64,000 nucleotides of DNA from Lepidodermella squamata (taxonomy: Eukaryota; Animalia; Gastrotricha). Position numbers and translations under genes: made by a program. Below, piece after piece: positions 1 to 64,000 of this stretch (positions within the stretch are counted from its first letter, which is position 1; the number at the start of each line of letters is the position of its first letter). The notes under the pieces were generated by a model, which saw only the letters and a list, made by a program, of their open reading frames with translations, did no database searches and was not told where the DNA came from. Where the stretch lies: positions 930,001 to 994,000 of the forward strand of contig JBLDXI010000004.1 of assembly GCA_047495785.1 (NCBI GenBank), read 5' to 3'.

Positions 1-49
1 TAGAGATTATTCTTTAGCTGTTCGAAGCCATTTTATTGAGTAGAAAAAC

Positions 50-229
50 CTGATATTCGGTGAGTGGATCACAGCCATCGGCAGCTGGTACGCAGCTGGT
101 GAATCGATTGCTGAACTGCGAGAAGCAACGAACCGAGTTCAACGGCTGTTCTACGAACCCAGTGCCCCAAGCCACGTCGATCGACGCCAGCATGAGGGCT
201 AGTAGCAGAGCGCAGTAATACGAAGCCAT
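50..229 (-). CDS. Exon 1 of Cys-triplet/C-type-lectin family gene, copy 1 (rest lies off the left edge)
   Basis: ATG at 229; MASYYCALLLALMLASIDVAWG signal-like peptide then RCFSQFSNRFTSCVPAADGCDPLTEYQ, ending at the CAG|GT donor used by all paralogues. Confidence 0.85.
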
Positions 230-1446
230 GTGATCAGATGAACCTTGCAAAAATCCAAGGCAAAAATCCAGTTATAAATTTGTGAAAATTGTAACGAATG
301 GAATTAATATGACTGAGCGTTTCATCGTCCGGGTTGGTTGTTTTGGTTGTGGCGCCACACGTTCTGGTCTTGCGGTCGAGCACGCGTTAAAACGTTATCA
401 AACACAATTTTAGGCCATGCTGGTTCATGTTATTGGCGATGCAACTGCGTAGTAGCTGGTCGCGTGTCAAAGAGTCCACTGCCGAGTTCATGCCGGTGTT
501 TACGTCTGGTTTTATCAAATTTTTTTGAAATTTTAACAATTCAAATCACATATAGGTACTGGCCGTGATGTTTTTACAAATTTCAATTCAGCATAAAGCC
601 ATGATAAATTGGCTGTGCTCTATAAATTAAGTAAGCAGAATTCTGCTTACTTTATTTATAGGCTGGTTTAAGGCGGCTGGCATGCCGCCATTGAAATAAA
701 ACTAATAATTGCAAACAAATTATATCACTAATTGTGAAATCTTTTACTTTAAATCCATGTTCGTTTCGTAGTTATTTCTCAGTCCAAATATTTGTAAATT
801 TCAGGGCCGCTTGATAGTTCTGACTATTCGGGCGGTTATTCTACCAAAATACAGGTCCGATAATTCTCTATCGATTGAATATGGTGTTGCGTGGAAACGA
901 TGTATGGGGAAATGTTTCACGTGCACCTTATAGATTTGACGGGCGCACACTCATTTCCCCAAGTCCAGTAGCGCCGCCAGTGGCGCTTCGACTGCGAATC
1001 AATCTGCCGACTTTTCGCGCAGGAAACTGTTATTTTGTTATTCTGTTCAACTGTTCAACTTATTCCATAGACAGTAGCAAGTAAGTTATCAAAGTGGATT
1101 GCTACGTGGAAAATTGAGGTTTCTGACCTGCTACTTCTGAGCCGTTGATCGCATGACTATGGGCGATGTCTCAAAAACAACAGTCAAGATGAGTCTTCTA
1201 TCGAAAGGATGTAGGCTCATGAACAAATTCTATGAATTTGAGAGAATTCTGTAAATTCTTGTTGAAAATTAGTATGGAAATGCTGTAGTATTGATCAGTG
1301 AACTGGTCGCTCTCGGTTAAACCCTAGTCGAAATCGAATTTTATTGATAGCCCTAAATCCGTGATGTCAAATAGGTAACCTTTTCATTTCAACACACATT
1401 CACTCTTCTGCCTGTTACAACATTGGAATTGACCATTGTTCAAAGC

Positions 1447-3963
1447 TCAAGGGCTTGGCATAAATCGCTCGCATAGTGCTTGTTCAATAGTCACGCCACA
1501 GCTAACTCCAGCATAGTAATAGACGCTCGGCCATGTGGGAGACACCATCCCAGCACAGTCACCATATTCAGGTGAGCCATGCCACTGATTAGTTTTATAC
1601 TCGTAATCGGAGCCATCATCCCACTTGAGCACGCCGTTTTGCGAGAGCGACCCATGTGATTGCGTCATACTTACCACCCGACAATGCCAACCTAGCCTGC
1701 GCAAATTCGTCGTCTGACCTCATTTGAGCTAACTGACCGCCGTTACTGATGCATGCCTGAATTGAGCCAGTTCTACTGCCGTATTCGTATTCGGTCACGT
1801 TGTACACATACAGCACAAAGTACACTTTGCGCATGCCCTTGCAGGTGGCTTCGTCCGGATAGGCGCCAGCAATAGGAATTCGAACTTCGGTGTTTGCATC
1901 GCAGCCAACTGTGTCCAGCAGGCATCGAACTGACGCGTCACTCTTGTAAACGCAACGGTAATAGGCCTATCCAGTTATAAAGATAGAATAAAACAAGATT
2001 AAAAACTAGCTTCACGTGCAATTTGAATGATGTTATATAGACTACCGTAAATTTTACCGTAAATTACAGTAATATACTGACAATTTGAAAGGAGTATTTT
2101 ATCGGAACCTAATTTACAGGGAGCTGAACCTAATTTGCCACTGAAATCAAGATTGGCCACAATAATTCGAGAAAAATCACCGGTAAAGTCACTGTAAAAT
2201 TCCTAGAAGTAAATACCGTAAATTCCCGAATGCCGAATAGTAGTGCCGCCTGGGCATGTATATTTAGGAATTTACGATATAACGTGAATATGGAAAATCG
2301 CAGAAAGCATGTTCCCCTTTGTGTCTCAAAACTGAGCGAAAGTAACTGATGATCAGTTTAAATGAACGGCAAAATAGCAGCGTTGAATACTACGAAATAC
2401 GGTACCCAGAAATGTTGAAAGAGATAAACTCACAGGAGGCGATATATCTTGGATGCATTTGTCGTGATTCGGCTGGAACGTGCCCGATTCCGAGAACAGC
2501 TTAACCTGTTATAGAAAAACTTTAAATTATGGAGAAAACCGGGCCTTTGAGCGGTACCTGAGCTTGATCTTGGGGACAAGCTGCGTAGCAAGACGTTCGG
2601 TTGGATAAATCCTTGCACGAAACGGCATTCTGTTCAAACAAGCGTAATAACTGTTAAGATGCAAAAAGCTATTTGAGATCTCACTCCTAGCAGACAAGAT
2701 GCGCGGTTGATGTAGACTTTGCTGGAATATTGCTGAGTTTCATTGTTAGCAAGGCAGCCAGAGCTTTGAGGTCGGCAGTTGGTGAACTTGCTTGTTGTCG
2801 AATCGAAACATCGGATATGCGGCTTCTCGCTGATCGTAACAGTGACTGTGATTAAAAAACAGTGTGATTTTTTATTTTTTCGCTGTGAAATTCTTCAGCG
2901 ATAATTAACAGGTGTCCCAATAATTGATTACATTGTGCACTGCATGAATGAAAATTCCCGGAACTTTCTTTCAATCATTGATAAATTTGTTCTGACGGAA
3001 ATACCTGAATTAACTAACTATTTAATTTGTCGAAAAATTAAGGTCCCTTATTCCATATTTAGATTGAGAATTTATCTCAGCCATTTCAAATAACCGATTT
3101 TAATATTTGACTCACCCGTGCTGTTTATGCACGACGTTAAATCTGAGTAAATCGTCGATTCAGTGATCTAGAAGAGGAATAATTGAGTAAAATTCAATTG
3201 AGTTTTTGAAACAAAATAGGAAAATTCAACAAAACTAACCCAGTTTTCGGGGCAAGTAAACGGATCGGGAACACACGTTTTGATGACGTTGTTCGAGGTG
3301 CAGCGCCGGAATTTCGACGATTTCTACGATGAATGAACAAAAACTAATCATGAGCACTGTCAACAGAGGTTTGGAAGTTCTTACATCGAAAACAGCTCGT
3401 TGCTTCTCACATTCGTTGAGGTTGTATTTTAAACTCAACGTCGCATTTTGATCGTTGAACCAGAACGTCTGAAATACAAAAGTCATATTAGATCAACGAT
3501 GTGAAAAAGCAGAAACATAAGATCAGAGACTTCACAAAATGAAATGAGGCGTACATTCATATCACCGAGGTTGTTACAGCCGACGTTTCCAGGTACGCAA
3601 AACGGGGTGAGGGCCTCATATTTGTAGCACATTCGGGCATTCTATAGACAAACGAGGGCATTATCAAAAATAATCTGAAGAGTAGAACGAACCCCAGTGT
3701 TGCAGACGCCAGTCGTTCGAAAAATGCCACCCCACTAGTTGGTGAAAAATTCAAAAATCATCAGGTTACTGCACGCGTGCAAGTAAATCCTTGCAAACCT
3801 GGTATTCGGTGAGTGGATTACAGCCATCGGCGGCTGGTACGCAGTTGGTGAATCGGTTGCTGAACTGCGAGAAGCAGCGGACCCAGTTCAATTCTTTACC
3901 TGAAGCCGGGTCACTTGACGCCAGCAATAGGCTTAGAAGGAGAGCACAGTGAACCGAAACCAT
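1447..3963 (-). pseudogene. Cys-triplet/C-type-lectin family copy 2; 10 exons, frameshift inside the CTLD
   Basis: Exons 3963-3799, 3734-3693, 3641-3555, 3468-3385, 3323-3240, 3167-3116, 2845-2685, 2629-2558, 2505-2434, 1966-1447, all GT-AG and in phase. In the last exon WVAL and QNGVLKWDDGS...ALCERF are in different frames (small deletion near 1645 relative to paralogues). An assembly indel is not excluded. Confidence 0.8.
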
Positions 3964-5571
3964 TTGATCGAATGAGCCTTGGAAAAAAAATCAGTTAAAA
4001 ATTCACGATATGAATTTTGTAAAAATTGTATGGAATGAATCGTGAATGACGGTGCGTTGTTGTTGTTGTTTTTGATATTTTTTATGGCGACACTCCTTAT
4101 GGTGCGATATGGAACGTGTCACGTGTCCGTTTTTTTCGGCGGGTGTTGAATAGTTCAAGTCCGTGTTTCTCTCGATTGAGTGCAGTTTCGAAGCATTTTC
4201 CATTTTATTATGAGTTGAAGTTTGAAGAAAATAATTTACAAAGAAAATCTCCGCAATTGGGCACGAATTACAGGAGAAAAATAAAAAAAATATGGTTCCA
4301 ATCGATCCTACAGCATAGTCTGTACACGTCACTGGGAAAACTGACCAAAATCACTGCGAATCTCGATTGCTCCGACTTCTTGCAGGAATTGTCTTCGCAA
4401 TAAATCATAAATAAATCATCCGCGTTTTCACATTCAGCTCATAGAATAGAAAATGGGTTCGAAAAATGAATCTATCGTTGCGTAAACTGCTACAGGTGGT
4501 TGTAATACTACGATGCCGGTCCCTTTGCGAACGAGCCAGCTATAAACCATTAGCTAAAAACCCAACATATCAAGATAAACCTGTGCCAGCGGGTTTATCA
4601 TCCTCGTCAAAATGTAGAACATTTAGCTAGAAATTTAACACTTTTCTTTTATTTGTTCTTTAAATTTCAAATGTTTGAGCGGTTTACTGTGTAATCGTGC
4701 GATATACTTAGTTCGATAATTGCTGATCATTGAGGTGAACTGGGTTTGCTACTTCAACCAAAAATTAACCAGCTGCCGTTGGCTGGGATCCTCAAGAATC
4801 AAGAACACCGTGTAGATTTTTTTAAAGAATTTTCGATTTCATCATAGACATTCATTCTCTGATAGTTTATTCCGAATGGAGATGAACAGAAATCCATCAA
4901 TTTACTTGTTAAAAATCGCTCCTTTTCTCGTCCGTTGTCCGGGTCGGCTTGGAAAACAGTAGAATTGGGCTGAAAATAGCTTATAACGTCACCAGCCCAA
5001 ATGACCTCAATACCACACGCCCAAATCGGTTGCGCAGTTGTTTTCCTGGAACTGGACAGTGGACAACCCACTAGAAAATTCGCGTGCCGGTGCGGGTAGT
5101 GAAAAACACGAGTGGCGTCATGAAAAATGAGCGAGGGCGACGTGAGCTCGTAAAAATTAAATCGCCGTTCGTTTACTAAATAACTTCATTTTCGCCGTGT
5201 TTTTAAAACTTCCAATCGAACGATTTAATCTTTTCAAGGCCATGCTGTTGGCCTAGTTTCTGGCCGTAGTTTCTCTTGTCGCTAAGAACTGGTAAAGGTT
5301 TTTTGTTAATCAAAATCTGGTCTGTATTGTTTTTATGATCTCATTTAGGTCCGATTTGTCGCCGCATTTTATGTGAATTTGGAAACTGGATACCCATCCG
5401 GGCTTTATTCATTCCGTGAGGTTACGATTGAAAAAAACCTTTCATATTAGGACGAATTTTATTTATAACTTCAACTCACGTATCAAAATAGCTCATCAAT
5501 GCATTTCACCACACGTGCTCTCGCACTTCTGTTACATCTCATAAATAAGTTTGAAAAACTCGAAAATGTCA

Positions 5572-7903
5572 TTAGAATGACTCGCATAAAGCGTATAGAA
5601 ATGCGGCACCACAATTAGCTATTACATAGCGAGAGCTGCCAGACATTGGCGTTATAAAGGCGCAGCCATCAGTAACTTGGCCTGTCCATTGATTAACGAC
5701 AAATGCGAAATTGGAGCCATCATCCCACTTGAATACGCCATTCGCTCGAGTCAAGGCGATCCAGGCCGGCGCATCAAGCTGAGGCGAATTTGATACTATC
5801 TGCGCTGCCGCCAGTTCCGTATCTGACCTGATCGTGGCCAAGCTACCACCCTGATTGGCGCATGCCGCTGCTGCGGTACCTTTAGAGGCCGGTTGAGTAA
5901 AATGCACCGAGAAGTAAGTCTTGACCACAGACGTACAGCTGGGTTTGTCCGGATAGGTGGCATTAGCTGGAATTCGAAGCTGGCTAGCCGCATCGCAGCC
6001 AGTTGTACTCGCTACACATCGAACTGTGCCGTCGCTGTTGTCAACACAACGGAAATAGGCCGACTGCAAACAAAAACAGCATGATAAAACAGCATGATAA
6101 AAATAAAACCGATGTCAAGATTCAAATTAACAATAGAGAATAGAGCAAACCCTCTTTTTCTTGAGACGCGATTTCGATATTCCAGTGCTTAAAACCCTCT
6201 TTGACCGGCAATAACACCGGTGTTACAGTTTGCAAAGAAAATTGCAGCTAGATGAATTCAAGGCCAAAATTAATGCCCTTTCACGGAAATGAGGCTCATC
6301 AGCAACAAAAACAAAACAGGAAACAAGACAAATTTGCCTGCTAAATGCTGAAGTTTCGAGGAGATATTATTGTTTCTTTTTTTCAAACAGTTGCTACGGG
6401 GCGGTTCAATTCTGGAAATTTGATCAAAATGATTCATTTACTAGATTCGTGATTTGATGGCAAAAAAGTCTGGATTGTTGAGAACATGGTCTTCAAAGTT
6501 GCAAAGAATTTGAAACTCAAAATGTAGCGGCACATACCATAGTTTTAAAGGTTTGAATGTGAACTCACCACTGGGGTTATGTCCGTGATACATTTTCCGT
6601 GGTTCAACTGGAAGTTGCCCAAGTCTGAGAACAGCTTAACCTGTTGAAGAAAAACAGTTGATACCGGAAAATCAGAGGTTTTGGCTGAGCGTTACCTGAG
6701 TTTGATCTTGGGGACAAATGGCGTAGCACGATGTTCGATTAGATGAATCCTTGCACGAAACAGCATTCTGTTGAAAAGAGATTAACTGCATCAATTGCTA
6801 AAGCAGAAAGGAAAACTTACTCCGAGCAGGCAAGCTGCACGGTTGATGTAGACCTTGGTCGAGTATTGTTGATTTTCGTTGCTAGCGAAGCAGCCCGAGC
6901 TTTGCGGTCGGCAGTCGTTGAACTTTTTGGTCGTAGAATCAAAGCACCGAATGTGTGGCTTTTCGCTGACTGGAACTGTGACTGAGATGACAACGGAAAA
7001 TTCAGTAGTACTCAATTTTTTCAGGGGGAAAATTATTCAAAATTTGGTTGTTAGTTATTGACAAAAATTGAGGCCAGTAAATCACGAACCTGACCCATTG
7101 GTACATGAAGCAAGAGTTGAATACAGAGTCGATCCAGTGGCCTAGAAAAAACAAGAATCAGCGTCAAACAGGAACACATCCAACGTTCCAAATCGCTAAC
7201 CCAGTTGTTTGGGCAGGAGTATGGGTCCGGAACACAGGTCGTAATGACGTTGCTCGAGGTGCAGCGCCTGAATTTTGAAGTCTGGAATAATAGAAACATA
7301 AAGCATAATAATTAATATGGCCAAGTTTCTTGAATTTCTCACCTCGAATGCAGCTTTCTGTTTCTCGCATTCGTTGAGGTTGAATTTCAAACTCAACGTC
7401 GGCCTCTGATCGTCGAACCAGAACGTCTGAGGCATAAATTATACCATTATACTCAATTCCAAATAATTGGTTGACGGGGCTTACATTCATATCACCAGGA
7501 TTGTTGCAACCAACGTTACCGGGTACACAAAACGGGGTAAGGGCGGCGTATTTGTAGCACATCCTGGCATTCTATAGAAAAAACAAGACAAAATTAAATA
7601 AAGATTCTGCAGAAAATTTAACAGACCCCGGTGTTGCAACTGCCAGTTGTTCGTAAGCTTGAGCCAATCTATCGATAGAGAAATATTTGTATTAATCAGC
7701 CGTTCGATAATCTTTTTTTTTGGAAAAAGAACCTGATAATCGGCGAGTGGATCACAGCCATCGGCGGCTGGGACACAGTTGGTGAATCGGTTGCTGAACT
7801 GCGAGAAGCACCGAACCCAGTTCAACGGCTGCGCGCCCAATGCCACGTCGCTTGACGCCAGAATTACGACGGCTAGTAACAGAGCACAGTGATTCAAAGC
7901 CAT
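5572..7903 (-). CDS. Cys-triplet/C-type-lectin family copy 3; intact secreted protein of ~437 aa (signal peptide, 6 four-Cys modules, CTLD)
   Basis: Exons 7903-7733, 7668-7627, 7571-7485, 7426-7343, 7281-7201, 7141-7090, 6981-6821, 6767-6696, 6640-6569, 6063-5572 join into one open frame. CTLD motifs: CxxxGGxLATIRS, WIAL, FKWDDGS, terminal LCE. Confidence 0.9.
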
Positions 7904-9093
7904 AGCTCATCGGATAAACGTTAGCAGAGAATGAGGAAATAAATCACTTTAGAAATTTGTGACAATTTTAAATGAATGAATTGGGAATGACGGCGCGTTT
8001 CATCGCGCGTGCTGTTTCTTTTTTGTGTGGCACCAATCGTTGTTGTGTTTCGATTAACCAGGCTCATCCTCAAGTTGTTATTGTAGTCACGCATTAAAAA
8101 GTGCTGAAATGCTATTCTGAGCTGTCCTGGTTCACTGTTTTGGCGACGACCTACTTCTTCGTAGCTGGTCGCGTGTCATTAGGTTCACTATCGAGCCACG
8201 TCGGCGTTCTACATACGGTGCTCAAGAAATAATATCTATTTTAATCTTAGAATGAACTTTAACCAGACAACATCCGTAAACAATTTTTAAATTTTGTAAA
8301 AAAATAGACGGCGAGCAGCTCGAGTTTTTTAACTAGTTTAAAAACAAGTCTTTCTTCAATACTTCCGCGTCCATGTTCAGTCATTTTAGGGACAAAGTAT
8401 ATAAACCCTCGAACCTGAAAAATTGAAGTTTATTATTATTATTCTTATTATTTTTTTTCGAAAAATATGATGGTACAAAATTCGAGGAAACAGAAGGGCA
8501 CGCAGGCTACTAACACTGAACCGTAGCGCAAAATTTCAGATGCGGTTAACACTTTTTTATTTTATTTTTGCAGCGCGTAGTCGAGTTTTATCAGTTACAA
8601 GCGAGGCGCTAGAGAGAGGCACTGGTTTAGGTTGGTTTAGTAAGTTCAGTACATAAAGCTAGTTTCAAGATAGAGGTCAGCCATGAGCACAGATGTTATG
8701 ATTAATCAGCATCGAGTGGTTGGAAAAGTACTAAACAAATCAGGTGAATTTCGATCGCTCATTATTCTTTTAAACGATTGGTCACAATCAGTAATAGCCG
8801 GCAGTTTTAAATTACCCCTGAAACTATGAACATATTTATTAGCTTTTGGAAATTTCATGATTTATGAAATAGGGAAAATCGTAAAAATAAAATAAAATTG
8901 ATGAATGAATAAAACATGACAACTGCCAGCGAAATTGAATCGAAATGTAATGATTGCTCGAACCAATCCGATAGATTTCCCCTAGCCGCGGAGCCGCAGC
9001 CTAAACCAGTGCCTCCATCCAGAGCCTCGCGTGTGACTGATAAAGCTCGACTACGCGCTTGTCTTGATGATTCCTTGGAAATTATTCTGAATA

Positions 9094-10703
9094 CAGTGCT
9101 CCCTCGATAAAAGCACAGGGTCGGGAGCCAGACCCGGTCTTTAAACAAGGGAAAGCTATAACGAGGGCTGTAATTGAATGCAGGAGCTAAAAATAGACCG
9201 TTTCTACGTCTTAAGACAGTTGCCATGCCAACGCGCAGAAAGAGACGGACACGGATTATGTGGTATTACAAATTTCGCTCGCTGAAGGCTGTGAAACAAT
9301 AACACTATGAATCATAAGTTCGTCGCCAAGTTTTCATTCTTATTTGCCAGGGCGGCTTTGATTTGACTGGTTGGCCTTGTTTTTTTTTACTCCGATTTTA
9401 AGTCCTTCCTGGGTCACCGAACTCAGAATAAAAAAACCTGGAATCTCATTATTTCAATTTACTTCAAAAATGCCCAGCTCGTCCGATTTCGCAAACAAAT
9501 TTCATTTGAAATCAATCACCTTGGTCAAGATTGACCAGTATACTTCTGAATAAATCACCAGCAAATTCAGCCAAACATTCCTAAGAGAAAGCAGTGTTCA
9601 ATTCAAAACTAATGCTTCGCCTAAAATTCGTAGAATTATTTGAAAAATAATATGAAATTTGAAACAATTGGGATGAAAAATTTATTTTCGATAATTTTTT
9701 CGCGGTTAACCTGACTTTTCCTTTTTTTAAATTCATCGAATTAATGGCATTGAGCAATCACGGGCCGATTTCAAGGCATAAGACGTGTGGTTCCGTCAAG
9801 AGGAAAGAGGGACCAAGAGGGTGTTTAGATTGAATGGAATAAATTTGTATCTTATTCTAAGGCGTGTTCTCTCGTTTTCATTCGTTTTCATTCGACTGGC
9901 CTATTAAGATCAGAGCAAGGTAAAAAATCGGGCAGAAGCTCCCGCCGCCCCTCCTCGGGATGTTGCGATTTTCAAAGTCAAAATCGAATGATTAAAATTT
10001 GTGAAAAAATCCGTAAAATTGCCATGGCGTTGAGCAATGAAATCGTATAGTAGTGGCAGCCAGTTTCATGTTAGATCAGGCCTATTGACTATCGAAAATC
10101 GGCTAATAATTCCAATAACACAGGACAACTGGAACGAATGAAATCGGTCAAATTTTATGAGAATAAATCCATGAATTGAAATTAACATAAATCTTAAAAC
10201 AAGGACGTGATTCTTTATGATTACGCAACACAGCCGGGAAGAAAATTGGGAAAAACTGAAGTTTCAGTTTCCTTAAATAAACACGTTTATATCCTAATTT
10301 GCTGATTTTGTCTGATAAACTGGCGTAATTGTTTGATGGAAAAGTTTAACAAAAAAAACAAGACAACTCGCAGCGCGACTTGAGTGGCAGCTAATCCACA
10401 CACTCTGTTGCATAATCACAGCCATTTCAAAGCCACAAGAACAGCTTAATGCACTGCTGATGTTTCAACTCGTTTGAACTAAACTTGAAATAACTGGATC
10501 TCGCGACAACGCGACAACGCGCCGCTAGGTTTCTAGGAACGCTTTAGTATTTTAATTTTTCACGCTTAATTTTTTAAATCTATCAAATAATTATTATTTG
10601 TTTAATTAAAAATTTACAACTAATTTATTTAGCAGGGTCCAAAATTACGGTCTACAAACGAGGGAGTTCTTTTAAGGAGGGTGCCACTAACGAGGGAGCA
10701 CTG
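9094..10703. mobile_element. Non-autonomous Tc1/mariner-pogo-type element
   Basis: TA|CAGTGCTCCCTCG ... CGAGGGAGCACTG|TA terminal inverted repeats (TIRs) with TA target duplication; same TIR as 61333-63089; solo end also near 21870-21883. Confidence 0.75.
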
Positions 10704-10985
10704 TATTCATGACGAAAAACGTGAAGACGTCTTTTTATCAGCCGGCGTGTTCTTTGAGTTCGGCGTCCTATCTACGTCACACACACACACACAGAAAATT
10801 ACCCGCCCAAGACGGCACATTTATTGAGCTGACAGTTTTATTTCAAAAATGAAAACTATTTTGAGCGGAAACAATAACGCGTAGAATTTTAAAATGCTCT
10901 TTATTATTTACTTACGATGCAACGTTTCGATGAAGCATCTTAGCGTCACCATCATGCATCTAGGAACTAACAACTATATCGACAG

Positions 10986-11261
10986 TTGGGCTCCATCTTC
11001 CGTACAACCGGCGTCTGCAATGCCGGGGTCTATTCCGTCTTTTTCATCAATCGTATGCCGGGATGTGTTACAAACGCGCGGCTCTTAACTCGTTTTGCGT
11101 ACCCGGAAACGTTGGTTGCAACAATCCTGGTGACATGCAAGTGGCATGCAAGCCTCGTTTCGTTAACCAATAAATTGCAATCCCGCATCGAACTAAAAGT
11201 GAACCGATTCACTAAATGCATCCCAGCTGCCGATGGCTGTAATACGCTCACCGATTACCAG
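10986..11261 (+). pseudogene. Relic of the lectin-family gene: exon 2, exon 3, then part of exon 1
   Basis: LGSIFRTTGVCNAG (exon 2), degenerate MCYK..CVPGNVGCNNPGDM (exon 3), then NRFTKCIPAADGCNTLTDYQ|GT (3' half of exon 1). Confidence 0.75.
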
Positions 11262-11830
11262 GTTTACCACGATGTAAGTTGGCGACGATTAGGCCAGACA
11301 CTATATCGACTATCATGTATTTTATTCACATGTATTTTATTCAAAATTCAAAATCATGTATTTTTATTCACATGTATTTTATTCAAAATTTCAAAGTTTG
11401 ACAAATTTGAAAAAAATCGCGGTTAAACAGCAATCAGCGGCAACTGGAATGTCGGCTTACGGCGGCAAAACAGCAGCACAGGTAGATATCGCAGCTAGTT
11501 GTTGGGGAGCGCGCTTCGGATCGGTGTAGGCCAACTATACCGCTAACTAGACGCATCGACTGTGATAAAAATAGGCTGACTTGCCAAATTCGAAATAAAA
11601 CTTAAACTATTAACTAAAGATGTGTGATTCTATACGCTCTCCCTGCGCGGTTTATATGTCCGAACATATGCATTGTGAATGAGCATTTATTATTGAGTAA
11701 CAATGGCAAACTCATCACTGTTACGCAATGTTGTGTTGCGCAACATCTGCCACGCCCTGGGTGCGCATCATGTCTTTGATAATTATTTTATCGACCATGA
11801 ATGAAAAAAAAGATATCGAAACAGCCATAG

Positions 11831-12148
11831 GTGCATGAGTAAACTCAAGTGACCATTTGAATTAACACAGGGTGACTGAACCGATGCACACAAAACAGGC
11901 CGCCCGCGCGACCCCCGTGTCATTTGGTCGAAATTCGCCTGAGTTTACACAATAGGCATGAGTGCCCGTGATTTGCTCGCTCACCTGTGTTACGCACTCA
12001 ACGCGGCGAGTTTGCGGTTTTCGGAATTCGGATCTTTAGGTGGTCATCTAAATGTATGCCCAGCCGTTTGTTCGGCAAAAATCGGGAAGTATGAGAACTC
12101 AAGGTGAGAAGTCGTAGTTTGAGTATACACGCTCCCGGCCTTAGAGGG
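11831..12148 (-). mobile_element. Inverted copy of the piggyBac left end
   Basis: Reverse complement of ~12401-12717, ending ...GGCCTTAGAGGG|TTAA. Confidence 0.85.
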
Positions 12149-12400
12149 TTAACGAGCTAAAAATAGCTACATAAAAGCTAAAGTGCATGCAAAGTGCTGT
12201 TTTTAGAAGGGTATTATCACGCGACAATTTCGCAAAATTCCAAAAACGTCTGATTTGCTCAAGTTTTATATCATTAGATACAGCAAAAATCAAATAAGAT
12301 CATATAATTCGGAATTTCGGCGTAAAATAAAAACTTTTACCGGCCTAAAAGACTCTAAAAATGGCGATTTCTCGGTAAGGTGACTAAGAGGCAATTTTAA

Positions 12401-15400
12401 CACTCTAAGGCCGGGAGCGTGTATACTCAAACTACGACTTCTCACCTCGAATTCGCATACTTCCCTATTTTTGCCGGACAAATGGTTAGGCCCACTTTCA
12501 GATGACCACCTAAAGACCCGAATTCCGAAAACCGCAAACTCGCCGCGTTGAGTGCGTAACACAGGTGAGCGAGCAAATCACGGGCACGCATGCCTATTGT
12601 GTAAACTCAGGCAAATTGTGACCAAATGACACGGGGGTCGCGCGGGCGGCCTGTTTTGTATCATCGGTTCATTCACCCTGTGTTAATTCAAATTGTCACT
12701 TGAGTTTACTCATGCACTCTGTCAATAAATGTTTAAAATAAATTTTTTACATTATTTTAAGTACAACTTTTTATGAGTATGATGAGAAATTAAGACACTC
12801 GCAGCTTTTACGTTGTTACGTTATACCTACCATGCAAAATGGGAAATAAAAGAACCGCCTCGAGTAGAAACATGAACATTGTCGATATTCATTTACCGAC
12901 ATTTCCGTCATCCTAACTTTTCGTAATTCATGGATGCGGCTGAAAAGCAGCAAGTCTACAGCATGGTTGAATCCGATGAGATCGGTTCAACCGATTCCGT
13001 GCTCTCGTCATCGGACGATGATCTTGACCGGCCACTGGCTGACTTCAAGGTGCCTGGACAGGCCAAATGGCAAATGCTGAATGAAGATCGCCAACTGCAC
13101 ATCGAAAAATGCGACCTGAAAAGTCGCCCCACCGACGACTTTGTAACACGAGTCGAGGCGCTAAGCAAAGGTAGGTAGTTAGCTTTATACTAATCCGAAT
13201 TATATGTTCTTTTCTATAGGTATCTGATATTGCGTCGCTTTGGAAAGACGAATGGCAAGCCGAGTGGTCGGCTGATCCTCAGGCAAGCACCAGCAAGCAG
13301 GCATCGCACGATGAAGATACCAACGGGGAGAGCGGCAGCAAGAAAACGGCCAGCGATACCGCCAAGAAGGCCGAGCCGAGCGCCGACAGTGGTGATGACG
13401 AAACCGGCGAAGTTACAAGTGGCACGACCGTCAAGAAGCGCAGCACCACGACCGCCACCAAGAATACCGCCAGCAAGGCCGCCCAATGTGACTACGACGG
13501 CAGCGACGAAGATGATGAACTAAAACCGAAGAATTCTAAGAAAACTGTAAAACGCGATCGAGCTGGCGGTTCGAAGCGCGCTGAGAAGCGGAAACCGAAA
13601 ACCGACGAGCGTTACTCGAAGGTTCTGCCGATTTTTCTTCTGATGTTTCCCGTGATATCGATGTTGGTTACTGAAACCAGCCGGTACGCGGCGCAGATGT
13701 ACGCTAAGAACCCCGGAATCGGCTAATTTGTTGCAACAAATGTTCACGAAGTCTTCTGTTTTTTGGCGTGTGCTATAGCCATGGGTATCGTCAATTTACC
13801 GTCGGCCAGGCTGTATTGGGAAAGTTCCGATTCAATGCTGTACCAGCCGTACTTCGCCAAGATCATGTCGCGCGATCGTTTTAAGCAACTAGTGCGTTTT
13901 CTGCGACGACGCCGCCCTACCTCGAAACGACCCTGAATATGACAAGATCCACAAGGTTCGGGCGTTTCTCGACCGTTTGCGAAACGCTTGGCTCGCGAAC
14001 TTTGAAATCGGTGCTCAGGTTCGTACAATAAGCTTTTTGTTATTTTTTTACTGAAATTGTCTATGCTCATCAGGTTGTCGTCGACGAGCAAATGGCCGCA
14101 TTCAAAGGTCGAACAACCCTCAAACAGTATATGCCGGCTAAGCCCGTCAAACGCGGGCTCAAGTTTTTCGCTCTGGTAATCTGGTAATTATTTTTCAGGC
14201 GATATTCTAATATTTTTTTGCAGTTGGCACCGACGATTCGGAAGCGGGATTGGCCGAGCGTATCGTATGGCGGTTGGCGACGGCGATTGCTGGCTACTGG
14301 CGCGTCCTCTACATGGACAATTGGTTCACGTCTTTACCGCTGTTAAATCACCTATTGGGCAACAAAATCCATTCGGCTGGGACTGTTCGAGCAAACCGGG
14401 CTGGTCTCGACTTGGCTGTTCCGATGAAGAAAACCTCAAAGACCGAACGTGGCGCAATGCGATTCAAATTTTTCGGCAATGTCTTTTTCGCTTCATGGCT
14501 CGACAACCGCGTCGTTAATTACCTGTCGACTTGCCACACTGGATCTGCGACCGCAAATATCGAAAGACGAGGCAAGGATGGTAAGAAAATTGAAGTGCCT
14601 TGCTCACCGGTGTCGGTCGACTACCAGCAGTTCATGCGCGGCATTGACGTCGCTGATCGTCCTCGCGAGAGCTAAGACAATTGCACCCTGCCCAGCAAGA
14701 AGTGGCACCGGCCAGTCGTCTTCTACGGCTTGTAAACCGCGATAAACAACGCCTTCATTGCCTACAAGCAACTTGCGAATTGTCCCAACTACCCGTCTCT
14801 GCTGTTTCGTCGCCGTCTTATCGACGAGCTGCTTGCCGCAGGAATGTCGCGTCAGCGAGCAGTGGCTCGGAGGCACAAAATTCACGAAAACATCGACGCA
14901 ACAACCGTGACTGACGCTTGGAAAGATGGCGGACGTTGGCCTCGGCACATCGGCAATTACCCCGGCACTCAGCGCACTCGTATGCGCCAGTGTGCGCTAT
15001 GTGCGGCCACGAAGCCTCTTGGCAGCCGAATTCCGGCATCAGCGTACGAATGCCAGGTCTGCGACGTTGGGCTGTGCATCGATCCTTGCTTTCAGCAATT
15101 CAGACCTCACGCCGGCTGATTTTTCACCATTTTTATCATGAATAAATGAACCCATTTTGAGTAAATACATGTTGATCAGAGTAATTTTCAGCGCGTATTG
15201 TGTTGACTCAAGTGCGAGTTTTTACAAATTATGAAGTGTAAGTAAACTCAAGTGGTTACTTAGTTATAATCGGTTTTGAGTGTCGTAAAAATCGCCAATC
15301 CAAAACATCACCCCCTAAACTGAGTTCATACAAGTTGCAGCTTAGTTAACTCAAAATGAGTGATTTTTCCCCAATGAGTATACTCAAATTGTCAAAACTA

Positions 15401-15422
15401 AGACGCTGCCGGCCTTGGAGGG
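12401..15422 (+). mobile_element. piggyBac transposon with degraded, intron-containing transposase (~12930-15119)
   Basis: TTAA|CACTCTAAGGCCGGGAGCGT ... ACGCTGCCGGCCTTGGAGGG|TTAA. Motifs LVTETSRYA, MSRDRFKQLVRFL, VVDEQMAAFKGRTTLKQYMPAKPVKRGLK, YMDNWFTS, GTVRANR, WLDNR, DYQQFMRGIDVAD and C-terminal CxxC..CxxC..LC..PCF; several frameshifts and stops. Confidence 0.92.
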
Positions 15423-16073
15423 TTAAAAAAGTTGGAAAAAATCGTATTGTAAGACGGGACTCATTCGATAGAGGAGCGCTCCTAGTATTTCGGAATATTT
15501 TTCTGAAATTTGTGGGAAATGAAAGATTTTCTCTGGGAATTTTAGAAAATTAGATAAAATCAGAAAAATCTCTATGGTCGGATAGGGCGATGAGTGAATA
15601 AAAATGAAAACCACGTGTTGGTGTGAATTTAGAAAGATCGTTACCTTCCGATCTTTATTGAGTTGTCTATGCTAAAAAGGGTGAATTGTTTCCTGTGTGC
15701 TGTGCAGCCTATGGTGTAGGATCGATTAAAACCATAAATTTTTGATATTATTTCACTTTTATTTATAGTTTGTGCCGGATTGCGTCCATTTTTCGTTTAT
15801 TACTTTCTTCACAAATCATAATAAAATGGAAAATGCTTTAAAACTGTACTTAACCAGGAGAAGCACAGACTTGAACTCTTCCAGACGCGTCGAAGGAGAA
15901 ACAGACACGTGACACGTTCCATCGCACCACATGGAATGTCGACCTAAAAAATATAAAACAAAACAACAACAACGCACCGTCATTCACGTCATTCCATAGC
16001 GCCATTCATACAACTTTTACAAAATTCATATCGCGAATTTTTAAATTATTTTTTCCAAGGCTCATTGGATCAG

Positions 16074-19000
16074 ATGGTTTCGTATCACTGTGCTCTGCTG
16101 CTAACCCTATTGCTGGCGTCAAGTGACCCGGCTTCGGGTAAAGAGTTGAACTGGGTCCGCTGCTTCTCGCAGTTTAGCAACCGATTCACCAACTGCGTAC
16201 CAGCTGCCGATGGCTGTAATCCACTCACCGAATACCAGGTTTTCAAGGATTAACTGTCAATCGGTAACCTGATGGCTAATAAATGTTTCATTATACGGTG
16301 GGGCGGCAGTTTTCGAACAACTGGCGTCTGCAACACAGGGGTTAGTTTTACTCTTCAGTTTATTGTTTGTTATTTAATTCCCCTGTTTCCCCCGATCTCC
16401 GTTTTGCGTACCTGGAAACATTGGCTGTAACAACCCTGGCGATATGAATGTAAGCTCGTAAAGAGCCTCGTTTCATTAACCAATCATTCACAATCATACA
16501 TCAAATTTCATTGCTATATCGTAATAATGTTGTTTATTGTATAAATATTCGCTGCAGACGTTCTGGTTTAACGATCAGAATGCGACGTTGAGCTTGAAAT
16601 ACAACCTCAACGAATGTGAGAAACAGAAAGCTGCATTCGGGGTGAGAATTCGGGAAACGTGGTCATTACGCATAGCTCTTTGTATTTTTATCATTCCAGA
16701 CTTTGAAATTCCGGCGCTGTACGTCGAACAACGTCATCAAAACGTGTGTTCCGGATCCTTATTCCTGCCCCAACAACTTGGTGCGTCATTTTCGCAATCA
16801 TTGGTCTCGTATTTTTGATTCTTGGTTTCGCTTCGCCTACAGGTTACTGAATCAACAGTGTATCCCGACCTTGCGTCTTGCACCAATGGAACAGGTTTGT
16901 GAAATTGATTTTTTTTCATCCAGGGCTGCAAAACATGAAAAAATGGCGAGCCTAGTGCGCGAGAAATATTTAAATAATTCGCTAGTTATTCGAAGGAAAA
17001 TTTGCTGAAATGGGTCAAAATTAGCGGGAAATTTTCAGAAAGTGCGCATGAAATTTCGCAGGTTTGCAGCTATAAAATGAGAATTAAATTGCATATTCAT
17101 AAGTATATATCGATGATTTTGCGCTATAAGGAGCCAATGAAAAAATTCCTATCCAGAGTACTACGCACTATAAATAGTACTACGCACACATGTAGTAAGA
17201 TATAGCCCATTGTATTCTGTGTGAAAAAAATATAAAAAAATAAAACAAATAATGACCAACAAATATCTTCGATATTGCGGTCATTCTGAGGTATCTGCGC
17301 TGGGAATTCCGCGATAATCATGGCGGAAACGTTTCAGAAACTCATGGACTGAATCGTTCTTAGACAGCTCGAGTAAAACACAGTACAAACTCTCAACAAT
17401 AAGCTTGTTTTAATAATTTTGAAACGCTTTCAAGTAGTCATATCCTTTCAAGTTTCGAGGGCGTAATGTCACGGCGGAGGTTTAGCGTCAATGCTGCAAG
17501 CAGTAGGTTTGTCTGCGTCTTCTTCGTAAGCCGTTATGACTGAGCGATAAGCTTCTGGAATGGTGCCTTTGTTGACCATTTCGATGAGATCCTTCTTAAG
17601 ACTGGATTCGATCGGCAATCGCTTTTCGTATTTTTGAACAAGTTGGAAAGGAAACAAAATGACGTCTTTGTTGTAGCGCTTGGCGACGAAAGTATGAAAA
17701 GCCAAGTCAAAAGTTTTCTTGGTTTGGAGATAATTACGGTAGTCTTTCTCGTATCTGAACCAACATGGCTCCGACCATTTAACATCATTTTTCTGTTCGT
17801 CTTGCAAATACTGAGCGAACTTTTGCGACTTGTCAAAGCTGAAGAAGCTTGCAAATTGCATTTCAGTTATGCTGTATGGTTTCACTTTCAAGCGGTTTGG
17901 CGTTTCCTCACCGAACACTTCGAGTCTCAGATCAGCATCAATCGGAGCCTTCCGCGACGCGGCCACGATTTCTCTCCATTCCTTTGAATAGCTGATGTTG
18001 ACTCGTTTCTTAGCTTCCCTTTCAATAGTGGCATGCACGGAATCACATTCCATTTGCGAGTGGCCCGGCTCGAAAAACTTGTGATCGATGACTTTGAGAT
18101 TACCTTTGCAATTGGACAAGGCCGCGAATAAAGCGTTGACAATGTACTGAGATTTGTTTTGGCTTCCAGTGCTGTCGCTCCATAGAATCAACTGCTCAAC
18201 TTCGTCAGGAATCATTTCAGTGATGAATTTATAGAGACATGAACCAACTTCATCCGTCCCACGACCCCCTTCTGTTTGATCCCACATGAAACAGTAGACA
18301 TCTTTTGATGAAGTATCGTAGAAAGTCAGGTTTGAGGTGTGGAACTTTTTTTTGTAAATTATCGAGCAGCAAGGGCTTTCGAGGATTGACTGCATATCAA
18401 ACTGGATGCACAAGATCAATCCTTTCGACTGTTTTGCTAGAATTTTGTCAGCATTCTTGGCACCTCTTGCATTTCTCTGTTGGATTCGTGGTTTCGTTTC
18501 TCCACGATCACTTCATGGGTGAACAGTTCATCCGGCAAAGTCGCAAATCGTGTGCATTTCTTGCAGGTGTCCTTCCTGGGATGACTGAAAGCGAGATTGG
18601 GAAAAGATCTCTTGAATATGGATCGGTAAGTAGCGTATTTGACGGGTTTCTCATCAGTTTTGGTGTACTATGCATTACATTCTATGCATTTCCCTCAGAT
18701 TGAGCGCGGACCCGAGATATTGCTTGCTAGTTTGACTTCTCGCATAATGACTGTCTAATCGCTCGAAAGAAGTGATGTGCTGATAAACAAATTTGTAAGA
18801 ATTATCGCTGGTGGTATTCGGCGGCTTATGGTGACCGCGTTGATCTGGTATGATGTAGAAGCCGTCTTCGACTTTTTTCTCAACAGTTGTGTTTATAAAA
18901 GCGCGAGTTTCATCGAGCGCCTTCAGAAAGAAAGACCTGCATACTTCGAATGACTTCCCTAGATTGTGAAGGCGAAGGGGTTGCCAAGTAGTTGCCTGGT

Positions 19001-22000
19001 AAGTAATAATCAAATCTTCGAGGACCATTCTCTCGTTTCTTTTTATAACTGACGTAACGGTTGATGAATGCTCGTCTAGCGTCGATAGATGCTCGGGACC
19101 AGTAAGTGTTAAAGCATTGTTTGACTGAATTTTCATTGAATTTCAAGGAGCATTTACGCCAGCAACCACACTTGAAGTAAACAGGCTTACGACCGGAATT
19201 AAACTTAGCGCCAACCCCTTTATCTGACTGACGGTAGGGTTTTCCAGAGTTGCGCTTGAGTTTTCTTTCCATCGCTTGTTAGGATGGGCGGTGCCTAGAA
19301 TCCACTATCCCCGGAGGAAACTGTTTCAGCCAATTGTCGTTATCAGTCATCAGCTCAAATCGTTGTTAAAAATGAAACGTTAAATGCTTTAGTCCTAAAT
19401 GTGATGACAAGCGTTATAAATTAAAATTTCAAGGATAGAAAACAAGGGAGTTGTCGAAAGCCGAATGGCCAATCTGAGAAGTTCTGTTCTTGATCTAAGG
19501 CTGTATGACCTCAGATTTACAGCTACCGATGAAGGATTGCCCAACTAAGTAAAGATGGAAGTTAAAGTGGCCAGTAATCGGGAGCTTTATGTCATAACAA
19601 AGCGATAGGTTCACTTTGTATATTGCTGTGAAAGGTATTTATCAGCCAAAACATAAACCATAAATTTCAATGAATCGCGTTAGTTTTTACTGCAGCAGAA
19701 ACTAGGGATGGGGTTATCCCAGTCGTATAAAAGCTGACACTAGCACGTGAGTAGCATGTGATCGAGCGGCCTAGGCATCTCAAAATCACCGGGTCAATCC
19801 CAATAACCGCAACATCAATCATCTATGCATTGAATGCGGCGTTTATCAAGCTGACAGGAAGGGTTGACAGGAAGCGTAAAACCGCCAAGCAAATCCTCCC
19901 TTCTGGAATGGGCCGCCATTCACCGGTAATATATGGTAAAGATGTGGCTACTCAGCGGCCAAAGCAATCATGGGAATAGTCGGCTCCTAAGCATTGTGAA
20001 GATGGCATGCGTCTGATACCAAATGCTAAATTTTATAAGGCAATAAAGAGTACTTCTGGTTAGATCTAATTAAGAGACTGTTTGGATTGTTCGTAAGGCT
20101 TCGACCTTCGACCGTAAGTAGATTGTAGGATTCACGCACGATCGATAAGTCCATAGTTTCCGTCCAAGTAGCTAGGCGGAGTTTGAGTCCCAAACCGACA
20201 AACTTGGCTTTCTATCTTTGATCAGAAGTTGTGTTGGGTTTTGTAGGTGGTTGTTTGAGGAAAAGGGCGATAGTTTCAAATTATCCAGGAGCCCAAACCA
20301 CATTATCAGCTTGATAAACGCGACAACAACGAAATAATGGAATATTTTCCTAACAGAGTAGCCAGCAGCCACTTTCGGAATCTCAGCCAAAACAACCTTT
20401 CTACCCTATTTTTGCTGAAACCTCAAAACAGGAGTTCAACTTTGTGGTAAGCTCAGATTTCACTAAACTCCTAAAGAATCCTAAAGAAGCCTCTATCAAT
20501 CTATCGGAGATTCTAATCATTCTAGAAGAAAATTATGCTGCGATTTAGAATGGATAACTATGGAAAACATTCCTACTCCGTCCCATGAACAGACCAGGTC
20601 AGAATGACTAAAATCGTGGGTAATTTAAAGCACATGCTTTCAATGTCCTACTTTCAGCACAAATGATGCGGGAGATCTAAGAAAGAATGATGATAAAAAT
20701 GAAAAAACAAGAGAACAAAATGCGCAAATATACCATATTACTGCGGAAGAATCGATCGCTCTCGTCTGAGTGCATTCTCTTGTGCATGCACCAAAATGCT
20801 ATTAGCCCTGTGTATAACCATATACTCGCATATACTCCGCACAGCTTTTATGGGCGTATATCAGAATGCAGCCTATCGGCCTGTTTTAGCGCAAAACCAT
20901 CGATATGAACAAAAAACAAAAAATATGCTACTAGGATGAAATGTCACTAGGAGAAATCTTATAGGAGAAATACGGTATTACAAAATTTTCAAAATTTAGC
21001 CAGTGAGGTTTGTGGATCAGCAAAGTGGGCAGCGCACCGAAAAGGATCCTCTGGCTGGGGCTATTGTGTGCTACTAATTTTTTAAATTAAAGGCGGAATT
21101 TTGGACACCCCTCTAGGATATGTATAGTTATTTGGAAAAGCACAGACATTTCGTTTTCGTCAAGATACTGTTTCAACAATTAAACAAAATTGAAATTATT
21201 TCCGACCGAGAATTAGGGCATTGTTATATTTTATTGACTTGATTTACCGCTTCAATCAGGGACCTTCTTGAATTGATCATTAGCAATCTTTGTCCCGTTT
21301 TTCGTGCTCCATTCCAATATTTCAATTTCCCTAAAAGAACTCTATTTTCTATCGCCAAGTAGTTCTATCGGTTTTATTTGCTAAAAGCGAGTTAGGCATG
21401 ATTTAGGCGCTTTGTTTTCGTGTTTTGAAGTCACGCTGCCTGTGAGCGAGAAGCCGCTGTTTCGACTCGACAACTGGCAAATTCAACGGCTGCCGACCAC
21501 AAAGCACTGGCTGCTTGGCTAACAATGAAACTCAGCAATATTCGGCTAATGTGTTCATCAACTATGATCGTTGCCTGCTCGGAGTGAGTCTATTCTAATT
21601 TACTCGCATTTGATGTATAATTTTATATTTGAACAGAACGCGGTTTCATGCATTGATTCGTCTAACCGAAGTTCATGCTATGCGGCCTGCCCGCAAGACC
21701 AAACCCAGGTGAAACTTGGTTATTGAAAACTCGCACATCAAAGTTTCTATGAGTGATCCTAAAACAGGTTAAGCTCTTCTCCGACTCGCAATATTTTCAA
21801 CTGAAGTGCATCAATGAGAAATCGCCCAAGGTGAGTTCGAGCATCCTACTTCGCGCACTGGCGTGGCGTGAGGGAGCACTGTATTATCACCTGGCTTTTT
21901 TACTCACTCTAAAAAATCAACAAAGGTCTGTTAGTCATAAATAAGGATTAAGATTTAGGCAGATCTTAAATATTAATATATTAAATATATTAAATGGATA

Positions 22001-22609
22001 AAAGCGCTTTCAATAAAGTTTTGCCAACTCGGTCGAAAAATGCTAATACTAAAAAAATTAAGAAAACATACCATTTTACTTACTGTCCTATGACAATTTT
22101 AGCCGGCTGCGTATTTCCGTTGCGTTGACAACAGCGATGGCGCCGTTCACTGCGTAGCAGAGTCGACAGGCTGCAATGCGGCAACTCAGCTTCGAATTCC
22201 GGCTAATGTGGTCTATCCGGACGAGGACACGTGCAAGAATGCGACCAAGAAGTACACGGCGGTGGGTTATGCGGGTCCCAGAGCTAACAGCATGGCTAAA
22301 TGCGTCGAAGTCAATGCTACGTTGGCGACGATTAGGTCTGACGCGGAGCTGGTTGCTGCTAAACAAGCGCTGACGGCGAGGGGGGCTGTTAGCGGTTGGA
22401 TCGCTCTCACTCGCCAAAACGGTGAATTCAGATGGGATGATGGATCCAGTTTCACTTACGTCGATACGCAATGGAAAGCTGGTGATGGCGACTGCGTTAA
22501 ACTTGTATTTATAAACGCCAATGGAAGTGATGTCCCAGTCGGTGATTACTACTATGAGCTCAGTGGTTGTGAGAGCTATACACGCAGTGTCTTATGCGAG
22601 TCGTTTTAA
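16074..22609 (+). pseudogene. Cys-triplet/C-type-lectin family copy 4, disrupted
   Basis: Exons 16074-16238, 16299-16340 (acceptor reads CGG), exon 3 with 5' part deleted (ends 16449), 16558-16641, 16700-16780, 16843-16894, 21431-21583 (8-nt deletion), 21637-21708, 21768-21830, 22103-22609 (CTLD exon still open). Sola-like element in intron 6. Confidence 0.85.
17469..19272 (-). mobile_element. Sola1-like DNA transposase, fragmented (element roughly 17.1-20.96 kb)
   Basis: Motifs across three frames: CGCWRKC, VCRSFFL, DQRGHH, SHYARSQTSKQYL, FDMQSILESP, WDQTEGGRGTDEVGSCL, WSDSTGSQNKS, GHSQMECDSVHATIE. Similarity to copy-6 intron 6 resumes near 20965. Termini not clearly resolved. Confidence 0.75.
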
Positions 22610-22789
22610 TGAAACACTTTTATTCTGAACATATCCTGGTGAGATCGTGAAAAGCCGAAGTAAAACAATCATATTTGGGGAGATAATATGCATCTGACAC
22701 GTTACAAGTTGATTGATTTTCAGCAATGGCCAAGATCGACGGCGTATAACTCGCGAATAAAGTATGTGGCATAATCGAACGATGAATTC

Positions 22790-23849
22790 TTGATGAATCT
22801 GGAAAAATGTCTGGAAAACAGATTTCGATTCCTACCTATAACTATTGAAATTGCAAGATTGTGCCTCAACGAGTTATCCCGTACGAAGCCAACTACAGCA
22901 GCCGATGGTGTACCGGAATGTGTGCTTAAAGCAACTGCCGGGATATTAGCCCCTCACGTCGGTGTAATTTTCAACAAAATACTAGCAGAAAATCGAATTC
23001 CCGAAATTTGGAAAGTCGCCACCGTAAAGCCGCTCTTCAAAGACGGGGACAAGGAACTGATTAGCAATTACCAGCCTATATCCATTCTTTCCCCGCTTTT
23101 CGGAACCTGCGAACGCTGTCTAGCCATCCAAATTAAGCAATGCCTCCACGAATCGAAGTTTCTCTCCTCAGCTCAATTCGGATTCCGCCGCTATCATTCA
23201 ACCGACACATGCCTCGCAAAAATGTCTAACGACTGGCATCAAGCTATCAATAATCAATAAGGGTTTAACTGTAGCAGTGCTTAGCAAACAGCAGCAAACA
23301 GAAGCTGCAGCAAACAGGGTGCGATCTTCGATCCCCGAGCTCCCAGGGATGGAAAAAATTTATTTGCCAAAATGACGAGTCTTTTCGGCTAGTAACCGAG
23401 CGAAGCGAGAAAATTTTGGAGATTTTCCACTAAAACACGCCCCAGAACCTTCCAAAATTAACAAAACAGTGGGATAAATTCTTATTTTGTTGTCTGGCCC
23501 GGCCGAGCTGGGAGGATGATCCCCCACATCCCCCTGAAAGTCGCACACTGGCAGCAAAACCCCGCCGGAATAATTTCATCTCTAAGAAGCGCAGGATTCG
23601 ACGAAAACTCACTGGACCTTTATGTCCAGCTACATCTTAGGGCGAACACAAATAACTAAAATCAACAGTCGATCATCTTCACCAGCTGATATCAACTATG
23701 GCGTACCGCAAGGCTCCGTACTCGGACCTCTCCTCTTTACAATTTACGTGAACGAAATCGCGGTGATATCCTCTAGTTCGAATATAGTTCAATATGCCGA
23801 CGATATCACCATCTACTTCGCAGCTTGCTTTTCGCTGAATATTTTGTAG
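22790..23849 (+). mobile_element. Non-LTR retrotransposon reverse transcriptase fragment (CR1/L2/Jockey-like), interrupted at ~23261-23615
   Basis: WKVATVKPLFK, NYQPISILS, QFGFRRYHST, GVPQGSVLGPLLFTIYVN, QYADD motifs. Confidence 0.88.
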
Positions 23850-26800
23850 AAGAGTGACATAAATTTGTTACAAGTCGGCCAAAACTGGGTGGAGGGTGAT
23901 TTTGCACATTCGTATTGCACATATAACAGTTGTATAATTAGTATCGGCGTAGAAGTAGTCGAGAGAAACTCAGCCGTCAAATTTAACATCAGCAACCCAC
24001 TGCGCTGCCTCGAAAGTGAAACTCGATTCATCATGCCATTTGAATGCGCAGTTATGCCGGGTTTGAGAGATTTATAAATTATTTGTGTGCTTCTTTGTTA
24101 GGCCACTTTTTAGGCAGAGTTACCAGTAATTTATTCGAAGCTATTTTCGAAGCCGTTTTTATCGATGAAGTCGGCTTATCGCCTTAACCCTTTCAGCCAA
24201 GCAAAAAAATCGAATTTTTGGAATTTCGAGCAAATTAAGGAAGAAATCGGAAAATCGACAATCAGATGCTATTCTAAAGGCCCGATGCGCATATTTCCCA
24301 TCAATTACTGATTTCATTGAAATTTTCAATTTCGCTAGTTTTTAAAATATAGCATTCGTTTCAAAAATATAGTGTTAATAGATGTGCTCATGCAATATTT
24401 TTTGGTACCAGTGACCATGTATACTGAACTGAGGTCAGGTATTTACCTAACTATTGGCAACAGCAGCAGCAAAGCTGCCGCAGTAGCGCCGGGGGGAACC
24501 TATTGTCGCATTTACACTAGACTACCCATAATTATCCAAGTTAATTACTTTCCCTGTTATGCAATCATTTTCACGAAAGACTGAATGCGTGGTTTTATCC
24601 ATTTTTTAAACAAATTCAAAATATTAGGCACTTGGTCGTGGAGAAATATCTCAAAATTAGCTTGACTGAGGTCTATGCATGCCTAGCACCTTGCTTCAAG
24701 CTTGCTATGAAAATAAATCCGAATTTTTTCAACGAATTTTTCCGAGAAAAAATAAAAATAATTTGAAACCTTGCGATTATACAATTACCGTATTTGTTCC
24801 TATAGCAGCCCGCGCTACTCAAATTTCAACCTCGAAATTTCGAAAATATCAAAAACTAATTTTTCGTGAATCGTTCATTTTTCATGTTTTCGAACCGACT
24901 TGACCCCTCAACCCTGGGCTACTATTAGGGATGGGCGATTAGTAGTGAATGGGCTATTATTGGAACAAATTATATTGCAGTTTTTAAATCCGACACTTGT
25001 TGATAGCGGATCGAAATTGATGAAATCACGCCGAAGGTTATACCAATTTGTTAACATAATTTAGGAAGAATTTTCTCATAGAAATATTAGAAAATTCAAT
25101 GTAGGCTCCTGTTTGGACTATAAAAAGAAATGCTCAACAAAACCCACAAAAATCATGAGAAAATCTCGAAACTATCAATATTTTCTGATTTTTTCTTAAT
25201 TTTTTCAAGGACTTGTCCGTACAGCGTGGCTTGAAACTGCCCCAGTGACGCGATTCGTTGCATAATTCGTTTTAAGAGGATTTTGGCTACATTTAAGAAT
25301 TTTTTTAATTTATAAATTGATCGTTTCTATTTTTCCAGAAGGAGAATTGTATAGATCAGGTGTCAGTCAAAAATGTGATTGCGAAATCACGATTACTTGA
25401 TACCTCAAAATTTCAGTTTTAAATCACCTTGCTGTGACTTGTTAACAGCGCCCATAAAATTTGCACACAAAAATAAAAACAGCACTCACTCGAGTTTAAG
25501 TAAAAATGATGACGCAACAACCGAAGTAATTAACATCGATAATTACGAAGTAGCTCGTGTAAATGCGACGTATGAAACTTACGAGAACAAAAATGTGGTT
25601 CTACCTGTACACAACTAGACAGGGCCTGAATCGAGCCTGCTGTAAACTGTACGCATTCCAGATCGGGATCGAAGATCCAAGATTCACATAAACCTTTCCA
25701 TATTCTCACGCAAGGCAGCGCCTAGCGAACGACGTTACACGTAGATATACTTTGGGATAGACTGCTTACTCACGAGAATGGGCACCAGATAGTCGGCTGA
25801 TTCATTAGCGCTTGGGGTAAAGTAAACAAAATATTCGATTGGTTTTTAGCAGGTTCCGTTTCGATTTTTTCGCGCGTTTCGTTGATGGAATTATGTCTAT
25901 GACGTTACCCCATAGCTACGTTGAATGTGACACAAGAAGAAAGGCACGCCTGGCAAGCGAAAGCACTGCTTAGGCTACGGCTGACCTATGGTAAGAGCTA
26001 CGGTAGAGATTTTAGAATTCCGAGAATTTAAAATTGGGGCTTCAGAAATTGGGGTTATTACCATCATACCCGGGAGCTGTAGTTGTAGCCTAGTCACAGT
26101 ATCGGCAACCACGCGCTGGCTAGTGGCTAACGGAGAACGCAGCGGTACTGGGAGTTGAAGAGGCTCAGTTCGTGGAAGATCGGGGTCGAATTGCCCGATG
26201 TCAGGCCATTGCAGCCTAACAGCCAAGGAGCAGCAGAGTCCATCCCAGACGAAAATCAGTAGACCGAGAGCTCAGTAGATCGTACGTAGATCCAAAAGGC
26301 AAAATTGTTGTTTTCCCGACCTATTGTCGATCTATTACACTGGATCTACCTGCATCGATCCTGTGTAGGTCCTAATTTTACCATTCGATCTACGTAGGGT
26401 CGAACCCTTACGATCTACCCGTGTCAAATTTAGACCGAGCCATGGTCTACTTTTTTTCGACTGGGATGAACGAAATAACAGTAAACCATAAACAACCTGG
26501 ACGAAGACGTGGGAGTGCGCGACAGGCGTGCGGGGACTGAGCGCACGGCCCGCATAGGTTTTTTTTTCCGCACACACAGACGCGAACGGCGACAGTATGG
26601 GGGTTCCCCCCGGCATAAGCTAAGAGCTAAGACCATGAAGACAGTGTGTAAGACGGATCTATAGAGATCTATGGATGGTTTTAGATGACTCATGGTAGAA
26701 GTTCCGTTAGGGAGAGTAGGGATCACCCAGTTCAAATGGTCAACTCAATCCATGAATGAGCAAAGGGGGCCCTTGTTACGATTTCCCCTCTCTCCTCCCA

Positions 26801-28689
26801 GTTCTCCTGCCGCTCTCTGAGTAAGATGATATGAGGATGAGTATTGATGAGCCCGATGTAACAGAGATGATGTTAGAATGTGAGATTGAAGATGAGTACA
26901 TAGGTGGTATAGACGTCTTCCTATCGCTAGTCCCTAGCAACAGCGTTACTTTGAGCTCCGCCGTCTTCCCGCGTCGTCGCGGGTTTTTAAATTCAAGGTT
27001 GCGCGCGCGCAAAACTTTTTTTATTTTTCGTCAAAATAAAATGTTTTCAATATTATTTATTTCGAAACAATTTTTAATAGCGAAGATTATCTCGATTTTC
27101 TTTCAGTCTGGATAATTATATAGATATAGCCAGGCTTCGAGCGCCCAGGGATTTTATGTAAATCCGGAAACCGGAAACCAATTCATGCTTTATTCATTCC
27201 ATGATTTTACATTGCAAAAACCTTTCATAATTTCCGGTATTTTATTTATACCTTCTACTCATGACTCTTCTAAATCAAAACAGCTCATCTTTGCATTTCA
27301 CCGCACGTGCTCTTCCCCTTATGTTGCATCTCATGAATCGTTTTGAAAAGCTCGGAAATGTGAAATGCCACTAAAATGACTCGCATAAAGCGTATGGAAA
27401 ATGAGCACTACAATCCGATATTGCATAGCGAGAGTTGCCATAAATTAGCTCCATAACGGCGCAGCCATTATTAGTAACTTGGCCTATCCATTGATTAAGG
27501 ACAAATGCGAAATTGGAACCATCATCCCACTTGAATACGCCATTCACTCGAGTCAAGGCGATCCAGGCCGGCGCATCAAGCTGAGGCGAATTTGATACTA
27601 TCTGCGCTGCCGCCAGTTCCGTATCTGACCTGATCGTGGCCAAGCTACCACCCTGATTGACGCATGCCGTTGCTGCGGTACTTTTAGAGGCCGGTTGAGT
27701 GAAATGCACAGAGAAGTAAGTTTTGACCACAGACATACAGCTGGTCTTATGCCGGAATTCGTTGCTGCGTTACCGCATCGCAGCCTGTTGTACTTGTCAC
27801 ACATAGAACTGTACCGTCGCTGTTGTCAACGCAACGGAAATAGGCCGACTGCAAACAAAAAGGGCATGATCAAAATAAAACCGAAATTACGCGTCAAGAT
27901 TCAGTTTAACAATAGAGAATAGAGCAAACCCTCTTTTTCTTGAGACGCGATTTCGATATTCCAGTGCTTACTGCTCTTCGACCGGCAGTAACACCGGTGT
28001 TACAGCTTACAAAGAAAATTGCAGCTAGATGAATTCAAGGATAAAATTGATGCCCTTTCACGGAAATTTGAGGTCGAAACGCTCGATTTCGGACAATTGA
28101 AGTCAACTTTATGGCGATGAAGTTGAGGCCGGTCGACTTTATCCGCTGTAGTACATGTTTGCGAGACAAAGCCAACTTTAGTAAAATAAAATTGACGTTA
28201 TGTTCGAAAATCCTGCTGGTCATAGAATCGACTTTTTTCCTGGCGATAAAGTCGACATTATATAAAGTTATATAGATATAAAGTTAACTTTATCGACAAA
28301 GACAGCTTCGAAAAAAACCCCAACAAAGGAAGAGTGAAAAATAAATGGAATTATTTTGACTGGTTCGGTATTTGTTTGGTAAAAAACTGGAAAATGTTTT
28401 AAAATTCAATTATTTAGGCAGCATTATTACTAGCGATGGCAAAATTGATGAGGAACTAAATTATAGGATTTCCAAGTGTTTTCGGAGCCATAAATAAATT
28501 CATGTGCAATAAAAATCAGGTGTCTATAGCTACTAAGTTGAAAGTTCTGACCTGCGTAATAATACCTACCATCATTTACGCTTGCGAATCCTGGAACATA
28601 TCGGTAGGTTGGTATGCATCTATAGAACGACCCCGAACTAGATGGATCCATGGAGTGCATAGAAGTTTGATTATGCACTGACTAAGGAA

Positions 28690-29020
28690 TTGCGCCGGAA
28701 AAGAAAACTAGCTCTAAGAATAAGGCCAAGGATAAGAACGGCCAAAACGCCATTGGAAAGGGAAAACCCGGCGAAACGGAGTCTGAGAGTAAAATTATAC
28801 CTGATATTCAACTAGCTGAAATGGTATCTTTTGAAAAAGATGAATGGCGCATGATTGTTAACTCGATTGAAAACTATGCATTTTTCGGAAAAAGCAAGAT
28901 CGTTAACTGTGGGAGTGGGTGAGGATTTATCTTTGCCTGCCTTCGCCCTCTTCAAAACCGGAAACGGTATAATGACGTACAGTCTAGGAGAGGCTAAATA
29001 AAACTATTATTATTATAACA
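28690..29020 (+). mobile_element. Probable 3' end of an RTE-like LINE
   Basis: Decayed RPKRHW and AEMVSFEKDEWRMIV, resembling the RTE C-terminus, then AATAAA and a short (TAT)n tail. Confidence 0.35.
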
Positions 29021-29180
29021 TCTTAAAAATGAGCCATTTTCTCGGGGTTATCCCAGAAATTCACTCATTAATTATTTCAATTAATCATGTCGTAAGATGC
29101 CATCTTTAACGTGCTTAAATAACAAGGTACATCGGCCAGTGCCAAAAATGGATTCTATCAATAATCGTCACAGAGATTCA

Positions 29181-29217
29181 ACCATAACACGCTGAAAGCA
29201 CCGATTCCCGTCCGATC
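29181..29217 (+). pseudogene. 5S rRNA-derived fragment (5' third only)
   Basis: ACCATAACACGCTGAAAGCACCGATTCCCGTCCGATC closely resembles the 5' part of metazoan 5S rRNA as I recall it; the remainder is absent. Confidence 0.5.
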
Positions 29218-31711
29218 GGAGGTTTCCTAAAATATCTCATAAACAGCGAATTCGCGATTCGAAAGCGAAGCGAGCTTTAGCTGACGGTTTTTTCGATTTT
29301 GAGTCTGAAACAGGACACTTGAAAGTTGGCTTAGTACACGAGTGTCCTATGGGACACGGTTTGGGAAACGCTGGTTTGAACAGATCCAAAATTTGAAATA
29401 TCTGTATAAACCCCAATCCTGAAAGTCAGTAATTTCGGACTCGTATTACGTATTACAGAAGAGGTCCCTGATCCTTGATATTGCAACTTCTTTCTTCGCC
29501 ATTCATTGCGATTCGCAATTTCGAGTGTTTTATAGCAAACTCACAGGCGGCGATATTTCGTTGATACACTTGTCATGATTCATTTGGAAGGTCTGCAGGT
29601 CAGAGAACAGCTTATCCTGTAGTGAACGAAAACAGTAGGTCAGTTACTGCAATTACACTGCCATATGTTAAGCCTTACCTGCGTATAGCCCCGAGGGCAC
29701 GCTGCGTAGCAAGACAGCTTTTGCGATGCATCCTTGCATGAAACAGCATTCTGGAACAGAAAGCGATTACAATCACGAATAAATTTTAGAGTTAATAGCT
29801 TACGCCTAGCAGGCAAGTCTCGCGATTGATCTACACTCTGGTCGAGTACTGCTGAGTCTCGTTGTTTCCATAGCAACCAGAGCTTTGCGGTCGGCAGTCG
29901 TTGAACTTGCCGGACGTTGAATCGAAGCATCGGATTTGAGGCTTCTCGCTATCCGGTACAGCGACTGAAATAACAATAAGACATAGCTGCAATTCTTTGC
30001 TCAATTAAACTCACCAGATCCATTGATGCACGACGCGAGATTGGAGTACACAGTTGATTCAGTGACCTGAAAGCGACAAATCAGAATGTCATCACCACGA
30101 GAAAATGAAGTAGAGTTGCCAAGTTGTTCGGGCAAGAGTAAGGATATGGCACACAGGTTTTGATGACGTTGTTTGAAGTGCAACGCGTGAATTGCAAATT
30201 CTACAAAAAATATAAAGTAAACATAGCATAACTTCGAAGTTTCAGAATTCTCACGTTGAACACAGCTCGTTTCTTCTCGCATTCGTTGAGGTTGACTCTC
30301 AGGTTCAACAGTGGATTCGGATTTCCGAACCAGAACAACTGGAAAATTGGATCAGAGATAAATTTTGTAATTTGGAAATTATAATTTGGATGGAATCGGA
30401 CCTACCGTCATTTCACCCTGCTTGTTACAGCCGATGTTTCCAGGCACGCAAAATGGGGTCAACGCCTCGTATTTGTAGCACATTCGGCCATGCTATATAC
30501 CTAATTTGTTTTACCATCGAAAATAAATTGCGACAATTAACTCACCCCACGGCTACAAGCGCCTGGTTTTCCGAAAATCGGGCCCATCTATCAATGGAAA
30601 ACATCAAAATTACCAGATTATAAACGAAACAAACCTGGTATTCATTGAACAGATCACAGCCATCGGCAGCTGGGACACAGTTGGTGAATCGGTTGCTGAA
30701 CCGTGAGAAGCAGCGAACCCAGTTCAACGGCCTGTTGCCAACAGCAGCCACCTCGCTACACGCAGCAAAAATAAGCAGCAGCAAAAGCAGGGGGTTGAAT
30801 TCCGCAATCATTTGAAATGACAAACTTCAACAGCAAATCAACTAAACATGTGTAAAAAAAATGTGAAATACACTTTTTAAGAGTAGAAAATTGTAACGAA
30901 TGAATTGGGAATGACAGTTCATTTTTAGTGGCGCCACCAACTCCTTTGTGAAAAAAGTGGAGCACACGTTTGAAGACCGCACAGTCACTACGTCGAGAAA
31001 ATTAGGAATGGAGGGTGTCAGTAGTGTCAGTGTTTTATTTTTTGCTAAACGGCGCTAGAAAAAAATAATTGCGTAATATTTCTTGGCACGCTGAAAATAG
31101 GGCGATTCAGAGTCCGGATCCGGGCAAAAATAATTGGGCCAAATAATACAAAAAATAAATCTCAGACACACCCAAATTCATTCAGACCAACAAGAAATAT
31201 CTGTTATTTAAACCTAATTCTGTAATTAAGTAATTTTGTAATCGATTTGCCTTGATAGTTATTAGCGAAATAGACATAACCATAGCAGAATAGGAGAAGT
31301 GAATTACTGCGAAAGGTTTTATTTGATTTCTTTCTTTTTATTCACCGAAATTGCTTCCCACCAATTGTTGATAGAGTTTCACTGATTCACAACATCACAG
31401 AAGTATACTGATTGATGCCAAGATTCAAATTTAACTTTAATAACGAATAATATGGATGACTCATTCGCCGAGGCTCGAAACTACTTTGTCTACCTCACCA
31501 ATAAACAAAACTCATTTCTCATAAAGCTGTCTATCATCTCTTTGAAAAACACAAAATGGAAATGAAATTGTATCTTATTCTTGTGCTGAAATTGTGGAAA
31601 TATAAACTGGGTTCAGGTATTATTCAGGTTCAGATAATTTTGCTCAGGTAGGCCACCAACAAATGAACATACTTTGCCGTAAATGATAACAATCAAGGTA
31701 CTCTGATTTCC

Positions 31712-32690
31712 AGTCACGGCCCTTGTCAGTGAGAAGACACTGGTTTTTAGCGATCACTCACACCCACAAAAGCCCCGGCTGCTTGGCTCACAATGAAACT
31801 AATTAGGTCAAGCTTTGAGCCGGCTGTTGCTAAACAAGCGGTGACAGCGGCTTAAGGCTCGGATAAACGGGCAAACAGTTTGTCAAACATTTACTTCAAA
31901 CTTCGATGTTTGATGAAAATGTTTGAAATGCATTTATACGATCAAACTTGTTTGTCAAACATTGGAAAAGGTGAAAGGTCACTTCTCAGAGCTTCAAACA
32001 TCAGTTTGTCAAACTTTCATTTACACGCTCAAGCAATGTTTGCAAGAAAACTAGCAAAATGTATGCAAATCATCAGGCATAATTTATGCAAGCGGACATA
32101 ATTTGCCTAATTAATGCAAATTATTAAGGTAATTTGTTTAATTTATGCAAATTAGGAGAAAAATATCGAAAACGGGTAGAATGCTTCTACATTTTTGACC
32201 ACTCTGATATGATTTTATCCTTGCCGCGCGATCCTCGACATTTACAAATCAATGTGATCGTGTTTTATCCATTTTTTTGAAGAAGCGCATGCAAAACTTA
32301 TGTCGTTCCGGCATATGTCGTTCCGGGTGGCACCTCCGCAGCAGCCACAGCGCCAAATGTTTGCATGTTTGAAGTCGTTTTCAACAAACTTCGCAAACAT
32401 TTTCTTTCAAACACGAGTGTTTAGACGGTCAAACATGCTTGAAAGCCTAGTTGCTCTTAACAATGTTTGAACAAAAAGTTTGAACGTGTAAATGCAATGT
32501 TTGATCAAACAATGTTTGAAGCCGTTGTTTGCCCAACAATGTTTGAAGTCAATGTTTGGCAAACATGTTTGCCCGTTTATCCGAGCCTTTATTCTCTTGA
32601 TAATTGCGCATTCGAATGGGATGATGGATCGAGTTTCACTTTTGACCTGCAGCGCAGTGGGTTGTTAGAGGTGCGCACTGTGTGATGTCT
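31712..32690 (+). pseudogene. Decayed lectin-family relic (exon-7-like piece fused to CTLD piece), split by a MITE
   Basis: GCLAHNET (exon 7-like) and AKQAVTAA before the insertion; FEWDDGSSFTFD after it. Confidence 0.6.
31855..32588. mobile_element. PIF/Harbinger-like MITE
   Basis: TTA|AGGCTCGGATAAACGGGCAAACA ... TGTTTGCCCGTTTATCCGAGCCT|TTA; many subterminal TGTTTG/CAAACA repeats. Confidence 0.8.
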
Positions 32691-33343
32691 CTTCAGGAGT
32701 CTTATTTCTCCTCGAGAACAATGCCTATTGTTAGATGTTTGTAAATAATTGCTTCACCCAATATTCAGAACAAAGTCATACATTTCCAGACAAGTAACAG
32801 CGGTTATATTTAAGGCGATTGATTTCGTGGCGAAAACTAAAATTGATGGATTTGGCAGACAAACTGTGAGATGCCGAACGATACAAACACAAGTTTTGTT
32901 TCTATATAGTGCCTCTTGTAAGCGTCCTTGATTGAATGGCTTTACGCTGTTTACGGCAAGTTGATAATAATTTCCACGTAAAACGTGCGTATCCTGCTTT
33001 TAACAATTTTAATCGAACGTAATTCGAACAAATCCTGAGGGCGACCCATTTATTTCACTGTCAAAAATGATCTCAGTGCACTTGACACTTGACTAAGCAC
33101 GCGATTGCTTCGATTACGCAATCACCCCTCAACCAGTGTTTGCCGACTTGAAATAAAACACCGACAAGCCAAAAAATGTCAACCAAAAACTCGCGATTTT
33201 ATTGAAGATGATACACAGTAGAAAGTGTGCCTCAAGCAACCATTTTTTCACTTAAATACGGCGTCGCGATTCAATTTTTCATTCACTCAATTTTTCTCTA
33301 CAACTTTTTTAGCGAATTACAGCTTATTGTTCCGGGCAATAAA

Positions 33344-36300
33344 ATGGTTGCTTATCACCTTGCTATGCTGCTGGCGCTAATGCTATCTTCAAGCGATGTT
33401 GCTTTAGGTAAAGAGAAGAACTGGGTTCGATGCTTCTCGCAGTTTAGCAACCGATTCACCAGCTGCAACACAGCTGCCGATGGATGTAATCCGCTCACCG
33501 AATACCAGGTATTTCTACTCGAATGTTATCTTCGAATAAAAACAGTTCATACACATTTTTCTCCATCGACAGTTAAGCTCAATTTTTCGAACAACCGGTG
33601 AATGCAACACTGGGGTATGTCAACTTTTCTGCTAAGTCTGTTTTTAATTGATTTTTCTCTAGAATGCCAGGATGTGCTACAAATTCGAGGCTCTTACTCC
33701 GTTCTGCGTACCTGGCAACGTCGGCTGTAACAACCCAGGTGATATGAATGTAAGCAACATTCCATTTTGGGAAGTCTCTAAATCAAACTATTTGTTTGCT
33801 TTTTCTCACATCGTTGAAGAAATATGATTTTTGTATTTTAGACGTTCTGGTTCAACGATCAGACTGCGACGCTGAGCTTGAAATACAACCTCAACGAATG
33901 TGAGAAAAAGAAAGCTGCATTCGAGGTAAGATTTCCGGAAACTTGACTGTCACGGAATATGTTTCACGTTTGTTTTATTCCAGACTTCGAAATTCAGGCG
34001 CTGTACCTCGAACAATGCCATCAAGACTTGCGTTCCGGATCCGTTTTCTTGCCCCAACAACTGGGTGCGTCATTTGCGCCGTCATTGGTCTCGTATTTTG
34101 TATTCTCGTCTTCGTTTCGCCTACAGGTTACTGAATCAACTGTGTATCCGAATCTTGCGTCTTGCACTAATGGAACAGGTTTGTGGATTTGATGTACTTA
34201 TTTGTGAAAAAATGTGTTAAAAAAATCGGTCAATTAATCGTGGGGGTTAGTATTGGAGGTAGGATATTCTAAGAAATACTGTATCACAATAATTAAAAAG
34301 TTGTAGCCAGTGAGATTTGCGGATTACCAATGCAGGCAGTGCGCCGGAAAGGATCCTCTAGCTAGGGCTATTGCGTGCTAAAAAATTAAAATCAAAAGGG
34401 AATTTCCTGTTATCTCTCCGAGGCCTCTCGAGCTGGTTTCTTGACATTTTCACATTTCCCCTCGCTTGAAAAATTGTTGAAGGTAGGGGTTAATTTAGTT
34501 ATAGGGCGTTTGGGCGCCTCGCTAGCATATGTTGGAAAGGCACAGACATTTCGCTCTCGTCAATATACTGTTTCAAGAATATAAAAAAATTGAAATTATT
34601 TTCGACCGGCATAGAGAACGTAGTGACCCTGTCGGAAAAAGTTGGACCGTGGTGGACCTTTTGGCCTTTCCCACAAGACGGTGGACCATGGTGGCCCATT
34701 TTGGACCTGGCATTTCGTGAATTTTTCCGTTTGGCCTCGGCGAATCTAAAAGTTGGCCATTACATGGCCAAAAAGTGATTTTTGCGAAATTATTCGGAAA
34801 ATTAGTCAACAAATTGGTCCATGCATGACCAAGACCCGTTCTGCTCTGAAGAGTTTTATTTGCACCGTTGCAAGTTGGTCATTGCACGACCAACGAGTCA
34901 TACTTCGTCATATTTCCGAATAAATAGTTTATCGTTTGGTCCATGCATGGCCAAGGCCTGATCTGCTCAATTTTCGTTTTTGTGATCTGTTTTTCGACCG
35001 TCTCAAGTTGGTCATTGCACGGCCAAGGAGTCATTCTACGTCAAATTTCCGGAAAATTAGCTAAACAGCTGATCCACGGATGGCCAAGACATAATCATAT
35101 CCGAAAATGAGTTTTTGGAACTTCAAGACTTGGTCATTCCATGGCCAAGGGTTTATTTGTTTGCAAATTACGAAAATCAGTATGAAATAGACTAAAAAAG
35201 GCCCAAACACTTATCCGCTTAAAACACTGGCGTTTCACCTGGAACGGCAAAATTTCGCGTCATTTCGCCGGAACGGCATTTTGCAGGCAAGTTATCATGA
35301 GAGACCAAATTAGGCCAAGAATTACCCGCTATTTTTCAACTTTTTCACCGATTTTTATATTATTTTTAGCGAGAAATATTGATGAAATTAATCTTGATGT
35401 GCAGTTCTTCCCGAATATTGTAACAACATCGAACTTCAAGGATTATTTATTTGAACGAAATTTAAAGCTTTGGTTTCAGGTATTAACTCAGCAATTTTTA
35501 CATCAAGAGGGTTTTCTCATCATCGTTCAGCGTTTTTCAGGGCTCTTCAATTAATCGAATTAGCATTTTATTCCTAATAAAATTCGAGAGACTAATGGCT
35601 TGAATGGCTTGAATTTCAATGAATTTTTTGTACGTAACGAATTACGAATATTTTAATAATTTAACTGCCGAAAAATTTCAGAAATAATTCCACAATAATA
35701 AGATCAATGCGAAATGAAATATTTCTAGATGGAATTTCGCAGATCGTGATAGCTTTCATTCTTAGTAAAATACCATTCGATAAAAATGAGAAAGTTCCAA
35801 AGGTGAAGTGAAGCTAGAGCGATGTAGACTTCTTGCGACAAAATTTGAAAAAATCCTGACGTCAAATTCTATATTTTTTAATTAACTTGTGCAATTTATT
35901 ACGATTGGCATAGCTCAAATGTCTCGACATAAAGCGCAATTTTCTTTACAAAAATAATATGAGTTATTTCCATTAGTTCAAGTGCAGCGGAAATTCGCAG
36001 GCCGAAAACGTCAATTGATTGGGCACAAATTCAAGGCCAGAATCCTTAACGTATACGGTAACGAAAATGTGAAGAAAATTGCATTAATTACTCACACCCT
36101 GTGTTCCATCGTGAAACCGGAAACACGTCGATGGAATAAATCGCGAGAGAGCTTGTGCCTAAACCTAAACTGTCAGGTTTTTCGAGTACGTTGATTGGGC
36201 CGAGTAATTTTCGATAAAACTGTAACAAGGCTATATGACGCCACGCGAAAACAAATAACGAAAAAAATGGGCAGGCCGAAGTAATGACAATATAACCTCA

Positions 36301-39300
36301 ATGGAAAATCTTAAAAAATCTAAAAAATTCCCAGCGAAATGAAATTAATCATGAACGACATTCTGGGAATAAATTTGCAGATCATCGATTCTATAGAATC
36401 ATAGATTCTATAGATTCATGTATACATGAATTTAATCGAGGCGATATGGCCTTAAAATTTCACAATAAATGTACGAGAGCGATCAATCGCGGCTCAATAA
36501 ATTATGGCAAAAATCATCAAAAGTCGACCCGCAAATTGAAATAAAAACTAGATAACTGCTTCAAATGCGCGAGTGAAACACTGTTGCGTAATAGAATTAA
36601 GACAGTGCATTGTTGATCAACGCAAAAATGAGGTCGATCGGCATTTGTCAATTTTTCATCCTGCTTTTCACTTGTTTAACTCATCCTTAATAAAAAAAGT
36701 CGTGTATTTAATTAACCTTAAGCACTTATTGATATTCAATCTTTCGATTTCCTGTCGCAATCTACCTAGATGAAACTGAAACATCGACAAGATGCTCATA
36801 TCGCCCAGGTAAAATTCACTTTTTTAGCAATCTCAAAATGAATTTTTTTAATTTTCCAGTCCAGATTTAGGTGATTAAAATTCGCCTGGAAATTCGCATG
36901 AGGTTAAGCCGATCATGCAGTTCTATACCGATCTGATTCCCGGGTAAAAGTGTTTTTTTCAGAATTTTCCATTAATTTCTCTCAATCGAAATCTGTTCTT
37001 GTAGGACCTGGAAAACTCTGATTTCCGGCTAGGGCCTTTACCGGGTGATCCAATGCCGACCGGCATTGAACAATGCGATTATTAGTACCCTTTTCAACCT
37101 ACCTATTGGACTATTAGCGGTTTGTTTTTTTCCAAAATTGAGGTTTTCACGCGATAGTGTCAATTATTTTATTCAAATTTTAGTTCAGACATTTTCAGTG
37201 AAATAAATTACCGTAGTTACCGAAATATAAGCCCCCACTCGTTTAGATGCCTGTCTCGATTAGAAGCCTAGGTAAATTGAAATTCGTCGATGCATAGTCC
37301 TATCTCGAATAGTAGCCTAGGCTACTACCGCACGTGTGCTCTGCTGCGCTGAACGGTATTTAAAAACGAAAAATGCGTGAAGATATGTAACAATCTGCTG
37401 TTTATGATGATTTTAGTGAAAGCTTTCCTTATTAGTCTTGATTTCCAGCTATTAGACGACCTAGCTAATAACTAATAATGAATACTTTGATGAGTTTTTA
37501 GATTGAAAGACGGAAAGTAACGTCAGGTCTCCGTTGCATAAGCCTATCTCAAATAGAAGCCTAGTCTTGAATAGAAGCCTACTTTTCCCCATTTTTCGAG
37601 GTATCATTTTTGTATAAGCCCGGTATCTAATTTATTCGCTGTAGATTCTGGTCGATTTACCACAAACCAATGCCTTGCAATCAATCGTTTACCGAACTCA
37701 GCGCTCTGATTTCCGATTTACGATAGTCGGCCAACAATTCGAGGTTCGTGGGTTCGATTTCCACATAGCTCATGATTCTCATTCTGGTTTGCCTGCTATA
37801 AAATGAGTGAAAGGGCGCCGAAATTTGAAAGAATTTGAATTAATTTTCACTTGAAAAACAATAATTTCTGATTTTTCAATTTTCCAATCAATTTTTTTAT
37901 AGGTATTTCAAAAAATCGGAAGAAAATTATCCCAAGGAGAATTTTATTAATTATTTTTATTTTAAAAATCAATTTTTTCAATAATTAACCTGCTGCATAT
38001 TATTCTCAAATTTTATTAAAAATCGTTTCTTGTTTTTGTATTAAAAATCTATTTCGAAAATTTACTGAATTTTTTTCTCATGCAGATGATGTCCGTTACT
38101 GGGTATGCGGTTGGATGCGAGAATTGGCGTGTGGCAGTGACGATGCTGATCACTTCTTCTGGTGGTGGCTATCCATTAATCATGAACATTTTTTTTATTT
38201 ATTCTCATGATTTATTTTGATCTCGTGATATTTCAATAATGCATGATTAATTTCAAATTTCTGATTCTGAGCAATAAAAATGAATTCGAAATCTGATGTT
38301 GAGTTCTTGTACCAAAAACGGGGTAAAAGAGTGGGAAAAAGAGCTGGAGGACCAATGTAAGGCCAAATAAAAGCTGAATTTTCACCCCATGCATGACCAC
38401 TGACAGCCACTTGGTTGGCCATGGCATGGCCATTTTGCCTGGTAATTTTGGCCCACCGTTGCCCATTCCAAGTTGGCCATGGATGGACCATCATGCGGCC
38501 ACGAATTTTGGGGCCACCTGGACCCAAATATGAGTGATATCATTTTGGCCCACCGTGGAGTAGTTTTTTCCGACAGGGGATCACTACGTTCTCTATGTCG
38601 ACCGGGAATTAGGGAGTCCCAAACAGGGAGTTTTGTTATTTTATTTATTCAATTTATTTCTTTAATCAGGGACCTTCTTGATTCGATCATAGCCAATCAT
38701 TGTCCCGTATTTCGTGTTCTATTCCAATATTTCAATTTCCCTTAAATGAAGAAGATATTTTTGCCTCCAACTATTTCTATCGGTTTATAAAATTTGCTAA
38801 AAATCGGATATATTTCGCAATTCAGTATCGCTAATACGCTGGATACGGGGGGTAACAGCGCATTTTGGAAAAAATCCAAAGATTCATCGTGTCGTTTTTC
38901 TGCGGAATTGAATTGAAATCGAAAGCTGATGAATCGCAAATCCACGTTTTGCGGTGGATCTTTGATGAACCATTTGGACTACACAGAAACTTTGAAGACT
39001 GCTAACCAGTAGACGAGCCAATGTTGAAAGGGTTAATCATGGATCCACCGTAAAACGTGGATTCTTCAGCTTTCGATTTACCTCCCAGGACAGTCGCTTT
39101 GTCCAATTTTGAACAGTCCGACGTCATTTTCAAGTCTTGCATGACATTGATTGAGGTTTTATGTTTTCGTGTTTTTCAGTCGCGGTTCCTGTGAGCGAAA
39201 AGCCGCACATCCGCTGTTTCGACTCGACAACTGGCAAATTCAACGGCTGCCGGCCACAAAGCACTGGCTGCTTGGCTAGCAATGAAACTCAGCAATATTC

Positions 39301-40556
39301 GACTAATGTGTTCATCAACTATCAAAGCTGCCTGCTCGGGGTAAGTCTCTTCTAATTTACTTGCAGTTGATGTCTAATTGTTTATTTGAACAGAACGCGG
39401 TTTCATGCAAAGATTCGTCTAACCGAAGTTCATGCTACGCCGCCTGCCCTCGAGACCTATCACAGGTGAAACTTTGAAAACTCACGAATAAATTTTTCTA
39501 TAGGCATGATTCTAAAACAGGTTAAGCTCTTCTCGGACTCGCAATCTTTCCAGCTGAACCACGCCAAGTGCATCAATGAGATAACGCCCAAGGTGAGTTC
39601 ACGTTAACTCGAAATCACGAATGTCGCTAGCTAGTCGCAAGTTCAACTGAAATTACATCTTATGGCATATGGCCTAGTTTGAGCTTGTGGTTTGATGTTA
39701 TAGCAAAAAGGCAATCAGTGTAGCTGCATCGGCTTCAATCGGACAATCGATGCAAGAAGAGCCGTGTTCCATGCTTAACGTGAATGTTCATATAGCTTTT
39801 AAATGTTCAATTCTCAGATCTGCAAAAAGAATGGGATAGTCTCCTAGGACATTTCAATATTTTCAATTTTTTAGAAGTTATTTATTTTTTGATTAATTGA
39901 AAATCAACAACAACAAAATATATGATTCATTTTGTGGGTCTAACGGGAGGGAAAGTGGGGCGTGGCGTGAGGGGCGTCACCTGGCTTTATTATTATCACT
40001 TTAAAAAAAATCAAGAGAACATAAAACGTTCCTTACTGTCCCATGTAAATTTTAGCCGGCTGGGTATTTCCGCTGCGTCGACAACAGCGATGGAACAGTT
40101 CACTGCGTCGCGGCGTCGGCAGGCTGCAATGCGGCAACTCAGCTTCGAATTCCGGCTACTGTGGTCTATCCGGACGAGATCACTTGCAAGAATGTGACTA
40201 AGAAGTTCACGGTGGTGGCTTATACGGGTAACAGAACTGACAGCGCGGCGAAATGCCCCGAAATCAAGGCTACGTTGGCGACGATTCGGTCTGACGCTGA
40301 GCTTGCTGCTGCTAAACAAGCGCTGACGGCGGCGGGGGCTGGTCAAGCTTGGATCGCTCTCAATCAGGAAAACAGCAAATTAAGTTGGGATGATGGCTCC
40401 AGTTTCACTCAAGCCAGCCAGTGGGTTGGTGGTGTTGGCAAATGTGGTTTCATCTCATATTTCTACGCCGCCTATGGTGCTGTCAAAGTCGATGGTTATT
40501 ACTATACGGTAAATAGTTGTAGTATCGGATTACCCGTCTTATGCGAGTCGTTTTAG
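33344..40556 (+). CDS. Cys-triplet/C-type-lectin family copy 6; intact secreted protein of ~438 aa
   Basis: Exons 33344-33508, 33573-33614, 33663-33749, 33842-33925, 33984-34064, 34127-34178, 39180-39340, 39394-39465, 39521-39592, 40056-40556; all GT-AG, one open frame ending VLCESF*. Intron 6 expanded to 5 kb by an insertion. Confidence 0.9.
34610..38597. mobile_element. TIR element with 8-bp target duplication (P-like termini), enclosing a CCC...GGG segment at 34627-38578
   Basis: TCGACCGG|CATAGAGAACGTAGTGA ... TCACTACGTTCTCTATG|TCGACCGG; empty site visible in copy 4 near 21200. Inner CCCTGTCGGAAAAA ... TTTTTCCGACAGGG flanked by GA/GA, with subterminal TTGGTC-n7-GRCCAA-type palindromes. 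Confidence 0.85.
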
Positions 40557-42591
40557 TGATACAATTTTCTTCTGAAGCACGCCTTGTGACTTGTGAGATT
40601 GTCGTAAGAAGCCGAAGTAAAATAATACTTTTCGGGGAAATTATATTCTTTTGACACGTGACAAGTTGATTGATTTTCATCAATGGCCAAGATCGACGGG
40701 CTCCGAAAAATTTAAACCAGAAACTATTAAAACTATTAAATAGCATACAATTCGCGAATATTTATGTGGAGGTCGCAGATTCACGTGAATGAGGACGCAA
40801 ACAAAAATGCTGAAACGCGAAGTTTGGCAATTTTCGACATAGACTGAATCCGATCCCGTTCGATCATGCAAGATCCTGAAATTGAGATGAAAAATTAATA
40901 TCTCTCAGCGGAACCAAAGCCGTAACATGCCAAGAGTCATTTGTTGAATAATTTACGAATTTCAAGCTAGGAAGGAGTTCTGAAATTCCTACCTAATATT
41001 CTTAACAATCTTGAATTTCCCGAAATAATATATTATTTATGGCTCATTTCGGTCTTTAAATTATTTAATTTTTTTCAATTATATTCCATATAAATATTAT
41101 TTTTATAATAAAATGCAGAGGAATCCCCTGAAACTTAATGTGTATCACGCGTAATTGCATCCAATAAATCTATCACCGATTATCGTTTTGAAAAATCGAA
41201 AATCGGTCTCAGGAAAGCAGCATCACAGGCCGCCTTCCAAGCTTTATATTTCTTTCTATGTAGATTTTGTTATCTTATAGCGGAACCAAATTTACGGTGA
41301 GCGGAACCTAATTTGCTGTAGCGGAACCTATCAAAATTCATTTTTTGAATATTTCTACGAAATTTAGGCTAAGGATGAATTTTGAACTGAACACTTCGTC
41401 TTATTGAGAATGTTGCCCTGAATTCACTGGTGAATTTTCTAGAATTATTGTGACCAATCTTGACCTGCAAGAAATGTCAAAAAACCTATTTCAGGCTACT
41501 ACAAAATTCCAAAATTTGGCTCCGCTGACAGGAGGACCCTTGTTATATCGAAAATATCGACAATATTATCTCTACACTTGGTCATAGCCAATTTTTAAAT
41601 GCTGAAAAATTGTACGTGAAACGTGAATTACTCTCTTTGACGAGTTGGCAGGCGATTTTATTGCTTCGAAGATGCCCACGTTTTAATTGATAACTAACAG
41701 AGATAACATGGTAATAAATCGATTTGGGTCACGCCAACGCAGACGGTGTGACCTGATTTATATTACAAGCCTTATATTCGATGTTGTGCGTGCGTTTTAT
41801 TACCAAAACATCACCACATATTATTACTATTATTGTTATCTTACTTGAGAATCGCGTTTTAATGTGGGGCATATTCAAATATTTTTATTATTTTTATACA
41901 GAATTTGATTTTTTGAAAAATTTTAAATGTCGCTTGTTACTCTGCTGGTCAAGGTGCAAATTTTGATAGAATTTTTCCGTAAAATTTGTGAATTTATTTT
42001 AAATCACAGCAACTATTGGATTGCATGACCAGGGCTGATTTGCAGACTCTGTTGACGAATCACTTCAATTATTCGGCGACAAACCTCGCGCCGAAAAAGA
42101 AGAGCGAACTGCGCGCAGTGTCGAAGATGGACTTTTCGATGAGACGGGGATAGCGAGTTCATCTAAAAAAAATTGCGCTCGCGTGCTGCGCACGCTCGCA
42201 TTAATGTCTCACAAGCTGTTACATCCTTTTATTCAAACGAAAATATCGTTCACATTTTCAACTCTCGTCATTGATTCTGTTCTTCGATTAATTTTTATCG
42301 AAAACTTTTGATTTAATACTAAAAATCAATTTCATATCAACAAAAAATAACACGCGATTTGCTTTATTTCATTCATTTCATTTATTTTTTTTACTCTCTT
42401 GGAAAAGTATTTGAAACTTCACTCTATTTTCCATTAAATTATTTTCATTTTCTGCAAAAAGAGCACTTAAAAGTCATTCAGAGCAGGAAGACTAAACTTG
42501 ACGGGGCTTGACGAGCAGTGTGTAATAGGGACAGCCAGGGACAGGTCAGGCACAGGTGACGACCTCCAAACATTCCGCTACAGCAACTACA

Positions 42592-42720
42592 CCAATCACA
42601 GGGCGCGCACATTATAGCGCACAAAAGCCGTCCAATCAGCGCGCGCGCGCATTATAGCGCGCACAAATCGTCCAATCAGCGCGCGCGCGCATTATAGCGC
42701 ACGCAAACTGGCCAATCAGC
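42592..42720 (+). repeat. Short tandem repeat (~40-bp unit, 3 full copies plus a partial), each unit with a CCAAT box
   Basis: CCAATCA-GCGCGCGCGC-ATTATAGCGC-ACAAA unit repeated directly upstream of a GC-rich exon-like region. Confidence 0.75.
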
Positions 42721-42839
42721 GAGCGAGCGCAATGAATTCCAGCTGAGACCGGGATGCCATCCACCCCTGCCAGGGACGACCGGGCCGCGAGGTAGGGATG
42801 ATCCCTGGCATCCCCCCCGGCATCTTCGACACTGACTGC

Positions 42840-43771
42840 GCGACTGCGTCGACCGCGCCATATCCGACCTGGAAAGCGGCTATGAAAACGAACAGCTGTT
42901 GAATAGCATCGTCGAAATTGGCAGGTAACATTCTTTTTTCTCGGAAAAATTCTGTAAAAAACGGTAACATTTCCAGGTACAAAAATATTGCCAAAGAAAT
43001 GTGAGTTTTCGCGATCAATAATATTTTTGCAATTTTAATTTTCATGATTAATTTTAGGAAGACAACCGCGGCAACTTCCGGTGAGCCAGTTTATAAGGGG
43101 CCTGTTACTATTCGGAAGCGGAAATCGGTAACTTTAAAAAAATTTATTAAAATAGTTTTCGAATTTTTCAGAATTTTTTTATTTTATTTTTATTTTCTTC
43201 CTATTTTCGCAGATTTTTTTGCCAAGTGACGAAGGGACGAATAGTAATTCAGATGAGCTTGTTACTTCGGAGTGCTCCTCGTCATCCTTAAACTCGCCGG
43301 CATTTCATTCAAATTATCGATTTCGAGAACGCCAAAGTTCGAAGAAAATCGCTAGAAAATCGCGATATTTCCTCCGCGAAACAATCACAACACCGGCTAA
43401 TCGGTTCTTCTTCACTCCTTCCGAAGGCGTAAGTTGGAAAATATTCGATTCCCAGATTCGATGCAATCAAATAATTGTTACCTGTCAAAAAAATTCATTA
43501 TTCTAATTTCTGTGTACCCGATTTTTTTTAACTTAGGATAAGACTTGAAAAAAACATTAATAATTTCAATCTGAAAAATTATCCTGCTCTAAATTCAGGT
43601 TTTTGCTAAGAAAAATTCGATCAATTTGAAAATTCAAATTTTTTTGTCATTTTGAAATTTATTTTTATATAGACGATCGGATCAGTTTTCGATAGTACTA
43701 CGGTGTTCGACCAAAGCAGCGGCGATGTGTACCTGCCATCAATCGATGTTGAATCCACGTCAACTTATTAA
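42840..43771 (+). CDS. Probable small multi-exon gene of unknown function (Ser-rich, basic); start codon unresolved
   Basis: In-phase GT-AG chain: ...DCVDRAISDLESGYENEQLLNSIVEIG, 43058-43127 KTTAATSGEPVYKGPVTIRKRKS, 43213-43428 IFLPSDEGTNS...PSEG, 43673-43771 TIGSVF...STY*; AATAAA near 43868. Confidence 0.5.
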
Positions 43772-44294
43772 ACTTTCAAGACTCTTTTTTTCGTTCGATT
43801 TATTTCAATAACGAAAATGTAGCAGCAATTTATCTGATAGCTTTAAACAATTTATTAACGACTCTGAAATAAAACACCTTTAAACTGGCATTTCGATGTA
43901 AAAAAATGTTGCTCTTTCAATCTTGTCAATTGCTTTCTACTTGAAATATCCGGTTACAAGGCAGGCAGCTGCTTTCAATGTAGCTAATCGGCTATTAGCT
44001 ATTCAAAATTCGGAAAAATTTCAGAAATCTTTGAAAATTGATTATCCCCGAAATTGTGAAAGGTCAATCATTAAACTGACATTTTTAAAGGTTTTATCCA
44101 ATGTTCCCATTATTTTTCAAAAAAAATTCGAATTTCAATTTTTTCGTAATTTATATGAATTTTTATGAAACCTTGAATGTTATTAGAAAAAATATTTCTT
44201 TGATCACCCTTTATTTGATTTTTTTAAATAATTTTCGAGATTTTTCTAGGACTGTTTAATATCACTTTTTCAAAATCCCAATTCTAATTTTCAG

Positions 44295-44581
44295 GTTCAA
44301 TACGGCTAAAATTACTGAGAGAGGCCTTTGATAGTTATTTTTCGCAAAATGGAACCGCGATTGGCATTGACTCGAAAATCATCGAACAACAGCAGCAGGG
44401 TGTCTACAAGTTGGCTGCTTTACCGCGATTGGCTCGGCTGATCAAGCGGTTCGATCGAGCGGAACGGCACAGTCGATACGTGGCGTGCCTTAAGCGGTAC
44501 GGCCTCAATAAAACGGCTAGGTTAACGCTGTTACTCGTTCAGAGATGCAGCCGCGAAGCGGCAAATCGAATTTTCGAATGA
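44295..44581 (+). CDS. Possible terminal exon of an unidentified gene
   Basis: TTTTCAG acceptor, ~95 open codons (SIRLKLLREAFDSYF...REAANRIFE*), AATAAA at 44611; upstream exons not found. Confidence 0.35.
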
Positions 44582-44794
44582 TTTTATCATTTTCAATATT
44601 TTTCGAGATGAATAAAAAATGATGCGTTATTCCCAGAATGTTTTGAATTGTTACTTTTTCCCACGAGCGGTAATCAGTCGCGTGCTGTCAACGTGGCGCG
44701 GCCAGGAAAAATAATTTTCATGAATCAAAATAATTTTTTTCGGATTTTATTGAGTGGTATTTTTCAATTTATTTTGTTCAATTTTTTTTTTAGA

Positions 44795-47700
44795 ATGATT
44801 AGAGTAGCCGTGATAATTTGTGCGGTATTTATTACTGGCTCGTATGCTCCGCCTCCCACTCCGCTATTCGTAATTTCGCTTTTCTAATTTAATTAAGTTT
44901 TATTTTCAATTATTCCAGGATGCTCCAACTAAAGCTGTTTTGAAACAAATCAATGATCACCTGAGTGATGCTCATGGTTTGGCTAAGGTGAGTCGAAATC
45001 ATTGAATTTCAAAAAAATCTTGAAATTTTGAAAATTTTAAAAATTCCATATAATTTCAAAAAAATTCGTAAAAATTAAAAAAAAAGTTAACAAATTTCAA
45101 CAATGGCATTTTCATGTAATTTTCAATTTTCAAAATAGTAGACGTAAATCGGTTTAAATGGGAATTTAAGGGAATTTAAGGGAATTTATAGAGAATTTAA
45201 TAGAACAAAATTCATAAAAATCATAAAAATTCAATAAGGCTTGAAATCATAATATTTTCAATTTTCATGCCATCAAAATTGTCGTTCTACTTCAAGTTGA
45301 CGAATAACTTTCACCTCTGTTTTTCGATTGCAGAATGCTGATTTTGCGTCGACGCAAGTTATCGATTTTACCGCCAATCAAATGGTGCCGATTTTCAGCC
45401 AGCAACAAGCCGCCATGATTTACAACTACCTGCTGAACCCGAACGGTTTCACGACCCCGGCCGACAGTGTGGTCCAAAAATGGGACAGTCCCATCTTCTA
45501 CAAATTAGACGCTAGTGTACCAGGTAATACAATGAAAATTCGCTCAAAAATTGCATGAACAATTAATTTTCATTTTGAAATATTTGAAATTAAATTTTTG
45601 AAATTTTATCCGATTTAAATTTGTATTTTTCTTTAATATAGCCAGCCCGGACGGTGCTAAAATTGCCAATATTCTGACTGCTTTCGCTGATGCGACGGGT
45701 GTTGCGTTTCAAGAATGGCAAGGGGCGCCCAGCGGTAACGGCATCATCATCGAAAAATCAGACAGGTATGTATAAGCTTGTTTCGCGCGGTTTTAAAGAA
45801 TATTCAAGCGTGAATTTTTGCTGCCAGTGATTACGCGTTTTACGGCAAAATAGCGACCGCCGAGCCGCAGAAAATCTCCTACAGCGACGTGAAAAATTTC
45901 CTACTCGGCCTTCTCATCACTTTCGGCTTCGTGAGTTTCGAAAAATGTTTACAACATTTTTTTGAATATTTTTGAAATTTTAGAAAAATTCGACATAAAA
46001 TAGGATATTATTGAATTTTGCCATTTGACATTCGGATAAAATATCGGGAAAAATGTGGTACAAACGGGTAAAAAACCGAAAATTACCGAGCCGGGTACCA
46101 TCAAATTCCTTTAAGTTAATGATAAGAGCTTCTCTTATCAAAGCCTAAGACATATTTTTATTCGATATAATTTCAGAAATATGTTTCAAAATCTCGAATT
46201 TGAATTTTCAAATTTAATTTTTTTGCGAAATTTGTCTCGCTAATAAATTTTCGAATTTATTTTTTATACAGCCTCCTGAACATACCCGAATCGATCGTGA
46301 TTACTCAATCACCGTTAACTGGGCCGCCATTGCCTGGTGAGTAATTGAAAATTTTCATCTCATTTTAATTTTGAATTTAATTTTCTAAATTTTTCAGGGA
46401 TTATCGTTTTTTATTCGCAAATATTCCGTGGCACGATACGCGAGCTTCGGTGCCGTTTGATTTTGCCTCGGCGTCGCTGTTCAACCCGCATTCGTTTTCG
46501 AACGACATTTTCCTGCGCGCTTTTCTGCCGAAAGATCTGCGCGATCTGGCGACAATTGCCTCGAACAAATATGAACTGTCGCTCGAGGACAAGAAACGGC
46601 TGTACATCCTGCAATGGGGTGAGTAAACCAAACTAGTAGAAGTGATATTATTCGAAAAATTTAAGACTTGGTTATTCCAAGTTCAGAATTTCTATAATTC
46701 TCCGAAAAACCGGAATACTTTCGTGAATTATATGCTTACATTTTTGAGTAATTGAAAAAAATTCCACAGAGAAAAGCGAATTGTTCAGCGAATTTTTTCA
46801 CCTTGGAAATTGGTCGAATTTTATAGCGGAAAATCAATTTATTTATCAGCTGAATCTAAACTTTTTTTTCTAATTTTACATTGCTCAAAATTTAAAAAAA
46901 AATAATGTAATATAAAAAAAGAGGAAAGTAAAGTTCCAAATTTTGATAAATGTGAGCGGCTTTTTCCATTAATTTTGTTAATGCAAAATCCAGACCAAAA
47001 TCAGAAGATGAAGGAAAAATTTTCAGGTGAAACCCAAATTAACCTTGGTCTCATTAAAATTAGAGGTTCCCGAGAAATTTGTGGGATGTTCTTCTGATCT
47101 TGAAATTTCCATGGAAACGTTTTATGCCTTTTTCTGATTTCACCAATGTTTTCGAAAAAAATTCTGTGAAAACTCGGGAAAACCCGATGGTAAATGGATT
47201 GGTATTTTTTGGTTTGTTCCCAATTTTTTCATATCAACAGCCGCTTTTACACGAGAGCGTAAGTATGAAGTGTAATTAATATGTGCATCAATAATAAAGA
47301 CAGAAAATTGAGATTTTATGCAGGTGAGAGAAATTTCGAATTTTTTATGGGTCTAAATAAGTGCACCACCTAAAATGAGGTTCCAGCACTAAATTTGAGA
47401 GTGCGTTTACCTAATTTGCAAACAGCTCGCACTAAATCATTTGGGCACCTAAATATGAGTTCCAGCACTAAATATCAGCATTCAGTGCCTATTACTGTAT
47501 TGTTAATCCCAGGCGAGTCTCTCAGGCAATCTCAACCACGCGCCCTCAGACAATGAATGACAAGTTTTTCACTGTATTCCGTATTACCGGCAGCTCAAGC
47601 CACTTTTATAGTGCTGAAGGTAGGCATGGGTTTACGGTTCCGAGAAAAGTTTAGGAGTTAGGATTAGGATATGATGCACCCGCGATTTTAGGCTCGCTTG

Positions 47701-50700
47701 CATAATTTTAAGAGAAATACGGATGACTTGAAAATATTGCATATTATGCAAATGAGCCATAATGTTGAGATTAGCTTCACTTTATGACACACTCTTTCGA
47801 TTGTGAATTGTTGAGTTGCTCACTGCCTACAACTCTGCTACGGAACGCCGCCATTGGCTTTTTACGCGGGACCATCATGGTGGGACCCTGAGTGGCAGTA
47901 TGGACTGTATTTAGGTGGCAGTATGGGCTTTATCCGAAACTTTGAAATTTATCAGCTTCAAGAGTAATTATAGCGTGAGACGTGGCGATCTCTATCATCG
48001 CATTCTTTGTTTGAAGGTTAGGTGTTGCGCAATAGTGATCACAGTCAGCTTTCACCTTTTGAATTGCATAGGATAGATATAGGACTGAAATGGTTTGCCA
48101 CGTCACGATTTGGCAGGAGGTGAGTGGCTGTAGTAGCAAATAACATAATAGTGCTATTTGACAATGACTAAGGTAGACTAACAATGAGTCCCTCCTGAAA
48201 GAGGCCCTCCCAACGTAACTTGAATTTCAACATTCTGCCTTATTTGCATATGCGCACATTTTTTACGGCCTGGCAAACTTTTGACCTTTGACCTACAAGT
48301 GATGCCTGACCCTGCTTGCGATTAGCGGCGGATATTACCACCAAATCTGCAGTGTCCAAGTGTGAAAAAGCAAGTGTTTATGGTTGATTGATTGAAGATA
48401 GGGGATAGGGAATAGGGCCCAAGTCGATTTGCAGATCCTCGAAGTAACTGCTCTCCAGCGGCCTCGCTAGTGCGGCATGATGGCATTCCTATCCACGAAT
48501 TAGGTGGTGGCTTTGTATATTTAGTGTTGGAGTTGCTAATTTAGTGTTAGATAGGATTAGTGCGTGTGACTTTCAAATTTAGTGCTGGAACCTTAAATTT
48601 AGTGCTGGAACCTTATTTTTAGTAGGTGCAGTTGGCACACCCATTTTTTATGGGCGTCTTTCGAAACCACTTTTCGAAACAGTCAAAGATGTTATATGAT
48701 TGATCGGCATAATTTTCAATAAATCCTCTGCAAATTCAGCATAAAATTCTGTACAAGGCGCATTCATCACCATAAAATTCATACAACGCCTGAATTTCCT
48801 AGAAATATTCGAAAAGCAACCTTTCGCTTACCTTAAATTAGGTTCCGCAACAAGAAAATTTGGTTCCATTTGGTAATATATTTTTTTAATTTTTGTTTAT
48901 TTATTGATAAAAATTACAAAAATTACAAAAATTACAAATCAATCGAACAATTTATTTTCGGAAATAATTATTTTTTCATTAATTGGTCATTTATTTGTAT
49001 AAAATTAATTTCTAGGTTCATTGTGTTCATCGACCACGCCGTCATGCTTGAACGGCGGCTTCCCAGTGCCAGCCGCCAACGCACCCGGCAGCCCGACCTG
49101 CAGCCGATGCATCTGCCCAACGGGCCTATCAGGCGCCGACTGCTCAACCATCGGCGCCGCCCCATCGCCGTGCAACCAAGACCTCGTCGATATCCCACCC
49201 TGCAAACGCGTCTCCTTCGCCTTGCCGACGTACGCGAGCGGCGACGCGTGCACCCGGCGCTACCGAACCGCCGGCAATGGCTTCATCCTCGGCTTCGACG
49301 GCCGCCCCGGCCTGAGGTGCGGCGCCCTGAACAACGACCTGGCGTGTGAGGACTACGTCGAGGTGAGGGCAGTGGCGGCGGATGGCAAGTTGGGGCCGGC
49401 GAGGCGGTTTTGCGCGTGCGGCGTCACGGCTGGCCGCGTTGCGACCATCGACACGAATGAGGTCATCGTCACGTTCCAGAGCCGAGCGGCTACCCCGGGA
49501 ACGCGCGGCTTCAAGCTCAACATCTACGCCACTTGCCAGGTAAAAATATTGAAAATAATCAGAGAATTTGTGCTGATTTATTTTTTAATTAATCTTTTTA
49601 ATTTGGATAACAATTGAAAAAATTCTGAGAAAATTCGAATTAATCTCACCCTCAACTTTGAATTTTCAAATTTTAAAAATTCACAAAATTGAAATTTTGA
49701 TTTCGGGCAAATTAATGAACAAAAAATTTCGTTTGGTTTGAATCTCCGAAAATTCTGAACTTTGAATCGAACCTTTTGGGGGATTAAACATTCCCGACAG
49801 TTTGGCCAGTACAAATTTAAAAATTAATTCGAAAAAATTGATTATAAAACATTAGGAATTTTACTCAATATTATGAAAATTGGGACTGATTTGAGAATCG
49901 CAATTTTCGAACTCTTAATTTGAATGAACCTGTGTAGAAATGCCTGGAAAATTATTTTCTGAAATTTTGAAATATAGCCTTGGACCTGACCTCTGGACCT
50001 TTAATAAAATAGTTCATGGGATGGATAATCAATCGCTTGTCTCAACGATGCCATTGCTCCATTTATCTGAAAATCCTGAAAATGTTCATAATATTTTCAA
50101 AATTTCGAATTCGTAAAAACGAAATTTTGAATTTGCAGGAAAATGAAAAAATTAATTTTTAGTCTTTTGCTCAATTTTAATTTTTTTTTAATTTTTAATT
50201 TCTGAGAAATGGGTGATTTCCCGTGAATTCTTATATAAATTTTTTATGGGAATTATTCTTCCGAATATGAATTTCGTTGAATAATTTTTCATGCGTGTAT
50301 AGGGTGTTTCGGCTACGCACTACTCGAACCGGTGCCGCATCACTCCATCCGGCTACGACTACATCGGCATTAAAAGTGTCGCTGAGAACAACAAGACGTG
50401 CATGCCGTGGCCGCCGGGCATCATCGACGACGAGCTCAGCTACCCGATGGGCGATCGCCAGGCGTCGAAACACTACTGCCGCAACCCGTACCGCCAGCAG
50501 TCGGAGCCCTTCTGCTACACGGCGGCGTCTTACATCGAAACAGCTCAGTGCAATCCGATCCCGCACTGCCGTAAGCTACATTTCCCATCATTGACATCGT
50601 CATTTAAAAAATCCGATATAAATTGAAAGTGATATTTTCGAAAAATTTCAAAATATTTCAAATTTTTAATTTCAACCTTTCAACATTATTTAGAAGTTGG

Positions 50701-51732
50701 GTGAACAAAATTTCGAAAATAATATTAAAAAATTGCGAAAATTCCCAATTAAATCGCCAGAGAGAAATATACTATTTCCGATTTTTTAAAATCTAATACA
50801 GAATTTTCTGTATCTGAATCTGCTGGATTTTTCTCAAAAAGAAATTTCATCATCAAATCATCAGTTCCCAATTAGCAATTATAAAATTTAGCGAAAATTT
50901 TTAAATATCGTGATCTCTAGCTCCTGGACAACCGTTGCTAAGGTGGAGCATCGCACTATTTCATTTATTTTTTGATAGCCGCAACACGTTGTTTTTTCTG
51001 TTATTTTCAGACTCGACCGTTCGATGCAATCGGCGCAACGGCGACTTCAAGGCCTGTCGTGAATACAAGCCGAAGGAACCGAAATTCGGCTGCCACCCTG
51101 ACGAATCCACGGTTTGAATAAGACAATATGATTGAGGTTAAATTTGAAAATTCTATCTTTGAACCCAGTTGACGCCACTTCGTGTATTCCCGGACCCCGA
51201 TTCTTGCAATATTAACGTAACTTTTCTTGAAATCATAGCATTTTCAATAGATTTTATGTGAAAAATCTATGTTTAGGGTGTGAAAATGTGTTACGACATA
51301 GACAGCTCGACGATTAAGTGCGTTGAAACGTTCCGTCAATGCCCTGCCCCTACCAGAAAGGTTCGCGTCAAAATTGCAGCTTTCAGTGCGGAATCTTCTA
51401 ATTTTTGTGAAATTTAAATCAGATCGGCCACATTAGCTTGTACAAACGATTCGAGAAGAACATGCGCTTCTGTAAGATGGGCAAGGTAAGATTCCTGATA
51501 TTTTGGCTCATTGGTGATTCGATCCGATTTATAGGTTCCGCACTTCCGCTGTGTCACATACGCTGATCCGAATTCGTTCAAAGCCTGCCGACCTGTCAGT
51601 GTTGGGTGCCGCAAAAACGTCGAGGTAAGCAGCGACTGTGACCATTTCCACAAATATAATGCTGGACTTTATCTATAGTATTCGGTTGGCGAGTACGAAG
51701 ATGTAACCAGTTGCATTCCCGAGTGGCTATGA
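44795..51732 (+). CDS. Secreted mosaic protein ~692 aa: signal/pro region, astacin-like domain lacking HExxH, EGF, CUB-like, kringle, one Cys triplet
   Basis: 15 in-phase GT-AG exons: 44795-44869, 44919-44987, 45334-45523, 45642-45765, 45828-45930, 46272-46336, 46398-46618, 49016-49539, 50303-50570, 51011-51111, 51169-51216, 51277-51360, 51423-51485, 51535-51624, 51679-51732. Astacin traces KWDSPIFY, GF..EHTRIDRD, PFDFAS, LSLED; EGF CLNGG..CICPTGLSGADC; CUB CEDYVEVR..RFC..VTFQS..RGFKL; kringle GYDYIG..CMPW..YCRNP..PFCYT..IPHC. Confidence 0.88.
47349..48642. mobile_element. Mutator (MULE)-like non-autonomous element in intron 7 of the astacin-like gene
   Basis: 9-bp duplication ATTTTTTAT on both sides, GGG...CCC termini, imperfect long TIRs with repeated GGTTCCAGCACTAAA / TTTAGTGCTGGAACC. 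Confidence 0.7.
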
Positions 51733-52309
51733 AGCGAAAATGACAGCTTTGACTCGAGCCATGAGATTTCTCTTGATTTCTCTCTTGAGATTCTTGAATT
51801 CAACTATTTATTTTTCTCGCGACAGGACTCATGCTTTGAAAACTTCATAATCGAATATATTTATTTGAGTAAATTGTAAAATAAATAAATAAATAAATTG
51901 TTCGTAATCTTGCTGAATATCAACTTGACATTCAGCAAGATTACGAACAAGCTAACAGCGAACAAAATCATCTTCTTGGTATTTTTGGATCAATCAGTGA
52001 ATGCAAGACATTTTTTTATTGCCGACGAGCACAGGAAATAATATATCGATACCTTGAACGGTAGCGTTATATTTGAATTCCGGTTCACTCAACAAGTGAA
52101 TAGCTGATCAGTTTGAAGGAAATTCTACATTTTTCCAGGATTTCCATGGAAAAAAAATAAAAAAATGATAAAAGACGAGCAGTGATCACCTCGTCATGAT
52201 AGCTGCGTGCAAAAATGATATCGATACAATTTTTTAAAAGTGACTTTTTCAGTTTATCGAAGAAACTGTTGTAATAAACAGGGATTTCACATTCAATCAA
52301 GACCTGTTT

Positions 52310-52426
52310 ATGTCCAGGTCCAATGCTAATTCGTGCGCGGTGTGCGTATGGTCACTGTCTCTAAGGTGGCAATCGCAGCGGGCGGCAATCTTATGTCTTA
52401 CGGAGTTTGCGAAACCTATGTTGAAT
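52310..52426 (+). pseudogene. 3' remnant of a CTLD exon
   Basis: Ends GVCETYVE*, with a 3' flank similar to that after 53596. Confidence 0.5.
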
Positions 52427-53275
52427 GAGGGATATGTAAGGCATTGAGGCTGCCGTTAGCTTTTAAAATGGCTGTTACGTATGAGGATGATACTTTATAA
52501 TCTGCTGCAAACAAAATTCCAGTAAATATAACCGGACTTATGGTTTGGAGATATTTACTGACAGGCCGGATCTCGACTTTTCGACCGTCCTGGATCTCCC
52601 CCGAATGAAAAAAAATTGTTTGCTGCATTGGGAAAAGTGACTTGTAATTTCAAACAAAAATCGAGCGAAGCGAGGACATTTTGAAGATTTTCCATTGAGA
52701 CACGTTACAAAACCGGCGAAACAGCAAACATCGGGCTAGATTCATTTTATTGCCCAGCCTGGCCATCCCTCTGAAAATCGCACACTGAGATCCGTGCAAT
52801 AGCCAGACGAAGTCCTGGAATTGTTCTCTTTTTCACACGACAAGAAAGGTTTTCGCTGATCAGGATAATTAAATAGATGTTAGCCTTTTTGATTCGAGAA
52901 ATGAATGAAAAAAGTGATGACCTACTTGCGTAAAATCATCGTCGCTGGACGTGGAACAGCTCAGGTTCAATCGAAATTCAAGCAAATTTTCAAATCAGCC
53001 TAGCTAAACCTGCGACCAAGCGCAGTAATATTGAGCTGATTGAGCGTATAAGTGCGGAGTACAGGAAAATCATTGTTAGAAACTTCCAAGTGAGATCCAG
53101 AGAGTTCAAAAAGATGACCTGAGATGACCCTGTGGCGCCAGAGGGGCAAAATGTCGATTTTTCTGACCTGTTGTTTTTATGACTTTATGACAGTTTTCTA
53201 GTAATTCGACTACGCTGATTTCAGCGCAGCTCACAGAATTGTCTAATTCATTATAGTTTTGGAGATATGACATAG

Positions 53276-53596
53276 GGAAACCTGGCGCCGCCGCGTCCAG
53301 ATGTAGCCACAAAGTGCTCAGAACTAAGTGGCATCTTGTCAACTGTTAAAACAGCTTCCGACCTAGCCCAGGTTGCCAGCCTTTTACCCACCGCTAGCAG
53401 TGCATGGGCAGGTCTTGCTCCAGATGCCGGCGTCCTGAAATGGTCGGAAGGTTCTGCTTTCACATTCGATCAATCTCTGCTCGGCAACTCATTGAATAAT
53501 AATCAATGTGGCATTATTCTTTCTTCTTCTTTGTTGTATTTGACTGATTGCGAGAATGGTGTATTATTCGCAGCATGTGAAACCTATGTTGAATAA
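53276..53596 (+). CDS. Orphan C-type lectin-like exon (open frame, upstream exons not found)
   Basis: TKCSELSGILSTVKT..AWAGL..LKWSEGSAFTF..NQCG..TDC..AACETYVE*; same CTLD type as the family but divergent. Confidence 0.65.
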   Translation, partial: GNLAPPRPDVATKCSELSGILSTVKTASDLAQVASLLPTASSAWAGLAPDAGVLKWSEGSAFTFDQSLLGNSLNNNQCGIILSSSLLYLTDCENGVLFAACETYVE

Positions 53597-54721
53597 GTGA
53601 TTAAGGTCGCCGTGAGCTTTTACAATTGCTGTTGAAACTTTACAGCATATTAATGATACGTAAAAAGTTGAGGGCTTTGACAGTAACAGTAATAGTATAA
53701 ACCGAGCAATATATCATTTTCTCGTAGTTACGGTTCTCTCATGCATCACGCGAAGAATTGCCGATTTTACGCTAAGAGGGAAGTTAATCATCTTCGCCGC
53801 CTTCGCGTATTCCCGGACGTCGTCCGCTTTGTGCTGCCGCTTCGCGAGGACATCGAGTCTGTTTGGCTTTCCGCGTCGCCGCCAGTGAAGTCGCCTGTTT
53901 TCCTTCTCAACGCTCGCCTGCCGCCCGGCCCGCTCCCTGTCCCACGTTCGTCTCTCTCCTATGTCTTCTTCACCTTCCTGCTTATTTCCTTGTTTCCTCT
54001 TCTTATTGGTAAGAAACTTCTGTCTCTGCTTTCTTAATACTAATCACTAGCCTTCTGTCTTATACTGTGTCTGATAATTCCGCTCCTTGTGATAATCTCA
54101 GTGTGTGCCCGTCCGATGTTATGAGTGGCGCACTGTCCCGGACAAGTGCCTCATCGTCTTGTGCCCGCGCCTTTTCTCTTTTATTCTTCCCTTCCATCCT
54201 GTATATTTTCGTTAGGCATAATTCATTTTTTGGAAAAAGGACACAATAAAAAGCTTTTCGTTTCGTAATGCCCCATAGTTTCACGAGGTTGAGAGTTATG
54301 AAAGATAGTACAATCAGCAAAACTGCGTTGATAAGCGCAGAAAAGAATGGGGACAGGTTTTTTTCAAATTGTCGACAAATAGTGACAATATGAGCATGAT
54401 CAATCACAATGTTGACTTCAAACTTACTACACCTTTTTTCATTTGCATTTTCATAATGTGCAAAACCAATTTCACAAAGGCGATGTTTGATCGCGTGTTC
54501 TCATATTTAAATTTGATTTTTTTTCTCATTATTTTCATTTTATTACTCGCGCTACTTGAAGAAGCAGTTTCTATAAATAACACTAGCGCGCACTTCTCGC
54601 CAGTTTCTCCAAAAACTGTCATTGTTGAAACAGCAAGGCGCATTACGCTGCGTTCGCGCTCAACGGTGAAAACCCCAAATCTACAACAGCTAATCGAGAA
54701 AAAAGAGACTGAGAAAGCTAA

Positions 54722-55288
54722 ACTCAAGCTGCTAAACAAGCTGCTAAACAGAAGAAAAATCGCGATGCGGCAGTCAACAAGCGGCGCGGAAGGCCGATGA
54801 AGAACGCGGATAAAGACTCTGTTTTAGCGGCCGGTCCTCCACTGCCACTGCCGAATCTGTCCGGCTGTCCAACCTCATTTGGTGCGTCCTCATCATCGAC
54901 GTTTCATACGCTAGCCACGGGAATGTCCGTTTCTCCCGATTCGGCAGGTACCTCAAACCAAGGTTCATTTGGTTCGTTTGTTTCCGCGCCGCCAAATTTG
55001 CCGCCTGATACAACAGGATTTCAGGCCCCGAATGTGACTTCAATTCAACTGTACTGTCAATCCTCGCGTGCAAGAAGACAATGGAACCCGTACGAGATAA
55101 GCCTTCTGGAATGGGTCATCTGGTACTGCAATTCACTGGGTGATAAACCTTCGGAGCAGATGGTCGATGACTTTATCGCTTGGTTCCGCAATACTGGTCG
55201 GGGCGATTTTTCAGCTTTGCTGCGCCACAACTCTAGAGCGATTTCTTACAAAGCCAGCCAAGTCATCAGGGATCGCAAAAAAAAATAA
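54722..55288 (+). CDS. Second ORF of the transposon: AT-hook, Ser/Pro-rich linker, Myb/SANT-like C-terminus (5' part probably frameshifted)
   Basis: Frame of the 54797-55288 ORF is open upstream as TQAAKQAAKQKKNRDAAVNKRRGRPMK; C-terminal RRQWNPYEISLL..W..RHNSRAISYKASQV; AATAAA at the stop. Confidence 0.55.
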   Translation, partial: TQAAKQAAKQKKNRDAAVNKRRGRPMKNADKDSVLAAGPPLPLPNLSGCPTSFGASSSSTFHTLATGMSVSPDSAGTSNQGSFGSFVSAPPNLPPDTTGFQAPNVTSIQLYCQSSRARRQWNPYEISLLEWVIWYCNSLGDKPSEQMVDDFIAWFRNTGRGDFSALLRHNSRAISYKASQVIRDRKKK

Positions 55289-55419
55289 ATAAAACTTGAA
55301 TTTGAAGCGTTTAATTTGATGAAGAAGAAATAAATCATTACTTCAGGTGTTTGCTCCTCACAGTTTTTATTCAACTTTTAATTCTCGCCAATTTCGAAAT
55401 CGCAATTAATGTTTGATAT

Positions 55420-56480
55420 TTAATCCATTATTGGTTCGCTCGCGATGCAGGCTGGTAGATAGTTTAGCACATGGCGATCGCAATTAGCCACAAGTTCAGG
55501 TGTAATAACTGCACGAAGATGCCTTTCAATGATTTCACTCAAAAATTCACGACGGGTATTTTCTAGAACAGCGCCAACAACACGCGCAGCCTCGATAAGC
55601 TGGTAGTATTCCAGCCTAGGCATAGCTAGTTCGTTTTTTATCGCAGCTTTTACAGCTGAAAAAACGTTTTCGATAGGGTTCAAAAACGGCGAATATGGTG
55701 GGAGAAATTTGAACTGATGCAGCTCCCGCAGCGGAAAATCGGCGTCAGGATAATGGCTTCTCAAATTGTCCAGAATAATGACAGCTTCGTTTTGATGGCC
55801 AATTCGCTCGCTAGTTTGCGTGATAAACGTTGCGAATCGTTCACAAGTCATGCCCGTTTCAGAAATTTCGTAATAGACCAGCCCTCTAACAGGTGAAACT
55901 ACCACCACCACAGACCGGGTGTTTACCGGGAGAAGCTGTCGGCAGTAAAACATAGGCTCGCTGTCCTTTCGGCGCTCTGCCACGGCCGCGACGAGTCCAA
56001 AGCGAAACGCCAAATTCGTCTTGGTAGTAGTGAATTTGGCGATTGCGGATATCAGAGAACCAGAGCGCATATGCGGCTCGTTCCAAAATAACATCAGCCC
56101 GGTTGCGAGCAGCGGGATACGGGTGAAGACGTTTCATCGTAATTAGGGCGCCATCCAATTTTCTGTGGATCGTCGTGATCGAAAATTCTGCATTAAAATT
56201 TTGCAGCAGTCTCATCCTGAGATCCTCCAACGTCAGCTGGGAGTTTTCTTCGATTGCCCCAACTAAATGTTCAGTAAACTGAGCTTCCCAACGGCGGGGA
56301 GCACCTCCTCGATGCTCAGCTTCAATGCGAGCATCGGTGCGATATGTGTTGATGATATTATACATGGTTGTTAGAAATTCCGAGAACCTTTGCAGCCGCA
56401 TGAAAATCTTCGCCATTTTCGAAGGCAGTTACCAACCTTTCCCTGTCAATATTTGATGTCTTTTTGTACGCTCGCGGCAT
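55420..56480 (-). pseudogene. IS630/Tc1-like DDE transposase with two frameshifts
   Basis: MPRAYKKTS..AAKVLGIS (HTH-like), QLTLEDL..SITTIHRKL, QDEFG, ILDNLRSH, FLPPYSPFLNPIENVFS. Confidence 0.9.
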
Positions 56481-56491
56481 TTAAACGGATA

Positions 56492-59336
56492 TCGTTCACG
56501 TCGCGGAAAAACTCGCACTTCGGTTTTTTTTTCTGATTACAGTAATTTCGTATACAGTTTAGTTGACTGTATTTTTTGTACAGCTCATCTCGACAGTATT
56601 GTTTTCTACGGTATTACGGCTGTAGAATTTGTACAGTAAATACCGGCCGTACATTGGCATACAGTAATCACACTGTACTGATAAGTACTGCCAAATGCCG
56701 TATTTATTAGTACTGTCGAATGCACTGTACATAGATGTACGGCGAATAACTGTATTTATCATGTACAGCTGGGGCTGCTGTACCTCAATCTACGGCTAAT
56801 AACAGTAGCGGCGGTACAGTGAAAATCGTGGAATATGTATCTAAGTATGAATGGCTATAATCGACGGGTCATGTCTGATGAACGCGTTTGATAAAGCCTT
56901 TATACTCGTTTTGCCTCATTTCAGAGGCTGGTATTTGTTTCCGGGAAGCCGACCTACTTTACGGCGGCGACAAATGAGCTAGCGACAAAATAGACGCATA
57001 TCATTATTATAGCGTAAAGAAATTTCATGCCCTTGAACGTTTGAAAATTATTAAGGATCACACTGAATTCTCGGAATTCATAGAGAATAGAGTTACCAGA
57101 GATGAAACTCCTATTGGAAACTAGAAGTTTTAATTCTTTTGCCGATTTCGTAAAATTTCATTATGGCGGATCTTTTTGAAAGTCGCGCATGCATGTTTAC
57201 ATGTAAAAAATGGTGTTTTTCCACGCGCTATACCCACTATCCCCCATCATGGAATTTTTATTTTTTTATTTTAATCGAAGGGGATCGGTTTCATCTACAA
57301 CCAGTTCAAAGGAATCCGTACGGAAATGCACGGTTTTGACGCCATAGCGGTTTTCCCGAAGGTCACTTTTTGGGGGTTTAAAAATAGTTTTCGGCTTGAC
57401 CCCAGGGCCACATCCTTGATCGGACTATCGTTTTCTCTGCGACATAAGAGCCCATATCTAAATAAAAATTAGCAACATTTTAGCCGCGACGATTTAGCGA
57501 GACACGTTTCAGCCGTAAATGTGTATTTCAAAGACGGCATTCCCTCATTCGACATTTTAGTCAGCGACAATTCAGCCCTAATTACTCCCAATAACTTATT
57601 GGCCAATTGAGTGCGAAGCTCTGCCCATAACTATCCAACTCGTCGTAACTGCCTTGTTCGTTTCGTAAACACTATTCGGCCCGCTGTCAGCTCCCCTGTT
57701 GTAGAGGTGAAGGTCGCATGGATGTTGTAACCAGAAATGTCTTGACGCCCGAATAAAGAATTCATTGGCCAACGGTTTCTCCGGCTGTGGCGTGGCCTTT
57801 CAAGTAAGCTATGGGCGGGGCAGTTATTAAAAAAGCCCAATTTGTTGTTGAATATCAAAACTTAGGGCATAGTTGCGTCGGAATGGCAATAATTTCCAAC
57901 TGTCTTCATTTCACAGGGGGAGGGACAATTTTGCTTTGTGAAATCGGCCTTAATGATCGATTTTTCCGCCTAAGAGAGAGGTTTTAGACCGCAATTTTGA
58001 GCCGACAAGGTAAAAGATTAGGGAAATTCGTATTTTGAGGGCCCCGAGAAATTCCAACAGGGAAAAGGGAAAATCCGGCACAGGTCCTCAGCTAAACTGG
58101 TCCTAAAAATGAGGTTAAGGCAGTCTTTCCAAGTCGTTACTTCGATGTTGGTTGTTATGTTACGACCGAAGTCCGGTAAAAAAATTAAAAAAATGTTCGG
58201 CCACTCGACTTGGTCGATGAGCGCGGTCGGGCTCTGGCTCGCGCGCAATAAGTGTGAGCCGGAGCACGGCGGGACAATGCGCGCGCACGTCCATTGTTCT
58301 CGATTTGGGGCCCATTGTACCTGGGTTGACACCTACGAGCCGAAGCCCGACAAAGGTGTTTGATAAGAGAGATTGTAGGCCCGTCGCATCCCGGTCGACC
58401 AGAGCGCGACGTGGAAATCGACTGTGGCCACGTCGGGGTCTGATCGACCAGACCGCGATGTGGTCGCTTTCGGACTTCGGTCGTAACAGTTACATTGTAA
58501 CAAGCTTATTACATATAATTAGCTCAGAAATAACCACAAATTCCCACAAATGCGTTCAAAAGAACGCGGATGTGGTCAACACCGTTAAATTTTAAAACTC
58601 GTTTGGCCTGGTGTGAGGTATTTCCCGTTTGTTTCAACTGAACTTTTCTCACATTTTGTATGAACTTGCCACCCATTTTCACTTGATATGTTTGCAACAC
58701 GGTCTTCTCGATCTTTCAACCCTTTCAAGGCACGTGCAGCACATAAAGCTTTCAGACCGTTTAAAAGATAGTCGAATCAACTGACTTCTTTGAAACTTCT
58801 TTGAAACTTCTTTCAAACCTGGCTAATAGAACACACCTCTGGGCCCACCACTAGCTCAAATCATGAAGTTCTTGGGCTTGACCTCCTCACACCTCACACC
58901 AAATGGAATCATAATTTTGGATTTACATTGACGAGATTTCACCAAGATATAAAATGCAAGACTGAAAAAAATTGGTGGATACTTCTTTTTATCCGAAAGT
59001 TTAATTTGTAAGGTCATGCGTTGCAGCATTTTGATAAGTCCGACGGTACTTTTTTCTACAGTACTATGCTGTACTTTCAAATACTGCAAGCCGTACTATC
59101 AACTACGGCTGGATACCGTACAATCATATACAGTTGCTATCGACAGTACTTAGACTACAGTTATATTCCGCTGTACCAGATCATACGGTTGGCCCGCCGT
59201 ATTAGGAGTACGGTCGACAAAACCGTACTTTTTATACGGTAGAAATTACAGTACAACTCGATACAGCATGAGCCTACCGTACTACAAGTACTGTCGGACT
59301 TTTTCAGAAGTGCGAGTTCTTCCGCGACGTGAACGA
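56492..59336. mobile_element. Nested non-autonomous TIR element with TA duplication and TACAGT/ACTGTA-rich subtermini
   Basis: TA|TCGTTCACGTCGCGGAAAAACTCGCACTTC ... GAAGTGCGAGTTCTTCCGCGACGTGAACGA|TA; a further inverted pair TGTTACGACCGAAGTCCG lies at 58158/58488. Confidence 0.8.
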
Positions 59337-60416
59337 TATGGAATTAATATTTTCTCAATGGTAAAAAATTTACTGATGTTATTTACAACTCCAAGTTAAA
59401 CGCTGATTTTATCGCTTTTACGGTCAATTTCCGGAAAATTCTCAATGAAAGATAGGAAAAATAGTGAAAAAATGAAAAAAATGAATACGCAGAAAGAAAT
59501 TGGCTCGTGCTAAGAAACCATTGTGAAATTTGTTTTGCACATTATGAAAATGCAAATGAAAAAAGGTGTATAACGGTGACTTCCCCAGAATACTAAGATT
59601 AACATGAAACACTAATCACAGCGGGTGCACATGGCAACTTATTTGCACCCTTAAATGGGTATACGAAGCAAGTTAATTGTACCCACTGGGTGCAAACTAG
59701 TTGTACCCGAGTGGGGTGCAAGGTGCAAATAGCCACTTCCTAAAATAAAAATATGTCAATCGGGTGCACTGTTTTTTTTTATTTCTTTCCCAGCGTCGAT
59801 TCTGTGATGCGTAAACACGAATACCAAGTCCTAGTTTTCTCATTTAGTTGAATTTTGGAAGATAGATTTATTGTTATAATAAATCGATTGCATTCGTTCG
59901 AATTATTGGAATTATTAGCCGAGTGCGTAACATGAAACTGGCTTCCATTCCTTTACGACTTACTTGTTCTGCGTCCTAGCAATTTGTTCGGTTTTTTCGC
60001 AAATTCGCGGTTTTTTTCGGTTTTTTTCCCGAGGAGGGGCGGCGGGAGCTTCTGCCCGATATTTCAACTTGCTCTGATGTTACTAGCGCAGCCGAATGGA
60101 AATCAAACCGGAGAAGATAGAAATTCATTTGATTCAGTCAATTTTGCTATCGAATCGGTGTCTCTTCTTGACACAACCTTACGTTTTACGCATTGCTGTG
60201 ATATTGCGTGGATCGCTGCCAGCTGTTTTCGCTAGCACTTCCAGGATTAAACGTAGCTAGCTCTGCAAATTTAAAGGTCCATCACACTGCTGCAACATCA
60301 GTCCAAATGGTGTTTCTCTAATATCTGCGATTGAATATTAAATTTTCTGAGGTTGTGTTATTATTTTATCAAATGTTGTTGGTGATCGTCTGTGCCAACC
60401 AGCGACACCTTATTTT

Positions 60417-61145
60417 ATGGCCGACACTGAAGGCGCGTCGACGTCTGTTCGTCACCCTGCCCGCCCGCCTGAGGGTCCCGAAGAAGAAGCAAAAAAGCCG
60501 GCTGACCCGCCGCCTGCGTCTGCTAGTGGCGGCGAGCGGCTGCCGAAGAAGATCAACGTTAAGGGCCTGTCCGCCACCGCGATTGCCGAGGTGAAAGCTC
60601 TCGTCTCGCAACACCGCGGCGCTGCTGCCTCACCGTCATCCTCGAACGATCCGATGGATGCTGATAGGGAGTTTCCGGCCCTAGCAGCATTGTCCGCTGC
60701 GCCACCGGCCAGCGGTTGGCCGAAGGCCCCGCCGCCCGTTGCCTCTGCTGCTGCGGGCGCCCCTCGTCGAGCCCCAGCCCCCGCCAACCCCGTTAGTAAG
60801 CGCGTCGTGATCATCGACAATGTCACAGGTCTTCAGCGCTGCGAACTCGAGCCAGAACTAATGCGCGCTGCGCCCTGGCTGGAGTATGATGCTGTCGATA
60901 TGCGCAGTGGCGGCCTTCGTGTTATCTGCTCCACGCCCGCCGCTGCTGACCGTCTTCAGAAAAAAGAATTCCCTGCTGGCGCCTTTGAGGGCAGTGACCT
61001 TCGCGTCCATCGCCCCAAGGAGGCTGATGCTAGCCGCACGCTCCCTCCTGCGGTTGAAAAAGAAAACCGCAGTGCGCTTACCTCCCGCCTTTCTGGCTGC
61101 TACACAGCTGCCGATCTCCGTGCCAAGATTTTGAGCAAATTTTGA
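60417..61145 (+). mobile_element. Probable ORF1 (gag-like) of a non-LTR retrotransposon, truncated
   Basis: GC-rich intronless 242-aa ORF, Pro/Ala-rich, with EFPAL motif and an RRM-like VVIIDNV..LRVIC..LRVHRP segment; ends at a short duplication (TTTTGAGCA x2). No RT follows. Confidence 0.55.
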
Positions 61146-61332
61146 GCAGATTCTGCCACTTCATCAACTGAATTATCGGTGAAACCAGTGAATCCGCAAT
61201 TGTTTCAATCGGTTGATGTTTGTAGAAGACGCTCGAAAAGCTGCTGTTGAAACTTGCGATCGTGAAAAACAAATAATTTAGCGTGCTGCACGATTTTCAA
61301 GCCAACCAGTCAGGTTTCAAGCATTCCAATTA

Positions 61333-63089
61333 CAGTGCTCCCTCGATATAAGCAAGGGGGCGGGGTGCACGCGATTGCTCTTATCGAGGGTTGCTCTTAT
61401 AGAGGGCTGTTAAAGAGCTAGCGATGAATCTTAAGTGCGTCGCCAGGTTTTATTCTCTAGGGTGACGTTGATTTTATTGGTTAGCCACGTCGGAGAAAGC
61501 CTGGTCTGAATTGTTTTGCATTATCGCAATTCTTGCACTAATTATAATCAAATTATAATCAAGGTTATTAATTTATAATCAAAATATGGCCGCATAAGTT
61601 TTAATTATATATTTTTGGCGAAAATACATAATTATTTTTCCAATTCTAAGAAAAAATTTTTTTGTTATATGATCATAGTTATCCGATTTCGTGAATTTAA
61701 CCAGCGATATTATTGTCATTAATTGTCTCCATTGATTTATATTAATCGAACCATAATTTGTATACCTTTTTGTGTGAAGAATGAGAATGGATAATGGGAA
61801 GCCTACAATAGAATTCAATCCTGATTGAAGTCCAAGTCAAATCATAAATGCACAAGCGGATTTAACATTAAAACTGTTGAGCCTACATTTGGGTACACTG
61901 TACATTTGGGTGTAAGACTTCAGCTAGATTGCTGTGCTGCCTGAATACCTTATTACCTTATCCAGATTAAAATCATTATTTCTCCTAAATTCAAAGAAAA
62001 AATACCGAAGTAGACGGGGAGGGTGAAGCCACGAACCTTGCACGTGAACATCGATGCGAAGCTTGCACCAACTTTGGGTCTTAATTTTTTAAGAATTCGA
62101 TTCGGTTATCTAATTTTCACTGGGTTTACTCTTGATAACTTTTTAGTTGAATGTAACAAGCTTTGCTGAGATTGAATATTATTTTCATCATTATTCCTGA
62201 ACCGTAGCGTAATCACAACCATTCTCTAAATCATCTCATCAATTACTAGTAGTAGTGGTTGTGAATGAAAAAAATACGAGAGGTCAAGCGCTCGCACGAT
62301 CTCAATCTTGAAGTGCTGAGATAAAAAACATGGATCTGTAAAGATCAAAGATGAAGAGATCACGGCGCGCCACGGTCCAACTAAAAAATAGGAAAAGCCG
62401 TGAGCAGCGTTACAATTTTGTTGCTAACGTAAACAAATTTTTCATGTAAATTAAAAATTATCATGTAAATAATTTTAACGAAGTGCGCTTTCATACATAT
62501 TTATGTATGAAATTTTTCCCTTTCATACATATTTATGTATGACAAAATTAACTTTCATACATATTTTTTTTCATAAAATCGTGTTTTTTAGCCAAACTGT
62601 GATTAGGAATTGGAGTTGGGGGTTAGGGTTAGGTGCCAGGGTTCGGGTTAGGGTTAGGGTTAGGTTTAGGTTTTGGTTAGGGTTCAGGGTTAAGGTTTAG
62701 GGTTAGGGTAGTTCGAGTTTCGGGTTTCTACAAAGTTCGATTTTTGGGCCCTTGCGCTTCCCCAATAACCATTTTCATGCGGAAAAAATTGACTACGCTT
62801 TCGGAACCCCGTTTTTCCTTCACATAAACCGAAATCTAGTCATCTGGCATTTCCCTAATGTTTTCAGCTCGAATTTAATGAAAATAAATATGTATGAAAG
62901 TTAATTTTGTCATACATAAATATGTATGAAAGGTAAAAATTTCATACATATTTATGTATGAAAGTTGGCACCCTAATTTTAATTTACATGAAAAATAATT
63001 TTTTAACAAATAAAATCAACGGGATCCAAAAATAGTTGCTAGTGCGAGGGATTGCTCTTATCGGGGTTGCTTATATCGAGGGAGCACTG
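61333..63089. mobile_element. Non-autonomous pogo/Tc1-type element (same TIR family as 9094-10703) with a nested foldback
   Basis: TA|CAGTGCTCCCTCGATATAAGCAA ... TTGCTTATATCGAGGGAGCACTG|TA. Confidence 0.8.
62617..62710 (+). repeat. Degenerate interstitial (TTAGGG)n tract
   Basis: GGTTAGGGTTAGG... variants lying between inverted TTCATACATATTTATGTATGA arrays (62489-62565 and 62886-62963). Confidence 0.8.
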
Positions 63090-64000
63090 TAATGAGGAAA
63101 TTGTGGATTCACTGGCTCCACTAAGTTCATATCCTCTAAATATGCATATCCGCTTAGTATCGTCGTGGAAACGGCGGCAAAGCATTATTCAGCAAAGCAT
63201 TATTAGCGCTATTCATGGGTTCGTTAGAGAGAGATTTTTAAAGGCGCTGAACACTGAACAATATTCCGTAAAAAAACCAGGGGTCATCATTTTTGGTGAG
63301 CACCCCGATGATCCATCAGACGTTTTCAAACTGTTCAAACGGTTAATTTTGGTTATCCAATAAGCTTCAATAAACCCCTGTCGTCAAAGCCCTGGCACCC
63401 AGAAAGTTTCGGGAAAATTAGTAAATTAAAGTTTCCGGCAAATGCTGGCACCTTTAGCAGCGCCTTAGCTCCTCTACTTGCCAAAATGATCATTAGCGAT
63501 TTCAGTGATCAAGTATGAACAATTGGGTAGAGCGTACAAGTAAAATGATCTGAAACCTGAAATCAAATTAAACATTGCAAGATTATATCAACATTGTCAC
63601 CTTAATTGTCTCAATTTCATCTTGAGTCATTCAACCGGATCATTATTCCCGCTCGGTCAAATGCTAACGTTTTCTCAAGACATTCTCTCCCTCGATATGC
63701 CGGTTATCTTTTTTTCGATATCAGCCCAATCATTAGTGGTTAATTGGAAGTGGCAAGGTAATATCCATTTTTACCTGCAGTTTAAATATAGAAATTGATA
63801 AAAGTTTGCGATCAATGGAATGCGGAAATTTGTGTGCGTTCATTCGAAGCAACAAAGAAAGGACAATATGACTTGATTGCAATATCACCGCGCTTAATAC
63901 GCCATGTCAATATTAAGTTGCGTCAAAAACATTTAATTTGAAAAACCACCCGCTATTTGGCATTAAGTGAAATCGATCAAATGTCGCCTCATTGAGCGCA

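Follow-up and report, generated by a model that had tools for sequence, protein, structure and literature searches.

The window analysed here, a stretch of 64,000 nucleotides from the gastrotrich Lepidodermella squamata, contains five full-length genes for apparently secreted C-type-lectin-like proteins (G2-G6), of which two are intact and three broken, together with a fragment at its edge (G1). The intact gene G3 (5572-7903, minus strand) has 10 exons and encodes 437 amino acids, comprising a signal peptide, six four-cysteine modules and an atypical C-type-lectin-like domain (CTLD); its introns are all of the GT-AG type and mostly 53-64 nt long. The other intact member, G6 (33344-40556, plus strand), also has 10 exons and encodes 438 amino acids, with an intron 6 of 5.0 kb. 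In G2 (1447-3963, minus strand), 10 exons encode six intact modules and a CTLD that is frameshifted near position 1640. Broken exons are more numerous in G4 (16074-22609, plus strand), where exons 2-3 are damaged, exon 7 is frameshifted at its start and a transposon lies in intron 6, and in G5 (27371-30811, minus strand), which has a stop in exon 7 and a frameshift near 27750. The window edge cuts G1 (50-229, minus strand) down to exon 1, which encodes the signal peptide and the first half of module A1. In addition, a decayed and rearranged fragment (10974-11261, plus strand) holds exon 2, exon 3 and part of exon 1 in scrambled order.

The lectin gene family described in an earlier note on this DNA is thus present with its six modules per gene, and the motifs quoted there were found in the sequence, although several exons of G4 and G5 and the CTLD of G2 are broken and only G3 and G6 are intact. 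By contrast, the membership of an orphan, divergent CTLD frame at 53306-53596 (plus strand; 29% to G3) was not borne out. This frame has no module exons upstream in a six-frame search of the window with a lectin-only HMM, and it is a candidate member at most. Where comparisons within the window needed spliced models, exons were joined by their coordinates. The lectin-like proteins begin with a hydrophobic stretch that is not followed by a membrane span, as would be expected of secreted proteins. Many divergent copies of the family occur in a DNA run from this species, and a search of sequencing runs with G2 and G3 found no RNA runs containing G3.

The neighbouring gene (44795-51732, plus strand) encodes in 15 exons a pseudo-astacin of 692 amino acids, with a signal peptide, a pro-region, an astacin-like domain, an EGF domain, a CUB domain, a kringle and three four-cysteine modules. 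The EGF-CUB portion is matched in the Atlas at 0.90 and the kringle by the Kringle family at E 2.1e-10. Its active-site region (45828-46618, plus strand) is degenerate with respect to the published motif definitions (PMC9848320): LGLLITFGFPP stands where HExxHxxGxxH is expected, and SASLF replaces the SIMHY Met-turn. The zinc motif does not occur in any frame of the window. Directly after its expected site, the motif ExxRxDRD is found exactly, at 46278, and is unique in the six frames of the window, a mark of descent from the astacin family. The exon that carries it reaches E 0.09 with Pfam Astacin, which is below the cut-off; the domain is here split over five exons. At the sequence level, all three zinc-ligand histidines, the catalytic glutamate and the methionine and tyrosine of the Met-turn region are replaced. 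This loss of zinc ligands and catalytic residues supports the earlier proposal that the neighbouring protease is non-catalytic. A literature search yielded no paper on lectins of gastrotrichs or on astacins that have lost catalysis.

What connects the two kinds of gene is the four-cysteine module, which follows the pattern C-x8-10-C-x6(3)-C-x16-26-C and is present six times in each lectin. The three copies in the astacin tail (a, b and c), encoded by six exons at 51011-51732 (plus strand), have cysteine spacings of 9/11/18, 9/6/22 and 11/6/16, respectively. An HMM built from the lectins only gave them 9.0, 5.6 and 24.2 bits, scores that were reached by 4, 52 and 0 of 1000 shuffles with the cysteines held fixed. 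In the six-frame window, the only significant non-lectin match of this HMM was the exon at 51535-51624 (E 9e-6), so the profile similarity between the lectin modules and the tail peptide is above chance. Introns coincide with module borders, and a phase-0 intron lies 4-7 residues past the third cysteine in four of the six lectin modules and in all three astacin modules. Because a lectin-only HMM recovers an astacin tail exon and the phase-0 intron position is common to both, the homology of the modules in lectins and astacin tail is real. Each module probably contains two disulphides.

The demonstrated unit is this single module of about 45 amino acids rather than the triplet of about 140 amino acids that had been proposed as a three-fold domain. 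The G3 module A2, encoded entirely by exon 7 (6821-6981, minus strand), was predicted from a 14-sequence alignment to adopt a beta-beta-beta-alpha fold, that is, three strands and a helix (pLDDT 84, pTM 0.58), and the order of elements predicted for a second, different module was identical. Thus, according to these models, a module folds alone as a three-stranded sheet with a short helix. The earlier guess of a beta-trefoil or prism is left unsupported, since a terminal helix in each repeat fits an all-beta trefoil or prism poorly, and the single repeats, which were modelled one at a time, matched no trefoil. The typing of modules as A-B-C, with the astacin gene ending in one such triplet, stands in part. 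There are indeed three tail modules; the linker from A to B is 7 residues long in all three triplets; the B modules have the longest loops between the third and fourth cysteines (22-26) and all start 4 residues past a phase-0 intron; and a phase-1 intron precedes both astacin module a and lectin A2. Nevertheless, astacin module c is nearest to lectin A2 (z 7.2; hhalign 95%) and not to C, sequence comparison detected no extra closeness within the C1/C2 and B1/B2 pairs over other classes, and native module order did no better than permuted orders. The constant linker, the features common to middle modules, the shared phase-1 intron and the module counts of six in lectins and three in the astacin would all suit three modules that pack as one obligate pseudo-three-fold domain of about 140 amino acids. 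Such packing is nonetheless quite improbable, as lone modules are predicted to be folded and permuted orders score equally well or higher.

Database searches point to a module without a confident match to any described family. With the 14 module exons, Pfam gave nothing above its cut-off (best E 0.11), and neither an Ig match to these exons nor a match to the modules in PDB sequences or by ESM Atlas features was found. Rfam and metagenome contigs gave no match, and Foldseek retrieved nothing for the module at E<=0.001 from the PDB and viral structures. Among 1.84 billion proteins, the module profile had 20 matches, none convincing. Pfam scans of ten of these identified eight as LRR-type proteins, one as a ShK repeat and one as a tandem-repeat protein, and by eye the remaining ten resembled BspA LRRs; all were partial and were rejected. 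A search for homologous proteins also yielded none for the EGF-CUB and kringle exons or for module C2, a result of little weight given that this search is length-limited. The best structural matches were MbtH-like proteins (PF03621), which share the three-strand-plus-helix topology predicted for the module (Z 4.6, rmsd 2.1, 42 aligned residues; Atlas TM 0.62), but this Z is under the level usual for unrelated best matches and the likeness is thus an analogy only. In contrast to the module, these proteins are bacterial and cytoplasmic and lack the cysteine pattern; identity is 7-19%, and Pfam gave no PF03621 match to the module.

It is also very unlikely that the module belongs, as a highly divergent form, to a known family of small disulphide domains of the Kunitz, Kazal/FIMAC or Fn2 type. 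The hairpin and terminal helix, with an aromatic-x5-Cys end, do look Kunitz-like by eye, and the APPI Kunitz domain (Z 2.1) and C6 FIM (Z 2.4) rank low among the structural matches. However, the Pfam and PDB sequence searches found no match, the number and spacing of the cysteines differ, and the Kunitz superposition is poor (TM about 0.3, rmsd about 6). A Kunitz identity was rejected on this structural evidence (TM about 0.3, Z 2.1) and on four cysteines against a six-cysteine pattern. The claim of the earlier note that a diversifying family of CTLD proteins and a non-catalytic astacin have an unnamed disulphide-type module in common is supported.

The two parts of the lectin-like proteins evolve differently. 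The heads match Lectin_C (PF00059) at E 7e-8 to 8e-10 (G3, E 6.8e-8), and the fold match of the G3 head (Z 15.7) also places it in the CTLD superfamily. The EPN/QPD and WND motifs are absent from the G3 and G6 heads, which are therefore not classical Ca2+-dependent carbohydrate-recognition domains, and the name lectin is used loosely here. In the intact pair G3-G6, the modules are under purifying selection (dN/dS 0.08-0.21). Two younger pairs, each of which contains one broken gene, show where changes accumulate: between G4 and G6, pN/pS is 0.25 (CI 0.15-0.41) in the stalk and 1.11 (0.75-1.79) in the CTLD (Fisher p 4e-5), and between G3 and G5, whose CTLDs are 91% identical in DNA, replacements cluster in the final 36 CTLD codons (14/36 vs 6/80, p 9e-5). 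The family is thus diversifying, as had been claimed, with heads that change fast and a conserved stalk. A pN/pS of about 1 in the heads fits relaxed constraint as well as positive selection. The nearest paralogue also shifts along the gene, from G2-G4 at 95% in exon 1 to G4-G6 at 89-94% in exons 4-10, with G3-G5 at 91% in the CTLD. In the sequences compared, mosaic ancestry and the rate contrast between stalk and head are both evident.

The best explanation, to which we give about an even chance, is that these secreted proteins serve in recognition and are variable, with a four-cysteine stalk that is shuffled and specific to the lineage, and that a dead astacin carries the same module as a binding scaffold. 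The lineage-restricted module would have spread among secreted proteins by exon shuffling, often three copies in a row. In each of G2-G6, the six modules may act as a conserved stalk on which a fast-evolving, non-canonical C-type-lectin-like head is displayed. Turnover by birth and death, together with segment swaps between paralogues, would then produce a repertoire of secreted binders, most likely directed at the surfaces of microbes or food particles. The neighbouring astacin, an intact pseudo-enzyme with a module tail, may serve as a binding scaffold.

A rival reading, put forward in the earlier note, holds that the modules attach to one another or to a shared partner, assembling variable lectins on the pseudo-astacin in one extracellular complex. 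The modules are better conserved than the heads, perhaps beyond the needs of a passive spacer, and the genes adjoin; however, the astacin modules are only remotely lectin-like, two of the three weakly so, and binding does not follow from a module shared through exon shuffling. Docking is accordingly unlikely, and still less probable is a phylum-specific extracellular recognition system in which a large repertoire of secreted proteins, whose rapidly diversifying CTLD heads recombine between genes, would be joined by the four-cysteine adaptor to dead astacin-EGF-CUB-kringle scaffolds, comparable to a lectin/MASP complex of independent origin that works without proteolysis. About as unlikely as docking is a structural secretion, in which proteins of adhesive glands, cuticle, mucus or egg shell would cross-link a matrix through disulphide-rich stalks and head divergence would reflect weak constraint. 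Secreted cysteine-rich repeats and a CTLD pN/pS not significantly above 1 agree with this, and sea-star adhesive footprints contain an astacin-CUB protein, one that keeps its zinc motif (PMC9382459). By contrast, head replacements concentrate C-terminally, the even number of cysteines per module suits bonds within modules, and the family has a high gene turnover, as is more usual where proteins serve recognition.

Variable secreted recognition proteins of this kind would represent, in a barely studied animal lineage, a repertoire built from a conserved shuffled stalk, a fast head and pseudo-enzyme carriers. The module itself is an apparently undescribed extracellular domain, given here with a first fold prediction. 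Astacins were not found in Gastrotricha according to a 2023 review (PMC9848320), and the L. squamata gene is an astacin-family record for that phylum. The principle, in which lineage-specific cysteine modules are combined with CTLDs and pseudoproteases, is already familiar, so the interest is specialist rather than general unless docking is shown.

Several known systems resemble parts of this one. CTLD (PF00059) proteins share the sequence and fold of the heads, whereas the heads here lack the sugar-site motifs and follow an unnamed stalk. Kunitz/BPTI and Kazal/FIMAC domains are likewise small secreted hairpin-plus-helix units in tandem, but have other cysteine numbers and spacings and fit the module poorly in structure. 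The pseudo-astacin shares with the astacin-EGF-CUB metallopeptidases (M12A; nematode NAS and blastula-protease type) the order signal-pro-astacin-EGF-CUB and keeps ExxRxDRD and the glycine of the zinc motif; in contrast to them, its catalytic residues are replaced and it ends in a kringle and three four-cysteine modules. Finally, the VIgL lectins of snails (CREPs/FREPs; PMC5433772) form a large and diverse family of secreted proteins with tandem N-terminal modules and a C-terminal lectin-type domain. The stalk of the gastrotrich proteins, however, would consist of four-cysteine beta-beta-beta-alpha modules instead of IgSF domains, and it is the head that forms their variable part.

The C-type-lectin-like copy G3 (7903-5572, minus strand) is spliced from ten exons into a product of 437 aa, in which a hydrophobic N-terminus is followed by a stalk of six modules with 24 cysteines (in order A1, B1, C1, A2, B2 and C2) and a C-type lectin-like domain (CTLD), or head. 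Besides G3, one further copy, G6 (33344-40556), is intact. G2, G4 and G5 have the same exon set, but the genes are broken; G1 is truncated by the window edge, and a scrambled fragment of such a gene lies near 11 kb. As animal DNA, the window has a GC content of about 0.41 and GT-AG introns of 50-60 nt. EPN, QPD and WND motifs are absent from the heads. One DNA sequencing run of a 2024 study contains the window, introns being matched exactly; a second run of that study, with 101 Mb of contigs, does not contain it. In the first run, 839 contigs matched G2/G3 at >=85% identity, mostly over exons; this number is not a copy number, although it points to a large family.

Several other elements lie among these genes. 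Intron 6 of G4 contains transposase-like frames (17469-19272, minus strand) with WSD...QNK and GHSQMECDSVH motifs, which resemble Sola-type DDE elements; no significant Pfam match was obtained for them. Intron 6 of G6 holds a TA-flanked element of about 4 kb (34610-38597) with imperfect terminal inverted repeats of about 28 bp, and the corresponding G4 site (near 21207) appears empty. Right after G4 there is a non-LTR reverse transcriptase fragment with a weak RVT_1 match (22775-23257, plus strand). Decayed CTLD-derived pieces at 23778-24071 (minus strand), 31854-32050 and 32400-32846 are 74-82% alike, one pair being inverted. Elsewhere are a PiggyBac-like transposase zinc finger (14736-15116, plus strand; PF13842, E 4e-5), a Tc1/mariner-like DDE_3 transposase split over two frames (55420-56416, minus strand; E 4e-15), a 322-bp inverted repeat of 93% identity that is probably a MITE or foldback element (11831-12717), a GGGTTA repeat tract some 90 bp long (62620-62709) flanked by 92-bp inverted repeats (62488-62964), and a GC-rich ORF of 242 aa with no Pfam match, perhaps a retroelement gag-like frame (60417-61145, plus strand).

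The 15 exons of the pseudo-astacin gene (44795-51732, plus strand) join into an open frame of 692 aa that no stop interrupts. By published motif definitions (PMC9848320), its product retains the astacin-specific ExxRxDRD motif and the zinc-motif glycine; none of the three histidines remains, nor do the catalytic glutamate or the methionine and tyrosine of the Met-turn. The astacin-like domain is followed by EGF-CUB, a kringle and three four-cysteine modules (a, b and c). Upstream, a possible gene with small exons (42000-44560, plus strand) includes a 40-bp tandem repeat (42592-42731). Downstream, two CTLD remnants (52253-52430 and 53306-53596, plus strand), possibly relics of a CTLD tail, both end in CETYVE-stop and share 82% DNA identity over 72 nt.

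That lectins and pseudo-astacin have a module in common, as the earlier note proposed, is borne out on two independent grounds, sequence and gene structure. Against a profile made solely from lectin modules, a, b and c score 9.0, 5.6 and 24.2 bits, values reached by 4, 52 and 0 of 1000 shuffles with cysteines fixed. By sequence, c is strongly supported, a moderately and b weakly. The exon at 51535-51624 is the sole significant non-lectin match of this profile in the window. With profiles of the lectin triplets, the whole astacin tail (51011-51732) scores about 14.7 bits, versus about 9 in the best shuffle. In addition, a phase-0 intron lies 4-7 residues past the third cysteine in every astacin module (a, b and c) and in four of the six lectin modules.

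Whether the unit is an A-B-C triplet, as first described, receives a mixed answer. A linker of exactly 7 residues joins A to B in each of the three triplets; the middle modules, which begin 4 residues past a phase-0 intron, have a long Cys3-Cys4 loop; and a phase-1 intron precedes both astacin a and lectin A2. Thus, a three-module block was probably the unit of some duplications. Sequence order and profiles speak against the triplet: permuted orders score equal to or above the native one, neither B1/B2 nor C1/C2 are mutual best matches, and the lectin module closest to astacin c is A2. Nor need the block be a folding unit, because A2 alone (6821-6981, exon 7 of G3) is predicted by AlphaFold2 to fold (pLDDT 84, pTM 0.58) into strands 4-9, 15-20 and 30-33 and a helix at 42-47, and C2 with the same elements at lower confidence. 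These predictions argue against the suggested beta-trefoil or beta-prism; an obligate triplet fold seems improbable.

The module had not been recognised as a named domain, and searches of Pfam, PDB sequences, Atlas features, 1.84 billion representatives and metagenome contigs gave no match either. As the databases cover the lineage poorly and the 46-column profile is shallow, this does not prove that other lineages lack the module. Structure searches returned weak MbtH-like topology alone (Z 4.6, rmsd 2.1), which we read as a common small arrangement; that the module is a remote member of a known domain seems more improbable still. A small domain, real and apparently undescribed, is common to a pseudo-astacin and to a CTLD family with birth-and-death turnover.

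Stalk and head have evolved differently. Most modules are 65-85% identical (aa) among copies, with dN/dS of 0.08-0.21 in the intact pair, whereas heads are 39-56% identical, except in the young G3-G5 pair (82%), where replacements are concentrated in the final third of this domain (p 9e-5). Between G4 and G6, synonymous divergence is alike (stalk 0.23, head 0.24), but replacement divergence is 0.06 in the stalk versus 0.27 in the head (p 4e-5), a contrast that uniform decay after pseudogenisation cannot produce. The excess of head pN/pS over 1 is not significant. The nearest paralogue differs along the length of the lectin-like gene, indicating recombination or conversion between paralogues.

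In the likeliest reading, to which we give an even chance, the lectin-like products would be secreted and serve in recognition, with a variable non-canonical CTLD held out on a conserved stalk braced by disulphides; the dead astacin would carry the same shuffled module and work as a binding scaffold. Docking through the modules, the role first suggested for the shared unit, is unlikely, and a structural secretion is no likelier; these readings, the obligate triplet and the remote known domain are not all mutually exclusive. What the window newly offers is the tested module link to the pseudo-astacin, the fold prediction and the stalk-versus-head contrast. As recognition proteins on a conserved stalk, the CTLD family would work like the known stalk-plus-lectin repertoires (PMC5433772), yet it is not a member of them.

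Follow-up and report, generated by a model that had tools for sequence, protein, structure and literature searches.

Mosaic ancestry of a frameshifted C-type-lectin-like exon and the rate profile of its gene family in Lepidodermella squamata

The locus and its lectin-like genes

The stretch of DNA analysed in this study, referred to below as the window, is G000:C4:930001-994000, which covers 64,000 nt of the genome of Lepidodermella squamata, an animal genome with introns. The genome assembly comprises 151 contigs and 121.2 Mb; the published Lepidodermella squamata assembly is a HiFi assembly from multiple-displacement-amplified DNA, with 122 Mb in 157 contigs (PMC11660948).

The genes under study share a type of last exon in which one Cys-triplet module is followed by a C-type lectin-like domain (CTLD). 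This Cys-triplet and CTLD exon occurs at least 150 times in the genome, and a first look gave 514 candidates. Copy 5 is a patchwork member of this very large tandem family of secreted Cys-repeat/C-type-lectin-like genes, and was compared mainly with copy 3. The stretch of copy 3 that is homologous to 27371-27490 of copy 5 is 5572-5688 of the window. The features referred to in the text, in window coordinates, are as follows.

27371..27848, minus strand: last exon of copy 5, 478 nt, a Cys-triplet module and then the CTLD, now in different frames
27371..27490, minus strand: patch of copy 5, the last 39 codons and stop of the CTLD (W, 38 residues and stop), 18.8% different in DNA from copy 3
27500..27709, minus strand: homogenised (gene-converted) CTLD core of copy 5 (maximum chi-square; 100% bootstrap; 12 shared derived sites)
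27747..27751, minus strand: junction of a 17-nt deletion in copy 5 relative to four intact relatives, with TAA
27752..27848, minus strand: Cys-triplet exon start of copy 5, not homogenised, dS 0.45 and dN 0.09 to copy 3, grouping with C4:1218k (98%)
27849..28070, minus strand: last ~220 nt of the intron preceding this exon, copy-3-lineage-like, ~10% different
27128..27361, minus strand: 3'UTR of copy 5, 90% identical to C4:1217567-1217799 and 77% to copy 3
5572..6066, minus strand: last exon of copy 3, the comparison partner, intact, 164 codons and stop, with its patch at 5572-5685

A stretch of 17 nt separating the Cys-triplet module from the CTLD is deleted from the last exon of copy 5 (between 27751 and 27750) and is present in four intact relatives, namely copy 3, C64:172k, C4:1264k and C4:1218k, whose exons have 163-164 codons. 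An in-frame TAA at 27749-27747 follows directly after the deletion, upstream of the CTLD; the exon reads S-A-Y-F-R-C ... R-I-P-A-stop and the CTLD continues in another frame, which is still open over 123 codons. The upstream exons of the gene appear to be intact in a motif scan. As read from the DNA, copy 5 is probably a pseudogene, or at best a truncation without the CTLD, and splicing to an alternative acceptor within the 33 nt that precede this frame of the CTLD might still rescue a CTLD-containing product. An earlier note on this exon had seen its divergence but overlooked the frameshifting deletion. Owing to the frameshift and the premature stop, copy 5 is therefore a poor witness for selection on binding.

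Several other elements were observed around these genes. A CTLD exon at window positions 1447-1834 (minus strand) extends over two overlapping ORFs in different frames and is probably frameshifted too. Between the lectin genes lie ORFs that by eye resemble a piggyBac-type transposase (14250-14675, plus strand), a reverse transcriptase (22790-23849, plus strand) and a Tc1/mariner-type transposase (55420-56416, minus strand), all putative fragments. Within C4, and also between C4 and C64, there are seven pairs of last exons with identical DNA (L009=L010, L012=L013, L018=L019, L029=L030, L049=L050, L090=L091 and L095=L096), which reflect either recent segmental or inverted duplication or the retention of haplotigs.

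The domain is a CTLD by both sequence and predicted structure. Protein analyses were confined to the last exon, and residues are numbered along the copy 3 last-exon product, in which the patch spans residues 128-164. Pfam PF00059 (Lectin_C) gives 33.6 bits for copy 3 and 39.3 bits for copy 5 (cut-off 22.6), and a profile of 71 family members matches DEC-205, PLA2R, mannose receptor, CD69 and NKG2D chains; snaclec chains are among both the sequence and the fold matches of the family. An AlphaFold2 model built on the 71 members (pLDDT 93.2) shows the order beta1, alpha1, alpha2, beta2, beta2', beta3, beta4, beta5, and Foldseek matched NKG2D, MBP-C, CD23 and CD69 at probability 1.0. The two helices, beta strands 1-5 and two conserved disulfide pairs of the CTLD fold are present, and C69, C135, C152, C161, W102 and L105 are invariant or nearly so across the 71 copies. 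The patch was mapped onto the model by secondary structure, as follows.

Residues 128-133: shortened long loop
Residues 134-141: beta3, followed by a two-residue turn
Residues 144-150: beta4
Residues 151-155: beta4-beta5 loop
Residues 156-163: beta5

In classical CTLDs, the long-loop/beta3-beta4 face is the ligand-binding face. The variable segment had been placed on this face from the sequence, and the model agrees, with the remnant of the long loop and beta3 to beta5 falling in the patch. The patches of copies 3 and 5 both lack EPN, QPD and WND, the tripeptides by which a classical Ca2+-dependent CRD is recognized. By motif alignment with collectins, the positions that are presumably equivalent to EPN/QPD and WND read G-Q-V-T and Y-V-I or Y-A-I, and the long loop is presumably ~8-9 residues shorter than in collectins.

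Divergence and ancestry along copy 5

The differences between copies 5 and 3 are distributed very unevenly over the CTLD. In the codon alignment (NG86), the 84 CTLD codons before the patch contain 4 synonymous and 6 non-synonymous differences (dS 0.070, dN 0.032, omega 0.46), with six residues differing, whereas the patch contains 3.5 synonymous and 17.5 non-synonymous differences (dS 0.152, dN 0.239, omega 1.58). In its last 38 codons, 15 amino acids are replaced, copy 5 has one additional codon and only two codon differences are purely synonymous; the clustering of replacements in the patch is far above chance (Fisher p = 4e-6). These values reproduce the hand count in the earlier note, which described a tail with a one-codon indel and about two purely synonymous changes that was much more different than the upstream part. 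Its description of the adjoining intron as nearly identical was overstated: identity is 89% over ~216 aligned bases, indels are present, and the homology between the two introns ends ~220 nt upstream of the exon.

The DNA divergence between copy 5 and copy 3 amounts to 10.6% in the last ~220 nt of the intron, 15.5% in the exon start, 4.3% in the CTLD core, 18.8% in the patch and 19.4% in the 3'UTR. The patch is as divergent as the exon start and UTR taken together (odds ratio 1.04, p 0.89), and it is the core that is the outlier when compared with the same flanks (p 1.7e-7). Synonymous sites differ at 4/60 in the core, against 8/24 in the exon start (p 0.004) and 40/206 sites in the UTR (p 0.018). 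Because the silent sites are homogenised too, the low divergence of the core reflects more than purifying selection. A two-breakpoint maximum chi-square analysis delimits a low-divergence tract at 27709-27500, with 3/210 differences compared with 68/664 outside it (permutation p ~0.01). The 3' end of the tract is located 10 nt before the patch, and within it copy 5 departs from every one of the three copy 3 lineage members at only 3/210 sites (1.4%).

The nearest outgroups of the clade of copy 3 and copy 5 are L017 (G000:C4:1213185-1213589) and L073 (G000:C4:901480-901900), both of which are decayed, one with a 7-nt duplication, a 23-nt insertion and an 8-nt deletion, and the other with 16-nt and 31-nt deletions. 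Segment trees were rooted with the two decayed outgroup copies, C4:1213k and C4:901k. Copy 5 is nested within the copy 3 lineage in the core tree (100% bootstrap), is sister to C4:1218k in the trees of the exon start and the 3'UTR (98% and 100% bootstrap, respectively), and is basal to both the copy 3 lineage and C4:1218k in the patch tree (84% bootstrap). For the UTR, the AU test rejected the placement of copy 5 in the copy 3 lineage (p 0.03). For the patch, where the copy 3 lineage offers only a single fixed derived site, the AU test rejected no topology (alternatives p 0.16). With the two outgroup copies as reference, copy 5 and the copy 3 lineage have 12 derived sites in common in the core and none in the patch, and at 4-5 patch sites copy 5 has the outgroup base where the other copies are derived. 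The ancestry switches again right at the stop codon: in a genome-wide DNA search, the 3'UTR of copy 5 found a 90% match elsewhere, at C4:1218k. The same search with the patch found nothing closer than copy 3 (81%), so that a donor-like match was obtained for the UTR only.

A run of identity, homogenised silent sites and a tree that is incongruent with those of the flanks are the marks of interlocus gene conversion, and copy 5 has all three. The contrast along the CTLD probably arises mainly from a conversion tract that homogenised the core of this mosaic, frameshifted copy, the patch representing its native background divergence. A short-tract interlocus gene conversion with the copy 3 lineage as donor (closest C4:1264k) would recently have overwritten ~210-260 nt of the CTLD core, wiping out silent and replacement differences there, and part of the upstream intron would have been converted separately. 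The C-terminal 38 codons would lie outside the tract and would have retained an older, 'native' divergence of ~19%, the level of the unconverted Cys-triplet start and of the 3'UTR, the latter of which itself matches a third paralogue. The mosaic, the homogenised core, the frameshift and the rate profile of the family are seen directly in the data; from them we infer the direction and order of the conversion events, the native background of the patch and the origin of the deletion at the 5' edge of the conversion. That a tract homogenising the upstream part might fully explain the contrast had been foreseen in the earlier note; the tract at 27500-27709 largely explains it, with a patch no more divergent than the unconverted flanks.

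The 17-nt deletion (27747-27751) and the 5' edge of the homogenised tract (27709) are ~40 nt apart. It may be speculated that the conversion event itself created this lesion.

Replacement rates in the C-terminal block

The earlier note had read the excess of replacements as positive selection on binding specificity. In such an episodic scenario, the patch is as young as the core, and a functional copy 5 fixed ~15 replacements on the ligand face and was later frameshifted. If the patch shares the recent ancestry of the core, its ~17 replacements against 2-3 silent changes would indeed need an adaptive burst. Against copy 3, C64:172k and C4:1264k, the pairwise patch dN/dS of copy 5 is 1.58, 2.49 and 1.87, respectively, and all of the derived patch changes that are clearly private to copy 5 are non-synonymous (9/9, from codons read by eye, with a neutral chance of ~0.1). 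The silent divergence of the patch is low (3.5/25.5 sites, and 2/22 of the codons for identical residues) and fits the young core and the old flanks equally well. However, the pairwise value of 1.58 is not significantly greater than 1 (one-sided Fisher p 0.29-0.38), and the maximum-likelihood omega (GY94) for the five-copy clade is 0.67 in the core and 0.95 in the patch, the latter showing no departure from 1 (LRT 2dlnL = 0.02, p 0.89). When the patch dN of 0.24 is set over the divergence of the unconverted flanks (UTR ~0.22, silent sites of the exon start 0.45), omega is 0.5-1.1. Furthermore, a breakpoint between core and UTR is required in any case, the patch of copy 5 and that of the copy 3 lineage have no derived site in common, several sites are shared with the outgroups, the total divergence of the patch equals that of the untranslated flanks, and copy 5 is frameshifted today. 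Positive selection in this pair is thus not borne out, since no test on the pair or the clade is significant and the maximum-likelihood omega of the patch in the clade is indistinguishable from 1, and we regard an episode of selection in copy 5 as a minor possibility.

The behaviour of the block in the rest of the family was characterized using 71 distinct intact last exons, from which 23 phylogenetically independent close pairs (dS <0.45) were taken; only close pairs were counted, and the alignment of distant members is uncertain in the variable loops. NG86 and Poisson counting serve here as approximations of codon site models of the codeml or HyPhy type. The summed pN/pS over the 23 pairs is 0.35 in the Cys-triplet module, 0.63 in the CTLD core and 0.89 in the patch region, and the window value of pN/pS reaches 1.2-2 in three stretches of the patch, namely the long-loop remnant, the beta3-beta4 loop and the beta4-beta5 loop. 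A greater age of the patch throughout the family was considered on account of its NG86 pS (0.18 versus 0.14 in the core) and rejected, as the excess vanishes at identical-residue codons, where silent divergence is 0.089 in the core and 0.082 in the patch, and is treated here as a multiple-hit artefact. The equal silent divergence at these codons means that the family-wide excess consists of replacements and that the patch is not generally older. Conversion that spares the patch is therefore no general rule of the family and is seen for copy 5 only.

A Poisson analogue of the M1a/M2a comparison prefers a model in which ~10% of sites have an omega of 1.5-1.8 (p 1.5e-6 with a global silent rate and 0.02 with a regional one). 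Per-site Poisson tests gave eight nominal sites, six of them in the patch, none of which survived FDR correction. The 15 positions at which copies 3 and 5 differ, chosen blind to the other genes, were then taken as test positions in 22 independent pairs without the focal members. Their omega is 1.43 (1.04-1.81, bootstrap over pairs). It rises to 1.52 (1.03-2.01) when the silent baseline is taken outside the block, and falls to 1.18 (0.94-1.39) when the block itself supplies that baseline. The 22 positions at which copies 3 and 5 agree have an omega of 0.80. The value of 1.43 and a mixture class near 1.8 are also in keeping with episodic selection on copy 5. The C-terminal block is the fast-evolving face of the family, with moderate evidence for omega >1 at loop positions. 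The part of the earlier claim that concerns diversification of this face is moderately supported, by approximate counts, at the level of the family, and the part that concerns copies 5 and 3 is not. Residues 128, 139, 141-142, 148, 151, 155 and 157 form a testable list of positions that resemble a recognition surface.

Under the preferred account, in which conversion homogenised the core of copy 5, the old changes in the patch are mostly replacements because the block is the least constrained and fastest-evolving surface of the fold throughout the family.

One further pair may be mentioned in its own right. L021 (G000:C64:159314-159805) and L046 (G000:C4:1321948-1322469) differ by 5 synonymous and 35 non-synonymous changes (dS 0.04, dN 0.09, omega ~2.2), with replacements in both core and patch, and provide the strongest single-pair hint of adaptive change seen in the family.

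Other origins of the patch and known lectin-like systems

The patch may instead have been imported as a conversion tract of ~90-120 nt from a paralogue that is missing in the assembly, either through loss, through incomplete assembly or because it lies on the other haplotype. Several donors have contributed to the mosaic of copy 5, its patch lies between two ancestry switches, and some of the patch bases match the decayed outgroup copies. However, copy 3, at 81%, is the best that the genome-wide DNA search offers for the patch, and at sites where C4:1218k differs the patch agrees mostly with the copy 3 lineage (13 versus 3 sites), which makes an import improbable. Plain decay, in which the replacements were gathered neutrally once the frameshift had left the CTLD untranslated, has the frameshift, the premature stop and a patch omega of ~1 on its side. 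It should, however, affect core and patch alike, whereas copy-5-specific changes amount to 2.4% in the core, 8-12% in the patch and 6% in the UTR, and the CTLD frame of 123 codons is still open; we consider plain decay very improbable as the sole cause. That the mosaic is an artefact of chimeric assembly of paralogues, for example of amplification chimeras, the formation of which is discussed for the published assembly from multiple-displacement-amplified DNA (PMC11660948), is the least credible of the explanations, since a chimera would equal its sources, whereas each segment of copy 5 is 1.4-10% from its nearest relative with private substitutions, and no chimeric contig was reported in that assembly (PMC11660948).

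Among known systems, the family can be compared with three. In the rodent NK gene complex (Ly49/KLR), tandem CTLD receptors are subject to interlocus gene conversion, have fast-evolving ligand faces and are frequently pseudogenes. A published inventory of the rat NKC counts 67 group V CTL genes (PMC2910302). The gastrotrich genes resemble this complex in their many tandem paralogues of one CTLD fold, their mosaics, their conserved framework and their variable loops around beta3-beta4; unlike the rodent receptors, they encode a secreted family with lineage-specific Cys-triplet repeats, and they are known here from the genes alone.

Accelerated replacement rates are a feature of snaclecs (snake-venom C-type lectin-like proteins) and of immune lectin expansions in invertebrates. 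The present family has the same fold, no canonical Ca2+/sugar motif and a replacement rate in the loops that is near or above the silent rate. It differs in having an omega of only ~0.9 for the block as a whole, and of 1.2-1.5 at its hot positions, as estimated by approximate counting.

In the targets of diversity-generating retroelements (DGRs), such as the Mtd-type variable proteins, hypervariability is found in the C-terminal ~40 codons of a CTL fold. The variable block described here consists likewise of the C-terminal strands and loops of the C-type lectin fold, and the two are strikingly alike; however, the host of copy 5 is an animal with introns. DGR-like mutagenesis was considered and rejected: the 23 base changes start from A in 6 cases, C in 6, G in 6 and T in 5, with no adenine bias, and no template repeat was found genome-wide.

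The case of copy 5 carries a caution, in that a contrast between framework and binding loops of paralogues can stem from conversion over a short tract of a dead copy; in such a case a hand count of replacements overstates selection. For the family as a whole, it can tentatively be suggested that the C-terminal block of its at least 150 members is a diversifying recognition surface, with ~10% of sites at an omega of 1.5-1.8, and that conversion reshuffles and homogenises the scaffold; the genes would then form a germline-encoded repertoire of binding specificities, and the patch of copy 5 would be the relic of one of these. The behaviour is that familiar from tandem lectin-like receptors, here in a new, lineage-specific family. 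The family is a large, undescribed, lectin-like one from a little-studied phylum, and its rate profile, although unsurprising for a C-type lectin expansion, is useful for work on innate recognition or surface coats in small spiralians.
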